Notes under the pieces: generated by a model
What the model saw: only the letters and a program-made list of their open reading frames with translations
What the model was told of the DNA's origin: nothing
Databases searched by the model: none
Shown here: one piece after another, positions 1-64,000 of the stretch
Position numbering within the stretch: position 1 is the stretch's first letter
How the letters are laid out: each line of letters opens with the position of its first letter
Position numbers and translations under genes: made by a program
Assembly (NCBI GenBank): GCA_045576675.1
Contig: JAZNGX010000176.1
Coordinates: 3,892-67,891, forward strand
Direction of reading: 5' to 3'
DNA length: 64,000 bases
Source of the DNA: Clostridia bacterium
GTDB taxonomy: Bacteria; Bacillota; Clostridia; Monoglobales; Firm-18

Positions 1-571
1 TTTTAAGCCCAATCTCACCGCTTTTTTCCGGATGAAACTGCGTTGCGTGTATGTTGCCGCACTGCACTGCAACGTCAAGCGTTGTCGCATAATCAACAGT
101 TGCAGTTACAATCGATTTATCCAAAGCATCAAGATAATACGAATGAACAAAATAAACATAGCTGTTATTTTCAATGCCGTTAAAAATGTCACCACCTGAA
201 ATGGAAATGGTGTTCCAGCCAATTTGCGGCACCTTTAATCCCTTATCAGGGATTTTAACAATTTTGCCCTTAAGTATTCCAAGCCCCTCGCAGTTGCTCT
301 CTTCACTGTAATCAAACAATAACTGCAAGCCCAGGCATATTCCAAACAACGGAATATTTTTTTCTACTGCTTTTTTTATTGCATTGTCTATTCCTGTTGC
401 TTTGAGCTTTTCCATTGCAATACCAAACGAACCAACACCGGGCAAGATAAGCTTTTGTGCATTTTCTATTTTATTTACATCATTTGTAATCTCGCAATCG
501 CAGCCAATAAACTTAACAGCCTTTTCAACGCTTTTTAAATTGCCTGCACCATAGTCTATTATTGTTATCAT
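1..571 (-). CDS. hisH: Imidazole glycerol phosphate synthase glutamine amidotransferase subunit HisH (3' end runs off the window)
   Basis: Absent from the ORF track because it is cut by the window edge. Own minus-strand translation from ATG 571-569: [58 protein letters not shown], a HisH/class-I GATase pattern. Start overlaps the hisG stop. Confidence 0.85.
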
Positions 572-1191
572 ACCAACTCACCAATTTTATTTACTATATT
601 CATAATTCTGTCTTTTTCCATTTTCATACTCACACGATTAACGACCAGACGTGCTGAAATGGGGCAGATTTCCTCAATAACTCCCAGACCGTTTTCGTAT
701 AAGGTCTTTCCGCTTTCAACTATATCCACAATTACATCTGCAAGCCCGATTATAGGGCCAAGCTCTACCGAGCCGTTAAGCTTTATAATTTCTATTGTCT
801 GGTTTTTCTTTGTTGAAAAATAATCTCTTGCAATGTTGGGATACTTTGATGCCACCCTTATAAACCCTGCAGGTAACGGCTTGCTCGTGTCGCCGCAAAC
901 GCACATTTTACATTTGCCCAGGTTTAAGTCAAGCACCTCGTACAGATTCTTACCCTCTTCCAAAAGAGTATCCTTGCCCACTATACCAAAATCTGCAGCA
1001 CCATAATGAACATATGTCGGAACGTCGGTTGCTTTTACAAGTATAAAATTGATTTTGTTTTTTTCATCTTTAAATATAAGCTTTCTTGATTTTTCTTTAA
1101 GCTCGTGACAATCAAATCCGATTTTCTCAAAAATTTCTATTGACTGCTCACTTAGTCTGCCCTTTGCAAGTGCAACTGTCAATTCCTTCAA
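568..1191 (-). CDS. hisG: ATP phosphoribosyltransferase, short form (HisG-S)
   Basis: 207-aa ORF: [56 protein letters not shown]. The short length fits a HisZ-dependent form. TTG start overlaps the hisZ TGA (TTGA). Confidence 0.9.
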
Positions 1192-2429
1192 AGCTCTTCA
1201 CCTCCCGTAAAATCAGTTACTTTGGCATTTGCCTTTTCACCTGTTACAGTGTTGATTATTTCAACATCAGTTTCGTTTACTACACTTACAATTCCTGCTA
1301 TATCCTTTGCTTTTGCATAAGCAATCGGATCATCATCAAGACACATTTCAACAGTAAGTCCGCTTGCACGCAAGCCCTCTGCAACTGCGAACGCCTCTTT
1401 TCGTGCATCCTTATAGTAAACAAGTGTATTAACGCAAGGCATATCAAAAGCTGTGTTGGCATAATTAAGAGCCGAAATCAGACGTTCTATTCCGATTGCC
1501 ATACCCGTCGCGGGAAGCTTTCTCCCGAATTCACCCACAAGGTTATCATACCTTCCGCCACCGCATATAGGGAATCCCACGCCTCTTGCATAACCCTTTG
1601 TTATAATTCCTGTGTAATAATTAAGTCCCTGCACCATTCCCAAATCAACAGCAACATATTTTTCATAGCCGTAATCAACAAGTATATTATACACTTCAAC
1701 AAGGTTGTCAAGAGCATTTTTTGCCGTTTCATCAAGAATAGAAAAATCTATGCTGTCTATTATTTCAATTCCGCCGAACATATTTGGCATATTTAAAATA
1801 AGTGCTTTAAGTTTGTCGTCCGCATCGCTTTCCGAAATAAGTTCTTTTATACCGACTAGACTTTTGTTATCTATAAGCTGACGAAGTGATTCTGTTTTGT
1901 CCTCAGGTAAATTAGCCTGACGTGCAAGTGCCTTAAAAAAGTCTGCGTGACCAACATCTATCTGAAAATCACTTAAACCTGTGCTGCACAAAGCCTTTAT
2001 AGTGGCAGCGATAACCTCGGCATCCGCCTGAGGTGAATTATGCCCGATAAGTTCAATGCCGCCTTGCGTAAACTCCCGTTGCAAAGCACCAGCATGTGCA
2101 TCACCGTCACGGAATGCTCTGCCAACATAACAAAGCCTTAAAGGAAGCGGTGCATTTTTAAGCTTGGTCGCCGTCATTCTCGCAATAGGCGTTGTGATAT
2201 CGTGCCTTAAAGCAAGAATGTTACCGTTTCTGTCTATAAACTTAATAAGCTCTGTTGTATCTTCGCTTGAGAACACGTCGGTAAATTCAAAGGTTGGCGT
2301 TTGAACTTCAAAATAACCAAAGCTTAAAAAAGTATTTTTTATTGTGTTTTCTACAATGTTTTTAATATAGCAATCCTCAACCGTTATATCTAACGCACCG
2401 TTTGGAGTCTGTGTTTTTAACGTTTTCAT
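1188..2429 (-). CDS. hisZ: ATP phosphoribosyltransferase regulatory subunit (HisRS paralogue)
   Basis: 413-aa ORF with a class-II aaRS/HisRS-like core ([26 protein letters not shown]). Lies directly upstream of and overlapping short-form hisG. Confidence 0.85.
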
Positions 2430-2502
2430 AACTCTACCTCACTTTATTACGCTAAATCGTTAAAGTGATTATACTATTATATTTAATATTTGTCAATAGA
2501 AT

Positions 2503-2531
2503 TTGCATAATTAATTAATTTATGTTAAAAT
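2503..2531 (+). promoter_or_regulatory. Candidate sigma-A promoter for ispF (TTGCAT, 17 nt, TAAAAT with upstream TG)
   Basis: TTGCAT at 2503-2508, 17-nt spacer ending in TGT, TAAAAT at 2526-2531, 20 nt before the ispF ATG region with RBS AGAGGTGG. Confidence 0.35.
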
Positions 2532-2550
2532 ATACATAAGAGGTGGTATA

Positions 2551-3024
2551 ATGAAAGTCGGAATAGGCTATGATGTACATAAATTATGTGAAAATCGAAA
2601 ACTGATATTAGGCGGTGTTGAAATCCCACATCAGCTCGGTTTGCTTGGTCATTCGGATGCAGATGTTTTGGTTCACGCAATAATGGACGCCCTTTTGGGT
2701 GCGTGTGCGTTAGGCGACATTGGCAAGCATTTTCCGGATACCGATATGCAATATAAAAACATATCAAGCATCGAGCTTTTAAAGCACGTAGGTATGTTGC
2801 TTAAAGAAAACAATTACACAATTAATAATATCGACAGTATAATTGTTGCACAGCAGCCAAAGGTTTCACCATATATTGATAGTATGCGTGAAAATATTGC
2901 CGATGCATTAGAACTTGACACCGATGTAGTAAGTGTAAAAGCAACCACAACCGAACAGCTTGGTTTCGAGGGCAGAAAAGAAGGTATTTCCGCCCACAGT
3001 ATTGTCTCAGTTGAAAAATGTTAA
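2551..3024 (+). CDS. ispF: 2-C-methyl-D-erythritol 2,4-cyclodiphosphate synthase
   Basis: 157 aa: [50 protein letters not shown], the canonical IspF signature. Confidence 0.95.
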
Positions 3025-3050
3025 AAGAAGATGCCACGGCATCTTCTTTT
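3023..3050. terminator. Bidirectional hairpin between convergent ispF and the DeoR gene
   Basis: aaaagaagatgc-cacg-gcatcttctttt: perfect 12-bp arms with A-run and T-run flanks. Confidence 0.6.
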
Positions 3051-3808
3051 TAATATACATTTATAAAATTAACATTCTCATATTCTTTATCAAGATAGGC
3101 TTCAACACTTATATCGCTTATTAGATAATCAATCTCGGACATATCGCAAAGCCTGTATGCAGAGAAACGATTTATCTTGCTGTGGTCACAAAGGAAAACA
3201 CTATGTTCTGAATTTTCCATCATTAATCTTCTGAGTGAAATTTCACTTTCAAAGCAATCATACAAAACACCATCCCTTGTAAGCGACTGTGCCGAGAAAA
3301 AGCAATAATCAGCATGAAACGATTTTAGCATTTCCTCCGTATGCATTCCTACAAAGCAAGAACGGTTTTCATAACTCAGCTTGCCACCCGCAAGAAACGA
3401 ATTAATGTTATACTCTGCACAAGCAGATACAGATGCAAGGCTATTAGTAATTATTGTTATATCTTTTATGTCCTTTAAATATTCCAGCATAAAATATGTA
3501 CTCGTGGAACAGTCAAGAAATATTACATCACCCGACTTTACAAGTGAGGCTGCACATTTTGCAACTGACTGCTTTTCCTGAGTGTTCTGATGACTACGAA
3601 GATAAAAGGGAATTTTACGATTTACAGACTCTTTTATTTCTGCACCGCCATAGCTACGCAAAATAAGTCCCTTAGCTTCAAGCCGTTTTAAATCTCTGCG
3701 TACACTTGACGGACTTATGTGTATCATTCTGGCAAGATATTCAACTGTTGCATAAGTATTTTTCTCAAGAAGATTCATAATCTCTTTTTCTCTTTCACTT
3801 CCGTACAT
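3050..3808 (-). CDS. DeoR/GlpR-family transcriptional regulator
   Basis: 252 aa. N-terminal wHTH (EREKEIMNLLEKNTYATVEYLARMIHISPSSVRRDLKRLEAKGL) plus a C-terminal DeoR sugar-phosphate-binding-like domain. Confidence 0.85.
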   Translation of the reverse strand: MYGSEREKEIMNLLEKNTYATVEYLARMIHISPSSVRRDLKRLEAKGLILRSYGGAEIKESVNRKIPFYLRSHQNTQEKQSVAKCAASLVKSGDVIFLDCSTSTYFMLEYLKDIKDITIITNSLASVSACAEYNINSFLAGGKLSYENRSCFVGMHTEEMLKSFHADYCFFSAQSLTRDGVLYDCFESEISLRRLMMENSEHSVFLCDHSKINRFSAYRLCDMSEIDYLISDISVEAYLDKEYENVNFINVY

Positions 3809-3951
3809 AATATCCCTTCCTTTGCGTATTGTTGCTCATTTAATAACATAATTCATAAAATGTTTCATTTTATTCGCCATTGTTGATTTTTATTACTATT
3901 ATTATACAATAATTATATAAAAATAACAATAGTAATGAAAGGATATATAAA

Positions 3952-4740
3952 ATGAGTTTAAAAGACAAAAAATTATTTTTACTTGATATGGACGGCACTA
4001 TTTACCTTGACAACGAATTGTTTGACGGCACGCTTGAATTTTTAGAATATTTAAAGCATACGGGCAGGCACTACATCTTTATAACAAACAATTCATCAAA
4101 AAGCATAGAAAAATATATGGAAAAACTTGAAAAGCTTGGTATAAAATCTTCTATACAGGATTTTTTAACATCTGCTGATGCTATGTGCGTTTATCTTAAA
4201 AAGAAGAAATATAAAAAAATATACGTACTTGGAACACAATCATTTATAAGTCAGCTTGAAAGCTGCGAGCTTCCTGTAACAACTTCACTTTCTGATGATA
4301 TTGACTGTCTTTGTATGGGCTTTGATACCGAGCTTACATTTAATAAGCTGGAAGATGCGTGCATACTATTAAACAGAGCTATAGACTACGTTGCAACAAA
4401 TCCCGACCTGGTATGCCCCACTTCATACGGATTTGTTCCCGACTGTGGCTCAGTAGCACAACTACTTTATGCTGCAACAAAAAGAACTCCTGAATACATA
4501 GGGAAACCAAAACCCGAAATGATATATATGGCAATGGATAAAGCAGGCTTTAGTAAAAACGAAACCGTTGTGGTGGGAGACAGATTATACACAGATATTG
4601 CCGCAGGTGCAAACGCACAGGTAGATACAATATTTGTATTAAGCGGCGAAGGCACTGTTGATGATTTGAAAAAAAGCTATATTAAACCATCATACGTGCT
4701 TGATAATATAAAAGAAATTTTAAATGAAATAAAATGCTAA
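3952..4740 (+). CDS. HAD-IIA family hydrolase (NagD/sugar-phosphatase-like)
   Basis: 262 aa: FLLDMDGTIY (DxDGT nucleophile motif), ITNNSS, GKP, VGDRLYTDI. Confidence 0.8.
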   Translation: MSLKDKKLFLLDMDGTIYLDNELFDGTLEFLEYLKHTGRHYIFITNNSSKSIEKYMEKLEKLGIKSSIQDFLTSADAMCVYLKKKKYKKIYVLGTQSFISQLESCELPVTTSLSDDIDCLCMGFDTELTFNKLEDACILLNRAIDYVATNPDLVCPTSYGFVPDCGSVAQLLYAATKRTPEYIGKPKPEMIYMAMDKAGFSKNETVVVGDRLYTDIAAGANAQVDTIFVLSGEGTVDDLKKSYIKPSYVLDNIKEILNEIKC

Positions 4741-4876
4741 ATAATGGGAATAATAGCAATAAGAAAACGCCTTCAGCATATACTAATAGTATGTGCAGTT
4801 GCTCCAATTTTCAAAAACACACGAAAATAAATGAAAATCTTAGAAAACGAGAGGTTCTTAAATGTATTTTCATAAT

Positions 4877-4905
4877 TTGGCAATAATTTAAACATAGCAA
4901 ATAAT
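4877..4905 (+). promoter_or_regulatory. Candidate sigma-A promoter of groESL (TTGGCA, 17 nt, AATAAT)
   Basis: TTGGCA 4877-4882, 17-nt spacer, AATAAT 4900-4905. A better -10 (TATAAT 4930-4935) sits just upstream of CIRCE but has a poor -35, so the true promoter is uncertain. Confidence 0.3.
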
Positions 4906-4943
4906 GCATAAAAACCAATAAATGAGTATTATAATAATATCAT

Positions 4944-4970
4944 TTAGCACTCAACCAACAAGAGTGCTAA
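4944..4970 (+). promoter_or_regulatory. CIRCE operator (HrcA binding site)
   Basis: Perfect TTAGCACTC-N9-GAGTGCTAA inverted repeat, 44 nt upstream of groES. Confidence 0.92.
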
Positions 4971-4998
4971 CAACCCAAAAAATATTCATTTAATATAA

Positions 4999-6945
<1,947 letters not shown>

Positions 6946-6979
6946 TTCCTGAAAGTAATTAATTATCAATAAAAAATTC

Positions 6980-7017
6980 AAGGCAGAAACGAATCAAAGC
7001 GTTTCTGCCTTCTTTAT
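6980..7017 (+). terminator. Rho-independent terminator after groEL
   Basis: aaggcagaaacg-aatcaaag-cgtttctgcctt (12-bp stem) followed by CTTTAT. Confidence 0.7.
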
Positions 7018-7063
7018 ATAATTTACAAATCTTATATTATAGAGCATAGCAACAAAAATAATC

Positions 7064-7915
7064 CTAAAACAATTTTTTCAAAGTCCTTTCCATATGGGAC
7101 AAATCATAAAAACCGCACTTGTGTGCAATTTCTGTTTTTGAAAAGTTGGAATTATCAATCATTTCCAAAGCCTTTTTACAGCGGTAACCGTTTATGTACT
7201 CCATAGGTGTACACTCGCATAAATTACGAAATGTGCGAAGAAAGGTCGAGCGAGAAAGAAAAGCCTTTTTGCATAACGATTCAATAGTAATTTTATTATC
7301 GTAGTTTTGATGTATATATTCAAGAACTTTAATAATTTCAATATTATATTTATTTAAAGCTTTTTCATCATTTTTTTGCATTTGATGGTAAAGCAAGCTC
7401 GACATCCAATACAATACTTTCCATGCCGTGTGATTTTTTAAAGGCTGCAGCTCTTCTGTGTCAAACATTCCATTTTCTTCAATAATACTTAAATCTGATT
7501 TCAAGGTCATAAGCTGACTGTACGAAAGATGCAAAAACAGCTTGTTTGAAAAACACTTACGCAAAAAAGGTTCTATTTCAACAAGATATATAAACCCCGG
7601 ATAATTTGCAGATTCATTTTGATTATCAATTATAAATTTCTTTTGTAGTAAAATATGATAAACATCCAAATCCTCGGTGTCATAATATGCGTGAATTGCC
7701 ATTGGCGGAATCACAAAAACATCACCGGTTTTTACATTAAAACATACATTTTCTATTTGATGCTTGCCTCTTCCTTTTATAATGATATTCATCTCATAAA
7801 AATCATGATTATGAGGTTCTATAGAGTAATCCTTATATAAAAATGCACGTACCATTTGTTTTTCATTTTTAAAATTTTGTTCCATATCACAGTGAAATTT
7901 AATATCCATTTTCAC
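7064..7915 (-). CDS. AraC-family transcriptional regulator (cupin-like N-domain plus HTH_18)
   Basis: 283 aa. N-terminal AraC-type ligand/cupin segment (HNHDFYEMNIIIKGRGKH..GDVFVIPP..HAY) and C-terminal AraC HTH (ITIESLCKKAFLSRSTFLRTFRN..TPMEYINGYR). Divergent from the GRE operon. Confidence 0.85.
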   Translation of the reverse strand: MKMDIKFHCDMEQNFKNEKQMVRAFLYKDYSIEPHNHDFYEMNIIIKGRGKHQIENVCFNVKTGDVFVIPPMAIHAYYDTEDLDVYHILLQKKFIIDNQNESANYPGFIYLVEIEPFLRKCFSNKLFLHLSYSQLMTLKSDLSIIEENGMFDTEELQPLKNHTAWKVLYWMSSLLYHQMQKNDEKALNKYNIEIIKVLEYIHQNYDNKITIESLCKKAFLSRSTFLRTFRNLCECTPMEYINGYRCKKALEMIDNSNFSKTEIAHKCGFYDLSHMERTLKKLF

Positions 7916-8018
7916 ACCCCTATTTTGAAACTATTATACATAATTTTTCGGTTTTTGTACTATTTATAATACCACATTATATGTTATAATACAAGAAAAA
8001 TATGAAAGAGGTTTTGTT

Positions 8019-10109
8019 ATGCATAGAATAAAAAATCTACGTTCACAGGCTTTGAACAACACAGTTCGCTATGATGAGTTTTTTTATAAATATTATAAAT
8101 TCTATACAAACAGCAAAAATACATCAAAAGAAGAAAAATATTCTGAGGCTTTTTATTTTGCATTTTCTAATTTGACACCTTTTATATCTGAAGACGAGCT
8201 TATCGTTGGAAAATGCGGATGCGGACTTTTACCTGCTGAGGAAGCAGAATGGAAAAACAAGTATATTAAAATTGCACAAGAAGCAAGCACCCGTGCAGGT
8301 GAGGGGCAGGATTCTCATTTGGCAATTGACTATGACCTTGTATTAAATTGCGGATTAAATGGGATTATTGAAAAAATTGACTATAACTTATCAATTTGTG
8401 ATGAGGACAAGAAAACGTTTTATAAAACCTGCAAAAAATGTCTTGAAGCTGTAATAAAGCATTCTGAACGCCATGCTGATGCAGCAAAAGATATGGCAAA
8501 AAAAGCATCAAACGAGAATAGAAGAAAAGAGCTTGAAAAAATATCTGATATCTGCAGAAAAGTTCCCGCCAATCCGGCAGAAAGCTTTTATGAAGCAGTA
8601 CAATCCGTACACTTTATTACATATTGTTTATCGATGAATCCATTAAGATATTGTCATCAACAGTTCCAGCTGGGGCATCCTGACCGTTATTTGTTAAAGT
8701 ATTATAAAAAAGATATACAAAACGGCAGCATCACAAAAGAATATGCACAGCTGCTCCTTGATTGCCTTGGAATACAAATAAACAACCGTGTACCAAATGG
8801 GCTTTCAAGCGGTTATATGGTAGGTGGACGTGACGAAAATGGTAACATTGTGGCAAATGAGCTTACAAATATGTGTATGCAGGTCATTGATGACATAAGG
8901 CTGGTTTATCCTGCAGTCGGACTATGTTTCACAGACGGAATGGATGATATATATATTGAAAAAGCCTGTGAAATTTTATCTCACGGATGTTCGCACCCCG
9001 CAATATTCAATGATGACATTATAACAAAAGGATTAATGTATTATGGCGTGCCTGAAAATGAAGCACATAATTACATCCACAGTACTTGTGTTGAAATTAC
9101 TCCTGTAGCGTCTTCCAATGTATGGGTAGCCAGTCCGTATACGAATATGCCACAGATTTTACTGGAGCTTCTTGACAAAGAATATGTCAGCTTCGATGAA
9201 CTGTTATCCGCTTTTTTCGCAAAGCTTGATGTAAAAATCAAATACAATTTTGAAAATGAAAATTCCAAGCGAAAAATCCGCTGTGAAAATTCAATTAACC
9301 CCCTGCTTTCTTGCTTTATTAATGATTGTCTTGCAAACGGAACAGACATTGAACAGGGCGGTGCAAGATACAACTGGATTATGCCTTCTTTCGTCGGAAT
9401 GGCAAACCTAGTTGACTCATTATATGCACTGAAAAATATAGTATTCGAAAAAAAAGAGTTAAGCATCAAGGAATTTAAAACTATACTTGACAATAATTTT
9501 GAAGGAGAAGAACTTTTCAGACAGCGTTTATTAAACAGTATTCCAAAGTATGGTAATAACATTGATGAAATTGATTGCTTTTATAGTACAATAGCAGAAC
9601 ATATAACATCAGAATGTAAAAAATATAACGGAGTACATTCAAACAGTTTGCTTATTCCAAGCGTATTTTGTTGGATAATGCACGAGCGTTTCGGGCAAGA
9701 AACCGGTGCCACCCCGGATGGTAGAAAATCAGGATTTCCGCTTGGTGACGGTTCAGGTCCGTGTCAGGGCAGAGAAGCAAATGGTCCTACAGCCTCTATA
9801 CTGTCTTCAACAAAGTGGGCTCATCACAAATTTATAGGCGGTGTTGCTGTCAATATGAAATTTTCAAAAAAATCCTTGGGGTTAAATTCACTTAATATAA
9901 TGAAAAGCCTTATTAAAACTTTTCTTAAAAAAGGTGGATTTGAAATGCAAATTAATGTAACAGACAAAAGTACTTTGGAAAAAGCTGCAGTAAATCCTGA
10001 AATGTACAGTGACCTTGTTGTAAGAATCGGTGGATATAGTGATTATTTTGTGAAACTATCTCCCAAAATGCAGCAAGAGATAATTTTAAGAACGGAGCAT
10101 AATATATAA
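8019..10109 (+). CDS. Glycyl radical enzyme, PFL2/glycerol-dehydratase-like clade, unusually short (696 aa), substrate unknown
   Basis: C-terminal Gly-radical loop VVRIGGYSDYF (Gly672, nt 10032-10034). Single catalytic Cys in TCVE (Cys357 nt 9087-9089, Glu359), not the PFL Cys-Cys dyad. Activase gene abuts it. Confidence 0.85.
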   Translation: MHRIKNLRSQALNNTVRYDEFFYKYYKFYTNSKNTSKEEKYSEAFYFAFSNLTPFISEDELIVGKCGCGLLPAEEAEWKNKYIKIAQEASTRAGEGQDSHLAIDYDLVLNCGLNGIIEKIDYNLSICDEDKKTFYKTCKKCLEAVIKHSERHADAAKDMAKKASNENRRKELEKISDICRKVPANPAESFYEAVQSVHFITYCLSMNPLRYCHQQFQLGHPDRYLLKYYKKDIQNGSITKEYAQLLLDCLGIQINNRVPNGLSSGYMVGGRDENGNIVANELTNMCMQVIDDIRLVYPAVGLCFTDGMDDIYIEKACEILSHGCSHPAIFNDDIITKGLMYYGVPENEAHNYIHSTCVEITPVASSNVWVASPYTNMPQILLELLDKEYVSFDELLSAFFAKLDVKIKYNFENENSKRKIRCENSINPLLSCFINDCLANGTDIEQGGARYNWIMPSFVGMANLVDSLYALKNIVFEKKELSIKEFKTILDNNFEGEELFRQRLLNSIPKYGNNIDEIDCFYSTIAEHITSECKKYNGVHSNSLLIPSVFCWIMHERFGQETGATPDGRKSGFPLGDGSGPCQGREANGPTASILSSTKWAHHKFIGGVAVNMKFSKKSLGLNSLNIMKSLIKTFLKKGGFEMQINVTDKSTLEKAAVNPEMYSDLVVRIGGYSDYFVKLSPKMQQEIILRTEHNI

Positions 10110-11009
10110 ATGACCGGTAAGATATTTAACATTCAGCGTTTTTCAACAAATGACGGTCCGGGCATAAGAACTACTGTCTTTTTAAAAGGCTGTCCTCTTT
10201 CTTGCATATGGTGTCATAACCCGGAATCACAATCAATTTATCCTGAGATTTTTTATGATGAAAGAAAATGCATGTATTGCAGAATGTGCGAAAAAATCTG
10301 CAAACATAATCAACACATATTTGATTCAAGCAAACATATTTTTTTGCGTAACAACTGCGAAAAATGTATGGAATGTGTAGCGGAATGTCCTGCAGGGGCT
10401 TTTGAGATTTGCGGAAAAGAATCAACTGTTGATAAAATCATTTCTGAAGTTGTAAAAGATACAGAGTTTTATGAACAATCAGGCGGCGGTATTACGCTTT
10501 CCGGCGGTGAGCCTCTTATGCAATATGAGTTTTCTCTTGAAATATTGAAAAAAGCTAAAGAAAAAAGTATTCATACTGCAGTTGAAACAAGTGGATATTG
10601 CAATAGAAATTTAAACAAAATAAGCAGATATGTCGATTTATGGTTATATGACATAAAACTGTTTTCAGAAAGTGAGCATATTAAATGTACAGGTGTTTCA
10701 AACAAAAAAATACTTGATAATCTATATTTCCTCGACAACAATGGAGAAAAAATCATTTTACGATGCCCGATAATTCCTGAAATCAACAATACACAAGAGC
10801 ATTTTGACAGAGTTGCCAATCTGGCAAACAACTTAAAAAATGTTAAAGCAATACATTTTGAGCCATACCATCCTATGGGGATTGATAAAGCAACCAACCT
10901 TGGAATAACTAAAGTATATAAAAACAAAAATTTTCTGCAAAAAGAGGATATAAGCCTTTTTGCAAACAGCGTAAGAAATAAAACAAATATTGTTGTTGAA
11001 GTCTTATAA
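10110..11009 (+). CDS. Glycyl-radical enzyme activating protein (radical SAM)
   Basis: 299 aa: DGPGIRTTVFLKGCPLSCIWCHNPE (CX3CX2C) plus two ferredoxin-like clusters (CMYCRMCEKIC, CEKCMECVAECP). ATG follows the GRE TAA directly. Confidence 0.9.
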   Translation: MTGKIFNIQRFSTNDGPGIRTTVFLKGCPLSCIWCHNPESQSIYPEIFYDERKCMYCRMCEKICKHNQHIFDSSKHIFLRNNCEKCMECVAECPAGAFEICGKESTVDKIISEVVKDTEFYEQSGGGITLSGGEPLMQYEFSLEILKKAKEKSIHTAVETSGYCNRNLNKISRYVDLWLYDIKLFSESEHIKCTGVSNKKILDNLYFLDNNGEKIILRCPIIPEINNTQEHFDRVANLANNLKNVKAIHFEPYHPMGIDKATNLGITKVYKNKNFLQKEDISLFANSVRNKTNIVVEVL

Positions 11010-11014
11010 ATTAA

Positions 11015-11045
11015 GAAGAAGGCGGGTTATCCGCCTTCTTCCTTT
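11015..11045 (+). terminator. Rho-independent terminator after the GRE activase
   Basis: gaagaaggcgg-gttat-ccgccttcttc followed by CTTTG. Confidence 0.7.
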
Positions 11046-11128
11046 GAATTTACTTTGAATTCTGTACCAATTTTATTTAATTAAAACACATTGCTTTATG
11101 CAGTCTGTGCATTTTATCCTAGCCAAAA

Positions 11129-11671
11129 TTATTCTTCCATTTGTTTTCCTAAAAACATTGATGCACTTTTTGCAAGCTTTTCTTCAGTATCCGAGAAAGT
11201 TATATCTCCATCATTCAAAAATACTACTGCACCAATCGAGTCACCCTCTGATATAATCGGCTGAATTACACCTGCATTATATTTATCCGTTCCGTCAACC
11301 ACACTCATATTTTTTGTTACACCGTTTTTAACAACAAAAGCGGTTTTTTCTTCCATTATTTTTTCTATGTCGTCGGATACTCTTTTGTCAAGAAACTCTT
11401 TTTTAGGTGCTCCCGAAACCGCAATTATGTTATCCTTGTCTGAAATACAAACAGGGCAACCTGCAGTTTTTGCCAAAGCCTCGGCATATTGCACAGCAAA
11501 ATTGCCAAGCTCTCCAATCGGAGAATATTTCTTGAATATAACCTCACCATCTCTATTTGTAAATATTTCCAAAGGGTCGCCCTCACGAATTCGCATTGTA
11601 CGTCTTATTTCTTTAGGTATGACAACACGTCCTAAGTCGTCTATTCTTCTTACAATTCCTGTTGCTTTCAT
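11129..11671 (-). CDS. spoVT: Stage V sporulation transcription factor SpoVT (AbrB-type N-domain plus GAF-like C-domain)
   Basis: MKATGIVRRIDDLGRVVIPKEIRRTMRIREGDPLEIF matches the SpoVT/AbrB swapped-hairpin N-terminus. I moved the start to Met40 of the track ORF (ATG 11671, RBS AAAGGAG upstream). The 39-aa extension looks spurious. Confidence 0.85.
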   Translation of the reverse strand: MKATGIVRRIDDLGRVVIPKEIRRTMRIREGDPLEIFTNRDGEVIFKKYSPIGELGNFAVQYAEALAKTAGCPVCISDKDNIIAVSGAPKKEFLDKRVSDDIEKIMEEKTAFVVKNGVTKNMSVVDGTDKYNAGVIQPIISEGDSIGAVVFLNDGDITFSDTEEKLAKSASMFLGKQMEE

Positions 11672-11784
11672 ATTGTAAATGCTCCTTTTGTTTGAATTTA
11701 CAGTAGTATTGTGTGCAACTGAGGAATTTTTATGTAAAGAAAAAATTGGTACATTTATTAATGCACCAATTTCAAAAGCACAAA

Positions 11785-12633
11785 TCAAATATTTAATAAT
11801 ACAACAGATACTATGCCTAATATAAAGCCTGCAAACTGTTTGTTCGTAAGTCTTTCTTTATAAAATACTCTCGAAACAACATATGTAACAATAATTCCGC
11901 CTGCAGAAATTAGAGGAAACATTATAGAAACAGACATTCTTGCAGATAAAATCATAACAAACAGATTAACTGCTCCGTTCATCAGACCGCAGATTAGTCC
12001 GTAATGCCAACCACATTTAATATAATTTACCATTTCTTTTCTTTCTTTAACAAAGCAAATAATCAAAAGTACAACGGCAGAAATCAAAAGTGCAATTATC
12101 ATAAATTCGTTTTTGTATGCGCCGTCAAATCTTACCTGCTGTAAATTCTGAAATACCGAGCATAAGCCACCTGATACAAACGCTATTATTACACTTATTA
12201 CCCATTTTAACGATATTGTTGCATCATCACCTGTTTTGTTGATGAGAAACAAAGAAATCATCAGCAAAATAATTCCCGGAATAAATCCGATGCTCATAGA
12301 CTCGTGTAGAAAAATCAGTCCGTAAACCGTTGGCAACATAAGCGAATATGATGAAATAAGGCTTGTTAACGAAACTGAACCACAAGCGATTGCAATAAAA
12401 ATCGAAACATTCGACAACGAAAAAACTGTTGCAAACAAAATCGAATATGGGATTATTTTTGCATCAAAGTACATATTTTTTGACGTAAGCACAAAGAAAA
12501 GCATCGATGCAACAGCAGTTAACACACCGAACAAATATACGCCGTCACCTTTTGTTTTTTCAGAATATGGTTTTTTTATAATGTTCTGACCTGCAACAAA
12601 CAGTATTATTGTTACCAGATATAAAGCATTCAT
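11785..12633 (-). CDS. DMT/EamA-superfamily membrane transporter (about 10 TM), last gene of the glycan operon
   Basis: 282 aa, hydrophobic throughout with the two-halves organisation typical of DMT carriers. RBS GGGAGGAA lies 19 nt after the upstream stop. Substrate unknown. Confidence 0.55.
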   Translation of the reverse strand: MNALYLVTIILFVAGQNIIKKPYSEKTKGDGVYLFGVLTAVASMLFFVLTSKNMYFDAKIIPYSILFATVFSLSNVSIFIAIACGSVSLTSLISSYSLMLPTVYGLIFLHESMSIGFIPGIILLMISLFLINKTGDDATISLKWVISVIIAFVSGGLCSVFQNLQQVRFDGAYKNEFMIIALLISAVVLLIICFVKERKEMVNYIKCGWHYGLICGLMNGAVNLFVMILSARMSVSIMFPLISAGGIIVTYVVSRVFYKERLTNKQFAGFILGIVSVVLLNI

Positions 12634-12652
12634 TTAATTCCTCCCAAAAGTA

Positions 12653-14335
12653 TTAACCCTTCCAGTTAGGATTAAATCCGCTTATATCGTTGCCGTCCAA
12701 CATCAGTGTTCGATAATATGTAAGCAAATCGTCAACCTTTATATTGTCATTGTTAATACTTCTTATTGTGTTATATTCAGGCAAATTCCAAGCCAGATGA
12801 TTTGTATTCCAGCAATGGAATTTTTTAACACCTGCATTTTGCATTTGTGCAACAACCTTTTTGTAATAATCAAGGGTCTGAGTGTTAGCCCACGGTAATA
12901 CATTATATACCTCAACTCCATATTTTTCAAGAGCAAGATATTCTTTTGCGTAACCCAAAACCTTTTCTACGTTTGTTGCAAAGTTTCTTTTTACAATTTC
13001 AGTATCTAACGTTTTGGCGTTATACTTATCCATATCAATTGTGCCATCATCCTTAAGGCATCCGTCAAGGTCTTCGTATATTTCCATATCGTGCTGAGTG
13101 GCAGCATCAATAAGACCAAGCCTTGCCCATTCTTCGACATCAAGACCAAGATGCTTTGATGTTGCAAGACCATAATCTGTAATTACGTTAAGCCTAATAT
13201 TGCTACCGATTAATTCTCTTACCCGTTTTACAAAGTCTGTCATAAATTCGCACCAAACACCATGCAATCTTTCATCTGAAACAGGCAAAGTAATCGGGTC
13301 AACATCAGGATACAACTCCCTAAATCTGTCTATAACAGGCTGTTCAAATCCAATATGAATACCTCTTGTAAATATCAGTGAAATTCCGTCAAAACCACAC
13401 TCAAGGCCTAATTTCAATGAATTGAGCATATAATCTCTTACCTCGGGATAAGCAAATGAACAAGCTTTTATTGTTCTGCCGTCACGGTTTTTACAATAAT
13501 ACTGCTTGTTATCAGCAAAGAAATTCTTACTGTAAAACGGAATTCCGCCACTTAATACAAAATTGGCAGGACTCATTCTGACCGATGAGTACATTTTCAT
13601 TCCATATTTGTGTCCATATTCAACATATCTGGTCAAAAGCTTTTTCGGCTCAAAATTGTAACCATTCCATTTTTTGGGAAGAAAGCTTGAAAGCGGCACA
13701 TAGCTGTCATCTTGAATCTGATCTCCAAAAGGATATGTTTCAATATTGCAAATATCAACATTTGAATTTTTCAGTGCATATATCTTCATCAATGTGTCAT
13801 CATAGGTTTTATATTCCTCTGTGATGAACGGGTCAATATCAATATGCCCCTGAACACATCTGTTTTTCTCGCCATTGTAAGCTTCTATTTCAGCCTCATC
13901 CATTTTTTCGCATCTTATCCATACCAGATTTGATGCAGGATTCCCGTTGGTTTCAGGCTTCCTGATAATAAGCCTTTGTCCAGTTAAATCAGCACTTTTC
14001 CAATAATACTCCTGCATATATTCATAAGTCATCCACACCTTTGGATTACCCTGTGGCGGAGTTCTTAAGCCTGCAAAACATAAATCATCAGTAAGCTTTG
14101 CATAAGTATAATGGTCAGTTCCAAAATCAATCTGACACAAGTAAATTCTGTGCCATCCCTCAAGATCAAGCTCAAGCTCAATATTTTCAGGTCGTGCTTC
14201 CTGAGCTGCCACCAACATTGTGCCGGTTCCAAGCTTTGTTTCATAAGACATACTACGCCATTTTGACAATTCAAATTTCTCTGATATGTTTTCTTTGTTC
14301 ACGGCAATAGCCGGCAAGTCATAAAAAACACTCAT
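12653..14335 (-). CDS. Cytoplasmic hypothetical protein, possibly a TIM-barrel glycoside-hydrolase-like fold
   Basis: Start moved to ATG 14335 (RBS GGGGAGAG), giving 560 aa. No signal peptide. Segment CGFDGISLIFTRGIHIGFEQP..YPDVDP resembles GH-like (GHL) barrels, but I cannot assign a family by eye. Confidence 0.45.
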   Translation of the reverse strand: MSVFYDLPAIAVNKENISEKFELSKWRSMSYETKLGTGTMLVAAQEARPENIELELDLEGWHRIYLCQIDFGTDHYTYAKLTDDLCFAGLRTPPQGNPKVWMTYEYMQEYYWKSADLTGQRLIIRKPETNGNPASNLVWIRCEKMDEAEIEAYNGEKNRCVQGHIDIDPFITEEYKTYDDTLMKIYALKNSNVDICNIETYPFGDQIQDDSYVPLSSFLPKKWNGYNFEPKKLLTRYVEYGHKYGMKMYSSVRMSPANFVLSGGIPFYSKNFFADNKQYYCKNRDGRTIKACSFAYPEVRDYMLNSLKLGLECGFDGISLIFTRGIHIGFEQPVIDRFRELYPDVDPITLPVSDERLHGVWCEFMTDFVKRVRELIGSNIRLNVITDYGLATSKHLGLDVEEWARLGLIDAATQHDMEIYEDLDGCLKDDGTIDMDKYNAKTLDTEIVKRNFATNVEKVLGYAKEYLALEKYGVEVYNVLPWANTQTLDYYKKVVAQMQNAGVKKFHCWNTNHLAWNLPEYNTIRSINNDNIKVDDLLTYYRTLMLDGNDISGFNPNWKG

Positions 14336-14406
14336 ATAAATCTCTCCCCTGATAATATTAACGGCTCTTTTGCGTGTATTAAACGCACGCAAAAGAACCA
14401 TTTGAA

Positions 14407-17133
14407 TTAATATTTGTATACTACAATTCCGTATAAAACGCCCGTTGTTGTATGTATTGCAACTCTGTAATTCGGATTCATTGAATATACATATGACTGC
14501 AGCTCGTTTGCACTTAATTGTGTAATCTTTTTATCACTTCTGCTCATATCACACAAATAAATCATCTTTAAATTGCCGCCAATCCTATATATACCACTGC
14601 TTCCGGTCGGGTCAACAGGTGCTCCCGCAGTTGCAGGAATATTCATAGTTGTTTTAATAACATTTGAATTCGCCTGATGGATAATACCATAGAACAAATG
14701 ATGATCAGCACCGGCGGTACCAGCATTTGAACCATCGTTGAACAATATCTGACCGGGAAGTGTGTTACCTGCACTTGCATCAAATACAGGACCGTTGTTA
14801 TGAATCTCATAAACAAGACCGTCAACATCAGAATATGCTATAATATCACCCTTGCTAATATTGCTTACCAAAGAAGGATCTTCAACAGTAAGCTTAACCT
14901 TTGCGTTGCCTGCCATCGTGATACCGTCAATTTTAATAACTTCAACTCCATCGTCGTCAAATGTCGTTTTCATATCGGTAACAAGTGTAAGTGAATCGTA
15001 TCCTGCACCTGAGCCTCCGCCTGATGTATCTCTTATAACAATAGCTTTTGCAACAGCATCATCATCAAAATCAACACCGTATGCATCAACAGTAATATTT
15101 GTCTGACCAATTATATAAGTATTAAGATAATTTGTGTTTCTGATTTTATATAATCCGTCATTTCCATAATTTGCAGGGTCCGCAGGCACCGCAAAAATAA
15201 CAGTACTGCTATCTAATAGGAAGCTTACATTATTTCCGCTGAAGAAAAATTCTCCCCACTTAGACCAACGGTTACCTGTTGAAGTGTACTTAGACAAATT
15301 CGCAGCTGTTTCGCCTCTTCCTGAAACTGAGGTATCAATAGCATTGATAGTGTTTTTCCCGTTTGTGGTAAAGCGTATAAGCTGCGGAATCGAGTCAGCC
15401 TGTACAACACCTGCATCGTCAGTTTTCAAGTCTGTAAGTGCATCTGTTCCGCTTTTCTTTGTGCCGTCAATAGTGATTTTTTCGTCAGTATTGTACACCT
15501 CTGGTTCAAGTGCATCCTCAGCAAGCAGCTTAACATACAAGCTTTCGCTCATTGTATTTTCAGTTTCTGTAGCTTTAATCAAATAACCGAACTTCCATTT
15601 GTCAGAAGTGTCAAGGCTTACTGCGGCAACCTTTTCATCCATATCAAGATAGAACACACCGCTATCGCCCACACTTAAATCAATCGCATTGTTGTTTCCG
15701 GCAGTAACCGCTGCCATATAACTGTCTGCAATGCGGAAGCTTTCGCCATCAACTGTTATTATTTCACCCTCGGCATCGACTTCGATATTTGAAATCACAC
15801 CAAATACAGGGTCGTTAAATACAGTGGCAGTTAACACTGATAAATCATTACTTAGTGCAACTGATAAAACATCCCACTTGGAAAGGTCACCGATTCCGAT
15901 ATCGTCTCCCCACATACCTTTAAGTGACACTATATCATAATCATCAGGTGAAATTGAAATCATACTGCCATACATATCTGCTACAAATCCATCAGATACA
16001 TTCACAGAATTTACAACATAATTTGTAAATTCAAACACGTTTATTACATCGTAAACATAGTCGTCATTGTTGTCTATAAGTGTAACAGTACCAGTTGCAG
16101 GAGCAAGTGTATCCAGAGTAAAGCCAGGGAATGCAACTCCGTTGTAAATAACGTCAACCTCATCAGAAATCTCATATTCTATAGCCTTTTTGTCGCCTTC
16201 AACAACAAAATTTGTATATGAGAACTGAGCACTTGTGCGAAGTATATCATCCGCCTTTACAGTTACAATATTATTCTTTCTGTCATTTAATGTGTATGTT
16301 ATTATTTCGTAATCATCATTTTCGTCTTCAATGTAATACGCCTTTACATTGTAACCAAGATAATCACCAATGTCCAAATCACCTGCAAAATAGCTGACAC
16401 CATTGATACGTACAATGTTTTCAGGCTGCTTTGCCTTTCTTGTAAGTGTTGTTATTTCATTTGCATCAATAATTCCATCAACAGTTTTAATATCAAAGTT
16501 TACATCAAGCAGTGTTTCGCCCTCAATTGCCTTATACTCTTTGGCAACACCAAAGCCAACCTGCTGCAACACCTCAGTGTGCAATGCTTTGTATATTAAA
16601 TTAATAAGCTTTTCATAAGTAATGTCCTCTCCAACAAGACCTGTAACGTCATTGCAGATTTTAACCTCATTACCTATTGTTAAATATCCAACAGGATATC
16701 CGCCGTTTTTATCAGCAAGCATTTCGTAGCCGATAACATTAACAAGTGCTGTTACTGCCTCTTCATACTTTACAGTGTCATCAGGTCTGAAGCTGCCATC
16801 ACCAAAGCCACTTACAACGCCAAGGTCGGCTGCCGCCTGAATACTGCCTGCATAAGCGTTTTTGGCAATATCATTGAATGAATACGACTGATAAACCATA
16901 TTCTTTGTGCTTTCAGCATTGTACAGCTTAAGAAGAATATCGCACATTTCTCCTCTTGTAATAATATGCTCTAGGTCATATTCATCGTCAGTCTGTATAA
17001 CTCCGATTTGTTCCAGAAGTGTGATTGCCTTTTCAGTATAAGGCAACGAAGCATCAGAGCTTGCATACGCAAATGGCACAGAAATAATACTTAATATTAA
17101 TAACAGTGCCGTTAATTTGATTACTGTTTTCAA
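14407..17133 (-). CDS. Secreted cell-wall-anchored protein, N-terminal SLH triad plus ~700-aa unknown beta-rich region
   Basis: 908 aa. Signal peptide MKTVIKLTALLLILSIISVPFAYA. SLH repeats (ITRGEMCDILLKL; FNDIAKNAYAGSIQAAADLGVVSGFGDGSFRPDDTVKYEEA). Remainder unrecognised. Confidence 0.7.
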   Translation of the reverse strand: MKTVIKLTALLLILSIISVPFAYASSDASLPYTEKAITLLEQIGVIQTDDEYDLEHIITRGEMCDILLKLYNAESTKNMVYQSYSFNDIAKNAYAGSIQAAADLGVVSGFGDGSFRPDDTVKYEEAVTALVNVIGYEMLADKNGGYPVGYLTIGNEVKICNDVTGLVGEDITYEKLINLIYKALHTEVLQQVGFGVAKEYKAIEGETLLDVNFDIKTVDGIIDANEITTLTRKAKQPENIVRINGVSYFAGDLDIGDYLGYNVKAYYIEDENDDYEIITYTLNDRKNNIVTVKADDILRTSAQFSYTNFVVEGDKKAIEYEISDEVDVIYNGVAFPGFTLDTLAPATGTVTLIDNNDDYVYDVINVFEFTNYVVNSVNVSDGFVADMYGSMISISPDDYDIVSLKGMWGDDIGIGDLSKWDVLSVALSNDLSVLTATVFNDPVFGVISNIEVDAEGEIITVDGESFRIADSYMAAVTAGNNNAIDLSVGDSGVFYLDMDEKVAAVSLDTSDKWKFGYLIKATETENTMSESLYVKLLAEDALEPEVYNTDEKITIDGTKKSGTDALTDLKTDDAGVVQADSIPQLIRFTTNGKNTINAIDTSVSGRGETAANLSKYTSTGNRWSKWGEFFFSGNNVSFLLDSSTVIFAVPADPANYGNDGLYKIRNTNYLNTYIIGQTNITVDAYGVDFDDDAVAKAIVIRDTSGGGSGAGYDSLTLVTDMKTTFDDDGVEVIKIDGITMAGNAKVKLTVEDPSLVSNISKGDIIAYSDVDGLVYEIHNNGPVFDASAGNTLPGQILFNDGSNAGTAGADHHLFYGIIHQANSNVIKTTMNIPATAGAPVDPTGSSGIYRIGGNLKMIYLCDMSRSDKKITQLSANELQSYVYSMNPNYRVAIHTTTGVLYGIVVYKY

Positions 17134-17155
17134 TGTGTGTTTCCTCCTCTCGCCA

Positions 17156-18934
17156 TTACTTTAAGCCAAGCAGCATATTTATAACCTTTGCAGCCTGAGC
17201 ACGTGTTGTAAAATCAGTTGGTGCAAACATATTACCACCAACACCGTTAATAATCTCTGCACTGTAAAGAGCTGAAACACTTACCTTTGCATAATCAGCA
17301 ATATCTTTACCGTCTTCAAAGCTTAATGCAAGATTGCCGTTAAGCTCTACACCTGCAGCAGTCAAAGCTCTGTAAGCCATTACAGCCATATCCTGACGTG
17401 TGATATTTTCGCCAACACCAAAGCTGTTGTCAAAGCCTTTAACTATACCAAGGCTGTCTGCAGTTGCTATATAAGGATAACACCAGTCTGCTTTTGCTAC
17501 GTCGTTATAAACAACATCTGAGCTGTCTGCCTTCAAATCAAATGCAAGCACAAGCATTTTAACAAACTGTTCTCTTGTAACATTGGCATTCGGAGCAAAC
17601 CGGTCATCACCAACGCCGTTTATAACGCCAAGCTTTGCAAGATTGTAAATGCTTTCGTGAGCCCAAGAGCCAACCTCGTTTATATCTGAAAATGAAACAG
17701 TTGTTTCAACAGGCTTTGTTACTTCTTCTTTCTTTTCTTCAACATCGCCTAAATACGAAACGTTTGTTTTCACTCCACCGCCGAAGGAACCGCCGCCTCC
17801 GCCGCCACCTGATGAACCTCCGCCTGTTACAGGACGGTTGTTATTATTGCCCTGATTCTGATTAACAGGTGTAAAGAAGTTTGCAAATGCAGTCTGTATT
17901 TCTGCAACTGATTTAAAGCTCTTATGAGCAAGTGCCTTACCAAGCTCAAGCTTGTCTGCAGTTACAAAATCGCCACTTAAATCAAGATTTAAAATGTTGT
18001 TATAAGCAACAAGCACATCAGCTAAGCTTTCACGTGTTGCATTATTTACCATACCTATTGCAACCGCCACTTTATAACACTTGTTAATATCCTCTATATC
18101 AAGAGGTTTTAGCTGCTGACGAACATTCATAAAAGCCTTATGTATTTCTTCCTTATCTGTTTTTGCCTTGTACTCGTCCTCTTCTGTTTCATACTCGAAG
18201 TCTTCAGGCTTATATTCATCACCCAAGTCTATTGAAAGACATTCATCATAGCGTATAAGTGCTGCACCGATATCTGTTGTTGTATTTAATGTACCAATAC
18301 CAACAGCCTTTTCAAACAAGCCGACAAATTGTTCAATTGTTGTAATTGATGTAACTCCTGCTTCGTCTCTTACGGCAACAAAAGCTTCACCTGTTGCAGC
18401 TTCGGCTGAAGCATAAGCATTATAAAGCTCAGCAGGCACACTTAAAACACCTGTATCTGTCATATTCTGCTTTAAAGCAAGCCCAATATTTGCTGTAGTT
18501 GCTGTACTTGCTGCCAACAATGCAGAATTCACTTCACCAACAGTTGCATAATAGAATGGTACTGTTCGCTGTGCTAATTCAATATCATCTGCACCCTCGC
18601 CAAGGATTATATTGTAATAACCGCTTTGGATATACGCAGGTAGCTTTATTGAGAAATCCACTGCACCGTCTTCTGCAGTTGTTAATTCATCAACAGCGTA
18701 AACTATTGTTGCAAAATTTTGCGGAGTAATGTCCGCAGGTGTACTTCCTGCTGACATTACATACACAGAGATTTTCTGCTCACCACCATCTGCAACACCG
18801 TTTAATGTAACCTGTCTTGTTTGACTGTTAACTGTAGCCGTTAATGAATATCCTGCTGAAAATACATTTAAACTAAAAGAGAAAATGCTAGCAATTATCA
18901 ATACCAGTGTAACAATACTTTTAAATTTTTTCAT
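17156..18934 (-). CDS. Secreted protein with Gly-rich linker and C-terminal SLH triad
   Basis: 592 aa. Signal peptide. Linker NNNRPVTGGGSSGGGGGGGSFGGG. Three SLH repeats (FSDINEVGSWAHESIYNLAKLGVINGVGDDRFAPNANVTREQ; YNDVAKADW..; FEDGKDIADYAK..FAPTDFTTRAQAA). Confidence 0.7.
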   Translation of the reverse strand: MKKFKSIVTLVLIIASIFSFSLNVFSAGYSLTATVNSQTRQVTLNGVADGGEQKISVYVMSAGSTPADITPQNFATIVYAVDELTTAEDGAVDFSIKLPAYIQSGYYNIILGEGADDIELAQRTVPFYYATVGEVNSALLAASTATTANIGLALKQNMTDTGVLSVPAELYNAYASAEAATGEAFVAVRDEAGVTSITTIEQFVGLFEKAVGIGTLNTTTDIGAALIRYDECLSIDLGDEYKPEDFEYETEEDEYKAKTDKEEIHKAFMNVRQQLKPLDIEDINKCYKVAVAIGMVNNATRESLADVLVAYNNILNLDLSGDFVTADKLELGKALAHKSFKSVAEIQTAFANFFTPVNQNQGNNNNRPVTGGGSSGGGGGGGSFGGGVKTNVSYLGDVEEKKEEVTKPVETTVSFSDINEVGSWAHESIYNLAKLGVINGVGDDRFAPNANVTREQFVKMLVLAFDLKADSSDVVYNDVAKADWCYPYIATADSLGIVKGFDNSFGVGENITRQDMAVMAYRALTAAGVELNGNLALSFEDGKDIADYAKVSVSALYSAEIINGVGGNMFAPTDFTTRAQAAKVINMLLGLK

Positions 18935-18938
18935 TATT

Positions 18939-21900
18939 TCACTCCGTTCCTAATGTAGCCAGCAACCTTGTTATAGCCGCTACAGCCTGTGCTCTTGTAA
19001 CATTGCCTTTCGGTGAGAATTTCTGTTCACCAACACCCTCCATCAATTCAAGTGCTGATGCCTTATTTACGCTTGCCTTTGTCCAGTCTGCAATACTTCC
19101 GCTGTCTGCAAAGCTTGCAGAATTTCCGCTTGGTGCAATGCCACATTTTTTATCATATACACGAACAATTATATCCGCCATTTCTTCTCTTGTGATTGCA
19201 TTTTCTGGCTTGAACACATTGCCATTTAATAATTCGTCATTAATATAACCTAAATCATAAGCCTGCTGCAGATATGTTGCAAACCAGTCATCGGGATTAA
19301 CATCGTTTGCTATGCCCTTATATAATGTTAAGTCGTAGAAAATATTCTTTTCTTTCAAAGCACGAACAATCATAGCAACAAACTGTGATCTTGTTACCTC
19401 TGAATCAGGGTCATAAATGCCTTCTTCAACGCCCTTTACAAAGCCTGCCTTTGCAGCCTTTAAGATTTCATCCTTTGCCCAGTGACCATCAATATCACTA
19501 AACGTTGGATTTACAGCAACAGTATCAGCCTCAAGAATGCCAAAATCAGAGATATAACCAACTTTGCTGAACTCGTTCTTAGCATCTTCTATGTCCGAAT
19601 CAAACATCCAATCCTCAACAGCAATAATCCATAAATTGCCATCTCTTAATGCCCAAGCATTACCCTTGTCTGTTGTAGCAAGTACTTCAGATGTAGCAGT
19701 TGGCTTTAATACCTGTACAGTCATGCCATCAGCATTCACATCAGTTTCGCTTGTGTAATACTTATCAATTTCAGGAACCGCACCTAAATCCTTACGTGCT
19801 CCCATAAATACAACCTTTTTATATTCCGGACGTGATCTTAACATTTCACAAAGTGATGGTCCGTAAAGTCTTGATGCCGGAGCATCAGACATATTTGTAA
19901 CCAACAACTCTGTATCAATCCACGGATCCATCAAAGGCAAAAGTACAAAATCAGAAGTTACACGCGGATATGATCTGTTAACCATATCACCATCATAATG
20001 AACAGCTGTGAAAATGTTTGGCTTATACCACCAAGCATCAGCAGCGGGATACATATAACCGTGATCATACACATACTTTGACTTAACCAGTTCCTTTACT
20101 CTTGAAGGTTGTGTCAGTATTTTACGGTAGTTGTTAGCCCATTCATATAATGCTGGCTTTGTTTCGTAAGCATATGCCTGTATAATTATACCTGAATTGT
20201 TATTGGAAATAAGGAAATCATAAATTCCCTTTGCACCGGTGTCAAGCAACAAATTAAAATGATCGTGCATATATTCCTCAGTTGGATAGCTCGTTTCGCC
20301 CGATTCATACTTCAAATTAATATTTTCTTCAGTATTAGTTTCGGTTACAACAAGCCAAACCGTCTTCTTGCTGGCATTTGCCTGACTGTAATACGAACCG
20401 TTTCTACCCATTGACTTTGGTGTTGCACCATAAGTTTCGCAGCCTATTCCATCAAAACCATAGTTTTCTGATGTAGCAATACGATATGAAGAATATGAAT
20501 CAGTCATCTTATACACAACAGGTGTATCAATGTACTTTTTCACAGCTTCAGCCATATCGTTATCAAAATCACGATGCTTTTCTGAAACGAAATCGGTAAA
20601 ATCGCTCCACATTCTGCTGTTATATGTATCAGAATAATAAAGCTCGTTTGTATAAGCATCAGCCGCATAAGTGCCATAGCCGCCCGCTTCATCTTTATCG
20701 GTTGTATAAAGCGGAATTATAAGTGCAGCCTTTTCAAAGCTTTCAAGAGCAGGTGTGATTTTCCAGGAATCGTTTAAAACATCAATTGTTCTATATCTTG
20801 TTTCCAAAAACTTAGCATATTTTTCATTTGCAGTATCATTGAATACTCTTGCAGATTCCATATCATTGGCGTAAGAAGACTCATTAAAGCACAAGTCAAT
20901 CCACATTGTAAATCCATCGCCAACCTCAAGTCTTTCTGCAAATTCGCCAACATTTTTAACTGTTATATCGCCAAATTCCAGGAAGTTACTAAAGTTAGAT
21001 GTGGGCCTGCCTTTGAACTTTGGAGTAAATGCAACTGTGTATGCCTTGCCTTCGCCTTCCGGTAACTCAACCTCGGCACTAAAACGCCAGTTGCCGCCGC
21101 CTAAGCTTTCAATCTTGCCGTCACCATTCTGAACAGCATTTTGTGTTTCCTGATCAATAACAATAAACTTTACAGCTGTTCCTTCGGGATTAGCATAATT
21201 TGCAAAACCATTTCCCGGTGCATCAAGAGTTACAGTACCGCTTTCAGTAACGTCTTTTACACGTACAGTTGCTCTACCATTATCAATACCTCTGATATAA
21301 TAAGCCTCAAAATCGTGTCTTGCACGGTCAAGTCTATCATTCAACTGAATTGAGTAATTTATGCCTTTTTCATCAAGTACAGCGAAAAGATATTCAAAAG
21401 CCCAAGTGGGATAATCAATATTAAAGCCTCGGCTGTTGATATAAATATCAGTTACGTTATGCTCAACAAGTCTGCCGATAAATTCAAGGTCAGCCTGGAA
21501 ATTCTTTTCGTTGTTTGCCGGGTTGTTAACATCAAAATAGCAAAGATAATCAAAAGCAACCATACCGCCTAATGGTATATAAGGCACACCGTCTCTTATC
21601 TTGGTGAATGTCTGATTTACATACCAGAAATGACAATTTCCTGATTTTTCACTGTCCAAAAAGCCGTAACTCATAGGCTTGTAATGCTCGCCTACATTTG
21701 GTTTGCTTTTAACAAGGTTAACGTTTATCACATCGTTCTGCATTAATTTGGTCTTATGAAGTCCAACCGTCGCAGTATATGCACCTTTAGGAATAGCCTC
21801 GGTTACAGTAAATGAACAGCTTAATTCATTTTCTTCTCCCGGAATCCACTTTGAAGTTTCAACAGTTTCACTGCCTTCCAATACACCCCAAAGCACATCC

Positions 21901-22976
21901 TCTTTCCACAAAGCCACATAAGCAGTTGTATCATAATCAATAGCAGTATTTGAAGTTGCTTTTAAGCTCACTTCAAAAGGTACATCTGCAGAAATATCTG
22001 CCGGGAAGCTGATGTTTCCCGTTGTAATAGTCTTCATTTCAGGGTTTTTATGCTCTTTACTTCCGATATAAACATTTGAAACTGTTGCAAATGCTTCACC
22101 GTTATCATAATCAGCACCAACAATACCCGTTGTAACCTGATGCTCACCAAAGGCTGCATTAAAAGGAACCTCAAGCTCAAAGCTATCAGTATATTCATAG
22201 CCAGGTGTCCATGTATTAATAGGAACTTCCGGAGATTTTACAACCTTGTACACAACCTCGCCCTTACGCTCAAGCTGTGCATAAATCTTCAACTCACCTG
22301 TTACTCTTTCTTTAACCTTGTTTGATACTTCTATGGTGATTGTTTCTTTACGCTGATAAAGCTCTTTGTCAACCGAACCGCCAACATATTCAGCTTTAAC
22401 AGTGCTTCTTTTGTAAGGTGGATTACCTGTATTAGGAGCCCACTCCCATTCAGCAGGAACAACAGCCAAAGCATCACAACCCTGAATAACCTTTGAGTCT
22501 AAGCCTCTGTGTTCAGGAACAACAAGACTTATGCTGTGCTTACCTCTCTCAAGAACTCTTGTATCAAGCTTGCACCAATTGAAGCCAAGACCATATTGTG
22601 TATCAGCAAACATCGAACTGCCAATGTCTGAATTCTTAAAATCAGCATACTCGCTGCCATCAATAGACCACTGGATTTTTGAAATATGTGATACATTAGG
22701 TGTAAGCACAAGTGCCCATATATCGTAATTCTGTTCTACCGAAATCTGAAAAGGTGCCTTTATTTCGGGACAATTATTCGGCATATCATTTAAAAATGAC
22801 CATAAATGACTTCCGCCATAAGCAGAAGAATTGGTTCTGACACCAAAACCTGTAAACTCAGTATCCTCAGCCTCTATCCATATTGACTGGTATCCTCTTA
22901 TGGCGAATACCTCGATGTTTACACAATTTATAATGAATACAAGTGTCAGTAATAAATATAACGCTTTTTTTAGCAC
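18939..22976 (-). CDS. Giant SLH-anchored secreted protein: one W-x-EAE module, two Ig-like domains, GH42/clan GH-A-like domain, SLH triad. Putative novel glycoside hydrolase
   Basis: 1345 aa, GTG start with RBS GGAGGG. SIWIEAEDTEF module. Domain from about aa 430-1140 is paralogous to the C-terminal half of the 1576-aa protein (YKPMSYG..HFWYVNQ..PYIPLGGM..WIDLCFNES..YAKFLETRYRTIDVLNDSW..VVTETNTE). C-terminal SLH (FSDIDGHWAKDEI..). Confidence 0.7.
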   Translation of the reverse strand: MLKKALYLLLTLVFIINCVNIEVFAIRGYQSIWIEAEDTEFTGFGVRTNSSAYGGSHLWSFLNDMPNNCPEIKAPFQISVEQNYDIWALVLTPNVSHISKIQWSIDGSEYADFKNSDIGSSMFADTQYGLGFNWCKLDTRVLERGKHSISLVVPEHRGLDSKVIQGCDALAVVPAEWEWAPNTGNPPYKRSTVKAEYVGGSVDKELYQRKETITIEVSNKVKERVTGELKIYAQLERKGEVVYKVVKSPEVPINTWTPGYEYTDSFELEVPFNAAFGEHQVTTGIVGADYDNGEAFATVSNVYIGSKEHKNPEMKTITTGNISFPADISADVPFEVSLKATSNTAIDYDTTAYVALWKEDVLWGVLEGSETVETSKWIPGEENELSCSFTVTEAIPKGAYTATVGLHKTKLMQNDVINVNLVKSKPNVGEHYKPMSYGFLDSEKSGNCHFWYVNQTFTKIRDGVPYIPLGGMVAFDYLCYFDVNNPANNEKNFQADLEFIGRLVEHNVTDIYINSRGFNIDYPTWAFEYLFAVLDEKGINYSIQLNDRLDRARHDFEAYYIRGIDNGRATVRVKDVTESGTVTLDAPGNGFANYANPEGTAVKFIVIDQETQNAVQNGDGKIESLGGGNWRFSAEVELPEGEGKAYTVAFTPKFKGRPTSNFSNFLEFGDITVKNVGEFAERLEVGDGFTMWIDLCFNESSYANDMESARVFNDTANEKYAKFLETRYRTIDVLNDSWKITPALESFEKAALIIPLYTTDKDEAGGYGTYAADAYTNELYYSDTYNSRMWSDFTDFVSEKHRDFDNDMAEAVKKYIDTPVVYKMTDSYSSYRIATSENYGFDGIGCETYGATPKSMGRNGSYYSQANASKKTVWLVVTETNTEENINLKYESGETSYPTEEYMHDHFNLLLDTGAKGIYDFLISNNNSGIIIQAYAYETKPALYEWANNYRKILTQPSRVKELVKSKYVYDHGYMYPAADAWWYKPNIFTAVHYDGDMVNRSYPRVTSDFVLLPLMDPWIDTELLVTNMSDAPASRLYGPSLCEMLRSRPEYKKVVFMGARKDLGAVPEIDKYYTSETDVNADGMTVQVLKPTATSEVLATTDKGNAWALRDGNLWIIAVEDWMFDSDIEDAKNEFSKVGYISDFGILEADTVAVNPTFSDIDGHWAKDEILKAAKAGFVKGVEEGIYDPDSEVTRSQFVAMIVRALKEKNIFYDLTLYKGIANDVNPDDWFATYLQQAYDLGYINDELLNGNVFKPENAITREEMADIIVRVYDKKCGIAPSGNSASFADSGSIADWTKASVNKASALELMEGVGEQKFSPKGNVTRAQAVAAITRLLATLGTE

Positions 22977-22990
22977 TCCGGTACCCTCCT

Positions 22991-24187
22991 TTAATAAACA
23001 ACAGATGAAGAAATAATATTTCCCTTAATCAAATCATCCCATAAGTATAAATATAACTTGTGTCCTGTTACATCCGCAGGAAGTGTAAAGCCTGCACTTA
23101 ACGGACTGTAATCAGCTGTCAATGCACAGCTATCCATAGCCATAGAAACTATTGCACCTTCGCTGTCCTTAAGTACAGCAAGTAAAGTTGCGTTGCTTTG
23201 ACTTCCGGGAACATTGTTGCGGACTTCTGCAGTAGCTGTCACTGTGCTTCCACCTGTTACACTACCTGTCAGACCGAAATTCTTTGTTGAGAACTCGCCA
23301 AGCTTTTTAACTGTTACAGCAAGCTCTTCAGTTAGCGTTGCACCGAAACATACAGATGTTACATTAACAGTAACCTCAGCATCGGCAGCACTATATAAAG
23401 GTTGTGTAACAACACCGGCATTTGTAATATAATCAGTATTGCCTGAAGTATATGTCATTGTGCTTCCGTAAGCACCGGTTGACGGGAATGTATAAGCATC
23501 TGTTATTCCATTTGCAACTGCATTTTTTATAACATTCAAATCACACGCTGCATAAACCCAGTCAACATTAAGCTTTGCGGCTTCCTCAATCGGTTTCCAG
23601 TTATAAGCAGACGGCACCATAACGATGCAGTCAAATGCCCAGATGTAACCACCGGGTACTCTTTGTACAGGCATAATGCTTATATTATGATTACCTGCAG
23701 CAAAATTAACTGTTGTAACAGGATTCCATGTCAGGTCGGCATTACCAAGACCTGAAAAAGTTCCAAATAAGCCTACCGGTTGATAGTCCGAACGGGTCGG
23801 AACACCAACATATCCTATTTTTGTTCCTGAATTATCTGTGAACACAGCATCTGCACCATCAACTGAATATTTAAAATCAGAAACCCAGTCGATATTTGGT
23901 CTTGTAGAAACTACCCAGATATCATATTCACATTCTGAATTCACATTAAATGTATAATCAAGATGATAGTTTTCACTTCCTGTGGGAGATACATTTCTTA
24001 ATGTAATCGCACTTCCACCGCTTGCACCGCCAAGTGCTGTTGTAGAGGTCAAGTTACTTGTAACATCCTCGTTTTCAGCCTCAAGCCATATAATATTCGG
24101 TGTGATATCTGCGGCAAATGACACCGTTGTCATAAGCAAAAGTACTGCCACAGTTAAATATATAAAACGAAAAACAAAACTTTTCAT
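22991..24187 (-). CDS. Secreted protein: one W-x-EAE module, Ig-like domain, C-terminal beta-sandwich
   Basis: Start moved to Met20 (ATG 24187, RBS AAGGAA), giving 398 aa with signal peptide MKSFVFRFIYLTVAVLLLMTTVSFA. The IIWLEAENEDV..YDIWVVSTRP..WVSDFKYSVDG..FDCIVMVPSAYNWKP module is closest to module 1 of the 1576-aa protein. Confidence 0.65.
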   Translation of the reverse strand: MKSFVFRFIYLTVAVLLLMTTVSFAADITPNIIWLEAENEDVTSNLTSTTALGGASGGSAITLRNVSPTGSENYHLDYTFNVNSECEYDIWVVSTRPNIDWVSDFKYSVDGADAVFTDNSGTKIGYVGVPTRSDYQPVGLFGTFSGLGNADLTWNPVTTVNFAAGNHNISIMPVQRVPGGYIWAFDCIVMVPSAYNWKPIEEAAKLNVDWVYAACDLNVIKNAVANGITDAYTFPSTGAYGSTMTYTSGNTDYITNAGVVTQPLYSAADAEVTVNVTSVCFGATLTEELAVTVKKLGEFSTKNFGLTGSVTGGSTVTATAEVRNNVPGSQSNATLLAVLKDSEGAIVSMAMDSCALTADYSPLSAGFTLPADVTGHKLYLYLWDDLIKGNIISSSVVY

Positions 24188-24275
24188 TATATCATTCCTT
24201 TCATTAATGAACCCCGTATGCCTTAAACTTAAAAATTTGCACACTTTTAATTTGTCGTTCTCGTAAGGCTATTAT

Positions 24276-25166
24276 TTATCCCTTTACGCCGCTCATATTA
24301 GCACCCGCAAGTATCTGCTTCTGGAATATACTATAAATAATTACAGGAGGCATAATAGCAAACACCAATGCCACCACATACATATCCATAGGATATCCGC
24401 CGTCCTTCATTGTAAATATCTTTACCAATACAGGATGCAAATTTACATTCTTAAGAATTATATACGGCCATAAGAAGTTTTGCCACGAAGCGTTGAATGA
24501 CTGAATAGCCACAACAACAAGTATCGGCTTGCTTAAAGGCACAATAATTCTTGCAAAAATTCCTATAGGTCCGCAACCGTCAAGCCTTGCAGCTTCAACA
24601 TAGGATGACGGAATTGAATCAAAATAGTTTTTAAACATCAAAACATAAAACGAACGCACGCCTGCCATCAACCACAATGGAACATATGAATTTGTAATGT
24701 TCGCATGAATAATCGGAAAATCAAGAAACACTTTAAAAAGCGGAATCATATTGATTGATGTAGGCATCATAAGTGTCCATAACACAAGTGAAAAAACAAC
24801 TGTATGACCCTTAGGCTTCATACATGATAAAACATAAGCAAAAATTCCGTTTATTACTAATGTAAATACCAATTCACCGCCTGCAAGTATGAATGTGTTT
24901 TTATAATACTTCATAAAATTCATACTTTTCCAGCCTTCAACAAGCTTTTCGGGATGAAAAGACTTCGGGAAAAATGTAGGCGGAATACTTAAAAACTCGT
25001 TCATATCCTTTAAGCTGGATAGCATTAACCACACAATAGGGAAAAAGCATATACAACAGATTAATATTAAAAATGTAAATATCAGCCAGTATAATACTTT
25101 AACCTTTGTTCTTTTTAAATCAAGGAAGCTTATAATACCTTCCGTTTTGTTATTAAATGCCTTCAT
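24276..25166 (-). CDS. Carbohydrate ABC transporter permease (MalG/CUT1-type)
   Basis: 296 aa, 6 TM. EAA-like loop SYVEAARLDGCGPIGIFARIIVPLSKP. Confidence 0.9.
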   Translation of the reverse strand: MKAFNNKTEGIISFLDLKRTKVKVLYWLIFTFLILICCICFFPIVWLMLSSLKDMNEFLSIPPTFFPKSFHPEKLVEGWKSMNFMKYYKNTFILAGGELVFTLVINGIFAYVLSCMKPKGHTVVFSLVLWTLMMPTSINMIPLFKVFLDFPIIHANITNSYVPLWLMAGVRSFYVLMFKNYFDSIPSSYVEAARLDGCGPIGIFARIIVPLSKPILVVVAIQSFNASWQNFLWPYIILKNVNLHPVLVKIFTMKDGGYPMDMYVVALVFAIMPPVIIYSIFQKQILAGANMSGVKG

Positions 25167-25184
25167 CGTATTAAGCTCCCCTCC

Positions 25185-26102
25185 TTACTGCTCAAGCTTT
25201 TTCTGAAGCTTAAAATATACAATAGTAAGCCCAATCAGAATAACAAATGTAATTACACCTACAACCATTGAATTTTCAGGCTTGAAATACGTAAATGCGT
25301 ATCTGTAACCTAACAAATTAAGTGAAACAGATGCATCATTAGGACCACCGTCTGTCATTGCCATTGGTTCATTCATAATCTGGAAGATACCAACAATCTG
25401 ATTTACAAACTGCAAAAGTGCAAAGCCTGAAATATGAGGCAATGTAATATTTTTTGTTTTCTGCCAAAGATTTGCACCGTCAATAGTTGCCGCCTCATAA
25501 AGCTCATTATTAACGCTTTGCAGGCTGGCAAGATAGAATATTGAGGTACCACCCATACCTCTCCATGTCATTGAAATAACAATAAGAGGTATGGTAAGGC
25601 TTGCATTCTGAAGCCATTGTGAACCTTCAACACCAATTTTTGCAAGCAACATATTAAATACGCCGCCGTCTCCTGGCAAATACAAAAAGTACCAAAGAAG
25701 CGAAGCTGCAACAGATGGCACCATTGCCGGAAAATAAACCGTAAATTTGAAAAACGATTTGATATGTACCATCTCATTAATCATAATAGCCAGTATAATC
25801 GGCATAGGATAACCTATTATAAGTGACCATACAACATAAGAAACAGTGTTTTTTAACGTTTTTAAAAATGTTGAATTGCTTATTACTTCGATGTAGTTTT
25901 TAATGCCTACAAATTCAACAGGGTCATAACCCTTCAATTGATAGAATGAAAGTCTGAAGCCTGTAAAAATAGGTTTCCAAACCAACACGAAAAACAAGAA
26001 CAACGCTGGCAACATTATAAGCCACGATACAATATCGTGCTTACTTAGCTTAAAATTGCTTAAACGTTTGCGATTGATTCTTATATTCTTTTCTGTCTGC
26101 AC
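25185..26102 (-). CDS. Carbohydrate ABC transporter permease (MalF/CUT1-type)
   Basis: 305 aa. EAA loop LYEAATIDGANLWQKTKNITLPHISG. Confidence 0.9.
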   Translation of the reverse strand: MQTEKNIRINRKRLSNFKLSKHDIVSWLIMLPALFLFFVLVWKPIFTGFRLSFYQLKGYDPVEFVGIKNYIEVISNSTFLKTLKNTVSYVVWSLIIGYPMPIILAIMINEMVHIKSFFKFTVYFPAMVPSVAASLLWYFLYLPGDGGVFNMLLAKIGVEGSQWLQNASLTIPLIVISMTWRGMGGTSIFYLASLQSVNNELYEAATIDGANLWQKTKNITLPHISGFALLQFVNQIVGIFQIMNEPMAMTDGGPNDASVSLNLLGYRYAFTYFKPENSMVVGVITFVILIGLTIVYFKLQKKLEQ

Positions 26103-26136
26103 AACAAACGCCCCTTTTATGTACTACTTATTTTAA

Positions 26137-27519
26137 TTAGTTTACCTTATCAAGGTAGTCACGCTGGAAATCTGCAGCAGCAGTATCCAAAAGCTTCTGA
26201 CAATCAGCAGCTTCATCTGTTAATACTGCCTGAATTACACTGTCAAGTGCTTTATAAAGCTCCTGTGTGTTAACAGGCTCTTCAACGTGAAGCTCAACTT
26301 CTTTATTGTTCAAATAATCCTCAAACATTTTTACATCAACGTTTGCAAATTTTGAATTTACTTCATTTTCAAGAGCTGTACGCTCAGGACTTACATAGAT
26401 AGGCATAGCCTCTACACCAACGATTTTTCCTTCATCAAATCTTACCTGTGCATTGTTTTCAACAGATGTACGGATTTCGTCGTTTACTGAAGGTGTCATA
26501 CCTGACAATTCAAGCCACTTGAATGCAGCATCAATCTGCTCGTCTGTTGCTTCTGATTCAAATAATACAAGTGAACCACCTGCAACTGTTGCACGTCCGC
26601 CGGGACCGCCGGGCATACTTGAAAATGCTATGTTGTCCTTTGACATTTTGTAGTCGTTAATCATTGTATCAAACAATGTGAAGTTAGAAATACCCATTGC
26701 AACCTGATCTGTTGCAAAAAGCTTTGCAAACTCACTTATATCAGCTAAAACATTGTCCTGTACAATGTTGTGTTTCCATTTCAAATCCTTAACAAACTGC
26801 AATGCAGCCACGCCTTCGGGGCTGTTAAAGGTTGCTTTCCATTTGCCGTCAACCTGTTCCATAAAGTCAACACCATATGACCATGCAATGTTCATAAACA
26901 ACCAGCCGCCCTGATTTTTTGTTGAAGTGATGAAATATCCCGGCTTGCCTGTCTTTTCTTTGATTTCAACAGCCATTTCAACTAACTCGTCATAAGTCTT
27001 CGGATACTTTGGAAGACCATTTTCATCAAGCATACCTGCCTGTTCAAAAAGCTTAAGGTTATAAGCCATACCAAGCTTGTAAGCAGTGTTTATGATACCG
27101 TAGTATTCGTCATCATATTTCATAAACTGCAACAAATCAGGATTTGTACCCTCTTCATAACCAAGTTTTTTCACAAAATCTGTAACTTCACGTACATAGC
27201 CTGAGTTGATAATCTTTTTAGGCTCTGTAAAAGGTGCTTTGAAAATTGTTGGCAAGTCGCCACTTGCTGCCTTTGGTAAAAATGAATTAACATCATATAC
27301 CCATGCATCGGGAATAATTTCGATTTCAGGATATTTTTCGTTCATTATTTTAACGTATTCTTCATACATAGCTACTGATGCAGGCTTGTTTTCCTGTGGC
27401 CATTCAGCTATACTTAGTTCTATTTTACCTGTTTCTTCTTTTTTGCCTGTTGTACCTGAACAACCGCTAAGTGCCATTGTTACAAGCAAACCTGCACATA
27501 TAAGTGATTTAATTTTCAT
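26137..27519 (-). CDS. Extracellular sugar-binding lipoprotein of the ABC importer (family-1 SBP)
   Basis: Start moved to ATG 27519 (RBS GGGGGAAA). Lipobox MALSGC. About 460 aa, typical CUT1 oligosaccharide SBP size. Confidence 0.88.
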   Translation of the reverse strand: MKIKSLICAGLLVTMALSGCSGTTGKKEETGKIELSIAEWPQENKPASVAMYEEYVKIMNEKYPEIEIIPDAWVYDVNSFLPKAASGDLPTIFKAPFTEPKKIINSGYVREVTDFVKKLGYEEGTNPDLLQFMKYDDEYYGIINTAYKLGMAYNLKLFEQAGMLDENGLPKYPKTYDELVEMAVEIKEKTGKPGYFITSTKNQGGWLFMNIAWSYGVDFMEQVDGKWKATFNSPEGVAALQFVKDLKWKHNIVQDNVLADISEFAKLFATDQVAMGISNFTLFDTMINDYKMSKDNIAFSSMPGGPGGRATVAGGSLVLFESEATDEQIDAAFKWLELSGMTPSVNDEIRTSVENNAQVRFDEGKIVGVEAMPIYVSPERTALENEVNSKFANVDVKMFEDYLNNKEVELHVEEPVNTQELYKALDSVIQAVLTDEAADCQKLLDTAAADFQRDYLDKVN

Positions 27520-27532
27520 AATATTTCCCCCA

Positions 27533-28429
27533 TTATAATATATCATTAATATATGGCTTTACTGCGTCTTTTAAATATGCTTTCTCTTCATCGCTTAATT
27601 CCTTAAACGGTGCTCTTGCTTTGCCGAAGTCAAATCCCATCATATCAAGTATTGCTTTTTCACCCTGCATTACGCCAACCTTGCATAATGCAGCGATTAT
27701 AGCATTGGCTTCACGCTGAACAGCCTGTGCTTCTGCTATTTTGTTTTCGTCAAACAATTTATTTATTTCTATAAATTTTTCTGCCATAAAGTTGTATGTG
27801 CTTCCTATTCCGCCGTCAGCCTTCATTGAAAGACCTGCTAAAAACATTTCATCAAAGCCGTTATAAACAAGCTTGTCAGGAAAAGCTGCTTTAAATTGCT
27901 CTAAAGCAAAATAGTCGTTAGATGTATGCTTTACGCCGCAGAATCTGTCATCACTTAAAAATTCACTGATGTTATCAACTGATAGATTAACGCCCGAAAA
28001 GTTCGGGAAGTTGTATATAAGCATAGGAAGATTTACGCTTCCTGCAATGTCAAAATAATACTTTTTAATTTCAGCAAAGCCAAACTTGTAATAGAATGGT
28101 GCAACTGCTGAAACCATTTCGTAGCTTGCGTTTTGCGCATACTGTGCAAGCTCGATTGCCTGATCTGTGCTGATGCATCCAACATGTGCAATTAGCTTAC
28201 ACTTGCCCTTTGCTTCGTCAGCAACAATATCATATACTGCTTTTCTTTCATCAAAGCTTAACAAAAACGCTTCTGCTGTGCTGCCGCCTACATAAAAACC
28301 TGCAACACCTTTTTTAAGATTGTATTTTACTAAATCACGAAGCACTTTCTCGTTGATTTTGTTGTTTTCATCAAACGGTGTTAAAAGTGCCGGATAAATC
28401 CCCTTGAATTCTTTCATATTAAAGCTCAT
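27533..28429 (-). CDS. N-acetylneuraminate-lyase-like class I aldolase (DapA/NAL family)
   Basis: Start moved to ATG 28429 (the GTG in the track lies inside RBS AAGGTGG). Motifs GGSTAEAF, LIYNFPNFSG and GVKHTSNDYFALEQFK parallel NanA GSTGE / YNIP / Schiff-base Lys K-x-T-S-x-D. Exact substrate not provable by eye. Confidence 0.7.
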   Translation of the reverse strand: MSFNMKEFKGIYPALLTPFDENNKINEKVLRDLVKYNLKKGVAGFYVGGSTAEAFLLSFDERKAVYDIVADEAKGKCKLIAHVGCISTDQAIELAQYAQNASYEMVSAVAPFYYKFGFAEIKKYYFDIAGSVNLPMLIYNFPNFSGVNLSVDNISEFLSDDRFCGVKHTSNDYFALEQFKAAFPDKLVYNGFDEMFLAGLSMKADGGIGSTYNFMAEKFIEINKLFDENKIAEAQAVQREANAIIAALCKVGVMQGEKAILDMMGFDFGKARAPFKELSDEEKAYLKDAVKPYINDIL

Positions 28430-28474
28430 ATTAATTACCACCTTAGTTTGAATGTTTTCCCTTATAACTGCAAT

Positions 28475-28516
28475 ACTGACGCTTCGTTAAGATATATTTA
28501 CAGCCGAAGCGTCAGT
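28475..28516 (-). terminator. Hairpin between the 754-aa gene and the aldolase operon (terminator or processing site)
   Basis: actgacgcttcg..18-nt loop..cgaagcgtcagt: 12-bp GC-containing stem, weak U-tail on the minus strand. Confidence 0.4.
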
Positions 28517-28545
28517 TTTGCCTGATACATGTTAGTTATGTTCTA

Positions 28546-30810
28546 TTATTCGCTTATTGCTATCGGACGAAGACCTGTTAAGCTGTTCCAAACAAACATC
28601 TTTGCAGAACCGCCTGCTTTACCTGTCGGAACTGTTACAGATACAGGAGCTTCTTTTGCAACGCCTGCTTCAAAACCTGTTACAGGTACTACGCTTAAAG
28701 TAACCAGATTGTTTGCACTGTCATAGTATGCAATCATAACTACAGCTGACTGAGCTGCATCGTTACCCATCAACATTGCTGTACCGTTGATTACGCTGCC
28801 TTCATTTGTACCATTAGTATAAGAAACAACCGCTTCTGTTGCATAAACCTTTGGATAAACAATTAAATCAGCAGCCTTTGTAGCTGTTCCTGTTACGCTG
28901 TTCTCTGTCTTTGTGATGGTTGTTGTCAATGTTGTATCAACAATCGGCCAACCTGCTTCAGGAACAACGATAGTACCGTTTTCTGAAATTACATTTTCAA
29001 CATCTGTAGCATATGTAATTGTAGCACCACTTGGTGTAAGTGTCGGCAATGTAACATCACTTGTAACATTGCTGATATCTGCTAAACCAACTGCTTCAAA
29101 ATCAACAATTGCCTGCATTAAGCTTTCTGAAGCTGCAGTAGGTAATGTATAAGCATAGCCTGCAGGAACGATAGCCATAGCATCAACTGCATTAACATAC
29201 ATGTCATTGTTAGAACGTGCTTCGTCACTTCTTAATGTTAATGTATGAACTTTGTCGCTTGTTAAATTAACATTTGGAATTTTGTTCATATGTAAGTCCT
29301 GCATAGCAGCACGACCCCATGTATATATTGTAGTAACTTTAGCAGCTGCAGCAGAAGTAGCAAATCCCGGAGCGCTAACAATTGCAGCAAAATCAGAACC
29401 ATCTATTGAATACTTAAGAGGACTTACGTGAGTTGCTGTACCTCTGTATGAAATAATGTAAATATCATAGTTGCCTGATTTCTGTGGTTTTAACTTATAT
29501 GTTAAATCAGGTGCAGTTGTAAACTCCTGTGTTCCTGTTAAAGCATACTGATTCATAAACCATGAACCGCTTGCATAACCACGTGTAAAGGTAGATACAG
29601 CTGCTGAATTATCAGCAAGTGTCAAATTGAAATTATATCCGGCAGGGTCAGATGTTGTCTTATCAGCATAATGCTCTGCCTCAATCCATAGTGTTCCGTT
29701 TGAATTGTTGTATGGTAATCCGTTTGTAGTTGTTGGGCGCCAGTTCCAGCTTGAAGGAACGATAGCAATCTTATCAACACCTGCTACCCAGTAAGCGTTA
29801 TCAGATGAACGTGGGTCAAAATCAAGTCTTAATGTATGTTCACCTTTTTTGATTTCAGCTGTTGGCATTTTGTGCCAGCCTGCATCACCACGGTTTCCAT
29901 CAATGTAATACATTTGTGGGAAAGTATATTTGCCGCCATTGTAGTCACCTATGTTTTTACCTGAATAGTAGCCGTAAACAGGTGCTCCGGCATCAAGTGT
30001 GTATGTGTAATCTGACTGCCATTTATATGCAGGTGTTGAACCTAATACCCAAACATCATAAACATCATCAGCTGCTATATTGAATTTATATTCAGCATAA
30101 CATCCGTTAGCAGCATAATTTCCGAATACGTGAAGCAATGTATTGCCTGATACAGAAGTTGTGCTGATGTTACCATTTGCATAAGCTTCAGCTTCAAGCA
30201 TTACATAAGATGCTTCACCAACTGATGGTCTTGTATACTGGTCAACAGGAGACCAATACCAATCTTTAGGAACAACTATAAAGCAGTCGATAACAGCTAT
30301 ATATGCACCATCTGATGAACGTGGGAACACATTGATTTTTAATGAATGTGTATCAGCTGTTAAATTAACTGTGTTAAGTTTACACCATTCAGGCCAGTTG
30401 TTTGCAAGTGAATTATACAAACCGGGATTTCCTGATGACTTAACAGCGTGAGCTGTTTCTGTACCAATTTCATCATCTAACTGATATGTATAAGATGAAA
30501 GCCAATTTTTCTCAGGATTGATTGAAAGCATCCAGATATCATATTCGCCTTCAGCTGCAATGTCAAAATCATATTCAACATATGCATCTGTCAATTCTTT
30601 AGCACCATTTAAATAAGCAACACTTACGTCGCTTGAGGCATCATGGCTTGCTTCTGCATAGTAATGCGTACCAAGGTTACCTGCTTTGAAGTTCTCTGCC
30701 TCAAACCAAACATAAGTTTGCTCTGCATCAGCAGCAACGATTGTCACCAAAGACAACAACATTGTCATTGCACAAAGAAGTGCAATAAGTTTTTTAATAC
30801 TTTTTTTCAT
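28546..30810 (-). CDS. Secreted protein: three tandem W-x-EAE modules, Ig-like domain, C-terminal beta-sandwich (putative glycan-binding)
   Basis: 754 aa. Signal peptide MKKSIKKLIALLCAMTMLLSLVTIVAA. Modules start at YVWFEAENF, YVMLEAEAY and TLWIEAEHY, each ending in ..D.[IF].[IV]VP..W.W.P. Collinear with aa 1-745 of the 1576-aa protein. Confidence 0.65.
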   Translation of the reverse strand: MKKSIKKLIALLCAMTMLLSLVTIVAADAEQTYVWFEAENFKAGNLGTHYYAEASHDASSDVSVAYLNGAKELTDAYVEYDFDIAAEGEYDIWMLSINPEKNWLSSYTYQLDDEIGTETAHAVKSSGNPGLYNSLANNWPEWCKLNTVNLTADTHSLKINVFPRSSDGAYIAVIDCFIVVPKDWYWSPVDQYTRPSVGEASYVMLEAEAYANGNISTTSVSGNTLLHVFGNYAANGCYAEYKFNIAADDVYDVWVLGSTPAYKWQSDYTYTLDAGAPVYGYYSGKNIGDYNGGKYTFPQMYYIDGNRGDAGWHKMPTAEIKKGEHTLRLDFDPRSSDNAYWVAGVDKIAIVPSSWNWRPTTTNGLPYNNSNGTLWIEAEHYADKTTSDPAGYNFNLTLADNSAAVSTFTRGYASGSWFMNQYALTGTQEFTTAPDLTYKLKPQKSGNYDIYIISYRGTATHVSPLKYSIDGSDFAAIVSAPGFATSAAAAKVTTIYTWGRAAMQDLHMNKIPNVNLTSDKVHTLTLRSDEARSNNDMYVNAVDAMAIVPAGYAYTLPTAASESLMQAIVDFEAVGLADISNVTSDVTLPTLTPSGATITYATDVENVISENGTIVVPEAGWPIVDTTLTTTITKTENSVTGTATKAADLIVYPKVYATEAVVSYTNGTNEGSVINGTAMLMGNDAAQSAVVMIAYYDSANNLVTLSVVPVTGFEAGVAKEAPVSVTVPTGKAGGSAKMFVWNSLTGLRPIAISE

Positions 30811-30841
30811 AAATATTTCCTCCTATTCTTTATTGGTTATT

Positions 30842-30925
30842 TTGCTTAATATAATTTTATCACAATCACGTAATTTGGGTAAAGTACATAAGTTTGCGAT
30901 TTGGTTTGTTATCTTGCTTTTATTT
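30842..30925 (-). promoter_or_regulatory. Conserved upstream element, copy A (promoter plus putative operator of the 754-aa gene)
   Basis: About 85-90% identical over ~84 bp to 38812-38895. Minus-strand TG-A-TAAAAT extended -10 (30854-30862) and TTACCC -35 (30877-30882). Conserved distal block AACCAAATCGCAAA..TGTACTTTACC. Confidence 0.5.
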
Positions 30926-32702
30926 TTCTTTCAATAGACTCAAAGCCGTTAACAGAAAGCTTAACATTTACTCCGTCCTTATACTGGTCCTTTGCAAGCT
31001 TAACCACCTTTGAAGTTCTTCCAAGCATAATTACATCACCGGGAAGAAGAGTTGTGTGAGATGTTAAATATTCTAAAACACGCTCTGCACTTGGTGAATA
31101 TTCAGCAAAATCAACAGCGATATCGCCAACACCCTCAACTGTCAATGTACCTTTAAGGTCAGCTATATTAACCTCCTTAACCTCGCCGATTGTGTTATAG
31201 CCGTCACCCCATCTGCCATATACAAGACCAATACCGTTTTCCTGCGGTGTTGCAGGCTCTATTATCTGATTCTTAATTGAAAGGTCTGTTACAGAAACTA
31301 TTGGTGCAAAGCCTAAAATATAGTCCTTTGCATTAGCCTGAGTTGCCCCTTTGGTAATCTTTTTAATAACCAATGCCATTTCTGCACTGATTTCAATATC
31401 AGTTGCTCTTGGTGACATTAACAGCTCGTCACGGCTGTCAGTAATCTGACCTCTTGGACCGCAAAGAAGTCTTGGTGAATCTGCCTTCGTCCATCCCAAT
31501 GTTTCGTTTACGTCCTTAAAGTTACCGTAGCATGTCCAAACATTCTGAATATTTGAAATATCGAATGAATCTATTTCTGTATAACCCTTATCAATGCAAT
31601 CCTGAACAGCAGGAACAAGCGGAATTTGTTTTTGTTTTTCACTGCGGTTATCACCCAGCTCTTCAGGATAGTAAACATGAGCAGATAATTCGCCGACATA
31701 CTCGATTTCAGCTCCGATTGAACCATTTTCTCCAAAAGGCATCATTTCAACATCTGCCGCAATTCCATCTGTACCAACTGTACCCATATGAATAACATCA
31801 CCGGGATGCAAGGTCATAAACTGTGAGAAGAAGTGAGCTGTTCTTTCAACACCAATCATATAGCCTGCTGTGCTTGAACGGTCACGCTTGCCGCCGTTTG
31901 TTTTTGTCCATACCAAAAGGTCATAAGGGTTACCAACCTCTTCCTTTGTTACGATGTACGGACCACAGATACAATGTGAGTCTGCACCCTTACCAATCCA
32001 CGACCATGTTGCATCTGCAAACCAATCGGGATATTTTTCAAGCAGCTTTGCATATTCACCGTTACATTCCTTATCAAAAGCAGGATAATAATCTGCTATC
32101 TGTGCATCATAAACAATTGTATATCCTGCAATATAGTCATAAATCTCATCAATCGGAACGTTATAGCACTCTTTACCTATTACTATTGCAAGCTCTACAT
32201 TACCACCAGGATGACCAATGAAGGTTTCACCGTGTCCCACAACAGATGTCATAGCACGCTGATGACCCTGCGGCAAAATATTAACGTGAGTTCTCGGTGG
32301 ATTTGCTCTGAAGAAAGACGGACTGTTCTGAACAAGTCCCAAAAACAGTCTTGAATCAGGCACAGGAACTCTCATATGTACATCTTCAACAGGATGACCA
32401 CAGCACGAAATAAAATAGGGGTCAGACTGCTTTATATAGTGCTTAACGAAGGTTTCAAAGCGTCTTAAAATATCCATTCCCTCGTCGCCCATTTCCAAAA
32501 ACTCCTTCATTGTTTTTGGCCAGTTGCCCTCAGGCATAAATGTGGGAAGGCACTTAAAATATCCGTTTGTACCATTTGTTATAAGTCTGATAGCCTTTTC
32601 GCATTTCTCAGGCTCGTAAACCCATTCCTTTCCGTCCTCTTCGTTTAAAAGCACGAATCCCCAAGTTTGTTTTCCGTCATACTCAAATGTTGCAAGTTTC
32701 AT
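30909..32702 (-). CDS. Tandem fumarylacetoacetate-hydrolase (FAH) family protein
   Basis: 597 aa. N-terminus MKLATFEYDGKQTWGFV is typical of FAH-family proteins. Two FAH-like halves (..GNVELAIVIGKE..GDVIHMGT.. and ..DIEISAEMALVIKK..GDVIMLGR..). Confidence 0.65.
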   Translation of the reverse strand: MKLATFEYDGKQTWGFVLLNEEDGKEWVYEPEKCEKAIRLITNGTNGYFKCLPTFMPEGNWPKTMKEFLEMGDEGMDILRRFETFVKHYIKQSDPYFISCCGHPVEDVHMRVPVPDSRLFLGLVQNSPSFFRANPPRTHVNILPQGHQRAMTSVVGHGETFIGHPGGNVELAIVIGKECYNVPIDEIYDYIAGYTIVYDAQIADYYPAFDKECNGEYAKLLEKYPDWFADATWSWIGKGADSHCICGPYIVTKEEVGNPYDLLVWTKTNGGKRDRSSTAGYMIGVERTAHFFSQFMTLHPGDVIHMGTVGTDGIAADVEMMPFGENGSIGAEIEYVGELSAHVYYPEELGDNRSEKQKQIPLVPAVQDCIDKGYTEIDSFDISNIQNVWTCYGNFKDVNETLGWTKADSPRLLCGPRGQITDSRDELLMSPRATDIEISAEMALVIKKITKGATQANAKDYILGFAPIVSVTDLSIKNQIIEPATPQENGIGLVYGRWGDGYNTIGEVKEVNIADLKGTLTVEGVGDIAVDFAEYSPSAERVLEYLTSHTTLLPGDVIMLGRTSKVVKLAKDQYKDGVNVKLSVNGFESIERKIKAR

Positions 32703-32736
32703 TTTTTCTCCTCCTTGTATTTATATAAATAGTTTT

Positions 32737-34032
32737 TCAACTAACTTGCTCTGTGTTTTCCGCAAACTGTTTTTTAACAACCAGTCGATTATAAAGTACA
32801 GTTCCCATAAGAATAACAACCGATATTACTGAAAGCACCTGTTGCCCATAAACGGGTATACCAAATATGCAATTACCATTGTTTTGTACGTATGAAAGGA
32901 TAAATCCGCCCACAAGAGATGCCAAAAATCCGCACACGCCTACAATGCTTCTGCTGATTGCCATTGCAGGAACAAAATAGTCATTTGGCACGCACTTAAA
33001 AACGATGTTAATTCCGTTGGAGCTTATTCCTGCATTACCAATACCATAAACTATGGTAAATATCACAATTAGCCACCATGACGCCTTGTTGCAAAAGACA
33101 GTCAGCAAAAAGCTGAATCCCATTATGATACATCCAAGCTCAATACCGTTGTTAAAACCATATTTATCAGAATACTTACCAAATCTTACCGAAATTAATG
33201 CTCTTATACTACTTGCTGCAATATTTATAATCTCAATCACACCCAAAGACATCATAAGCTCATTAATTTTAAATGTATTTAAAAATCCGCTTGTCATAAA
33301 AATTCCGATTTGAGCTATCGACACATAAGTTACAGCTGTACGGAATTTTTTATTATGCAATGTATACTGCATAATTTCTTTAAGCCCGCCACTCTTTTTG
33401 GTTTCTTTTTTCTTTTCTTCATTTTTAATTGCAGATGCACATATAAAATTCAAGGTACCATTTACAAATATTGTACACGCAATAAATAAAAAGCCATATA
33501 TTAATTTCCCATCAGCTTCAAAGGTGTCCACAATCATACCAACTGCAAAGGAAAAAATCATACCGCCGATTAATGACAGAATTTCTTTTTTTGCACTGTA
33601 CTCTGCAAGTACATTGGGCGAAACATAAGAGTTCGCCCAACGGTACAAAACAGGCTCCACAAGCATACGCATAAAATACGCAACTAAAAACAAAGTTATT
33701 GCCAATACTACCTTTAAGGATTGCTCAGCAGGCAAAAACGGAATAAGATAAACCAGTATGAGCATAAACTGACTTAACGTACCAAAAAACAAATATGTCT
33801 TTTTAGTATTTCTTATCTTATCGTTTATAAAAACCAATAACAGCTGCATAAGAAACGCAAGCGATGTACACGATGTAACAACACCTGTTACGGCATCTGA
33901 TGCTCCTATACTTATAAAAAGCTTTGATAAAAACGTATTGGACACCATAAGCGTTATTAAGTATTCAAACAACGCCTGAAACAAGTATGCTTTTCTCGAA
34001 CGAACATATTCCTTGCTTTCATATTTTTCCAT
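32737..34032 (-). CDS. MFS-type transporter (12 TM)
   Basis: 431 aa, hydrophobic two-times-six TM layout with a central charged loop (NEEKKKETKKSGG). Confidence 0.75.
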   Translation of the reverse strand: MEKYESKEYVRSRKAYLFQALFEYLITLMVSNTFLSKLFISIGASDAVTGVVTSCTSLAFLMQLLLVFINDKIRNTKKTYLFFGTLSQFMLILVYLIPFLPAEQSLKVVLAITLFLVAYFMRMLVEPVLYRWANSYVSPNVLAEYSAKKEILSLIGGMIFSFAVGMIVDTFEADGKLIYGFLFIACTIFVNGTLNFICASAIKNEEKKKETKKSGGLKEIMQYTLHNKKFRTAVTYVSIAQIGIFMTSGFLNTFKINELMMSLGVIEIINIAASSIRALISVRFGKYSDKYGFNNGIELGCIIMGFSFLLTVFCNKASWWLIVIFTIVYGIGNAGISSNGINIVFKCVPNDYFVPAMAISRSIVGVCGFLASLVGGFILSYVQNNGNCIFGIPVYGQQVLSVISVVILMGTVLYNRLVVKKQFAENTEQVS

Positions 34033-34048
34033 AGATTATCACCCGGTT

Positions 34049-37000
34049 TTATAACCCCAAATCACTTATATATTTTTCGCATACAGACATTGTTTTCCAA
34101 TCATTTGAAGCAATTATATAAAGATTTCCGTTACGTATTGCCCACGGCTTTCCGTCAGCAGTTTTATAAAGCACATCAGCCCCGTCAACAGCGTTTAAAA
34201 TTTGTTTTGTTACGCCATTCTCTATAACGTATTCATCAGTATAATACTTATCTATTTCGGGTAAATCGCCAATATTGTCCCTGAAGCCAAAGAACACAAT
34301 GTTTTTACCCTCTCTGTTTTCTCTGACAGCCTCACAAAGCTTTTCACCAAACAACTTTGTTGCCGGCTTCTTTTCCATAAATGTCATAAGCAATTCTGTA
34401 TCCACAAGCGGATTGGATGTTGGTATAATTCTTCTTGCCCCGCTATGCGGATCAAACTCTATTGAAAAGTTTTCAATATCATCAGAATAACCAACTGCTG
34501 TATATCTGTTCGGTCTTGTCCAATAATTTGTTGCGGCAGGATAATAAAAGCCTGTTTCAAACTGAGTTTTATTATCCTTAAGCTTTGCTACGTACTCATC
34601 TGTGTGCAAAATGTCATTAAACGATTTTAACCATGGATACATTTTTGGGTTTGCTTCATACGAATAACCCTCGTGTATCTGCACGCCTGCTTCTTCACCG
34701 TTAAGCAAGAAATCAAATATACCCTTAGCACCACCGTTATACAATTCAGTAAAATGCTCGTGCATATATTCTTCGCTTGGATAACCATGAATTTCTTGTT
34801 CATATTTCACATTGATGTTCGACTCTGTTTCAGTTTCTGTAACTATCTGCCACATAGTTTTTACTGCACTTTCAGCTTCACCATATGCTATACTCTGCTT
34901 ATATTTTGCACCCCCGTAGATATCACCATATGCTTCAGCACCTACGCCGTCAAAACCACCATAAGTTACATTGTTTACAAAATAGTCGCTGTAAATACTT
35001 GCTTCCTTATAAACAACCGGAACATCGTTATACTTCTTTACGTTATCAGCCAGCAAGTTCGAAAACTCTGTAAATTTGTCTGATTTAAAATACCAAAAAT
35101 CATTCCACGCATGGCCGTTATATGTATCCGCCTGATAAACTCTGTTTGTGCTGTCAAGCGCAAAATATGTGTAATACTCGCCGTTACTATCCTTTGGAGA
35201 AGTATAAATAGGTATAATCTGCGAAGCTGCTTCAAAGCTTGGTATAGCAGGCTTTGTAAGCCAGGCTTCGTTTAGTGCATCAATTGTGCCATATTTTTCT
35301 TCAAGCCACTGTGCATACTCTGCATTGGTATTATCCGACACAAAGCGTGCATTTTCAGCATCGTTATGTACGCCTGTTTCATTATAGCAAAGGTCAACCC
35401 ACAATCTGAAGCCGTCACCCATTTCCAATGCATCAGCAAATTTTGCAACAGCCTCGTATGACTCATTATCGTAATCTATATAGTTACTCCAAGCTCTGCC
35501 GCGATCGCTGTAAATTTTTGGAGTGAAAGCCACGGTACAGGTTCTTCCCGACGGAATAGTAACATCTGCTGACATTGTATATGTTCCGTTACCATTGGCT
35601 TTAACAGTTACATCACCATTTTGTACGTGAATTGATGTTTCCTCATTTATAACTATGAACTTACCACCCACAACACTTGGTGGTGTTACAACCGTTGTTG
35701 CAAAATTCGACGGATTGATTGTAACACTTACAGTTCCGCTTTCGGTTACTCCTGTAACACGTACATTTGATGTGTTGTCTCTTGCAGCTCTAACGTAATA
35801 TGAATAAAGAGGCTTACCGCCATTTTGACGTTCGTTAAGCTGAATGCCATATTTAAAGCCCATTTCATCAAGTTTATCTACAAGTCTTTGCCACGCTTCC
35901 ATAGGAATATCGGTACCCAAGTTTTGCGGATTTATATACAAATCCGTCACACCCTCAGCCTTAAATCTTTCAAGCATTGCAACATCCTTTGCAAAAACCT
36001 CTTCATTTCCCGCAGGGTCGGTTGGACTATATTTATCAAGATAGCTGAAAAGTGACATTCCGCCCATAGGTATATACGGCTCACCATCCCATATAAGTGT
36101 ATGTGCCTGATTTACATACCAGAAATGATACAAGCCTGTTTTTCGTGCAATATATGTACCATATGACATCGGCTTATATGCAACATCATAATTTATATCG
36201 TTATCAAGGTCAATGTTAATATTTTCCGACATTTTCGTGTTTAGCTTATTAAGCTGAACACGAAGCTCATATTCACCCGAAGGGATTCCGTCTGTTACAG
36301 AAAACTCAAATTCCGCTTCAATCTTTTCACCGGCAAAGTAAGAAGACGTAGGAACAACAGCATCGGTTTCAACAACATCCCAAAGCTCTTTGCCTTTCCA
36401 AAGTGTAAGACTTATTTCACTGTCAAAATCAACCTCATTTTCAAGAACAACTTCAATCTCGCTCGAATATGTTTCGTTGCCGTTTATAACCTCAGGCAAT
36501 TCAATACCGCTGACATTTGCAATCACCGATACATCCTCATACTCGCCAGTATCAGCAATCGGTGCCATATTTCCGTTCCACAAAAACATCTTTATTACTC
36601 CGCCATCCGTGTCATAAGGCAGCATCAGGTCAGTTGTAACAGCAACGCTTTCACCTTCGGGAACATCAACAAGCTCAGACTTGTTTATACTTACAAGCCT
36701 GCCTGAATTGTCATAATACGCAAGAAGAGCAATTGCATTCTGCTCACCATTACTGTTTAAAAGTGTTGCACTTGCATTTACAACCTCACTATTGCGAAGC
36801 TTGCTTCTGATTTTTGAACCGTCGGCATATGTAAGCTTAACATCATATGCATACAAATCGGGTATTACAGTAACCTCGTACTCCTTTGTACCAACTGCAC
36901 TTAAACTTCCGATTGTTTTTTCAACCGTTGCAGTAAGTATAGCCTTACCAATCTTACCATTATCATTATGAACAATCTTTCCATCTGATGTTATTACAGA

Positions 37001-38779
37001 GGGATTGCTTGTTGACCAGCTTATTGAAGAACCTGTTACTGTTGTTGCCGGAAGTGCAATATCATCACGAAGCATATTTGTATTAATACCAAGTGTTGCT
37101 GCTTCAAAATCAGCAAGACGCTTCAGATAATCATTATTAAAGCTTGAAGGCAATATACCAGTTCCTGTAGGAACAAACGCAATAAAGTCAAACATACAAA
37201 GATATATATCACCCATAGAACGCAAATCGCCGCTTCTGAACTTAAGTGTATTCACACCATAGCTTGAAAGCTTAACATTTGGTATCTTATTCCATCTTAA
37301 ATTGGTAGTATTATCATATGTTGCGACTCCGCTTGAGCTTTCGTACCCCTCCGCAAGCCTTGCATATTGGTAATCAGAGCCGTTAAGAGAATATTCATAA
37401 TGACTTACGTGTCCATCAGATGCACCTGTTGATACAATGTACATATCATAAGCACCTGACTTTGTCGGTCTGAAATTATATATGATTTCAGGAATTTCTG
37501 TGTATGCAGTTGTAGTTCTGTAAAACTGCTTCAGATAATATCTGTTACTCATAAGCATGGATGTGCCGGAACTGTTTGAAGAAGAGCCGTCAGCACATAC
37601 TATACTCATTCCATAACCCGGGCTTTCGTTTAAAACACCTTTGTTATTAACTGAAAAATGCTCCGCCTCCAACCATATACCATTATACTCATTTTTTTGC
37701 GGAACAGAATTTTGGTCTCCCGGTATCCACTGCCAGCTTTGCGGCACGATTGCTATTTTATTTATAAGTGACAGATAGTCTCCCTGACTTCTCGGGTCAA
37801 TTGTAAGCTTTAAATTATGCTCACCCTGTGCAATAATCTGTGATGGAAATCTATGCCACGAAATTGCTCCAAGTGTGGAATGATTAGTAACAGCAACCGG
37901 CTTATAAGCCGAGTTGTTAAAGTTGCCCTGATAACCTGTTCCCAGATTTTTTCCTGAATAGTTACCATAAACAGCATCACCATCATCTATTGTCAGGCTA
38001 TAGTCAGAAATCCATGTCAAATCAGGTCTGTTGCCATATACCCAGATATCGTAAATATCCGAAGCCTTGGAAGTAAAAGAATAATCATACGAAGCCGTAA
38101 CGCCCGTACCCTTTAAATATACATCTGTGCTTATAAGCGTGTAATCAGAATCAGGAATCCCCGGCTTTGTTACGGAATCAGTTGGTGTCCAGTTATAATA
38201 AGACGGCACAATTACAATTGCGTCCATTGCAAAGATGTAACCACCAAGCCCACGCTCCTCTGGATATATGCTGATAGTATGACGCTGTGCCGAAAGCGTT
38301 GAAGTTGGCATTTTATTCCAAACCATAGCTGCACTACCCAATGCCGAATGTGTATTATACAAGGTTGTCGGCTGATATGGAGAGTTGTTCTGATTGCCGA
38401 CATATCCGATGTTCATACCTGAACTGATGCAATATTCAGCCTTTCCGCCATCTATCTTATATGTAAAGTCTGAAACCCATGTTAAATCAGGGCGTGTTGA
38501 CAACACCCAGATATCATAATCACCTGCTTCGTTTATTTCAAACGTATAATCTGCATGATAGTTTTCTGCTCCTGTTGGCGATACATTTCTTATAAACGCA
38601 GCAATACCATCGCTTGCCTTGTCATATGAAATAGAGCTTTTGTATGTACTTGTGGCATCCATTTTTTCTGCTTCAAGCCATACGTAACCCACCGAAGCTT
38701 CTGCAGCCAAAACAGGCAACCCGGGCAAAAGCAAAGTCATAGCACATAAAAAAGCTACGATTTTGTTAACTATTTTCAT
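34049..38779 (-). CDS. Giant secreted protein: three W-x-EAE modules, Ig-like domain, beta-sandwich, Ig-like domain, C-terminal GH42/clan GH-A-like domain. Putative novel glycoside hydrolase
   Basis: 1576 aa. Signal peptide MKIVNKIVAFLCAMTLLLPGLPVLAAEA. Modules at YVWLEAEKMD, DYTLISTDVY.. and GIWLEAEHF. C-terminal domain has WVDLCYNETG..EYAQWLEEKYGTIDALNEAW..IVTETETE. No SLH. Confidence 0.7.
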   Translation of the reverse strand: MKIVNKIVAFLCAMTLLLPGLPVLAAEASVGYVWLEAEKMDATSTYKSSISYDKASDGIAAFIRNVSPTGAENYHADYTFEINEAGDYDIWVLSTRPDLTWVSDFTYKIDGGKAEYCISSGMNIGYVGNQNNSPYQPTTLYNTHSALGSAAMVWNKMPTSTLSAQRHTISIYPEERGLGGYIFAMDAIVIVPSYYNWTPTDSVTKPGIPDSDYTLISTDVYLKGTGVTASYDYSFTSKASDIYDIWVYGNRPDLTWISDYSLTIDDGDAVYGNYSGKNLGTGYQGNFNNSAYKPVAVTNHSTLGAISWHRFPSQIIAQGEHNLKLTIDPRSQGDYLSLINKIAIVPQSWQWIPGDQNSVPQKNEYNGIWLEAEHFSVNNKGVLNESPGYGMSIVCADGSSSNSSGTSMLMSNRYYLKQFYRTTTAYTEIPEIIYNFRPTKSGAYDMYIVSTGASDGHVSHYEYSLNGSDYQYARLAEGYESSSGVATYDNTTNLRWNKIPNVKLSSYGVNTLKFRSGDLRSMGDIYLCMFDFIAFVPTGTGILPSSFNNDYLKRLADFEAATLGINTNMLRDDIALPATTVTGSSISWSTSNPSVITSDGKIVHNDNGKIGKAILTATVEKTIGSLSAVGTKEYEVTVIPDLYAYDVKLTYADGSKIRSKLRNSEVVNASATLLNSNGEQNAIALLAYYDNSGRLVSINKSELVDVPEGESVAVTTDLMLPYDTDGGVIKMFLWNGNMAPIADTGEYEDVSVIANVSGIELPEVINGNETYSSEIEVVLENEVDFDSEISLTLWKGKELWDVVETDAVVPTSSYFAGEKIEAEFEFSVTDGIPSGEYELRVQLNKLNTKMSENINIDLDNDINYDVAYKPMSYGTYIARKTGLYHFWYVNQAHTLIWDGEPYIPMGGMSLFSYLDKYSPTDPAGNEEVFAKDVAMLERFKAEGVTDLYINPQNLGTDIPMEAWQRLVDKLDEMGFKYGIQLNERQNGGKPLYSYYVRAARDNTSNVRVTGVTESGTVSVTINPSNFATTVVTPPSVVGGKFIVINEETSIHVQNGDVTVKANGNGTYTMSADVTIPSGRTCTVAFTPKIYSDRGRAWSNYIDYDNESYEAVAKFADALEMGDGFRLWVDLCYNETGVHNDAENARFVSDNTNAEYAQWLEEKYGTIDALNEAWLTKPAIPSFEAASQIIPIYTSPKDSNGEYYTYFALDSTNRVYQADTYNGHAWNDFWYFKSDKFTEFSNLLADNVKKYNDVPVVYKEASIYSDYFVNNVTYGGFDGVGAEAYGDIYGGAKYKQSIAYGEAESAVKTMWQIVTETETESNINVKYEQEIHGYPSEEYMHEHFTELYNGGAKGIFDFLLNGEEAGVQIHEGYSYEANPKMYPWLKSFNDILHTDEYVAKLKDNKTQFETGFYYPAATNYWTRPNRYTAVGYSDDIENFSIEFDPHSGARRIIPTSNPLVDTELLMTFMEKKPATKLFGEKLCEAVRENREGKNIVFFGFRDNIGDLPEIDKYYTDEYVIENGVTKQILNAVDGADVLYKTADGKPWAIRNGNLYIIASNDWKTMSVCEKYISDLGL

Positions 38780-38811
38780 AAACTACACATCCTTATATCC
38801 AATTAGCACAA

Positions 38812-38895
38812 TTGCTTAATTTAATTTTATCACACACGTATAATTTAGGTAAAGTACACAAATTTGCGATTTGGTTAGTTAATTTGCTTTTATGC
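38812..38895 (-). promoter_or_regulatory. Conserved upstream element, copy B (promoter plus putative operator of the 1576-aa operon)
   Basis: Paralogous to 30842-30925. TG-A-TAAAAT at 38824-38832 and TTACCT at 38847-38852, with identical spacing because of compensating indels. Confidence 0.5.
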
Positions 38896-38916
38896 ATTAT
38901 GTACCTTGCTTTATCG

Positions 38917-38945
38917 TTGACAAAGAAAAATGCTGATGTTACAAT
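38917..38945 (+). promoter_or_regulatory. Near-consensus sigma-A promoter of the sensor/TCS/GH78 operon
   Basis: TTGACA (38917-38922), 17-nt spacer ending in TGT, TACAAT (38940-38945), 33 nt before ATG 38979. Confidence 0.6.
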
Positions 38946-38978
38946 ATAAATGTTAAAAAAGGCGAGGTGACATAAGCT

Positions 38979-39974
38979 ATGTTTCAGGGAATAAAAAACA
39001 AAATTGAAATATTTATCATTTTTGCTGCGGCATTTTTAATAACACTTGTCACGATAAGCATCGGTTCAACCTTCCGCATATCTTTAACCAACGATTTTAT
39101 CAATCACTCAGTTCAGTCTGCTGAGCAGCTTAATAATAATATAAAGCTTAATCTGACTTCGTTTGAAACAGTTGCAAATTTGCTTACACATAACACAACC
39201 ATTATCGAAGCTATGTCAACCGACAAATATAATATTGATGTAATCCCAATACTGGATAGTGTTGCGATGACAAATCTAAACATTGCAGGTACGTGCCTTT
39301 ATGGTGTTAATGGTATCAACTATTATTCAAGCACTGTTCAGGCTCCTCCGCCACTTGATTTTATTCTTAAAAACGAGATTCCGGACGATTTTGTTCAATC
39401 CGCAGACAGCACAACCTGGATATTGCGTGAGCATACCATAAAGGAATACAAGAATTACACAGGGTATTACAGAAGTGCTAACGGCTTGTTTTCTTTTGTA
39501 AGCAAGCTCAGAAATGAAAGCAATGAGCTTTTAGGATATTTTCTAATTGATATCCCGATTAATAACATATACAGCTTTCCGATGAATAAAGATAACATTT
39601 TTTTAAACAATACAAGTATATATATTTTAAACGAACAAAACAAAATAGCTCACACCTTCAAACAGGCAAATAATAATGACGAAGCCTTCAATCCTGAGCT
39701 TATCACCAACAAAGATATCACTTTGCCGATACGCCTTAAAAATGCTGTTGCAACAGTAAGTGAGCTTGAAAACACCAATACAAAAACCGTTGTATATACT
39801 TCGTTCAGATACATAAAAAACAAGTTCTATGAGCTTATTGTTATACTGTTTATTTTAGATTCGTTGTTTATACTGCTTGTAATACTTTTGGTTAAGCCTT
39901 TATCAAAAAGTATATATAAGCCATTACAGGCACTTTATTCCAAAATGAAAGGTATTCACAAGCTGATACAATAA
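38979..39974 (+). CDS. Membrane protein resembling only the sensing half (TM1, extracytoplasmic domain, TM2) of a YesM-type histidine kinase
   Basis: 331 aa. TM1 IEIFIIFAAAFLITLVTISIG, ~260-aa extracytoplasmic region, TM2 LIVILFILDSLFILLVILLV. Ends 25 aa later (KPLSKSIYKPLQALYSKM), where a HAMP helix would begin. No H-box or ATPase. Confidence 0.5.
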   Translation: MFQGIKNKIEIFIIFAAAFLITLVTISIGSTFRISLTNDFINHSVQSAEQLNNNIKLNLTSFETVANLLTHNTTIIEAMSTDKYNIDVIPILDSVAMTNLNIAGTCLYGVNGINYYSSTVQAPPPLDFILKNEIPDDFVQSADSTTWILREHTIKEYKNYTGYYRSANGLFSFVSKLRNESNELLGYFLIDIPINNIYSFPMNKDNIFLNNTSIYILNEQNKIAHTFKQANNNDEAFNPELITNKDITLPIRLKNAVATVSELENTNTKTVVYTSFRYIKNKFYELIVILFILDSLFILLVILLVKPLSKSIYKPLQALYSKMKGIHKLIQ

Positions 39975-40001
39975 TACTCTTAATAAAGGGAGCGTAACCT
40001 G

Positions 40002-41597
40002 ATGTTAACAATCATAGTAGTTGATGACGAGCATTTAACACATCTCGGATTAAAAATGGCAATCGACTGGGAAAAATACGGATTTCAGATTATAGGCGAC
40101 GCCAAGACCGGTGAAGAAGGTCTTGAACTCGCTCTTAAGTTACGCCCCGATATTATAATCACTGATGTTTGTATGCCCAATATGGATGGACTTGAAATGA
40201 TTTCTCAACTACGTGAGCATAACTTAGACCCTAAAATAATAGTTATCTCCGCCTTCGATGAATTCCATTACGTTAAACGAGCATTGGAAAGCAAAGCAAT
40301 TGCATATCTTTTAAAACCAATCAAAGATGCAGAGCTTATTAACGTGCTTTTAGAACAGAAAAAGATTATTGAACGCGAAAAGAAAATGAAAAGCGAAATC
40401 GAGGATTATCACGAAAACCTTGATATCTTAAAAGAGCACTTTTTTATTGACCTGTTCAATGGTAAAAGTATTGATGAAGAAACCCTTGACAAAAAGGTTA
40501 AAGCCTTTGACATTCCGGAAAACAAAAATTTTTATATAATAAAATTAGGGCTTGATGCATATAAGGAGCTTACAAAAAACAATGAAGCAGACAAGCTGTT
40601 CACATTAAACAAACAGCTTAAAGAAGAAATAAATCAGGCGTTTTCAAACACGGCAGATTTTCATATAAATCTTATAACAGACGAGAAGTATTGCACCGTT
40701 GTACTGTTTACAACACAAAATCTTCAGTTTGTTACAGAGCAGTGCAGAATTTTAAACAAAGCCTTTGGTAGAAACACCCAGAACACAATTTCTATAGGAA
40801 TAAGCAACTGCCGTTACAGTCTTTTGGAAGCACAGGATGCGTATGTTGAAGCAACTGATGCATTAAAATTCAAATCAGTTATGGGGCATAACAGTGTTAT
40901 TCAGGCAGCTGAAATAACTTCAGACCGCCAGCAATCAAATTTAACACAAAGCGAAATCAACAGCATCATTACGTGTATAAAGGCACATAAATCTGAAGAC
41001 ACCTTTATGCATTTAAACGAGCTGTTCAGAAATTTAAAAAACAATAACAGCAGTATTGATTATGTTAAGGAGCTTTGCGTACAGCTTTCTGTTCTTGCAT
41101 ACAACACTTCAAGCGATGGCAGTGACACACAACAAAACGAGCAGCTTATGTACATCAGCTCAGAAATTCACGAGCAGGAAACAATTCAGGACGTTTTTGA
41201 ATGGACAAAGAATTTTATTGACGATATATTAAAAAATCTTATACAATCAGAAGAGCTTGCGTATCGCAAGGATGTAAGACTTGCAATCAATTATATAAAG
41301 AATAATTTTGACAAGCAAATCACTGCAGAACAGGTTGCAAATGAGCTTTTTATAAGCTATCATTACCTGATGCACATTTTCACAAGAGACGTTGGCAAAA
41401 CATTTAATGAATATCTGACTGATTATCGTATTGAGGTAGCAAAGGATATGCTGAAAAACCAAAACATTACAGTTTCAAAGGTCAGCGAAATGATAGGCTA
41501 TAAAAGCCCTAAATACTTTGGCATATTGTTCAAGAAAAAGACAGGCTTAACCCCTAAGGAATATGCAGAACAAAAATACAACAGGGCACAGGAGTAA
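40002..41597 (+). CDS. YesN-like response regulator (REC domain plus AraC-type HTH)
   Basis: 531 aa: IIVVDDE..PDIIITDVCMPNMDGLE..ISAFDEFHYVKRA..LLKP, with C-terminal AraC HTH (ITAEQVANELFISYHYLMHIF..FNEYLTDYR..GYKSPKYFGILFKKKTG). Confidence 0.9.
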   Translation: MLTIIVVDDEHLTHLGLKMAIDWEKYGFQIIGDAKTGEEGLELALKLRPDIIITDVCMPNMDGLEMISQLREHNLDPKIIVISAFDEFHYVKRALESKAIAYLLKPIKDAELINVLLEQKKIIEREKKMKSEIEDYHENLDILKEHFFIDLFNGKSIDEETLDKKVKAFDIPENKNFYIIKLGLDAYKELTKNNEADKLFTLNKQLKEEINQAFSNTADFHINLITDEKYCTVVLFTTQNLQFVTEQCRILNKAFGRNTQNTISIGISNCRYSLLEAQDAYVEATDALKFKSVMGHNSVIQAAEITSDRQQSNLTQSEINSIITCIKAHKSEDTFMHLNELFRNLKNNNSSIDYVKELCVQLSVLAYNTSSDGSDTQQNEQLMYISSEIHEQETIQDVFEWTKNFIDDILKNLIQSEELAYRKDVRLAINYIKNNFDKQITAEQVANELFISYHYLMHIFTRDVGKTFNEYLTDYRIEVAKDMLKNQNITVSKVSEMIGYKSPKYFGILFKKKTGLTPKEYAEQKYNRAQE

Positions 41598-41601
41598 AAA
41601 A

Positions 41602-43347
41602 ATGAATATCTTAAACACACTTATTCCATTTTTAAGACAGTTTAAAATCAGTATTCGTTTGTTGGTAATTCTTTTGATATGTACGCTTATTCCGTCACTT
41701 GTTATTTTCAGAATTGCAGACTTTTACTGCAGTAATATTACAAACAAATACATCAGTGACTATATTGATTTAACAGACAGCGAGATAGAATCACGTATAA
41801 ATATGATTGCAAACTCGCTTGGTATTCTTTCACTGGATATAATTCAGAACAAGGAAATACCATTGATTATCAACGGTGATTATGAGTTTTCTCATAAACA
41901 GGAAAAGCTTGACGGTGTGCTTTCAACCCTTATCAGTGATAAGGTATTTATAAGCGGTATTTCTATAATCACAGTTAATAATGAAGCGTACTTTTATTCC
42001 TGTGATAAAAATTTTGTATTAAACGATTATCATATTATCAATAATGCTGATGACACAACGAGTATTAATTATATCGAAACAATTAAAGATGCCAATAATA
42101 ATTCACACCTCACCTTTGGTATACAGTTCAGAAATTTTTATACAGGCTACCATTTAGGCACACTGTTGATTTATGTTAACGAACAGGTTCTTCACGATAT
42201 TTACGGAAAATATGTATCAGACCAGCATCTTATATACGTGTTAGACCAGAACGATATTATTATTTCGTGCAGTGACACATCAAAGCTTGGCTCAACATTT
42301 ATTGATATAGCATTGGTTAAAAACAATACCTTTGAATTTGAAGACAAAAAGTACATAACCACTGTTCGTAATATGACAAAAAATATAGGCTTTTCATTTG
42401 ACGGCTGGAAAATTCTTCATTACGCATCATACGATACGTTGCTTGATAACACAAATATGTTCACAAAGTATATGACTGTAATACGTAATACTTTTTTATT
42501 ACTTGCGCTTATTTTTTCACTTGTGATATCACGCAGACTCACACGTTCAATTTCAGTTCTTCAGCGTAAGATGGTCAATATTGAAAAAGAACGAAGCTCA
42601 CCGCCTGTTCACCTTTTAAAAGGGAACGATGAATTGTGGGAGCTTGAAAAGATTTTCAATGATATGATAGGGCAGATTAACAGCCTAATCGAAAAAAACA
42701 ATGAAGAAAAAGAAGAAAAAAGAAAGCTTGAATTCAAGGCTATGCAGGCACAGATTAATCCGCATTTTATTTATAATACACTGGATGCTATCACGTGGCT
42801 TGCAAAAATCAATGACAAGCCTGAAATCGTTGACCTTTCAATTGCACTTTCAGACTTCTTCCGCATCAGTCTTCAAAACGGGGAAAACTTTATAACAATA
42901 AAAGACGAGCTGGCACACGTTAAGGCTTATATTCTTATTCAGCAAACGCGTTTTCAGGGAAAATTCACCGTTGAATATGATGTTGATGAGGATATTATGA
43001 ATTACAAAATGCCCAAAATTATATTACAGCCGCTTGTGGAAAATGCAATTATTCACGGAATTGCACCGAGCAAAAATCCGGGTTTAATCCAGATTATAGG
43101 GTATCGTGACGGCAACAATATTCGTTTTGAGGTTATAGATAACGGGGTAGGCTTCGTTGTTGACAATCCTGATAACAAAAACAACAGCATCAACGGCAGA
43201 AGCGGTTACGGAACGAAAAACATAAGGCAACGTCTTATGCTTGAATACGGCGACGGATATGATTTAAAATTCCACAGTAAGCCTGATATTGGAACACGTG
43301 TGGAGGTTACAATAAAAATCCAAGAGGACAAGGAGACATCAGTATGA
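41602..43347 (+). CDS. YesM-like sensor histidine kinase (PF06580-type His_kinase plus HATPase_c)
   Basis: Start moved to ATG 41602 (RBS GGAG), 581 aa. Two TM segments flank a ~270-aa sensor. H-box LEFKAMQAQINPHFIYNTL. N-box LQPLVENAIIHG. G-box DNGVGF..GYGTKN. Confidence 0.9.
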   Translation: MNILNTLIPFLRQFKISIRLLVILLICTLIPSLVIFRIADFYCSNITNKYISDYIDLTDSEIESRINMIANSLGILSLDIIQNKEIPLIINGDYEFSHKQEKLDGVLSTLISDKVFISGISIITVNNEAYFYSCDKNFVLNDYHIINNADDTTSINYIETIKDANNNSHLTFGIQFRNFYTGYHLGTLLIYVNEQVLHDIYGKYVSDQHLIYVLDQNDIIISCSDTSKLGSTFIDIALVKNNTFEFEDKKYITTVRNMTKNIGFSFDGWKILHYASYDTLLDNTNMFTKYMTVIRNTFLLLALIFSLVISRRLTRSISVLQRKMVNIEKERSSPPVHLLKGNDELWELEKIFNDMIGQINSLIEKNNEEKEEKRKLEFKAMQAQINPHFIYNTLDAITWLAKINDKPEIVDLSIALSDFFRISLQNGENFITIKDELAHVKAYILIQQTRFQGKFTVEYDVDEDIMNYKMPKIILQPLVENAIIHGIAPSKNPGLIQIIGYRDGNNIRFEVIDNGVGFVVDNPDNKNNSINGRSGYGTKNIRQRLMLEYGDGYDLKFHSKPDIGTRVEVTIKIQEDKETSV

Positions 43348-45473
43348 ACAGAGCAAAATGGATAACACTCGGGTCATTACCTTCAATGATGCCGGCAAAT
43401 TATGATATCTTAAATGGTAGTATATATTTTAGAAAACAGTTTTCACTGAAATATGATATAAAAAGCGTAAAGCTTTCAATATGTGCATTAGGTCAGGGAG
43501 AATATTTTGTCAACGGCAAACCTGTAGCAGACGAAGTGCTCCCTACACCATTTACCAGATTTGATGCAAGAGTTATTTACAACGTATATGATATTACCCA
43601 TCTTGTAAACATAGGCGAAAACGCAATAGGCGTTCACGTCGGCAACGGATTTTATAACGACAATATGTCAGTATGGAATGACATTATGACAGACTGGAAG
43701 GACAATCCGAAGCTTGCTGCAGCAATTGAAATCAGCTATCAATCAGGCGTAACGGAGGTTATACGTACAGATAAAACCTGGCGTTGCACAGAGGGTTGTG
43801 CTATATACAACCACGTCAAGCAGGGTGAAATATGCGATGCAAGACTTCGTCAGAATGGCTATGACACAGTTGATTTCGATGATTCAGGATGGGAAAATGC
43901 CGCATTAACAAACGAACCGGGAGGAATACTTGAAACTGCTGATGTTCCACCGGTTCGTGTGATACGCACACTAAAGCCTGTAAGATTTGAAAATGACATT
44001 TATGATTTCGGTGAAAACATAAGCGGTTGGGTAAAAATCAAAGTGCACGGAAAGCCCGGTCAGGAAATAAGAATTTTATATGATGAAAGCTTTGAGCAAT
44101 TCCGTCAGATGCGTGGTGCAGACACCTGCTTTGCGTTTGCACAAAGAGAAAACAAGCCTGTTGCAAACGAAGACATATTTATATGCAGCGGTATTGAAGA
44201 AGAATTCCGTCCCTCCTTCTGCTACCACGGTTTTCAGTATGCAAAATTAGAAAACGCACCCGACAATGTAGAAATCGTTGCAGAGGTTGTTCATACCGAC
44301 CTTGAAACCATAGGTACATTTGAGTGCAGCGATGATATGATTAATAAAATACATTTAGCATCAGTAAGAGCAACGCTTGCAAACTTTGTAGGTATGCCAA
44401 CAGACTGCCCGCACAGAGAGCAATTCGGTTGGACCAACGATGCTCAAACCTCAACAGAGCAGGTGCTTATGAACTTTGATGCAAAACGCTCTTATGCAAA
44501 ATGGCTACGCGATTTCAAGGACGCACAGCGTCCCAGCGGTCAGCTCCCCGGTATTATCCCATGTACTGGTTGGGGCTACAACTGGGGGCAAGGTCCGGGA
44601 TTTGGTTGTGCAATTATTATTATTCCGTATAACATCTATATTAACACAGGCGACACCAAAATTCTTGCCGATATGTGGGAGAATATGGTTAAATACTTAG
44701 GCTGTCTGGAACGTATGAGCGATAATTATATAGTTGATTACGGTCTTGGCGACTGGGTTCCTGTTCACCAACCCGCATGCCCACGCGCTATTATCGACAC
44801 TGCATATTTTTATAACGACTGTGTTAAAATGGCTGAAATAGCAAAGCTTATCGGCAAAGACAGCACCGAATGGTCTGAAAAGGCCGCAAAGATAAAATCT
44901 GCTTTCAGAAAAGAATTTATCGGTAAGCCCGAGCTTGAAACATACCAGACATATTTTGCATGTATGATATTTCAGGGACTGCTTGAAGAAAACGAAATCC
45001 CCGAATATGCAGCAAAGCTTAATCAGCTTGTTATTGATGCAGATTATCATATTGACTGCGGAATGTTCGGAACAAAATATATATTCAGCGCTTTGTCAGA
45101 AAATGGATATACTGACACAATATATAAAATGGTTACAAATCCAACCTTCCCAAGCTATGCATACTGGATACTAAACGGACGCACAACCCTATGCGAAACC
45201 TGGGATATGCAGCAATCACTTAACCATCATTTGTACAGCGAGGTTGATAACTGGATTTACAGATATCTGGGCGGCTTCAGATATTACAAGGACGGTCTTG
45301 TAATAAATCCTGTATATATGGATAATATTGACTTTGTTAAGGCACAGCATAAAGGTATCAGTGTAGTGCGAAACGGCAAAAATGTTACAGTTTCTACCCC
45401 GATTGAGGTTCGTGTTGTAATAGGTAAACACGATGCTGTTGTACAGCCAGGAAAACACGAATTTTGTATGTAA
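43344..45473 (+). CDS. Alpha-L-rhamnosidase, GH78-like, cytoplasmic
   Basis: 709 aa, no signal peptide. N-terminus AKWI..YFRKQFSL, central PTDCPHREQFGWTNDAQ and a six-hairpin C-terminal region match my memory of the bacterial GH78 layout. ATGA overlap with the kinase stop. Confidence 0.8.
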   Translation: MNRAKWITLGSLPSMMPANYDILNGSIYFRKQFSLKYDIKSVKLSICALGQGEYFVNGKPVADEVLPTPFTRFDARVIYNVYDITHLVNIGENAIGVHVGNGFYNDNMSVWNDIMTDWKDNPKLAAAIEISYQSGVTEVIRTDKTWRCTEGCAIYNHVKQGEICDARLRQNGYDTVDFDDSGWENAALTNEPGGILETADVPPVRVIRTLKPVRFENDIYDFGENISGWVKIKVHGKPGQEIRILYDESFEQFRQMRGADTCFAFAQRENKPVANEDIFICSGIEEEFRPSFCYHGFQYAKLENAPDNVEIVAEVVHTDLETIGTFECSDDMINKIHLASVRATLANFVGMPTDCPHREQFGWTNDAQTSTEQVLMNFDAKRSYAKWLRDFKDAQRPSGQLPGIIPCTGWGYNWGQGPGFGCAIIIIPYNIYINTGDTKILADMWENMVKYLGCLERMSDNYIVDYGLGDWVPVHQPACPRAIIDTAYFYNDCVKMAEIAKLIGKDSTEWSEKAAKIKSAFRKEFIGKPELETYQTYFACMIFQGLLEENEIPEYAAKLNQLVIDADYHIDCGMFGTKYIFSALSENGYTDTIYKMVTNPTFPSYAYWILNGRTTLCETWDMQQSLNHHLYSEVDNWIYRYLGGFRYYKDGLVINPVYMDNIDFVKAQHKGISVVRNGKNVTVSTPIEVRVVIGKHDAVVQPGKHEFCM

Positions 45474-45483
45474 TAATTAAAAC

Positions 45484-45529
45484 AAAAGAGCTATAGCAAA
45501 ACAAAATTCATTTTGCTATAGCTCTTTTT
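45484..45529. terminator. Bidirectional rho-independent terminator
   Basis: aaaagagctatagcaaaa-caaaattca-ttttgctatagctctttt: perfect 18-bp stem, with A-run and T-run flanks serving both convergent genes. Confidence 0.8.
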
Positions 45530-45563
45530 GCAGGTCGTTTTTTCAGCACACTGTTGCATTTTA

Positions 45564-45713
45564 CTACTGCTTTTTCTCTACAATATGCTCGGCACAGCTT
45601 TTAAGCTGTTCAACTGACGTTATTATTATTCCTGACTGCATTATTGAATCCTGAATAAATGCTGGCAATGTTTCAAAATACTGCTGAATCTGCGGATCGT
45701 CAAACTGTTTCAT
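45564..45713 (-). CDS. Small hypothetical protein (49 aa)
   Basis: Only the distal part of the 109-aa track ORF is credible: ATG 45713 is preceded by GGAGGTGAAAAA. The upstream part overlaps spoVAD and its promoter region. Confidence 0.4.
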   Translation of the reverse strand: MKQFDDPQIQQYFETLPAFIQDSIMQSGIIITSVEQLKSCAEHIVEKKQ

Positions 45714-45777
45714 TTTTTCACCTCCATGCATTATTTTTAACCAAAACATAAATAATAATGTAAAGAGGTGAAGCGTT

Positions 45778-46797
45778 TTGAAAAAAATCGGCAAACAAAC
45801 TGCACGCACAACAACCAATATCAAAATAATAAGCAATGCCACCGTTGCAGGAACAAACGAACAAAAAGGGCCGCTTGGCGGGCGTTTTGACATTTTAATG
45901 GATGATGGTTATTATGGTGAAAAAACATGGGAAAAAGCAGAAACAAAAATGCAGCAGGAGGCTGCAAAAGCCGCAGTAACAAAAGCAGGCTTAAAGCTAT
46001 CAGACATTGATATTGCATTCGCTGGCGACCTTTTAAATCAATGCACGGGAACAAGCTATGGAATGCGTGATTTACGCATCCCTTTTTATGGTCTTTACGG
46101 AGCCTGCTCAACAATGGCACTCAGTATGTCACTTGGTGCAATGGCAGTAGACAGCAGCTTCGCAAAATACGCCCTTTGCGGAACAAGCAGTCACTTCTGC
46201 AGTTCTGAAAAACAGTTTCGTATGCCACTTGCATACGGCGGTCAGCGTCCGCCCACGGCACAACGCACAGTTACAGGAAGCGGAATGGTAGTGCTTTCAC
46301 AATGCGGAACAGGCCCTCATATCACAGAAATCACAGCCGGCAAAATCATTGATAAAGGAATCAAGGATGGAATGAATATGGGTGCGGCAATGGCACCTGC
46401 CGCAGTAGATACCCTGTTAACTCATTTTAATGACACCAACCGTTCACCTGATTATTACGACCTTATCGTAACGGGAGATTTGGGGCAGTTGGGCTATGAC
46501 ATAGTTTGTGACCTTATGGTAAAACACGGCTATGATATGAAAAACTACAACGACTGCGGATTGATAATTTACGACAACAAGGCTCAAGATACTCATTGCG
46601 GCGGAAGCGGATGCGGATGCAGTGCGTTAGTACTTTGTTCATATATTCTCGACCTTATGTCAATCGGCAAGCTTAACAACGTACTATTTATAGGAACAGG
46701 TGCTTTGATGAGCCCAACAAGCACACAGCAAGGTGAATCAATTCCCTCCATTGCCCATGCAGTTGCAATCTCAAATAAAGGAGTGTGTGACAAATGA
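45778..46797 (+). CDS. spoVAD: Stage V sporulation protein AD (thiolase-fold, DPA channel component)
   Basis: 339 aa: KIGKQT..ISNATVAGTNEQKGPLGGRFD..YYGEKTWEKAE..CGGSGCGCSA. TTG start at 45778 with RBS AGAGGTG. Confidence 0.9.
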   Translation: MKKIGKQTARTTTNIKIISNATVAGTNEQKGPLGGRFDILMDDGYYGEKTWEKAETKMQQEAAKAAVTKAGLKLSDIDIAFAGDLLNQCTGTSYGMRDLRIPFYGLYGACSTMALSMSLGAMAVDSSFAKYALCGTSSHFCSSEKQFRMPLAYGGQRPPTAQRTVTGSGMVVLSQCGTGPHITEITAGKIIDKGIKDGMNMGAAMAPAAVDTLLTHFNDTNRSPDYYDLIVTGDLGQLGYDIVCDLMVKHGYDMKNYNDCGLIIYDNKAQDTHCGGSGCGCSALVLCSYILDLMSIGKLNNVLFIGTGALMSPTSTQQGESIPSIAHAVAISNKGVCDK

Positions 46798-47147
46798 CAT
46801 ATTTTAATGCTTTCTGGGTTGGCGGCCTTTTGTGTGCAATTGCACAAATTCTTATAGACAAAACCACCCTGACGCCTGCACGTATACTTGTGCTTTATGT
46901 ATGCACAGGAGTACTTTTGACAGCAATAGGAATATATCCTGCAATTGTAAAATACGCAGGTGCAGGTGCAACCGTACCAATTATGGGATTTGGCTATTCT
47001 TTATGCAATGGAGTAAAAAAAGCCGTTATGGAGCAAGGCATAATAGGAATTTTCACAGGCAGTATAACGGCAACAGCTGCAGGTATAACTGCAGCTGTTG
47101 TATTCGCATATATTCTGGCATTATTGTTTAAACCGAAGGAGAAATAA
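46794..47147 (+). CDS. spoVAE: Stage V sporulation protein AE (SpoVAEb-type)
   Basis: 117 aa: FWVGGLLCAIAQILID..LTPA..YAGAGATVPIMGFGYSL..ALLFKPKEK. ATGA overlap with spoVAD. Confidence 0.85.
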   Translation: MTYFNAFWVGGLLCAIAQILIDKTTLTPARILVLYVCTGVLLTAIGIYPAIVKYAGAGATVPIMGFGYSLCNGVKKAVMEQGIIGIFTGSITATAAGITAAVVFAYILALLFKPKEK

Positions 47148-47673
47148 TAAGATACGCCTTTAAAATCAGAGCAACTGTTTTGGCATCGGTAATTTCATTG
47201 TTCATACACATATCCTTTAGCTTTTCAAGCGGAATCTTATGAACATCCAGAAATTCATCCTCGTCAAGCTGTTGCTCTTTTTGCTTTAAGCCTGTGGCAA
47301 GGTACATATGAATTATCTCATTTGTGTATCCGGGGCTTGGCAAAATGCAACCAAGATATTCCATATTATCTGCAACAAGTCCCGTCTCCTCCCTTAACTC
47401 TCTTATGCCACACTCAAGGTGATGCTCACCGGGAGAAAGCTTGCCGGCAGGAGCTTCCAACACAACCTGCTTATAAGGACTGCGAAACTGCGAAACCATA
47501 TATGCATCCATATTTTCGTCAACGGCAAGAACGCCCACACCGCCCGGATGTGTTATAATTTCTCGTGTTGATGTTTTTCCGTCAGGCAATTCGACAGTTT
47601 CAACGTGTAAATTTATAACATGACCATTAAATATCTCTTCTTTTGCAAGTGTTTTTTCTGTTAATTTTTCCAT
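47128..47673 (-). CDS. NUDIX hydrolase (ADP-ribose pyrophosphatase-like)
   Basis: 181 aa. Nudix box GKLSPGEHHLECGIRELREETGL. Its 3' end overlaps convergent spoVAE by 20 nt. Confidence 0.85.
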   Translation of the reverse strand: MEKLTEKTLAKEEIFNGHVINLHVETVELPDGKTSTREIITHPGGVGVLAVDENMDAYMVSQFRSPYKQVVLEAPAGKLSPGEHHLECGIRELREETGLVADNMEYLGCILPSPGYTNEIIHMYLATGLKQKEQQLDEDEFLDVHKIPLEKLKDMCMNNEITDAKTVALILKAYLIISPSV

Positions 47674-47738
47674 ATCAAAACCCTCTTTCTGTAATTATTC
47701 TATCACAAAAACATAAAATATACAAGGAGGAATTACAT

Positions 47739-48884
47739 ATGGAACATTTTGTAAAACCAAGCTACGGAAAAATATATCACTTCTGCCACACAAAACAGGG
47801 AATATGTGTCAGCAACGGCACTGCCGAATATCAGGTTGTCTTGCCTGACGGAGAGGATGATTTTGATGTAACTGTAGATGATAATGACGGAATTCATATG
47901 GTATGTCAGAACATTAGCGGAGATATTATTTATATAACAAAAAACGAAGACAAATGGGAGTCGCACATACTTATGCAAAGCCGCAGCAGAAAAAGCAGCA
48001 AAAAAAATTTTTCTGTTCAAAGAGCAGGCAATCTGTTAAACATTATATATTTGCTTGAATACAAAAACAGCTACGTTATAACGCACCAGATAATTGAGAA
48101 CGGAAACCGTACTCCCGATGTGCTTGACTATACCAACGGCGAGTTTTCAGTTGCGAAGGACAGCTGCAATAATATATATGTACTGTACTACAGCCTTACT
48201 TATAAACGCACAGGCTATATGATTTACACCTGGAGCAAAAAAGAATGGACAGAATTTATACCGCTTAATATTGATGGCATTGTTACGCAACCACATATTC
48301 TTATTGACAGATGTGACAATCTTCATATAACGGGCTGTCTTAACAGTGAAATTATATATTATCAGGATGTTTTACACAGCTTTGGAAAAGGGGAAAATCC
48401 AATAATACTGGAAAAAGAAAGTCTTCATCTGCTTTGGGAAAATTCAGCAGACCAAAAAATACGTGCAGTGTGCAGCACAGATTTCGGAAAATCATTTTCA
48501 ACACCAACCGAATTTATGGCAGGCAGGTTTTCCACACCAAAAATTTATGCAATATCATATACTCGTTACGAAAGCTCTTGCAATGCAAACCGTTGCTACG
48601 GCTACACAAGTGACGGCACAGTAAAATTCTTTCTAACACCAGATTTTTTCAACATATCCCGCATTCCGCCAAGACCAAAGGAAACATCACTTTCAAGCGA
48701 GATTAAGCAGTTCAGGCAAAAGCTTAATGCCGAGCCGCAAAGTGAGAAAAGCATTATAACGATGCTTGAAAAATTATCAGTAAAGCTGGATGTTTTGCTT
48801 AATGAAACAAAAAGTATAAAAATTCTATTGACAAATCAAAAAAACGAGCATATAATAAAATCAGATTTGAGATTAGATGAGTAA
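47739..48884 (+). CDS. Hypothetical cytoplasmic protein, possibly a BNR/beta-propeller fold with a C-terminal coiled coil
   Basis: Start moved to ATG 47739 (RBS AAGGAGG), 381 aa. One near-canonical Asp-box STDFGKSF (nt 48474-48497) and recurring D..N/G.h.h blade-like strands. Confidence 0.45.
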   Translation: MEHFVKPSYGKIYHFCHTKQGICVSNGTAEYQVVLPDGEDDFDVTVDDNDGIHMVCQNISGDIIYITKNEDKWESHILMQSRSRKSSKKNFSVQRAGNLLNIIYLLEYKNSYVITHQIIENGNRTPDVLDYTNGEFSVAKDSCNNIYVLYYSLTYKRTGYMIYTWSKKEWTEFIPLNIDGIVTQPHILIDRCDNLHITGCLNSEIIYYQDVLHSFGKGENPIILEKESLHLLWENSADQKIRAVCSTDFGKSFSTPTEFMAGRFSTPKIYAISYTRYESSCNANRCYGYTSDGTVKFFLTPDFFNISRIPPRPKETSLSSEIKQFRQKLNAEPQSEKSIITMLEKLSVKLDVLLNETKSIKILLTNQKNEHIIKSDLRLDE

Positions 48885-48926
48885 GAAGAGATTAGATGAG
48901 GTCAATACTATCATTGTATATTTATA

Positions 48927-48967
48927 CCCTTTGAGCTTATTTTGTCTCAAAGGGATTTTTATTTTTT
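48927..48967 (+). terminator. Rho-independent terminator
   Basis: ccctttgag-10 nt-ctcaaaggg followed by ATTTTTATTTTTT. Confidence 0.7.
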
Positions 48968-48983
48968 GAAAGGATGAGTTGAG

Positions 48984-49928
48984 ATGAGAAGAGTAATTAG
49001 TGTAGTAATGTCAGTTGTATTGTTAAGCGTTATGCTTACAGCCTGCGGAGGAAAAAACAAAATTGGTGTAATTCAGTTTGCAGACCATCCCTCGCTTGAC
49101 AACTGCAGAGAAGGTTTTATCGAAGGGTTAAAAGAAAACGGCTTTATTGACGGAGAAAACATAACAATTGATTTTCAGTCAGGGCAGGGTGATATGAACG
49201 TCACAACGCAGATTGCACAAACTTTTGCGACAACCGGTACAAAGCTTGTTTGCGGCATTGCAACACCTGCGGCACAGGCGGCATACGCAGCGTGCTATGA
49301 TAAAAATATCCCCGTAATTTTTAATGCAGTATCTGACCCTGTTGCTGCAAAGCTTTCAAAATCAAAGACAGAAACAATGCCCGGTATCACAGGAATAAGT
49401 GACGAGCTACCTGTTCAGGCGCAGCTTGAGCTTATCAGAAAAATACTTCCCGATGCAAAGAAAATCGGAATATTGTATACAACCAGTGAAGCAAACTCTG
49501 TAAGCACACTTGAAACATACAAGCAGCTTGCACCAATGCTCGGCTTTGAAATAATCGAAAAAGGAATTGGCAAGCAAGCGGAAGTTGCACAAGCTGCAGA
49601 CATTTTGCTGAATCAGGTTGACTGCATATCAAATATGACTGACAATACAGTGGTATCAGCACTGGCAGTTATTCTTGAAAAAGCAAATGCAAAAGGTATA
49701 CCTGTTTTCGGCTCTGAAGAAGAACAGGTTAAAAACGGCTGTATTGCATCTGCAGGACTTGACTATGTAGAGCTTGGCAAGGCGGCAGGTGTTATGGCGG
49801 CAAAGGTTTTAAATGGCGAAAGCATTGATACAATCCCATACGAAACAATCCAGAACCCAATTATAACTGTAAACGAAGTTGCTGCACAAAAGCTTGGAAT
49901 AACAATTCCACAGGATGTACTTGAATAA
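48984..49928 (+). CDS. ABC transporter substrate-binding lipoprotein (ABC_sub_bind/PF04392-like)
   Basis: 314 aa. Lipobox LTACGG. IGVIQFADHPSLD..GFIEGL is typical of this uncharacterised SBP family. Confidence 0.8.
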   Translation: MRRVISVVMSVVLLSVMLTACGGKNKIGVIQFADHPSLDNCREGFIEGLKENGFIDGENITIDFQSGQGDMNVTTQIAQTFATTGTKLVCGIATPAAQAAYAACYDKNIPVIFNAVSDPVAAKLSKSKTETMPGITGISDELPVQAQLELIRKILPDAKKIGILYTTSEANSVSTLETYKQLAPMLGFEIIEKGIGKQAEVAQAADILLNQVDCISNMTDNTVVSALAVILEKANAKGIPVFGSEEEQVKNGCIASAGLDYVELGKAAGVMAAKVLNGESIDTIPYETIQNPIITVNEVAAQKLGITIPQDVLE

Positions 49929-49943
49929 TTCGGGAGGTAACAA

Positions 49944-50816
49944 ATGTTAAGCGTAATAACAGGCATACTTGAGCAGGGCTTTATATTCAGTATAATGGCA
50001 CTTGGTGTTTATATAACATATAAAATCCTTGACTTTCCCGACTTATCAGTAGACGGAACCTTTCCGCTCGGGGCGGCAGTATCAACAGCATTGATATTAA
50101 ATGGCATTAACCCATGGCTTGCACTTGTTACAGCAGCAATTGCAGGTGGACTTGCCGGCTGTCTTACAGGCTTTTTGAACGTAAAGCTTAAAATAAAAGA
50201 CCTGCTTTCAGGCATACTTACTATGACGGCGTTGTACTCTGTTAATTATCGCATAGCAGGTGCACCAAACATATTCTTAATGAACGAGCCGACTATATTC
50301 AATATAATTACTGTTCCGCAGGCAATAAAGCCTTATTTTCCGCTTGCACTTATTATTGTAATTGCATTTGCAGCAAAGCTTGCATTAGACTGGTATCTTA
50401 AAACAAAATCAGGCTTTCTTTTAAAAAGTGCCGGCAACAACACAGGGCTTGTTGTAACGTTGGGAGAAAACCCGGGTAAAATCAAAATAATAGGTCTTGC
50501 CATCGCAAACGGCCTTGCGGCACTTGCAGGAGCAGTAAACTGTCAGCGAATTATGCAATTTGATGTTTCATCAGGAACAGGTACAATTGTAATGGGGCTT
50601 GCAGCAGTTTTAATCGGCGTTAACGTGTTTGCTAAAATACGCAAATTCCGTGTAACAACAGCGGTAGTTATGGGTATGGTACTGTATAAAGCGTGTATTT
50701 CAGTTGCAATCAGTTCTGGACTTCGTGCTTCCGATATGAACCTTGTAATCACAGTGTTATTTGTTGTTACACTTGTTTCAAATGACTTTTTCAAAAGGAG
50801 AAAAACAGATGCTTAA
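49944..50816 (+). CDS. ABC transporter permease (BPD_transp_2-like)
   Basis: 290 aa polytopic protein: LEQGFIFSIMALGVYITYKILDFPDLSVDGTFPLGA. Confidence 0.8.
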   Translation: MLSVITGILEQGFIFSIMALGVYITYKILDFPDLSVDGTFPLGAAVSTALILNGINPWLALVTAAIAGGLAGCLTGFLNVKLKIKDLLSGILTMTALYSVNYRIAGAPNIFLMNEPTIFNIITVPQAIKPYFPLALIIVIAFAAKLALDWYLKTKSGFLLKSAGNNTGLVVTLGENPGKIKIIGLAIANGLAALAGAVNCQRIMQFDVSSGTGTIVMGLAAVLIGVNVFAKIRKFRVTTAVVMGMVLYKACISVAISSGLRASDMNLVITVLFVVTLVSNDFFKRRKTDA

Positions 50817-51582
50817 GCTTGAAAACATAAACAAAACCTTTAATATTGCAACTCCAAACGAAAAAGTGTTGTTCACAGATTTTAATATTGATATTAAAAA
50901 AGGTGAGTTTGTCGGCGTAGTCGGAAGCAATGGTTCGGGAAAAACAACAATGCTTAATATCATTTCAGGTGATGTTATGCCGGATAGCGGTCACATTTAT
51001 CTTGAAGGCAACGATATTTCAACTCTGCCGAACTACAAACGTGCAAAAAGGATTGCCAGAGTTTTTCAAAACCCATCTATGGGAACCTGTTCATCAATGA
51101 CAATATTTGAAAACCTTTCACTTGCAGACAACAAACTAAAAAGCTATAACCTCACAAAAGGACTGAATATAAAGGAAAAGGAAAGATACCAAAGTCTTTT
51201 AGAGCAGCTTGGTATGGGACTTGAGGACAGACTTGACGATGTTGTGGGACTGCTTTCAGGCGGTCAGCGTCAGGCAATTTCAGTGATAATGGCAACTATG
51301 TCTGAGCCTGAGCTGCTTTTGCTTGATGAGCACACCGCAGCACTTGACCCCAAATCCTCGGACACTGTTATGGAGCTTACTCAAAAAATAGTGAGCAGGC
51401 AAAATATAACAACACTTATGGTAACACACAACCTTCGTCACGCAGTAAGCTACGGAACAAGAACAGTTATGATGCACGAAGGGAAAATAATTCTTGATGT
51501 ATCGGGCGAGGAAAAGAAATCAAAAACAACAGATGATTATCTCAAAATATTTAACGAAATAAGCGTTGAATGCGGAAATTGA
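50809..51582 (+). CDS. ABC transporter ATP-binding protein
   Basis: Start moved to ATG 50809. Walker A GSNGSGKTT, signature LSGGQRQ, Walker B LLLLDEHTAALD. Confidence 0.9.
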   Translation: MLKLENINKTFNIATPNEKVLFTDFNIDIKKGEFVGVVGSNGSGKTTMLNIISGDVMPDSGHIYLEGNDISTLPNYKRAKRIARVFQNPSMGTCSSMTIFENLSLADNKLKSYNLTKGLNIKEKERYQSLLEQLGMGLEDRLDDVVGLLSGGQRQAISVIMATMSEPELLLLDEHTAALDPKSSDTVMELTQKIVSRQNITTLMVTHNLRHAVSYGTRTVMMHEGKIILDVSGEEKKSKTTDDYLKIFNEISVECGN

Positions 51583-51618
51583 AATATGCCGGAATGGTGG
51601 TATCCATTCCGGCATATT
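51583..51618. terminator. Bidirectional terminator hairpin
   Basis: aatatgccggaatgg-tggtat-ccattccggcatatt: 15-bp stem between convergent genes. Confidence 0.7.
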
Positions 51619-51619
51619 A

Positions 51620-52024
51620 TTATATAATAATGATCTTTTTATTCTTTTTTCGGGCATATCCAAGCAAATTGTTTTCTTCAATATTGTCACATGGCAAATA
51701 TATGCATACGTCGCAGACATCAACAACATATCTGTTGCGATAAAATATTTGTGTTTCAACATTCCCATGAACGTTAAAATAACATACAAAATCATAGTAA
51801 TTTTCTATAATCGAACCCGCTTTATCCATATTATGATGAACATATATTAACTTACAATTTGTTTTTCTTACTTCATCCTCGCACATGTATTCAAAATATC
51901 CACCTGACCTGCTGTAAAACTCCTTAACACCTCTTTGTATAAGTGTTTCGATTACATTTTCAATTTTTTTATACTCTTTTTTACTGCCAAAACTATCTTT
52001 ATAGCCAATAAAACAGCATCTCAT
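51620..52024 (-). CDS. Hypothetical protein, possibly SLOG/DUF1273 (YpsA-like) fold
   Basis: 134 aa. N-terminal MRCCFIGYKD.. and overall beta-alpha alternation recall YpsA/DUF1273. Weak, by-eye assignment only. Confidence 0.35.
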   Translation of the reverse strand: MRCCFIGYKDSFGSKKEYKKIENVIETLIQRGVKEFYSRSGGYFEYMCEDEVRKTNCKLIYVHHNMDKAGSIIENYYDFVCYFNVHGNVETQIFYRNRYVVDVCDVCIYLPCDNIEENNLLGYARKKNKKIIII

Positions 52025-52136
52025 AAAACCACCTCAAAACATTATATCACGAAATCAATATATAATGCAATAGTCTATATCTTTTTATGACATATATATT
52101 AGTATGACATTATAACATTAATATAGAGGTGCAAAT

Positions 52137-52337
52137 ATGGTAAAGCTAAGAGCATTACAGCTACTTGAAGCAAAAGGTAAAACAAAATATTGGTTATATA
52201 AACAGTTGGGTATGAGCTATCAGAATTTTAATAAGATGATAAACAACGAAACAAAATCAATTCAGTATGAAAATATCGATGCAATGTGTCAAATATTTGA
52301 ATGTACACCAAACGATTTATTTGAATTTGTTGAATAG
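52137..52337 (+). CDS. Small XRE/Cro-type HTH protein
   Basis: 66 aa: KTKYWLYKQLGMSYQNFNKMINNETKSIQYENIDAMCQIFECTPNDLFEF. Confidence 0.7.
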   Translation: MVKLRALQLLEAKGKTKYWLYKQLGMSYQNFNKMINNETKSIQYENIDAMCQIFECTPNDLFEFVE

Positions 52338-52360
52338 AACAAGAGGTGTATTATAATATT

Positions 52361-52567
52361 ATGATTAAGATAATTCTTGAAGAAACGCTGTCAAAAATGA
52401 ATATTACAAGATATGAGTTGTCAAAACGCACAGGCATACAATATCAGATTATTGATAATTATTATAAAAATAAAGTAAAAAGATATGACAGCTATGTTTT
52501 GGAAAGGATTTGCGAAGCACTGAATTGCGATGTTTGTGATATAATAAAATATTATGCCAATATTTAA
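52361..52567 (+). CDS. Small XRE/Cro-type HTH protein (tandem paralogue)
   Basis: Start set to ATG 52361, which then aligns with the upstream paralogue (MIKIILEETLSKMNITRYELSKRTG vs MVKLRALQLLEAKGKTKYWLYKQLG). Ends CDVCDIIKY. Confidence 0.6.
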   Translation: MIKIILEETLSKMNITRYELSKRTGIQYQIIDNYYKNKVKRYDSYVLERICEALNCDVCDIIKYYANI

Positions 52568-52640
52568 GTCAGAAAACTGCGTGACAGAAATGATACTTAC
52601 ATTTGTTGCACTGCTTATTAACACATTATAATAGTCGAAG

Positions 52641-52663
52641 CCCCAAGCCGAGAAGGCTTGGGG
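52641..52663. terminator. GC-rich hairpin between convergent XRE gene and sigG
   Basis: ccccaagcc-gaga-ggcttgggg: 9-bp GC-rich stem, weak U-tracts on both strands. Confidence 0.45.
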
Positions 52664-52669
52664 TATAAT

Positions 52670-53440
52670 TTACAAATATTTTCTCATATGATTTAATGCA
52701 CTTTTTTCAAGCCTTGAAACCTGTGCCTGCGAAATGGAAATTTCGTCTGCAACCTCCATCTGCGTTTTGCACTGGAAAAATCTCATATTTATTATCATTT
52801 TTTCTCTGTCATTAAGATGCTTCATTGCCTCTTTGAGCGAAATATGCTCAAGCCAGCTATCATCCTGATTTTTTTCGTCGCAAACCTGATCCATAACAAA
52901 AAGAGCATCTCCTCCATCGTGGAAAATCGGCTCGTAAAGGGAAATGGGGTCTTGTATAGCATCAAGTGCCATTACAACATCCTCCTTTGGCATATCAAGC
53001 TCCTTTGCAATTTCAACAATTGTCGGCTCTCTGCCATTGGTGTTTGCAAGCTTTTCTTTTACAGACAACGCCTTGTACGCTGTGTCACGCAGCGAACGGC
53101 TAACCCTTATCGCATTATTGTCACGCAGATAACGCCTGATTTCACCTATAATCATCGGAACTGCATATGTCGAAAATTGAACATTAAGGGTTGTATCAAA
53201 ATTATCTATAGCCTTAATAAGTCCTATGCAGCCAATCTGGAACAAATCATCTGCATTTTCACCTCTGTTATTAAAACGTCTTATTACACTTAAAACAAGC
53301 TTTAAATTACCGTTAATAAACTCCTCACGTGCTGCCTTGTCACCATTTTTTATTCTTTCAAAAAGCTCTGCTTTTCTTTCTCGTGAAAGTGTTGGCAGCT
53401 TGGATGTGTTAACTCCGCATATTTCAACCTTGTTATTAAT
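52670..53440 (-). CDS. sigG: Sporulation sigma factor SigG (forespore late), non-canonical start
   Basis: The track ORF (191 aa, TTG 53245) is truncated. The same frame stays open upstream and encodes NNKVEICGVNTSKLPTLSRERKAELFERIKNGDKAAREEFINGNLKLVLSVIRRFNNRGENADDLFQIGCIGL, matching the SigG N-terminus. There is no in-frame ATG/GTG/TTG. ATT at 53440-53438 follows GGGAGGGG. Confidence 0.8.
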   Translation of the reverse strand: MNNKVEICGVNTSKLPTLSRERKAELFERIKNGDKAAREEFINGNLKLVLSVIRRFNNRGENADDLFQIGCIGLIKAIDNFDTTLNVQFSTYAVPMIIGEIRRYLRDNNAIRVSRSLRDTAYKALSVKEKLANTNGREPTIVEIAKELDMPKEDVVMALDAIQDPISLYEPIFHDGGDALFVMDQVCDEKNQDDSWLEHISLKEAMKHLNDREKMIINMRFFQCKTQMEVADEISISQAQVSRLEKSALNHMRKYL

Positions 53441-54119
53441 TTTGTTCCCCTCCCTGTTCTATTAATTCATAAAGCTTACAAAGAGCATCACTAAGACCGC
53501 CCACGCTGTCTATAATACCGTGAGATACTGCCTCCTCCCCAAAAATAATTGTGCCTACGTCGTTTGCAATGTTATCAGTTTCAAGCATAAGTCGCAAAAC
53601 CTCGTCCTTGCTCGTGTTGGAATTTCTTGCAATAAAAGACACCACTCTGTCCTGAACCTTTTGAAAATAATTGTAAGTCTGGCTTGAGCCTATTATAGTA
53701 CCTGTCATTCTTATGGGATGAATAGTCATTGTTGCACTTGGCACAATATACGAATACTTTGAAGCAACAGCAAGAGGAACACCAATGCTGTGACCTCCCC
53801 CAAGAACAAGTGACACTGTTGGCTTCGACATAGTCGAAATCATTTCTGCAATAGCAAGACCTGCTTCAACATCACCTCCCATTGTATTAAGTAATATCAG
53901 CAGACCTTCAATTTCACTGTTTTCTTCGATAGAAGCAAGAGTTGGAATTACGTTTTCGTATTTCGTAGTTTTACTTTGAGGCGGCAGTAGCATATGCCCC
54001 TCAATCTGTCCTATTATTGTAAGGCAATGAATTTTGTGTGGTGCGTTTACTATCTCGGTTGAAATATCGGCAGGGCCGTTATTGCTTTCGTTATTATTGT
54101 TGTTTTTTTCTTCGCTCAA
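53436..54119 (-). CDS. tepA: TepA-like ClpP-fold serine protease (translocation-enhancing protein family)
   Basis: 227 aa: IHCLTIIGQIEGH..PPQSKTTKYENVIP..EGLLILLNTMGGDVEAGLAIAEMI..KPTVSLVLGGGHSIGVPLAV closely parallels B. subtilis TepA as I recall it. Confidence 0.7.
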   Translation of the reverse strand: MSEEKNNNNNESNNGPADISTEIVNAPHKIHCLTIIGQIEGHMLLPPQSKTTKYENVIPTLASIEENSEIEGLLILLNTMGGDVEAGLAIAEMISTMSKPTVSLVLGGGHSIGVPLAVASKYSYIVPSATMTIHPIRMTGTIIGSSQTYNYFQKVQDRVVSFIARNSNTSKDEVLRLMLETDNIANDVGTIIFGEEAVSHGIIDSVGGLSDALCKLYELIEQGGEQN

Positions 54120-54253
54120 ATTTAATCACCCTCCGATACTATTATTGACAAATTAAAGCTATAAATACAAATTTTGATATAAAAGTTATTGCATTTGGTT
54201 ATATTTTGCTATATAATTAAATTTGTATTATTGTGTTATAAGGAGATGAATAT

Positions 54254-54541
54254 ATGAAAATATCTAAAGAAGATGTTTTATATGTTGCAAACCTTGCCCG
54301 CCTTAATGTAAATGATGATGAAGCGGACAAGCTTGCAGAAGAAATGGCAGACATCATCAACTTTGCCGATATGCTTTCTGAGGTTGATACTAAAGACGTT
54401 GAGCCGACAAATCACGCAATGAAGCTTGAAAATGTGTTCCGTGAGGACGTTGTTACAGGCTCATATGACAGAGAGCTTATATTAAGAAACGCTCCCAGCA
54501 AAGAGGCAGGCTGTTACAGTGTGCCTAAGGTTGTGGAATAA
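54254..54541 (+). CDS. gatC: Asp/Glu-tRNA amidotransferase subunit C
   Basis: 95 aa: ISKEDVLYVANLARLNVNDDE..VDTKDVEPT. Confidence 0.95.
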   Translation: MKISKEDVLYVANLARLNVNDDEADKLAEEMADIINFADMLSEVDTKDVEPTNHAMKLENVFREDVVTGSYDRELILRNAPSKEAGCYSVPKVVE

Positions 54542-54553
54542 GGAGGACAAAAA

Positions 54554-56014
54554 ATGGATTTGTATAAACTGACTGCCCATAAGCTTTCGGATATGCTTAA
54601 AAACAAAGAAGTCAGCAGCACGGAAATTACAAAATCTGTAATTGACCGCATAAATGCTGTTGAAGATAAGGTTAAAAGCTATATAACATTAACTGCCGAA
54701 AGTGCATTGGAAACCGCAGCAATTGTAGATAAAAAAATAGCAAACGGCGAAGAGCTTGCTCCGCTTGAGGGTATTCCCGCAGGTATTAAGGACAACATCT
54801 GCACAAAGGATGTTAAAACAACCTGTGCATCAAAAATGCTTGAAAACTTCGTTCCGCCGTATGATGCTTTTGTTTCACAAAAGCTAAAAGCAATCAATGC
54901 TCCTGTTTTGGGTAAGCTTAATATGGACGAGTTCGCTATGGGTTCTTCAACAGAAAACTCATATTTCCAAAAGACTGCCAACCCCTATGACTTAACCAAA
55001 GTTCCGGGCGGCTCATCGGGAGGAAGTGCCGCAACAGTAAGTGCTGACACAGCAATCTACGCATTAGGCTCAGACACGGGCGGTTCAATAAGACAGCCTG
55101 CATCGTTTTGCGGTGTTGTAGGCTTAAAGCCTACTTACGGACTTGTATCACGCTTTGGACTTGTTGCATTCGCATCATCACTTGACCAGATTGGACCAAT
55201 AACCAAAGACGTAACAGACAGCGCTTTAGTATTAAATGCAATCGCAGGGCACGACAATTTTGACAGCACCTCTGTTAATATGCCTGTTCCCGATTACACA
55301 AATTCGCTTATAAACGATGCAAAGGGCTTGAAAATCGGTGTTCCCGAGGATTATATGGGTGACGGAATAAACCCCGAGGTTAAAGCTGCACTGTTAAGCA
55401 CAATTGAAACCTACAAAGCATTGGGTGCAGAGGTTGAATACTTTAAAATGAGTGCATCAAAATATGCACTTCCTGCATACTATATTATTTCGTCAGCAGA
55501 GGCAAGCTCTAACCTTGCACGATATGACGGCATAAAATATGGCTACAGAACAGAAAACTTCACCGACCTTATGTCGCTTTATACAAAAACAAGAAGCGAA
55601 GGCTTCGGCAAAGAGGTTAAAAGAAGAATTATGCTTGGAACATATGCATTAAGCTCAGGCTATTATGATGCATATTACAAAAAAGCTCAGCAGGTAAGAA
55701 CAATCATCAGAAATGACTTTGAAAATGCATTTGAAAAGTATGACATTATTCTTACCCCAACAGCACCAACAACTGCTTTTACAATGGGCGAAAAGACAAC
55801 AGACCCACTGCAGATGTATCTTGAGGACATCTGCACAGTTTCAATCAACATCGCAAGCGTTCCTGCAATGTCACTCCCCTGTGGATTTGACAAGGGCGGA
55901 ATGCCGATAGGTATGCAGTTAATAGGCAAGGCGTTCGGTGAAGAAACAATCTTCAAGGCTGCATATACCTTTGAGCAGAACACAGATTTCCACAAGCAGC
56001 GTCCAAATTTGTAA
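54554..56014 (+). CDS. gatA: Asp/Glu-tRNA amidotransferase subunit A
   Basis: 486 aa. Amidase signature [26 protein letters not shown]. Confidence 0.97.
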
Positions 56015-56029
56015 GAGAGGTGAAAGCAG

Positions 56030-57457
56030 ATGAATTACGAAACAGTCATTGGTTTAGAGGTTCATGCAGAGCTTAAAACCAAAACAAAAATATATTGCGG
56101 CTGCCCTAACGAGTTCGGCGGCGAAACAAACACACACTGCTGTCCGATATGCACAGGTATGCCGGGCGTACTGCCTGTTCTTAACAAAACTGTTGTGGAC
56201 TACGGTATAAAAGCCGGTCTTGCAACACATTGCGAAATTACACGTGTTGGTAAGCAGGACAGAAAGAATTATTTTTACCCTGACCTTCCAAAGGCTTATC
56301 AGACATCACAGTTTGATTTACCATTGTGCAGAAACGGATATGTTGACATAGTTGTTGATGGCATCAAAAAAAGAATAGGTATTACAAGAATTCATATTGA
56401 AGAGGATGCGGGAAAGCTTATTCACGAAGCAAACGGCACTTTGGTTGACTACAACCGTTGCGGCGTTCCTCTTATTGAAATTGTATCAGAGCCTGATATG
56501 AGAAGTGAGGAAGATGCAAAGGCGTTTTTGGAAACACTAAAGGCAATTCTTGAATACACTGAGGTGTCAGACTGCAAAATGCAAGAAGGCTCATTAAGAT
56601 GTGATGTTAACGTTTCAGTCCGCCCTGTAGGTCAGAAGGAATTTGGAACACGAACAGAAATGAAAAACGTAAACTCATTTCGTGCGGCATACAGAGCAAT
56701 TCAGTATGAAGTAAAACGCCAAATAGCAGAGCTTGAAGCAGGACGTGAAATTGTTCAGGAAACAAGACGCTGGAGTGACGAGACAGGCGAAACTGTGTCA
56801 ATGAGAAGCAAAGAAGAGGCTCACGATTACAGATACTTTCCCGAGCCTGACCTTGTTTCAATCGTTGTTGATGACGAATGGGTCAACAGCATCAAGGCAG
56901 AAATGCCAGAGCTTCCAAACGACAGACGTGAAAAGTACACAACTCAGTACGGCTTGTCTGAATACGATGCAGAGCAGATTACATTAAGCAAAGCGTTGTC
57001 AGACTATTTCCAGAAATGCGTTGACCTCGGTGCTACACCAAAAGCAGCAAGCAACTGGATTTTGAGTGATATTTCAAGATTGCTTAACGAAAAAGGTCTT
57101 GATGCATCACAGATGCCAATTTTGCCTGAAAACATTGTAAAAATGATTGCATTGATTGACAAAGGAACAATCAGCAACACAGCCGGCAAAAAGGTAATTG
57201 AAGAATTGTTTGAAAACGACCGTGACCCTGAAGAAATCGTAAAAGATTTAGGTCTTGTTCAGATTAGCGACGAAGGCGAGCTTGCAAAAATCGTAAGTGA
57301 GATAATTGACGCCAACCCGCAGTCTGTTGCCGACTTTAAAGCAGGCAAAGACAAAGCAATCGGCTTTATTGTTGGTCAGACTATGAGAGCAACAAAGGGC
57401 AAGGGTAATCCACAGGTTATCAACAAGCTTATAAGAGAAGAATTCGAAAGAAGATAA
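56030..57457 (+). CDS. gatB: Asp/Glu-tRNA amidotransferase subunit B
   Basis: 475 aa: YETVIGLEVHAELKTKTKI.C.C..FG..NTH.CP.C.G.PG.LP. Confidence 0.97.
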   Translation: MNYETVIGLEVHAELKTKTKIYCGCPNEFGGETNTHCCPICTGMPGVLPVLNKTVVDYGIKAGLATHCEITRVGKQDRKNYFYPDLPKAYQTSQFDLPLCRNGYVDIVVDGIKKRIGITRIHIEEDAGKLIHEANGTLVDYNRCGVPLIEIVSEPDMRSEEDAKAFLETLKAILEYTEVSDCKMQEGSLRCDVNVSVRPVGQKEFGTRTEMKNVNSFRAAYRAIQYEVKRQIAELEAGREIVQETRRWSDETGETVSMRSKEEAHDYRYFPEPDLVSIVVDDEWVNSIKAEMPELPNDRREKYTTQYGLSEYDAEQITLSKALSDYFQKCVDLGATPKAASNWILSDISRLLNEKGLDASQMPILPENIVKMIALIDKGTISNTAGKKVIEELFENDRDPEEIVKDLGLVQISDEGELAKIVSEIIDANPQSVADFKAGKDKAIGFIVGQTMRATKGKGNPQVINKLIREEFERR

Positions 57458-57463
57458 AATTTT

Positions 57464-57498
57464 AAAATCAGTATGTGAATTTACATACTGATTTTTTT
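57464..57498 (+). terminator. Rho-independent terminator after gatB
   Basis: atcagtatgt-gaattt-acatactgat followed by TTTTTTT. This also argues against the ATG 57475 start of the next track ORF. Confidence 0.8.
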
Positions 57499-57516
57499 AT
57501 CGGTTATATTAATTAT

Positions 57517-57843
57517 ATGAAAATAACTGCATATTTAATATTATCAACAGCCGGAATGGCATTAATAAAATACGGCGGTGGTATAAGCCTTGTATTGTCA
57601 AAAAACCTGTTCAAAATCGGTGTTGCACCACTATCACTGCTTGGCGTAATATGCTATATTTCAAGCTTTGTTATGTGGCTTAATATTCTTAAGCGTCAGG
57701 CTTTAAGCTATGTTTATCCATTAACATCCTCCATCGGCATCGTGCTTGCTGCTTTGCTTGGATTTTTTATGGGCGAAACTATCACAATCAGCAAAATCAC
57801 AGGTATAATTCTAATAGTAATCGGAGTGATAATTATGGGTTAA
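57517..57843 (+). CDS. Small 4-TM membrane protein (SMR/EamA-half-like)
   Basis: Start moved to ATG 57517 (MKITAYLILSTAGMALIKYGG), downstream of the gatB terminator. 108 aa, four hydrophobic helices. Confidence 0.5.
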   Translation: MKITAYLILSTAGMALIKYGGGISLVLSKNLFKIGVAPLSLLGVICYISSFVMWLNILKRQALSYVYPLTSSIGIVLAALLGFFMGETITISKITGIILIVIGVIIMG

Positions 57844-57906
57844 CATAATATTTGGCATTTTTTTAATTCAACAAAATTGTTAACAATTTTAGCCCTTATT
57901 TATAGG

Positions 57907-57936
57907 TTATCAACAGAGTTATCAACTTTATCAACA
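57907..57936 (+). repeat. Three direct TTATCAAC(A) repeats
   Basis: TTATCAACA at 57907, TTATCAAC at 57919, TTATCAACA at 57928, all in the convergent intergenic region. Each is one mismatch from the TTATNCACA DnaA-box consensus. Confidence 0.5.
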
Positions 57937-57992
57937 GGTAAATAACTCAAATCCGCCAAAAATTTATGTAAACCAAACTAATAAATTAAACA

Positions 57993-58035
57993 AAAAATCA
58001 GCATACAATTCACTAAGATTTGTATGCTGATTTTT
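57993..58035. terminator. Bidirectional rho-independent terminator
   Basis: aaaaatcagcataca-13 nt-tgtatgctgattttt. Confidence 0.7.
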
Positions 58036-58049
58036 ACATTTTTTAGATT

Positions 58050-58799
58050 TTATTCGTAGTCCATTACGCTTACCCAGTTCAACAAAAATTCACGTTCTTC
58101 TTCCTTGCCTTTAACAAGCTGTGAAGCCGCAACAATCGGTAACCACTTTTGAACATACTGCTTTGCAGTATCGCTTTTTTTGCAGAACAAATCAAGATAC
58201 TTATCGGCAGTTTCTTTGTTTCCTGCAAGGCAGAACAATAAATAAGTTCTTGCAACATCGGCACTGGCATTGCCCTGTGTTGCGTGTGACCAATCAAGGA
58301 TATACAGCTTGCCGTCATTGCCTACAATTACGTTACTGGGGTTAAAATCACCGTGGCAAAGCTTTGTGTGCTTTGGCATCCCCTCCAGACGAGTATGCAA
58401 ATCATAACGAGTTGTTGCATCAAGAGAAGACTGTGTTATTTTTCCGTGCATTTTTTCTTTCAGCTTCGAAAGCATCGGCACACTTTCGTTATGCATCTCA
58501 AGCTGAAGAGTAACAAATGTCTCAAGATACTCATCAATTTTATCAGGGTTTTCTTCCATCAGCTGTGCAAGAGTTTTACCGTCAGCAAACTCTGTTACAA
58601 TTGCCCAGCTGCCTTCAATTTTTGCAACCTCAACAAGCTTTGGTATGTTAAGGCTTGTTTCTTCAACTCTTGCAAGGTTTAAAGCCTCATTCAATATATC
58701 AGACTTTTTAAAATTTGCATCAAAAACCTTTATTGCAAGGTTGCCATCTCTGTAAACAGTTTTATGCACTCTTTTTGCTATAACATTATCTAACTTCAT
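58050..58799 (-). CDS. Phosphotransferase-family kinase (APH/choline-kinase fold)
   Basis: 249 aa. Brenner-type catalytic loop LCHGDFNPSNVIV and metal site YILDWSHA. Confidence 0.7.
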   Translation of the reverse strand: MKLDNVIAKRVHKTVYRDGNLAIKVFDANFKKSDILNEALNLARVEETSLNIPKLVEVAKIEGSWAIVTEFADGKTLAQLMEENPDKIDEYLETFVTLQLEMHNESVPMLSKLKEKMHGKITQSSLDATTRYDLHTRLEGMPKHTKLCHGDFNPSNVIVGNDGKLYILDWSHATQGNASADVARTYLLFCLAGNKETADKYLDLFCKKSDTAKQYVQKWLPIVAASQLVKGKEEEREFLLNWVSVMDYE

Positions 58800-58813
58800 T
58801 GCTTTTTACCTCC

Positions 58814-61420
58814 TCAATTACCGTAGTACGCTTTTAAATACATTTCTTTAATTTCGCTCATCAAAGGATAACGCGGATTTGCACCTGTGCACTGGTCATC
58901 AAACGCCTGTTCTACCATTTCATCAAGTGTTGCCATAAAGTCTTTTTCTTCTATGCCATACTCTTTGATTGACTTCTTAATACCAACCATATCCTTAAGC
59001 TCATCAATTTTCTTGATAAGTCCATTAAGCTTTTCAGTATCATTTTTGCCTTTTATTCCAAGATAATCAGCAATTTCTGCGTATCTTGCAAGTGTATGCG
59101 GATGGTCATACTGCGAGAAGGTACCCATTTTAACAGGTGTTTCTGATGCGTTGAATTTCATAACCTCAGTTATAAGCATAGCATTTGCAACACCGTGCGG
59201 AAGATGATGGAATGCACCAAGCTTATGTGCCATTGAGTGACAGATTCCAAGGAAAGCATTTGCAAATGCCATACCTGCCATTGTTGCGGCATTAGCCATT
59301 TTCTCACGTGCTTCAACATCTGTCTGACCATTTTCGTATGCACGGGGCAGATATTCAAATATTGTCTTTAACGCTTTAAGTGCCATACCATCAGTGTAAT
59401 CAGTTGCAAGCATTGCCGCATATGCCTCAATTGCGTGAGTAACTGCATCGATACCTGAAGCGGCTGTTAATCCCTTTGGTGCAGACATATGGAAGTCTGT
59501 ATCAATAATCGCCATATTGGGCAAAAGCTCGTAATCAGCAAGAGGATATTTTACACCTGTCTGCTCGTCTGTGATAACTGCAAACGGAGTCACCTCTGAG
59601 CCTGTTCCTGCAGAGGTTGGAATTGCAATGAAATATGCCTTTTCACCCATTTTCGGGAACGTATAAACACGCTTTCTGATATCAATAAATCTCATTGCCA
59701 TATCCATAAAGTCAGCCTCAGGATGCTCGTATAACACCCACATAATTTTTGCAGCATCCATAGCTGAGCCGCCGCCCAACGCGATAATTGTGTCAGGCTT
59801 GAATGCAGCCATCTGCGCGGCACCGTTTTTTGCATTTGCAAGAGTCGGGTCAGGCTGAACATCAAAGAAGGTCGTATGAACAATGCCCATTTCGTCAAGC
59901 TTATCTGTTATAGCCTTTGTATATCCGTTTTCATAAAGGAAGTTATCAGTAACAATAAATGCTCTCTTTTTGCCCATAACGTTTTTAAGCTCATCAAGAG
60001 CAACGGGCAGACATCCTTTTTTAATATACACCTTTTCAGGAACTCTGAACCAAAGCATATTTTCTCTCCTCTCGGCAACTGTTTTAATGTTAAGCAGATG
60101 TTTTACACCAACGTTTTCCGACACTGAGTTGCCGCCCCACGAGCCGCAACCAAGTGTAAGTGACGGTGCAAGCTTAAAGTTATACAAATCACCGATGCCG
60201 CCGTGAGAGGATGGTGTGTTAACAAGTATACGGCAGGTTTTCATTCTGTGTGCAAATTTATTGATTTTTTCTTCTTCAGTAACTTCATTTATATACAATG
60301 AAGAAGTGTGTCCAAAGCCACCATCTGCAATCAGGCGGTCTGCCTTATCTAGTGCATCGTCAAAGCTTTTAGCTTTGTACATTGCAAGAACCGGTGAAAG
60401 CTTTTCGTGTGCAAATTCTTCAGACAACTCAACGCTTTCAACCTCACCGATAAGAATTTTTGTGTTGTCCGGTACATTAACACCTGAAAGCTCCGCAATT
60501 CTGCAGGCTGACTGACCAACAATTCTTGCGTTTAGCGCTCCGTTTACAATGATAGTTTTTCTTACCTTTTCAGTTTCATCCTTTTTTAATATATAACAGC
60601 CTCTGTCCTCAAATTCCTTTTTAACCTTGTTGTATATACTATCAAGAACAATAACTGACTGTTCTGATGCACAAATCATACCATTATCAAAGGTCTTTGA
60701 ATGTATGATTGAGTTTACTGCAAGCAAAACATCTGCACTTTCATCAATAATTGCAGGGGTGTTGCCTGCACCAACGCCAATTGCCGGCTTGCCTGATGAA
60801 TAAGCCGCTCTTACCATACCGGGGCCGCCTGTTGCAAGAATTATATCAGTTTCCTTCATAACCATATTAGTAAGCTCTAACGAAGGAACGTCAATCCAGT
60901 CAATAATGCCCTTTGGTGCACCTGCCGCAACTGCAGCCTCAAGAACGATTTTTGCTGCCTCAATTGTACAGTTTTTTGCTCTTGGATGAGGGCTTATAAT
61001 AATTGCATTTCTAGTTTTTAATGCGAGCAAGGTTTTAAAAATTGCAGTTGATGTAGGGTTGGTTGTAGGTATAACCGCTGCAACAACTCCAATAGGTTCA
61101 GCAATTTTTTTAATTCCGTAAGCCTTGTCCTCTTCTATCATTCCGCAGGTTTTTGTGTTTTTATATGCGTTATAAATATATTCTGATGCATAGTGATTCT
61201 TGATAACCTTGTCTTCAACAATACCCATTCCTGTTTCTTCCACTGCCATTTTTGCAAGAGGAATTCTTGCCTTGTTCGCAGCAGATGCAGCTGCTAAAAA
61301 GATTTTATCAACCTGCTCCTGAGAATATGCCGAAAACTCTTTTTGTGCCTGACGCAAGCCGTCAATTGCAGTTTTTAATGTTTCAACACTGTCTACTATT
61401 GCATAATTTTGTTTTTCCAT
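58814..61420 (-). CDS. adhE: Bifunctional acetaldehyde-CoA/alcohol dehydrogenase
   Basis: 868 aa. N-terminal ALDH domain (..MICASEQS..) plus C-terminal iron-ADH domain (..GGGSAMDAAK.., ..HSMAHKLG..H.PHG). Confidence 0.95.
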   Translation of the reverse strand: MEKQNYAIVDSVETLKTAIDGLRQAQKEFSAYSQEQVDKIFLAAASAANKARIPLAKMAVEETGMGIVEDKVIKNHYASEYIYNAYKNTKTCGMIEEDKAYGIKKIAEPIGVVAAVIPTTNPTSTAIFKTLLALKTRNAIIISPHPRAKNCTIEAAKIVLEAAVAAGAPKGIIDWIDVPSLELTNMVMKETDIILATGGPGMVRAAYSSGKPAIGVGAGNTPAIIDESADVLLAVNSIIHSKTFDNGMICASEQSVIVLDSIYNKVKKEFEDRGCYILKKDETEKVRKTIIVNGALNARIVGQSACRIAELSGVNVPDNTKILIGEVESVELSEEFAHEKLSPVLAMYKAKSFDDALDKADRLIADGGFGHTSSLYINEVTEEEKINKFAHRMKTCRILVNTPSSHGGIGDLYNFKLAPSLTLGCGSWGGNSVSENVGVKHLLNIKTVAERRENMLWFRVPEKVYIKKGCLPVALDELKNVMGKKRAFIVTDNFLYENGYTKAITDKLDEMGIVHTTFFDVQPDPTLANAKNGAAQMAAFKPDTIIALGGGSAMDAAKIMWVLYEHPEADFMDMAMRFIDIRKRVYTFPKMGEKAYFIAIPTSAGTGSEVTPFAVITDEQTGVKYPLADYELLPNMAIIDTDFHMSAPKGLTAASGIDAVTHAIEAYAAMLATDYTDGMALKALKTIFEYLPRAYENGQTDVEAREKMANAATMAGMAFANAFLGICHSMAHKLGAFHHLPHGVANAMLITEVMKFNASETPVKMGTFSQYDHPHTLARYAEIADYLGIKGKNDTEKLNGLIKKIDELKDMVGIKKSIKEYGIEEKDFMATLDEMVEQAFDDQCTGANPRYPLMSEIKEMYLKAYYGN

Positions 61421-61458
61421 TTTTTGTGCTCTCCAATCAATTTTTTTGATATTAAAAT

Positions 61459-61487
61459 AACATAATATATATTGAAGCTGTTGTCAA
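61459..61487 (-). promoter_or_regulatory. Candidate sigma-A promoter of adhE (TTGACA, 17 nt, TATGTT)
   Basis: Minus-strand TTGACA (61487-61482), 17-nt spacer, TATGTT (61464-61459), about 40 nt upstream of the adhE ATG. Confidence 0.35.
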
Positions 61488-61584
61488 CAGCATAGTCTTT
61501 ATTTTTGAAAACCCTTGTGTTTTCGGTTAAAACTCAAAACTTTGTTATTATTTTAACATTCTTTTTGCGTTTTGTAAAATGTAA

Positions 61585-61630
61585 AATAAGCATACTGATA
61601 TATTATATTTCATATATCAGTATGCTTATT
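61585..61630 (-). terminator. Perfect 18-bp hairpin, terminator-like on the minus strand
   Basis: aataagcatactgatata-10 nt-tatatcagtatgcttatt, followed on the minus strand by TTTACATTTTAC. Confidence 0.6.
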
Positions 61631-61662
61631 ACTATTATTGCACAAAGTAAGTCAGATTATTA

Positions 61663-61716
61663 AATTTTGCAAATTCTCCAAACGGGTTAGCTCGTGGACT
61701 GCTATGAGGAGGTTTT
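61663..61716. repeat. Conserved intergenic repeat, copy 1 (part of a 200-nt non-coding tract at 61631-61842)
   Basis: 52/54 nt identical to 63947-64000 (differences at 61684 g/a and 61695 t/c). Same orientation, 2284 bp apart. Confidence 0.8.
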
Positions 61717-61842
61717 ACTTCACCTTGTTTGAACAATATAGGCTAAAATCTTTCAATTCAAAAAATTAACCGGCCCCAAAGTGTGTCGCTTCAGGGAGGC
61801 ACCTCAAACCGTCCCTCTGTCCACCTTGTCTATACCAATGTC

Positions 61843-62979
61843 TTAAAATTGTTTTATTATAATATCTGTTATTGCTTTTTTATCTTCTGTATCCAATGAA
61901 TCAATACCTAATATAACTCGATCTTGTGACTTTTTTAATGATAATTCTACAGTGTCATCTCCGTTTGTCAATAATATTTTTTGATTTTCGTTAATAAATA
62001 ATTGTTCATCGCACTTAAAAATTATCCCATCATCTGAAACAAAATCGTATTCGAGGTTTTTAAAAATTTTCTTATTACTAATTTTTGGTAAACAGTCTTC
62101 ATTTCTTTCATACATAAACATCATACGATTAAGTTTGACGGCGTTAATTTCTCTCTGCGTCAATTTCTTAGATACAATTTCATTTGTATCTAAATCAATT
62201 ACCGCCCCTTTTTCGTCTTCAGCATTATAGCAAATTAATAAATTATTATATTTTACTATCCATGCACCGATTGTATTTATATTTGCCAGAAGCTCTGGTG
62301 ATTGCCCTAAAACTTCTTTATAAATCCCATCATCACTTACATTAGAATAATATATTGTTTCATTATCAAAGAACATACAAAGCTGATGACCTACGCGCGT
62401 ATGATAAACCTCATTTGTTTTCAGGTTAACAAAACCCATTGATATTTCATCGATTGTTTTGAATGACCTATAATTAAATATATAATCACAAGATGTCTGT
62501 CGATTATCGCCTACAAGCTTTATTGCTGTATCAATTCTTTTAACTGACAACGCAGTAAAATCATATAAATAAACCTCGTATAATGTAAAATCTTCTGTTT
62601 CTTTTGGAATGTAATATACTAATTTATTATCGTAAAGCTTTTTGTATTCAACCTCACCATCTGCTTTAATGTCATATCTCATGCCGTTTTTATATAACAC
62701 TCCATCTGCAAGCTCATAGCAATCAGGCTGTTTGTCTGATATTGTTATGGTATTGGTATCATCATTCCACGAAACATCCTTGTTTAATGCCTCTGCAATA
62801 AATCTTATCGGTACATATGTACGGTCGTTGTATAAAAACCCGCTTTCACCCTCAGGCATTTTTACTTCTTCGCCGTTTATGATATATCTAAGCGGTGGCA
62901 TTTCAATTTCAATTGTTGTTGCAACTGCACAAACGCATATTAAAAGCATTACTCCTAATGTAAATATTAGTTTTTTCAT
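61843..62979 (-). CDS. Secreted hypothetical protein (N-terminal copper-amine-oxidase-N-like 'stalk' domain, then repeat-rich beta region)
   Basis: 378 aa. Signal/anchor MKKLIFTLGVMLLICVCAVA. RTYVPIRFIAEALNKDVSWNDDTNTITI is typical of Cu_amine_oxidN1-like domains. Confidence 0.5.
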   Translation of the reverse strand: MKKLIFTLGVMLLICVCAVATTIEIEMPPLRYIINGEEVKMPEGESGFLYNDRTYVPIRFIAEALNKDVSWNDDTNTITISDKQPDCYELADGVLYKNGMRYDIKADGEVEYKKLYDNKLVYYIPKETEDFTLYEVYLYDFTALSVKRIDTAIKLVGDNRQTSCDYIFNYRSFKTIDEISMGFVNLKTNEVYHTRVGHQLCMFFDNETIYYSNVSDDGIYKEVLGQSPELLANINTIGAWIVKYNNLLICYNAEDEKGAVIDLDTNEIVSKKLTQREINAVKLNRMMFMYERNEDCLPKISNKKIFKNLEYDFVSDDGIIFKCDEQLFINENQKILLTNGDDTVELSLKKSQDRVILGIDSLDTEDKKAITDIIIKQF

Positions 62980-63064
62980 ATATTATTTCTCCTTATTTTA
63001 GAACCTGATATATCCGTTCGTCCAATCATGAATAAAATTACCATAGCATTTTAAGCTGTTTTAA

Positions 63065-63835
63065 TTAAAACCCACCATATATAAAATGCCACCAGTACGG
63101 CCATATTGTTTCAGATGCACTCCCCATAGTTGACCACACTGCATATTCTCTTTTGTAGTTCCATCTGTTGTTATAATATTCAAGACTGATTATAAAACCA
63201 ACTGGATTTGGTTTGTAATCTGTTATATAATACAAATGTGCCTCATAGTCCGAATAATCTACTACCTTAAAGCTTTCATAAGAACCAACATTTTCTTTAA
63301 TACAAGTCAAATTTTCAAACTGCCCGCCATACTTGAATGTTAATATTTCATTTTTAATAAATTCAGTCAACATACAAACCATAAATAACGTTATAGCAAA
63401 TAAAAGTATTTTTAATGGTAGATTTTTAAAAACTATTTTTTTGAAATTATTTATGTCAAATTTTTTTATATTACAATTTGAAACAGTAATCGCAATATAC
63501 GAAATCAACGCCCATATTATTACAAATGACACAAAAAGATAAAAACCATAATTGTTAATATGTTTATAAGGAAAGTGATTGCTTGCAAAATTTATATAAT
63601 ATGCAAGGATAAACATAACCATAATAAAAATTGGAGTTAAAAATGTACGAAGCGAAGTTAAATTATGTTTTTTCCCGTAACAAAAATTAATTAAGAAATG
63701 AATTATACCAAACACTATACCAGTTATTGAATACATAATTATTTTTAATAAACCATTTGTTTCTGTGTACGAGTTGGTAAACAACATAGGTGTCACATAC
63801 AAATATGCTATCAGCATATGTAATAAATAATACAT
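63065..63835 (-). CDS. Hypothetical polytopic membrane protein with a C-terminal soluble domain
   Basis: 256 aa, 5-6 TM segments, then YGGQFENLTCIKENVGSYESFKVVDYSDYEAHLYYI... No recognisable family. Confidence 0.45.
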   Translation of the reverse strand: MYYLLHMLIAYLYVTPMLFTNSYTETNGLLKIIMYSITGIVFGIIHFLINFCYGKKHNLTSLRTFLTPIFIMVMFILAYYINFASNHFPYKHINNYGFYLFVSFVIIWALISYIAITVSNCNIKKFDINNFKKIVFKNLPLKILLFAITLFMVCMLTEFIKNEILTFKYGGQFENLTCIKENVGSYESFKVVDYSDYEAHLYYITDYKPNPVGFIISLEYYNNRWNYKREYAVWSTMGSASETIWPYWWHFIYGGF

Positions 63836-63859
63836 TTAATCAACTCCTGATGTAATATG

Positions 63860-63891
63860 TTAAAGGGTAAAATAATGATTTTACCCTTTAA
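63860..63891 (-). promoter_or_regulatory. 5'-UTR hairpin just upstream of the RBS of the membrane-protein gene
   Basis: ttaaagggtaaaa-taatga-ttttacccttaa-type 13-bp stem. On the minus strand it ends 24 nt before ATG 63835 (RBS AGGAG). Confidence 0.4.
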
Positions 63892-63946
63892 CACTATTAG
63901 TTTTTATTATTATATACCAAGCAATTCTTGCATATAATAATAGTTT

Positions 63947-64000
63947 AATTTTGCAAATTCTCCAAACAGGTTAGCTCGCGGACTGCTATGAGGAGGTTTT
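63947..64000. repeat. Conserved intergenic repeat, copy 2 (truncated by the window end)
   Basis: 52/54 nt identical to 61663-61716. Its full extent cannot be seen. Confidence 0.8.

Follow-up and report, generated by a model that had tools for sequence, protein, structure and literature searches.

Organization of the gene cluster

The window, that is, the whole stretch of 64,000 nucleotides that was analysed, contains a cluster of 18 genes according to its ORF map. The initial annotation had spoken of twenty; its gene map is present as described, with all ORFs at their coordinates, but its list adds up to 18, and its start at 12653 excludes the EamA/DMT-family transporter gene (11785-12633, minus strand; Pfam EamA 48 bits, nine hydrophobic segments) that its text includes. 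This gene is the final one of a minus-strand operon and is followed by a terminator-like hairpin at 11773-11742. Behind it, on the same strand, lie the genes of a cytoplasmic 560-aa protein, two SLH proteins of 908 and 592 aa, an SLH-anchored predicted enzyme of 1345 aa, a secreted protein of 417 aa, two ABC permeases, a solute-binding (SBP) lipoprotein, a NanA-type aldolase, a secreted protein of 754 aa, a tandem FAH protein, an MFS transporter (32737-34032; MFS_1 64 bits) and a secreted predicted enzyme of 1576 aa. Beyond a divergent intergenic region (38780-38978), a plus-strand regulatory operon encodes a Cache "stub" membrane protein, a YesN-like response regulator, a YesM-like histidine kinase and a GH78 alpha-L-rhamnosidase, with a 20-bp-stem hairpin 3' of the GH78 gene at 45484-45528.

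The genes are closely packed or overlapping, and terminator-like hairpins occur at the two outer ends only. The nanA and SBP ORFs as listed overlap by 14 nt; the gaps from the 908-aa gene to the 560-aa gene and from the latter to the DMT gene are 5-71 nt and 19 nt, and overlaps of 35 nt and 4 nt join the YesN-like to the YesM-like gene and the kinase to the GH78 gene, respectively. Internal Met codons are the probable starts of the 560-aa gene (14335), the 417-aa gene (24187) and the SBP gene (27519). The divergent region carries promoter-like sites on both strands, namely TTGACA-17-TACAAT with TG at 38917-38945 on the plus strand and two sites at 38923-38896 and 38853-38824 on the minus strand, all of them consensus matches only; since such sites are no commoner than in shuffled sequence, co-transcription is proposed from the spacing of the genes only.

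Pfam and NCBIfam searches confirmed the named families, and the long ORFs have homologs elsewhere and are thus not chance ORFs. An N-terminal hydrophobic signal-like segment is present in all six secreted proteins, which total 5592 aa (about 5,600 had been estimated), and SLH domains are confined to three of them (1345, 592 and 908 aa), the other three being without anchor, as previously proposed; the GH78, 560-aa, NanA and FAH proteins have no signal peptide. The description of the six as uncharacterised giants was overstated, as they comprise two predicted enzymes of recognisable fold, two putatively non-catalytic paralogs and two SLH-anchored apparent non-enzymes. None of the large proteins could be placed with high confidence in a well-characterised CAZy family.

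Predicted secreted glycosidases

The 1576-aa and 1345-aa proteins have in common a region of ~820 aa, that of the latter being 41% identical to aa 759-1576 of the former. In the 1576-aa protein (34049-38779, minus strand), a signal peptide is followed by three copies (37112-38698) of X, an unclassified beta-rich repeat of ~165 aa present in eight copies among the locus proteins, by aBig_2 and Ig-like domains, and by the GH42/GH164-like catalytic region (aa 760-1576; 34052-36502), with no anchor. The 1345-aa protein (18939-22976, minus strand) bears a signal peptide, one X domain (aa 26-192), Ig-like domains, the catalytic region (aa ~322-1147) and a C-terminal module of three SLH repeats.

The distant GH42-like signature noticed earlier was borne out by PF02449 (GH42), which matches with 26.3 bits against a gathering cut-off of 21, although the match covers profile positions 134-234 (~100 of 376); a weak PF02449 match is found in 18 of 28 family members, and Glyco_hydro_42M and 42C are matched by none of the 28. 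The AF2 model of the 1576-aa catalytic region is confident (pLDDT 89.5, pTM 0.91), with an alpha/beta domain after the barrel and a beta-rich stretch within the barrel at model residues ~232-332. In Foldseek, its best match was a GH42 beta-galactosidase (8ibs, E=3e-14, 12% identity, TM 0.54 on target), followed by the GH164 beta-mannosidase Bs164 (6t75/6t6g; E=2e-8) and an exo-carrageenase (6ptm), with E=2e-8 to 5e-8 overall and TM 0.5 on target; no match of the catalytic region to Bs164 or 6ptm was found at the sequence level. The model confidently predicts a (beta/alpha)8 glycosidase fold of GH42/GH164-like type.

The NE motif of the catalytic region aligns with the acid/base pair N159-E160 of the GH42 enzyme BiBga42A, of which 8ibs is the E160A/E318A mutant. 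In the 1576-aa protein, N1133-E1134 (35378-35383) are the candidate acid/base residues and E1315 the candidate nucleophile, and the motif residues of the 1345-aa protein are N698/E699, E847 and E879; the conserved E556 of the model, ~180 residues after the NE motif, lies where a later strand ends, in a nucleophile-like placement. A set of 28 family sequences shows no exception at the candidate residues (N, E, E and E), which are retained in 137, 136, 136 and 141, respectively, of 164 family representatives, one or another being missing in ~15% of these. A retaining mechanism with two glutamates is the most likely one. The family is rare, as an exhaustive phmmer search returned 310 cluster representatives among 1.84 billion, none of them named, and retrieved no classical GH42, while genome matches to the family all come from MAGs. 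The region probably represents a new family of clan GH-A.

X-domain and SLH proteins

In the 754-aa protein (28546-30810, minus strand), which gives a weak GH115_C match, the X domain occurs three times, accompanied by aBig_2 and an additional C-terminal region; with 32% identity over 784 columns, the protein is paralogous to the N-terminal half of the 1576-aa one. The single X domain of the 417-aa protein (22991-24244, minus strand) and the first one of the 1576-aa protein are 49% identical; the former is accompanied by aBig_2 (45 bits) and by a C-terminal region alignable to the C-terminal ends of the 754-aa protein and of the N-terminal half of the 1576-aa protein. By these alignments, both X-only proteins appear to be non-catalytic paralogs of the N-terminal halves of the enzymes. 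GH115_C and Golvesin_C are each matched weakly by two of the eight X copies, and from these matches and the position of the repeats only, X most likely binds glycan in the enzymes and the X-only proteins alike.

In the 908-aa protein (14407-17133, minus strand), to which a single SLH repeat had been attributed, a signal peptide is followed by a complete N-terminal module of three SLH repeats (aa ~30-190) and by ~720 aa of small beta domains. Its profile matches the SLH part of Sap (E=5e-25) and aligns with that of SpaA over 35-185 in the PDB, and the SLH modules match SLH structures that bind SCWP. Foldseek with its AF2 model (pLDDT 79.4, pTM 0.57) gave matches limited to the SLH part (TM 0.68-0.77), and none to the ~720-aa remainder; 89 homologs were found. 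The 592-aa protein (17156-18934, minus strand) has a signal peptide, a ~390-aa N-terminal region that matches no family, a Gly-rich linker and three C-terminal SLH repeats (Pfam SLH x3, 129.7 bits). The two appear to be non-catalytic, wall-anchored partners; our guess is that they serve in scaffolding or in holding the substrate, perhaps within a physical complex.

Transport, sensing and cytoplasmic enzymes

The SBP (26137-27546, minus strand; SBP_bac_1) carries the lipobox LSGC after Met at 27519, and its best relatives in the PDB bind maltose, arabino-oligosaccharides and chitin oligosaccharides, which identifies it at the sequence level as an oligosaccharide-binding protein of CUT1-like type. 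It is encoded next to the two permeases (24276-25166 and 25185-26102, minus strand; Pfam BPD_transp_1), and the locus holds no ABC ATPase gene. On the plus strand, the Cache "stub" (38979-39974) is a 331-aa protein with two transmembrane segments (5-23 and 281-299) enclosing a Cache-like extracellular domain (dCache_1 32 bits, under the cut-off of 45); it stops where HAMP would start, has no kinase part and resembles the YesM-like kinase (41563-43347; Pfam) at the TM2/HAMP junction only. The YesN-like regulator (40002-41597) combines REC and AraC HTH domains. GH78 (43344-45473) has three Pfam GH78 domains (275, 154 and 58 bits), in line with the hint at rhamnose in the initial annotation.

The accompanying hint at a 2-keto-3-deoxy or nonulosonic acid is strengthened by two proteins. 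The aldolase (27533-28441, minus strand) exceeds the NCBIfam cut-off for PRK04147 (366.5 bits vs 281) and stays under that for TIGR00683 (313.9 vs 382), and its 33 best PDB matches are all (putative) neuraminate lyases, with E down to 1e-74, the first DHDPS following at 6e-34; on these matches it is assigned as a true NanA-type (N-acetylneuraminate-lyase-type, class I) lyase. A 33-sequence profile of the 560-aa family (12653-14401, minus strand; 582 aa as the full ORF) matches the GH156 exosialidase 6rzd (E=2.2e-10), and Pfam GHL10 is matched by 3 of the 33 members. EnvSia156, the enzyme of this structure, is an inverting exo-sialidase in which R129, R202 and N346 bind the carboxylate and His134 is the catalytic acid (Bule et al. 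2019, PMC6811678). The triad corresponds to R275, R346 and N532 of the 560-aa protein (ORF numbering), with R in 31, R in 33 and N in 26 (plus D in 7) of 33 sequences, but the His134 column holds His in none of the 33, with N, S, G, D or T instead; the Asp14 region of EnvSia156 is not aligned with the profile, and the 560-aa protein bears an extra N-terminal domain of ~160 aa. The protein is a distant (beta/alpha)8 relative of GH156/GHL10 and may be an exo-hydrolase that acts on a carboxylated sugar. The FAH protein (30909-32702, minus strand) is cytoplasmic and has two FAH-fold domains (FAA_hydrolase in two stretches, 157.6 bits), its NCBIfam matches being at superfamily level only.

Conservation in related loci

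The order SBP, permease, permease, X protein, enzyme(s), 592-like and 908-like gene recurs in at least seven loci, all from uncultured Clostridia (L001, L006, L007, L009, L014, L017 and L018), which answers the earlier call for a comparison of neighbourhoods; no characterised polysaccharide-utilisation locus (PUL) syntenic to the cluster was found. Permease homologs (36-50% identical) adjoin enzyme genes in L006, L015, L017 and L025, and YesN/YesM-like pairs flank them in L001, L007, L018 and L023. In the related loci, the 592-like gene always adjoins the 908-like one. Two-component systems or AraC regulators stand beside the cassettes, and the accessory glycosidases vary (GH78, GH38, GH2, melibiase-like); GH78 is a neighbour of the cassettes of L013 and L018, and L008 has a GH78-like gene. 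None of the related MAG loci retrieved has a nanA, FAH, MFS, DMT or 560-aa gene within 10 kb of its enzyme genes, and these genes lie outside the conserved core. A single regulon of twenty genes, as proposed, is not supported by this, as the importer, X protein, enzymes and 592/908-like pair alone are conserved together. Homologs of the 560-aa protein adjoin GH78 in L031 and L033 and 2-keto-3-deoxy-acid aldolases and kinases in L032 and L037, further neighbours being GH53, GH88 and a heparinase II/III-like lyase; the closest homolog (58% identity) has an unrelated gene context.

Comparison with known systems

GH42 enzymes (BiBga42A, 8ibr/8ibs; Gan42B, 4oif) resemble the catalytic region in the NE motif, the downstream Glu and the post-barrel alpha/beta domain, besides giving the best Foldseek match, but their structures are only 10-13% identical to it. 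A typical GH42 enzyme is a cytoplasmic trimer of ~700 aa, whereas the locus enzymes are secreted, of 1300-1600 aa, and SLH-anchored or X-bearing. GH164 Bs164 and 6ptm, a Bacteroides ovatus exo-carrageenase annotated as GH42, share the clan GH-A layout of barrel plus accessory domains; with 10-13% identity and no sequence match, their specificity says little about that of the locus family.

The gpPULs of gut Firmicutes and the yes (rhamnogalacturonan) locus of Bacillus subtilis likewise combine enzymes, an SBP-dependent ABC importer, a YesM/YesN-type regulator and cytoplasmic exo-glycosidases that complete the breakdown. They differ in that the main enzymes of the present locus belong to no characterised family and that it has a conserved non-catalytic SLH pair and X-only secreted proteins, of which, to our knowledge, there is no description in characterised gpPULs. 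With the Sus-like systems of Bacteroidota, which the initial annotation invoked, there is a functional analogy only, in that the genes of surface enzymes and of non-catalytic, putatively glycan-binding proteins adjoin those of a transporter and a sensor; none of the 18 genes encodes a SusC (TonB-dependent transporter)- or SusD-type protein, and the envelope is Gram-positive with SLH anchoring. The 560-aa family shares with EnvSia156 the triad and a GHL10-related (beta/alpha)8 fold, with a NanA-type lyase in the same operon, but its homologs' neighbours suggest a metabolism of rhamnose and KDG-type acids, not of sialic acid.

Proposed function and alternative explanations

The named families and the conserved core, with its importer and enzymes, uphold the original view of a glycan-utilisation cluster, and the locus is quite likely a Gram-positive PUL whose core cassette degrades a glycan extracellularly and takes up the products. 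In an uncultured, spore-forming Clostridium of gut or rumen with a Gram-positive envelope, as the host would be, the released 1576-aa and wall-anchored 1345-aa enzymes would cut the glycan outside the cell by a retaining mechanism (acid/base E1134 and nucleophile E1315 in the former), while the X repeats and the 754-aa and 417-aa proteins would hold it. The oligosaccharides would be imported by the lipoprotein-dependent ABC system and trimmed in the cytoplasm, where GH78 would remove rhamnose and the 560-aa protein a carboxylated sugar, and the NanA-type lyase would split the freed 2-keto-3-deoxy acid; the YesM/YesN-type system probably governs the divergent promoters. An anionic, rhamnose-containing glycan is the likely substrate, although nanA and the 560-aa, FAH, MFS and DMT genes, absent from related cassettes, may serve another one. 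The locus deserves attention for enzyme discovery rather than as a new kind of biology.

It is possible, if doubtful, that only the importer, X proteins, enzymes and 592/908 pair form one unit, and that nanA, the GH156-like gene, the DMT gene, the 1576-MFS-FAH block and the two-component-GH78 operon are merely adjacent modules for different substrates. The composition of the related cassettes, their varying accessory glycosidases and the quite different loci of the 560-aa homologs would fit such a mosaic; the nanA-SBP overlap, the short 908-560-DMT gaps with no terminator-like hairpin before the end of the DMT gene, and the recurrence of GH78 beside both cassettes and 560-aa homologs link the modules beyond chance adjacency. 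An ordinary (arabino)galactan or pectic-galactan locus like yes/gan of Bacillus subtilis, with very divergent GH42 beta-galactosidases, is unlikely. The Pfam and best structural matches, the YesM/YesN-type regulator and GH78 would suit it, but the Pfam match is partial, the GH164 match is nearly as good at similarly low identity, the secreted multi-modular layout is foreign to cytoplasmic GH42 enzymes, and a set of just 310 relatives has no room for the classical GH42 family, which is very large.

Rather improbable is the foraging of host sialoglycans (mucin or N-glycans), in which surface cuts of sialylated galactosides and import would be followed by GH156-like desialylation and NanA cleavage. 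The NanA-type lyase, the triad, the GH38 and GH2 genes of sister loci and the reported occurrence of GH156 enzymes in gut Firmicutes_A, with a greater diversity in metagenomes of the Hadza (Mann et al., bioRxiv 10.1101/2022.06.28.497753), speak for it; yet nanE, nanK, nagA and nagB are absent from the window, nanA is missing from all sister cassettes, a rhamnosidase is ill-suited to host glycans, the catalytic His is not retained, and the neighbours of the 560-aa homologs indicate plant or bacterial acidic glycans. A system that builds or remodels the cell's own S-layer, secondary cell-wall polymer or exopolysaccharide is very improbable. It would explain the three SLH-anchored proteins, the N-terminal SLH layout of the 908-aa protein as in the S-layer proteins Sap, SbsB and SpaA, and the 908-like gene of L036, which lies outside any such locus and has a further SLH protein gene as its neighbour, but Pfam detected no glycosyltransferase, flippase or polymerase gene in the locus, and in many MAGs these genes consistently keep company with an ABC importer for oligosaccharides, with regulators that sense sugars and with exo-glycosidases of the cytoplasm.

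Gene organization of the locus

The locus comprises 18 genes between window positions 11785 and ~45473; the initial annotation, whose ORF layout agrees with the ORF map and whose named families are confirmed by Pfam and NCBIfam, had counted 20 genes, and the start it quotes, 12653, excludes the gene for the EamA/DMT transporter. A minus-strand run extends from the aldolase gene (27533-28441) to this transporter gene (11785-12633), with small gaps or overlapping genes, and the gene for the 754-aa secreted protein lies upstream of it on the same strand, followed farther upstream by the block encoding the 1576-aa secreted protein, the MFS transporter (32737-34032) and the tandem-FAH protein (30909-32702). 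The divergent plus-strand operon encodes a Cache stub, a REC-AraC regulator, a YesM-type kinase and a GH78 enzyme; the kinase gene shares 35 nt with the gene before it and 4 nt with the gene after it. Terminator-like hairpins occur at the two outer ends of the locus only, at 11773-11742 after the DMT gene and at 45484-45528 after the GH78 gene; promoter scans return counts of promoter-like sites close to those of shuffled sequence, and none of the RNA families and tRNAs searched for are found.

Gram-positive polysaccharide-utilization loci (PULs) are described as loci in which one or more enzymes that degrade polysaccharides are encoded together with a transporter for carbohydrates and a regulator of transcription. 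The locus holds GH-like enzymes together with GH78, an ABC importer and a YesM/YesN pair, and thus fits this pattern, which is a familiar system design. The locus is not a member of the Sus-like systems with which the initial annotation compared it, since the pair of a SusC-like TonB-dependent transporter and a SusD-like lipoprotein is absent by Pfam from all 18 genes; in contrast to Bacteroidota Sus-like PULs, uptake here would rely on an ABC system together with MFS and DMT transporters. Within the familiar design, a new GH family is likely to emerge from the locus, and a new binding module may do so as well.

A rare clan GH-A-like catalytic region

The two largest secreted proteins have a catalytic region in common (residues 759-1576 of the 1576-aa protein and 322-1147 of the 1345-aa protein, 41% identity). 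A word-indexed search of 5.8 billion proteins returns 26 homologs of this region, with at most 38% identity and none functionally named, and phmmer, run exhaustively against 1.84 billion cluster representatives, returns 310 at E<=1e-3, 134 of them at E<=1e-30. Classical GH42 is a large family, and 310 relatives are far too few to include it. Within a narrow literature search, no paper describing the catalytic family was found.

The AlphaFold model of the region, built from a 28-sequence alignment (pLDDT 89.5, pTM 0.91), consists of two N-terminal beta-sandwich domains, a (beta/alpha)8 barrel that is rich in beta structure at residues ~232-332, and a C-terminal part of alpha/beta-plus-beta type. 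In a Foldseek comparison with the PDB it lies nearest to GH42 beta-galactosidases (8ibs; E=3e-14, TM on the target 0.54, 12% identity), followed by a GH164 beta-mannosidase (E=2e-8, TM ~0.5, 10-11%) and a GH42-annotated exo-carrageenase (6ptm; E=5e-8, TM 0.37, 13%), with GH66, beta-amylase, GH5 and GH35 at weaker E values, lower TM and 8-12% identity. GH42 and GH164 are the closest known families to these enzymes.

The fold match is accompanied by the alignment of the NE(Y) acid/base motif, which follows strand 4 in GH42, N1133-E1134 of the 1576-aa protein falling on N159-E160 of the GH42 enzyme BiBga42A; the E160A/E318A crystal form of that enzyme (8ibs) carries a substitution at E160. At the sequence level, the enzymes do not pass as GH42. 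The match to PF02449 (26.3-27.6 bits against a cut-off of 21) covers only profile positions 134-234 of 376, and the 18 of 28 family members that match the profile weakly always do so at positions ~134-234. Against the PDB, sequence similarity to GH42 is limited to ~60 residues (phmmer E=0.008 over 58; profile E=7e-6 over 60), and neither the Glyco_hydro_42M (trimerisation) nor the 42C domain is matched by any of the 28 members; the model predicts an alpha/beta domain at a comparable position, a candidate counterpart. Full-length sequence similarity to PF02449 is therefore lacking, and the region is concluded to be a clan GH-A-like enzyme outside GH42 as recognisable by sequence.

The N and E of the NE motif, together with E523 and E556 of the model, are invariant in the 28 sequences, and across 164 representatives the four residues are kept in 137, 136, 136 and 141, respectively. 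E556, which is E1315 of the 1576-aa protein and lies in the motif VTET, is the last residue of a predicted strand and follows the NE motif at a distance of 181 residues, a modelled position that makes it the likely nucleophile, which in GH42 is expected after strand 7, and the candidate counterpart of GH42 E318. The catalytic region probably uses a retaining mechanism.

Modules and wall anchors of the secreted proteins

All six secreted proteins carry an N-terminal signal-like hydrophobic segment, and pairwise BLAST splits them into modules. One of these is X, a ~165-aa unit that opens with W-x-E-A-E; by alignment, the 754-aa and 1576-aa proteins contain three copies each, and the 1345-aa and 417-aa proteins a single one. 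Two of the proteins are non-catalytic paralogs: the 754-aa protein corresponds to residues 1-750 of the 1576-aa protein (32% identity), and the 417-aa protein is 49% identical to the first X unit of the latter. At least one X unit is present in 74 of 169 catalytic-family proteins. The profile search for solved relatives of X gave none, its sole match, Fap1 at E=0.46, being noise, and in Pfam weak matches to GH115_C and to Golvesin_C are each limited to two of eight copies. A kinship to CBM6/35, which the EAE start would suggest, found no support. The position of X, its repetition and its presence in stand-alone secreted proteins encoded beside the enzymes suggest that it may bind carbohydrate.

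The proposal that three of the six proteins are anchored by SLH modules and three are not is borne out. Three Pfam SLH repeats are found at the C-terminal ends of the 1345-aa and 592-aa proteins, the N-terminus of the 908-aa protein is a degenerate but complete three-repeat SLH module, and no such module is present in the other three. The 908-aa assignment derives from a 50-sequence profile, which detects Sap SLH at E=5e-25 and aligns along the whole of SpaA-SLH, and from the AlphaFold model (pLDDT 79.4), whose SLH part superposes on Sap/SpaA-type SLH with TM 0.68-0.77; the remaining ~720 residues are predicted to form a chain of small beta domains with no structural match. Single-sequence PDB searches with the 560-aa cytoplasmic protein and the 908-aa protein gave nothing useful, and profiles were required. 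NCBIfam has no family for the 560-aa protein or for five of the six secreted proteins, the only matches being to SLH regions and far below cut-off.

Conservation of a core cassette

Conservation was followed by a scan of one genome per species, with tblastn of the window proteins against the loci found. The catalytic family occurs in 26 loci, all in MAGs, ten of them from Bacillota/Clostridia of Hadza gut, rumen and other samples, with more distant copies in Planctomycetota, Armatimonadota and Lentisphaerota/Victivallis. The order that recurs places the genes for the SBP and two permeases before those for an X protein, the enzyme (one copy or two), a 592-like SLH protein and a 908-like protein, often with a further X protein, as in L001/L002, L006, L007, L009, L014, L017 and L018. 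YesM/YesN-like pairs lie alongside in L001, L007, L018 and L023, and are replaced in L005, L006, L015 and L017 by AraC-type regulators of roughly 750 aa. The accessory enzymes vary, and include GH78 (L013, L018) or a GH78-like gene (L008), GH38 (L005, L008), GH2 (L009), a melibiase-like protein (L016) and an FAD oxidoreductase (L006). Homologs of the nanA, FAH, MFS, DMT and 560-aa genes were not detected by tblastn within 10 kb in these loci, and the recurrence of the core order without them indicates that the core cassette is the conserved unit. The remainder of the "supercluster" first envisaged is specific to this genome.

Several MAGs carry more than one locus (L006 and L007; L010, L014 and L023; L015, L016 and L025; L011 and L018), usually two or three, often with two tandem enzyme genes each, so that the catalytic family has undergone expansion within these genomes. 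The 908-like proteins also occur outside a PUL (L036) and in a PUL of another kind (L034), whose products include a giant protein with GH95, CE2 and SASA domains, an aBig_2-SLH protein, an AraC regulator and a protein with a Melibiase_C domain; the 908 family thus consists of wall proteins of more general occurrence. The N-terminal region of the 592-aa protein shows no link to the SLH proteins adjoining the 908-like genes of L034 and L036, which match the 592-aa protein in their SLH parts only.

A cytoplasmic relative of GH156, further cytoplasmic enzymes and transport

The 560-aa protein (12653-14401, minus strand) has 83 homologs, none functionally named. A 33-sequence profile of the family matches the GH156 exosialidase EnvSia156 (6rzd) at E=2.2e-10, and three members match Pfam GHL10. 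In EnvSia156, D14 is the base, H134 the acid, and R129, R202 and N346 clamp the carboxylate (Bule et al. 2019, PMC6811678; for the triad also Mann et al. 2022). The columns aligned with this triad hold R in 31/33, R in 33/33, and N in 26/33 with D in seven, the last column coming from a low-scoring, collinear third segment of the alignment. The column of His134 holds N, S, G, D, T or A in the 33 sequences, and no His; the Asp14 region falls outside the aligned segments, D166 (31/33) being a candidate only. The Asp14-His134 dyad is thus not found in the family. GH156 remains the closest family to the 560-aa protein, a relative that lacks its catalytic His; a carboxylated sugar is probably bound, with catalysis falling to other residues.

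The neighbours of 560-aa homologs include GH78 and RpiB/LacAB in L031 and L033, an ABC importer, GH53, an Eda-type aldolase and a PfkB kinase in L032, an SLH-anchored heparinase II/III-like lyase, GH88, a DHDPS-family aldolase, an Eda-type aldolase and a DGOK kinase in L037, and unrelated genes in L003 and L038. The themes recurring around these homologs are rhamnose and 2-keto-3-deoxy-acid catabolism. The sugar released could be sialic acid/KDN, could be Kdo or Dha, or could be a uronic acid adjacent to rhamnose; Kdo and Dha occur in rhamnogalacturonan II side chains. A conserved pairing of NanA with the 560-aa protein was considered and rejected, the DHDPS-family gene beside the L037 homolog being only 24% identical to the window NanA.

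In L031 (11763-13560) and L033 (8193-9998), the 560-aa homolog, a ~405-aa protein with no confident Pfam match and an RpiB/LacAB-type isomerase stand beside GH78 as a small module, conserved in two unrelated metagenome contigs and absent from the window. At the head of L037 (1-3600) stands a 1573-aa protein whose domains are aBig_2, CBM96, a heparinase II/III-like lyase and SLH; the locus also contains the 560-aa homolog, GH88 and KDG-type genes, and is an SLH-anchored lyase system of a related organism.

The aldolase passes the PRK04147 cut-off of NCBIfam (366.5 bits against 281) and lies below that of TIGR00683 (313.9 against 382). Its best 33 PDB matches are all named as neuraminate lyases or putative ones (E=1e-74 to 5e-47), the first DHDPS following at 6e-34. 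The Schiff-base Lys, the Tyr of YNxP, the DE pair and the Ser of GIGSTYN, which we take to be active-site residues of E. coli NanA, are identical in the printed alignment. With an equivalog-level score and separation from DHDPS and KDG aldolases, the enzyme is identified as a NanA-type lyase. The GH78 alpha-L-rhamnosidase has the N-terminal (PF08531, 154 bits), concanavalin-like (PF05592, 58 bits) and six-hairpin catalytic (PF17389, 275 bits) domains, all far above cut-offs, and no signal peptide. The SBP has a lipobox, and among solved structures it is most closely related to proteins that bind maltose, arabino-oligosaccharides or chitin oligosaccharides; no ABC ATPase gene is present in the locus.

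Proposed function and significance

On these grounds, the sensor kinase and the AraC-type regulator would turn on the divergent promoters, and a polymer would be cut by released and wall-anchored retaining glycosidases, an activity suggested by the fold and residues of the catalytic region. The X repeats may target the glycosidases, with X-only proteins and the two SLH partners assisting the cutting; the resulting oligosaccharides would be imported by the ABC system, judging from its family, and final degradation would fall to GH78, the GH156-like enzyme, NanA and perhaps FAH. A bolder joint reading, which we regard as less likely than not, holds that the 592-like and 908-like SLH proteins belong to a glycan-degrading complex of several proteins that is anchored in the wall and confined to uncultured, fibre-associated Clostridia of gut and rumen, that its target is an anionic rhamnose-containing glycan without a known Firmicute system, and that the 560-aa protein founds a GH156-sister family releasing a 2-keto-3-deoxy acid sugar (Kdo, Dha or KDN type) without the Asp-His dyad.

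To our knowledge, polysaccharide degradation by gut Firmicutes is mostly unmapped, above all among those uncultured lineages for which high-fibre (Hadza) and rumen microbiomes show enrichment. Gut Firmicute MAGs commonly contain such uncharacterised loci; the present one is unusually well delimited, conserved and tied to fibre-associated uncultured lineages. Among the targets it offers for cloning are a rare family of GH42/GH164-like enzymes for which candidate catalytic residues are defined, the unclassified repeat X as a possible new binding module, the two conserved partner proteins anchored in the wall and a GH156-related cytoplasmic enzyme without the GH156 catalytic histidine. Their characterisation could add one or two CAZy families and show on which dietary or microbial glycan these organisms specialise, and the general view of glycan utilisation would stay as it is.

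Genomic setting and minor observations

The host is a sporulating Clostridium of ~38% GC, with nearest protein matches from Ruminococcaceae/Oscillospiraceae MAGs. The locus is not distinct from its surroundings in base composition, and the flanking genes are housekeeping ones (SpoVT, SpoVAD, GroEL, a PFL-like enzyme with its activase, GatA/B and AdhE). The hairpin at 45484-45528, near-perfect with a 20-bp stem directly 3' of the GH78 stop codon, scores as a terminator on the minus strand only; being near-palindromic, it could end the GH78 transcript as well as the convergent minus-strand ORF 45564-45893. At the other end, the SpoVT ORF (11129-11788, minus strand) is listed with a TTG start and overlaps the DMT gene; its MazE-like domain does not begin until residue 46, which puts the probable true start ~40 codons downstream and leaves space for the hairpin at 11773-11742.

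The Cache stub (38979-39974, plus strand) consists of a TM segment, a Cache-like domain and a second TM segment, and stops exactly at the expected HAMP start. It resembles a YesM-type kinase of which only the sensor half is present, and could be a gene remnant or an accessory sensor; a duplication of the kinase sensor domain is not supported, as similarity does not extend beyond the TM2/HAMP junction (E=0.12). At 8019-11009 (plus strand), ~1.6 kb from the locus end, the window encodes a PFL-like glycyl-radical enzyme of 696 aa together with its radical-SAM activase, and in L038 such a pair (11965-15019) is also near the 560-aa homolog, with the activase 40% and the enzyme 24% identical; this may be coincidence or a tie to rhamnose/fucose-derived metabolites. 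Beyond the locus, a 413-aa ORF at 47643-48884 (plus strand), with no Pfam match, stands just upstream of an ABC_sub_bind/BPD_transp_2/ABC_tran transporter operon.

Follow-up and report, generated by a model that had tools for sequence, protein, structure and literature searches.

A candidate glycoside hydrolase family with a GH42-like barrel and an inserted beta-sandwich in a clostridial gene cluster

Two large proteins encoded on the minus strand of a 64,000-nucleotide stretch of DNA from an uncultured, gut-type Clostridia bacterium (hereafter the window) share an extended region with glycosidase-like motifs, which raises the question of the enzyme family to which this region belongs. According to the list of open reading frames and their translations, protein A (1576 aa, 34049-38779) is built, in order, of a signal peptide, three X modules that resemble CBM6/35, an aBig_2 domain (residues 567-639, Pfam), a beta-rich domain and a GH42-like catalytic unit. 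Protein B (1345 aa, 18939-22976) starts with a signal peptide, a single X module and beta-rich domains, continues with the paralogous catalytic unit and ends with three SLH anchor repeats (Pfam, E 2e-27). In both proteins, the signal peptide is our reading of a hydrophobic N-terminal leader. The two genes belong to one 27-kb same-strand cluster, together with an ABC sugar importer.

Residues 759-1576 of A align with residues 322-1147 of B at 41% identity over 832 aa (BLASTP, 613 bits, E reported as 0), which is far beyond chance. The first-pass annotation of this DNA had described the two regions as collinear paralogues; collinearity holds, and the block extends about 100 aa further at its N-terminus than had been claimed. 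The extension takes in a conserved beta-rich domain located just upstream of the barrel (36200-36532, minus strand; A residues ~750-860), the BLASTP block starting at A759 and B322. Matches to the family profile likewise begin about 200 positions ahead of the barrel and include this domain. It thus lies outside the coordinates given at first pass, and inside both the paralogous and the family-wide block. The catalytic unit itself covers 722 aa in A (residues 855-1576; 34052-36217, minus strand) and residues 425-1147 in B (19536-21704, minus strand), where it is marked by the motifs WIDLCFNESS and VVTETN; the two units are 44% identical (alignment A1). The motif blocks listed at first pass as shared read as quoted in A. 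In B, two of them differ, with DIYIN instead of [ND]LYIN and YPTEEYMHDHF instead of YPSEEYMH.

The AlphaFold2 model of the A unit (pLDDT 89.8, pTM 0.91) shows eight beta-alpha units, in a strand and helix order that corresponds to a TIM barrel followed by two further domains. The predicted domains are therefore a (beta/alpha)8 barrel, into which a beta-sandwich is inserted, an alpha/beta domain (domain residues 554-656 from the model secondary structure; 34247-34567, minus strand) and a C-terminal beta domain. The alpha/beta domain corresponds in position to the middle, trimerisation domain of GH42 enzymes. The best Foldseek matches in the PDB are GH42 enzymes, over ~780 alignment columns (best E 2.6e-14, TM ~0.5), with entries 8ibs, 5xb7 and 4oif at E values of 1e-14 to 1e-12. 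They are followed by the archaeal GH35 enzyme GlmA, GH164, the carrageenan-active 6ptm and the GH167 structure 9whd. Identity is 10-13% for the best full-length matches (GH42, GlmA and GH164). A structure prediction combined with a fold search had been proposed as a check on the glycosidase assignment; it yields a (beta/alpha)8 barrel whose top matches are all barrels of the GH-A type. Moreover, barrel, alpha/beta domain and C-terminal beta domain reproduce, in the model and in Foldseek, the three-domain architecture of GH42, a family of beta-galactosidases and alpha-L-arabinopyranosidases with members such as the Thermus A4 beta-galactosidase (1KWG), BiBga42A (8IBR) and Gan42B (4OIF).

The positions of the putative catalytic residues agree with this fold. 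In A, N1133-E1134 (WVDLCYNETG; 35378-35383, minus strand) is the predicted acid/base pair, from its alignment to the N-E of GH42, and E1315 (IVTETE; 34835-34837, minus strand) is the predicted nucleophile, from the model strand and hhalign. In the numbering of the model, N279-E280 (N1133-E1134) come directly after strand 270-274, which is beta4, and E461 (E1315) is part of strand 456-463, which is beta7. Hence, both in sequence and in strand position, the unit has one glutamate in the N-E pair that follows beta4 and another on beta7, as is typical of clan GH-A. The codons assigned earlier to these residues are correct (E1134, 35378-35380, and E1315, 34835-34837, in A; E699, 20880-20882, and E879, 20340-20342, in B), and the roles proposed for them are supported. 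HMMER and hhalign align the N-E pair to the GH42 acid/base, and hhalign aligns the glutamate of the VTET motif to that of the GH42 M-E-Q motif.

When the family was compared by hhalign with four GH42 sequences (Prob 95.7%, E 9e-9, 303-585 columns), N279/E280 of the A domain paired with N150/E151 of the Deinococcus GH42 enzyme and E461 with E307 in M-E-Q. Further pairs were Y430 with Y275, W456 with W303 and F503 with F345. In the search of PDB sequences with HMMER, the match to 1kwg (E 9e-7) places the N-E of the family on the D-N-E acid/base motif. The pattern named at first pass as typical of GH42, N-E followed by W-L-x-x-x-Y-G-T-I-x-x-L-N-x-x-W, is the very stretch aligned to 8ibr, 3tts and 1kwg by phmmer and hmmsearch. 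The N-E pair is invariant in alignment A1. In the hmmalign alignment of 171 family sequences, the acid/base pair has its N in 142 sequences and its E in 141, the nucleophile position is E in 149, and the complete N-E...E triad is found in 139. The 32 sequences without the triad, mostly the most distant ones, may be either misaligned or non-catalytic, as judged from the alignment.

A beta-sandwich of ~115 aa (A residues ~984-1099; 35483-35830, minus strand) splits the barrel between strand beta3 and helix alpha3. In the model, it is made of eight beta strands (domain residues 137-237), flanked by beta3 (122-126) and alpha3 (250-263). The suspicion that this insertion is beta-sandwich-like and foreign to GH42 proved right: the eight strands are seen in the model and the insertion is kept in 162 of 163 family sequences, where the segment from beta3 to alpha3 measures 90-137 aa (family median, 115 aa). 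The beta3-alpha3 beta-sandwich is a hallmark of the family. Pfam gives a weak, sub-threshold CBM_4_9 match at this place (E 0.004-0.007). The segment from beta4 to alpha4 (75-122 aa) carries GH42-like helices, according to the model and the family alignment. Pyruvate kinases, which carry their B domain between beta3 and alpha3, also appear among the Foldseek matches (TM normalised to the query, ~0.23), probably because of the comparable inserted beta domain. The likeness, a TIM barrel with an inserted beta domain, is topological only; the chemistry is unrelated and we claim no homology.

How far does the family extend, and does it already have a name? We found 541 representative homologues with a limit of E<=1e-3, and 250 with one of E<=1e-30. 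Members of the family come from Clostridia of gut and rumen and from Armatimonadota, Planctomycetota and Lentisphaerota. No close relative was found among GTDB representatives, the best match having 39% identity. None of the homologue records that we read bears a functional name; those with a source name read 'hypothetical protein'. The Pfam GH42 model (PF02449), 376 positions long, matches only from position 134 to position 234 (27% of its length), at 26-28 bits in A and 14.8 bits in B, for a gathering score of 21. With NCBIfam, no glycosidase family was retrieved; A had no match at all, and the single match of B was far below threshold and confined to the SLH region. The PDB sequence search gave no full-length match, GH42 entries being aligned over ~55 residues only. 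With the family profile, the search of all PDB sequences retrieved GH42-type beta-galactosidases and a weak local match to 4bq2 (E 0.025), a beta-agarase that we take to belong to GH50. The structurally characterised GH164, GH167 and GH35 (GlmA) enzymes did not appear in this profile search; their resemblance is at the level of the fold. The expectation that no named family would match confidently over the full length is therefore upheld, as no Pfam-A, NCBIfam or PDB family spans the whole catalytic unit. Literature searches found no member already characterised, and full-text searches for new families like or related to GH42 returned only GH148, GH164, GH167 and GH173.

We conclude that the unit probably represents an uncharacterised glycoside hydrolase family within a GH42-like branch of clan GH-A. 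It is a candidate for a new CAZy family, set apart by Pfam, NCBIfam, the PDB and the GH148 set that we recovered.

The most obvious alternative is that the unit should be filed in GH42, with no new family. The closest structural matches are GH42 enzymes, the hhalign probability is high, and N, E, Y, E, W and F of GH42 are kept in register. The N-E pair after beta4 is followed in both by a W-L-x-x-K-Y-G-T-I-x-x-L-N-x-A-W helix, and the nucleophile glutamate is on beta7 in both. In addition, A scores above the Pfam gathering threshold and might on that ground be assigned to GH42 by an annotator. However, the Pfam match covers 100 of 376 positions and B remains below threshold. Identity to GH42 is 11-15%, and the nucleophile motif is T-E-T in the family but M-E-Q in GH42. 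GH42 enzymes also lack the ~115-aa beta3-alpha3 beta-sandwich, which is universal in the family. Whereas the four plasmid GH42 genes that we compared encode 656-680 aa, the family proteins are secreted and multimodular, with CBM-like or SLH modules attached, and Pfam and NCBIfam revealed no galactose-catabolism gene in the cluster. Importantly, GH148, which has its own place in CAZy, comes equally near to GH42 in hhalign (94.2%), so that the distance of our family from GH42 matches that of a family accepted as separate. Plain GH42 membership was rejected on Pfam coverage and identity, similarity being limited to part of the domain, and a filing in GH42 appears improbable to us.

GH148 itself deserves comparison. 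Its endo-beta-glucanase EngU was described as having weak Pfam matches to GH42 and CBM4_9 and a split barrel, with the module inserted between beta4 and alpha4, where it separates the two catalytic glutamates (Angelov et al. 2017, PMC5725463). This description is superficially like that of our family, which could accordingly be a member of GH148 with an EngU-type TIM barrel split by a CBM. Both are clan GH-A barrels broken by a beta-sandwich module, with only local similarity to GH42, an N-E pair with a 'W-L-x-k-K-Y-G' helix, and V-T-E as nucleophile motif; the INNEN and VTEYN of EngU resemble the x-N-E-S/T-G and VTETN of the family. Both come mostly from uncultured bacteria, and their taxa overlap in Lentisphaerae and Armatimonadota. 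To obtain a GH148 set, the EngU nucleophile peptide was back-translated from a published mutagenesis primer and metagenome contigs were scanned, which gave 96 loci and, from these, 46 sequences. With the family HMM, these 46 full-length GH148-type ORFs with EngU hallmarks reach no more than 8-21 bits, each time in one and the same stretch of ~45 aa, and hhalign between the two families gives a probability of 67.6% over 55 columns. EngU peptides outside the catalytic motifs have no counterpart in the family, and no family-level similarity is seen to the catalytic domain of EngU (A1 and A2), with its HHMD, EINNENGL and PF-x-VTEYNH-x-AP motifs. Finally, the insertion follows beta4 in GH148, whereas in our family it lies between beta3 and alpha3, before beta4 and upstream of N-E. 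GH148 membership was thus rejected by HMMER and hhalign at the family level, and we regard it as extremely unlikely.

The family could also be a member, rather than the founder, of some other recent CAZy family that has neither a PDB structure nor a Pfam model, such as GH165 or one created after 2024. New clan GH-A families are regularly published, and ~540 representative clusters are enough to be noticed. Against this, the full-text searches led only to the four families named above, the structures of GH164 and GH167 are fold matches with no sequence match in the PDB, and GH173 presumably has PDB representation. All named homologues are called 'hypothetical protein'. The GH164 beta-mannosidase Bs164 and the archaeal GH35 exo-beta-glucosaminidase GlmA have the GH42-type multidomain fold (Foldseek E ~1e-9, TM 0.44-0.49), but no sequence similarity in the PDB profile search and no sign of a beta3-alpha3 insertion. 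GH164 was first a 'GH42_dist' target and later became a family of its own. Prior membership elsewhere is, in our view, unlikely, if slightly less so than a place in GH42. A last possibility is that the unit is catalytically dead and serves as a lectin-like glycan-binding scaffold derived from a glycosidase, given the sequences that lack the triad and an operon rich in non-catalytic binding proteins made of the same modules. Yet both paralogues and 139 of 171 members retain the triad, along with the GH42-type Tyr, Trp and Phe, and the sequences devoid of it are the most distant, for which alignment error is likely. We find this possibility hardly credible.

Returning to the uncharacterised GH42-like family as the preferred reading, a wider interpretation is attractive, although we hold it tentatively and with something less than even confidence. 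According to it, the unit would found a new CAZy family and would be the fourth GH42-like lineage, next to GH42, GH148 and GH164, with the beta-sandwich as part of the substrate-binding apparatus. The 27-kb cluster would serve a Gram-positive organism in polysaccharide utilisation, and almost none of its parts would have been described before: two paralogous enzymes, two secreted non-catalytic X-module proteins and two conserved SLH partners. Its target would be a complex glycan with no degradation pathway known so far. Confirmation of the family would enrich the glycoside hydrolases by several hundred sequence clusters. As its members are called 'hypothetical' and are not annotated as carbohydrate-active, the polysaccharide-degrading capacity of their largely uncultured hosts would be under-counted. 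It would also be, after GH148, the second independent GH42-like barrel with an internal beta-sandwich, in another loop, and would help to explain how TIM-barrel glycosidases gain substrate-binding modules. The concept of mechanism is unchanged, ordinary retaining chemistry of clan GH-A being expected.

From the aligned residues, the enzymes would hydrolyse a beta-(equatorial) glycosidic linkage through the retaining double displacement of clan GH-A. In A, E1315 would attack C1 and E1134 would act as general acid/base; in B, E879 would be the nucleophile and E699 the general acid/base. The beta-sandwich may cover the catalytic face of the barrel, where it would shape or gate the substrate-binding site; pyruvate kinase has its inserted domain at a comparable place in the barrel. 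Both enzymes would act extracellularly on a complex polysaccharide, with A directed to it by CBM-like modules and B anchored to the cell wall, and the products would be imported via the ABC system. The three CBM6/35-like modules of A have a single equivalent in B, which bears SLH anchors in addition.

The X modules of A form a tandem of internal repeats (residues 27-205, 206-362 and 363-556; 37112-38701, minus strand). Their AlphaFold2 model, built on eight copies from the window, is of modest confidence (pLDDT 64, pTM 0.68). With this model, Foldseek retrieves CBM6, CBM35, the GH115 C-terminal domain and a MiXBM module, at E values of 1e-6 to 1e-4. The X modules may thus have a beta-sandwich fold like that of CBM6/CBM35 and the GH115 C-terminal domain (2cdp, 2wz8, 7ehg, 6nps), but they are longer (~170 aa) than CBM6/CBM35, and Pfam finds no CBM6 or CBM35 match in them. 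Two secreted proteins of the cluster are made of the same parts. One, of 754 aa (28546-30810, minus strand), has no catalytic unit and is homologous to residues 2-742 of A, that is, to the three X modules and aBig_2 (BLASTP, 32% identity over 784 aa, E 5e-123); it proved to be a copy of the N-terminus of A without the catalytic domain. Its relatives adjoin family members in 13 fetched loci. The other, of 417 aa (22991-24244, minus strand), has one X module, 49% identical to residues 10-205 of A, and aBig_2 (Pfam).

Between the genes of the paralogues lie the ABC sugar importer, with two permeases and a solute-binding protein (Pfam BPD_transp_1 twice, SBP_bac_1), and a NanA-type lyase (together 24276-28441, minus strand). 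The lyase ORF (27533-28441) scores 366.5 bits with the NCBIfam N-acetylneuraminate lyase model NF003164, above the cutoff of 281, and 313.9 bits with TIGR00683, below the cutoff of 382. A dCache protein, an AraC-type response regulator, a histidine kinase and a GH78 alpha-L-rhamnosidase (38979-45473, plus strand; Pfam) are divergently transcribed; the NCBIfam rhamnosidase models match the latter at E 7e-100, far below their cutoffs. Some loci of other family members contain GH38, GH106 and GH2-like genes and GDSL esterases. Together, GH78, GH106, GH38, the GH2-like genes, the GDSL esterases and the NanA-type lyase point loosely to a heteropolysaccharide containing rhamnose or mannose, possibly acidic. 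Outside Clostridia, 93 neighbouring ORFs in 22 loci show mainly LacI-type regulators and no consistent CAZyme or glycan-degradation theme, which weakens this substrate inference.

The Clostridia loci have in common the ABC importer, X-module proteins and SLH partners. In the window, the latter are two SLH-domain proteins (592 aa and 908 aa) encoded directly downstream of B (14407-18934, minus strand), in which Pfam recognises SLH only. No catalytic Pfam family is found in the neighbouring proteins of 582, 908 and 754 aa, and neither the 908-aa nor the 754-aa protein has a PDB sequence match. The two SLH proteins are conserved partners of B-type enzymes: their homologues occupy the same position in 7-9 Clostridia loci (tblastn), and the 908-aa protein has 87 homologue clusters.

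A and B, the two large paralogous proteins of the window (1576 and 1345 aa; ORFs 34049-38779 and 18939-22976, both on the minus strand), share in BLASTP a single collinear block of 832 aa with 41% identity (613 bits, E reported as 0), as the first-pass annotation had proposed. The block covers residues 759-1576 of A and 322-1147 of B; hence it starts about 100 residues farther upstream than suggested there, and includes a β-rich domain preceding the barrel. The motifs listed as shared were all found, with two of the regular expressions imperfect for B, which has DIYIN and YPTEEYMHDHF, and the four Glu codon positions were all right. Below, residues are numbered within the catalytic unit of A (residues 855-1576, nt 34052-36217; 425-1147 in B) unless the whole protein is named.

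The structure of the catalytic unit was predicted from an alignment of 21 homologues, obtained with a word-indexed search, and both window copies (pLDDT 89.8, pTM 0.91). In the model, the order of secondary-structure elements is that of a (β/α)8 barrel, with β1 (51-55), β2 (92-95) and β3 (122-126) followed by an inserted all-β module of eight strands (137-237), then α3 (250-263) and β4 (270-274), directly after which N279-E280 are found. Helices of the GH42 type (295-319), two hairpins and α4 (370-394) lead to β5 (401-405), β6 carrying E428 and Y430 (424-430), β7 carrying T460-E461 (456-463) and β8 (500-506). An α/β domain (554-656) and a small β domain (659-702) complete the unit. The insertion claimed from sequence inspection is recovered between β3 and α3, and it gives a sub-threshold CBM_4_9 match in Pfam. 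Foldseek against the PDB ranked GH42 enzymes at the top (8ibs, 5xb7, 4oif/5dfa; E from 2.6e-14 to 1e-11, TM about 0.5 over about 780 columns, 11-13% identity), ahead of the archaeal GH35 enzyme GlmA, the GH164 β-mannosidase, the carrageenan-active 6ptm and GH167 9whd. Farther down came β-amylase and pyruvate kinases, the latter attributed to a shared trait because that enzyme too is a TIM barrel with an inserted β domain. In Pfam, GH42 matches the catalytic unit partially (profile positions 134-234 of 376), with 26-28 bits for A (gathering score 21) and 14.8 bits, under threshold, for B. No glycosidase match was obtained in NCBIfam, where A has none and B a far sub-threshold match over its SLH region alone.

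The alignment of the family, that is, of the homologues of the catalytic unit, was compared with four annotated GH42 β-galactosidase genes from plasmid records (hhalign, Prob 95.7%, E 9e-9; 303 columns at default settings, 585 relaxed). On the Deinococcus GH42 enzyme, N279/E280 map to N150/E151 of the N-E-Y-G acid/base motif and E461 to E307 of the M-E-Q nucleophile motif, while Y430, W456, F503 and W304/W319 correspond to Y275, W303, F345 and W171/W186. This residue map, together with the strand positions, supports the earlier assignment of E1134 (A) and E699 (B) as the predicted acid/base and of E1315 (A) and E879 (B) as the predicted nucleophile. The GH42 feature named in the first-pass annotation, an N-E pair with a W-L-x-x-x-Y-G-T-[IL]-x-x-L-N-x-x-W segment after it, was borne out by phmmer and family profile alignments to GH42 crystal-structure sequences: N-E plus EYAQWLEEKYGTIDALNEAW matches the acid/base region of 8ibr, 1kwg and 3tts, the aligned stretches being NEYG...FQKWCEKKYGTIDAVNDAW in 8ibr and DNEYG...FRGWLEARYGTIEALNEAW in 1kwg.

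The word-indexed search returned 25 clusters (26-38% identity), those named in the source all being 'hypothetical'. It missed A and B, though both are in the collection, and badly understated the family: when a profile was run exhaustively against 1.84 billion representatives, 541 proteins were retrieved at E<=1e-3 (447 of them at E<=1e-10, 250 at E<=1e-30), among which are B and a nearly identical copy of A. For ten representatives sampled across the listed matches (E down to about 1e-67), Pfam identified nothing but occasional fragments of GH42, below threshold, and accessory modules (NPCBM, CBM9 and CARDB, for example). Conservation was assessed on 171 sequences (A, B and homologues P0001-P0169). 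N279 is kept in 142 of them, E280 in 141 and E461 in 149, with all three together in 139. Also strongly conserved are W319 (167), D423 (166), R271 (163), D275 (160), Y430 (150), K404 (145), E428 (142) and K498 (141). In all but one of 163 sequences (162), the β3-to-α3 segment is between 90 and 137 aa long (median 115). Therefore, the insertion is a hallmark of the whole family, not a peculiarity of the source genome. In the hmmalign alignment, 32 of the 171 sequences, mostly the most distant, are without N-E and/or the nucleophile Glu; they may be misaligned, or they may make up a subgroup that is non-catalytic or works by a different mechanism. A scan of GTDB representative genomes located members in MAGs of uncultured Clostridia (some with the label Hadza or RUG), in Armatimonadota, Planctomycetota and Lentisphaerota, including the cultured Victivallis vadensis DSM 14823, and one on a contig labelled Blautia faecis.

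The nearest published description of such a family is GH148, represented by EngU, which resembles Pfam GH42 and CBM4_9 weakly and locally, carries a CBM4 that splits the barrel, and has two residues proven essential, E239 (INNEN) and E581 (VTEYN) (PMC5725463). With the nucleophile peptide of EngU back-translated from the E581A primer of that study (PMC5725463), metagenome contigs were scanned for F-x-V-T-E-Y-N-H-x-A-P, giving 96 loci whose ORFs, typically about 900 aa long, bear the EngU hallmarks HHMD and EINNENGL. Against the family HMM, 46 full-length GH148-type ORFs scored 8-21 bits, always over the same ~45 residues (N-E and the W-L-x-x-K-Y helix); the reverse search gave at most 18 bits, and hhalign aligned 55 columns (Prob 67.6%, E 5e-5). 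No counterpart of the EngU peptides outside the catalytic motifs was found in the family. Moreover, the GH148 module lies between β4 and α4 and separates both catalytic Glu, whereas the family insertion lies between β3 and α3, ahead of the acid/base. These local scores and the different insertion site rule out membership in GH148. In the same hhalign test, GH148 against GH42 gave Prob 94.2% and E 1e-7; thus, by profile comparison, the family is about as distant from GH42 as GH148 is, which CAZy accepts as a family of its own.

Concerning other families, GH164, GH167 and GlmA (GH35) were matched in fold only, by Foldseek, with no match in PDB sequence searches, and GH173 is presumably represented in the PDB. 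The β-agarase 4bq2, which we take to be GH50, gave a weak local sequence match. The N-E pair followed by a 'W-L-x-x-K-Y-G-(T/S)-x-x-x-L-x-x-A-W' helix is common to GH42, GH148 and the family, and is weakly present in 4bq2. Within clan GH-A, it has the look of a signature ancestral to the GH42-like branch, and its being shared accounts for the local firing of Pfam GH42 on each of these. Full-text literature searches turned up no characterised member of the family. Overall, the shared block and its motifs are confirmed, and the initial reading of a GH42-like, clan GH-A domain with an insertion and two catalytic Glu is supported. For the catalytic unit, the best description is an uncharacterised lineage of family rank made up of predicted retaining clan GH-A glycosidases, with the modelled GH42 architecture and a conserved β-sandwich between β3 and α3. 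It is a candidate new GH family, judged against Pfam, NCBIfam, PDB sequences and GH148, with no new mechanism; its value lies in annotating CAZymes and in finding enzymes, and conceptually it holds no surprise.

Both A and B begin with a hydrophobic leader, read as a signal peptide, and B ends with three SLH repeats. They also carry a module of about 170 aa, hereafter X (W-[LIF]-E-A-E ... YDIW ... VP-x-x-W-x-W-x-P), present in three copies at the start of A (37112-38701) and one in B (22407-22904). The eight copies of the window include those of a 754-aa ORF (29086-30732) and a 417-aa ORF (23570-24112), both secreted and made solely of X modules and aBig_2. The 754-aa protein is homologous to residues 2-742 of A, without the catalytic domain (32% identity, E 5e-123), and the 417-aa protein consists of one X module plus aBig_2; both are candidate glycan-binding proteins. 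Pfam gave nothing for X beyond weak Golvesin_C and GH115_C matches. A model built from just eight sequences (pLDDT 64, pTM 0.68) matches CBM6, CBM35, the GH115 C-terminal domain and the MiXBM module (PDB 7ehg). X may represent a new family resembling CBM6/35. Directly downstream of B come two SLH proteins of 592 and 908 aa (14407-18934, minus strand), a placement repeated in 7-9 Clostridia loci. For the 908-aa protein, which has 87 homologue clusters and a β-rich consensus, SLH is the sole Pfam domain; it shows no obvious catalytic motif and may be an S-layer-like scaffold.

Between 11785 and 38779, the genes are closely spaced and all run along the minus strand. The order is A, an MFS transporter, a 597-aa FAH-family protein, the 754-aa protein, a NanA-type lyase, a solute-binding protein, two ABC permeases, the 417-aa protein, B, the 592-aa and 908-aa SLH proteins, a 582-aa orphan and EamA. 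Most economically, this cluster would encode a system that works outside the cell, at its surface, on a complex heteropolysaccharide, with the A and B catalytic units as the predicted depolymerising or trimming glycosidases. In other Clostridia loci, a core of solute-binding protein, permeases, X-module protein, family member, SLH protein and 908-like protein recurs. Elsewhere, family members adjoin GH38, GH106 and GH2-like genes and GDSL esterases, with no consistent theme among 93 neighbours at 22 non-Clostridia loci. The N-acetylneuraminate lyase (27533-28441, minus strand; NCBIfam equivalog NF003164, 366 bits, cutoff 281) is not kept in homologous loci, and the cluster genes examined include no identified sialidase, NanK or NanE; its gene overlaps that of the solute-binding protein by 14 bases.

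The FAH-family protein (30909-32702, minus strand; FAH domain at residues 132-343) is roughly double the usual length, weakly resembles 2,4-didehydro-3-deoxy-L-rhamnonate hydrolase and has about 250 C-terminal residues outside any assigned domain. The 582-aa ORF (12653-14401, minus strand) has no Pfam or NCBIfam match, no tblastn relative in any retrieved locus and no obvious signal peptide. Divergent from A are a 331-aa dCache-domain protein, an AraC-type response regulator and a His_kinase/HAMP sensor (38979-43347), a set that plausibly regulates the cluster, and a GH78 rhamnosidase. Finally, a 696-aa glycyl-radical enzyme of the PFL2-3 subfamily is encoded with its activase and a RhaS-like AraC regulator at 7064-11009; we suspect a diol-dehydratase-type enzyme tied to rhamnose or fucose fermentation. 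It matches its model only from profile position 154 onward and is apparently N-terminally short.
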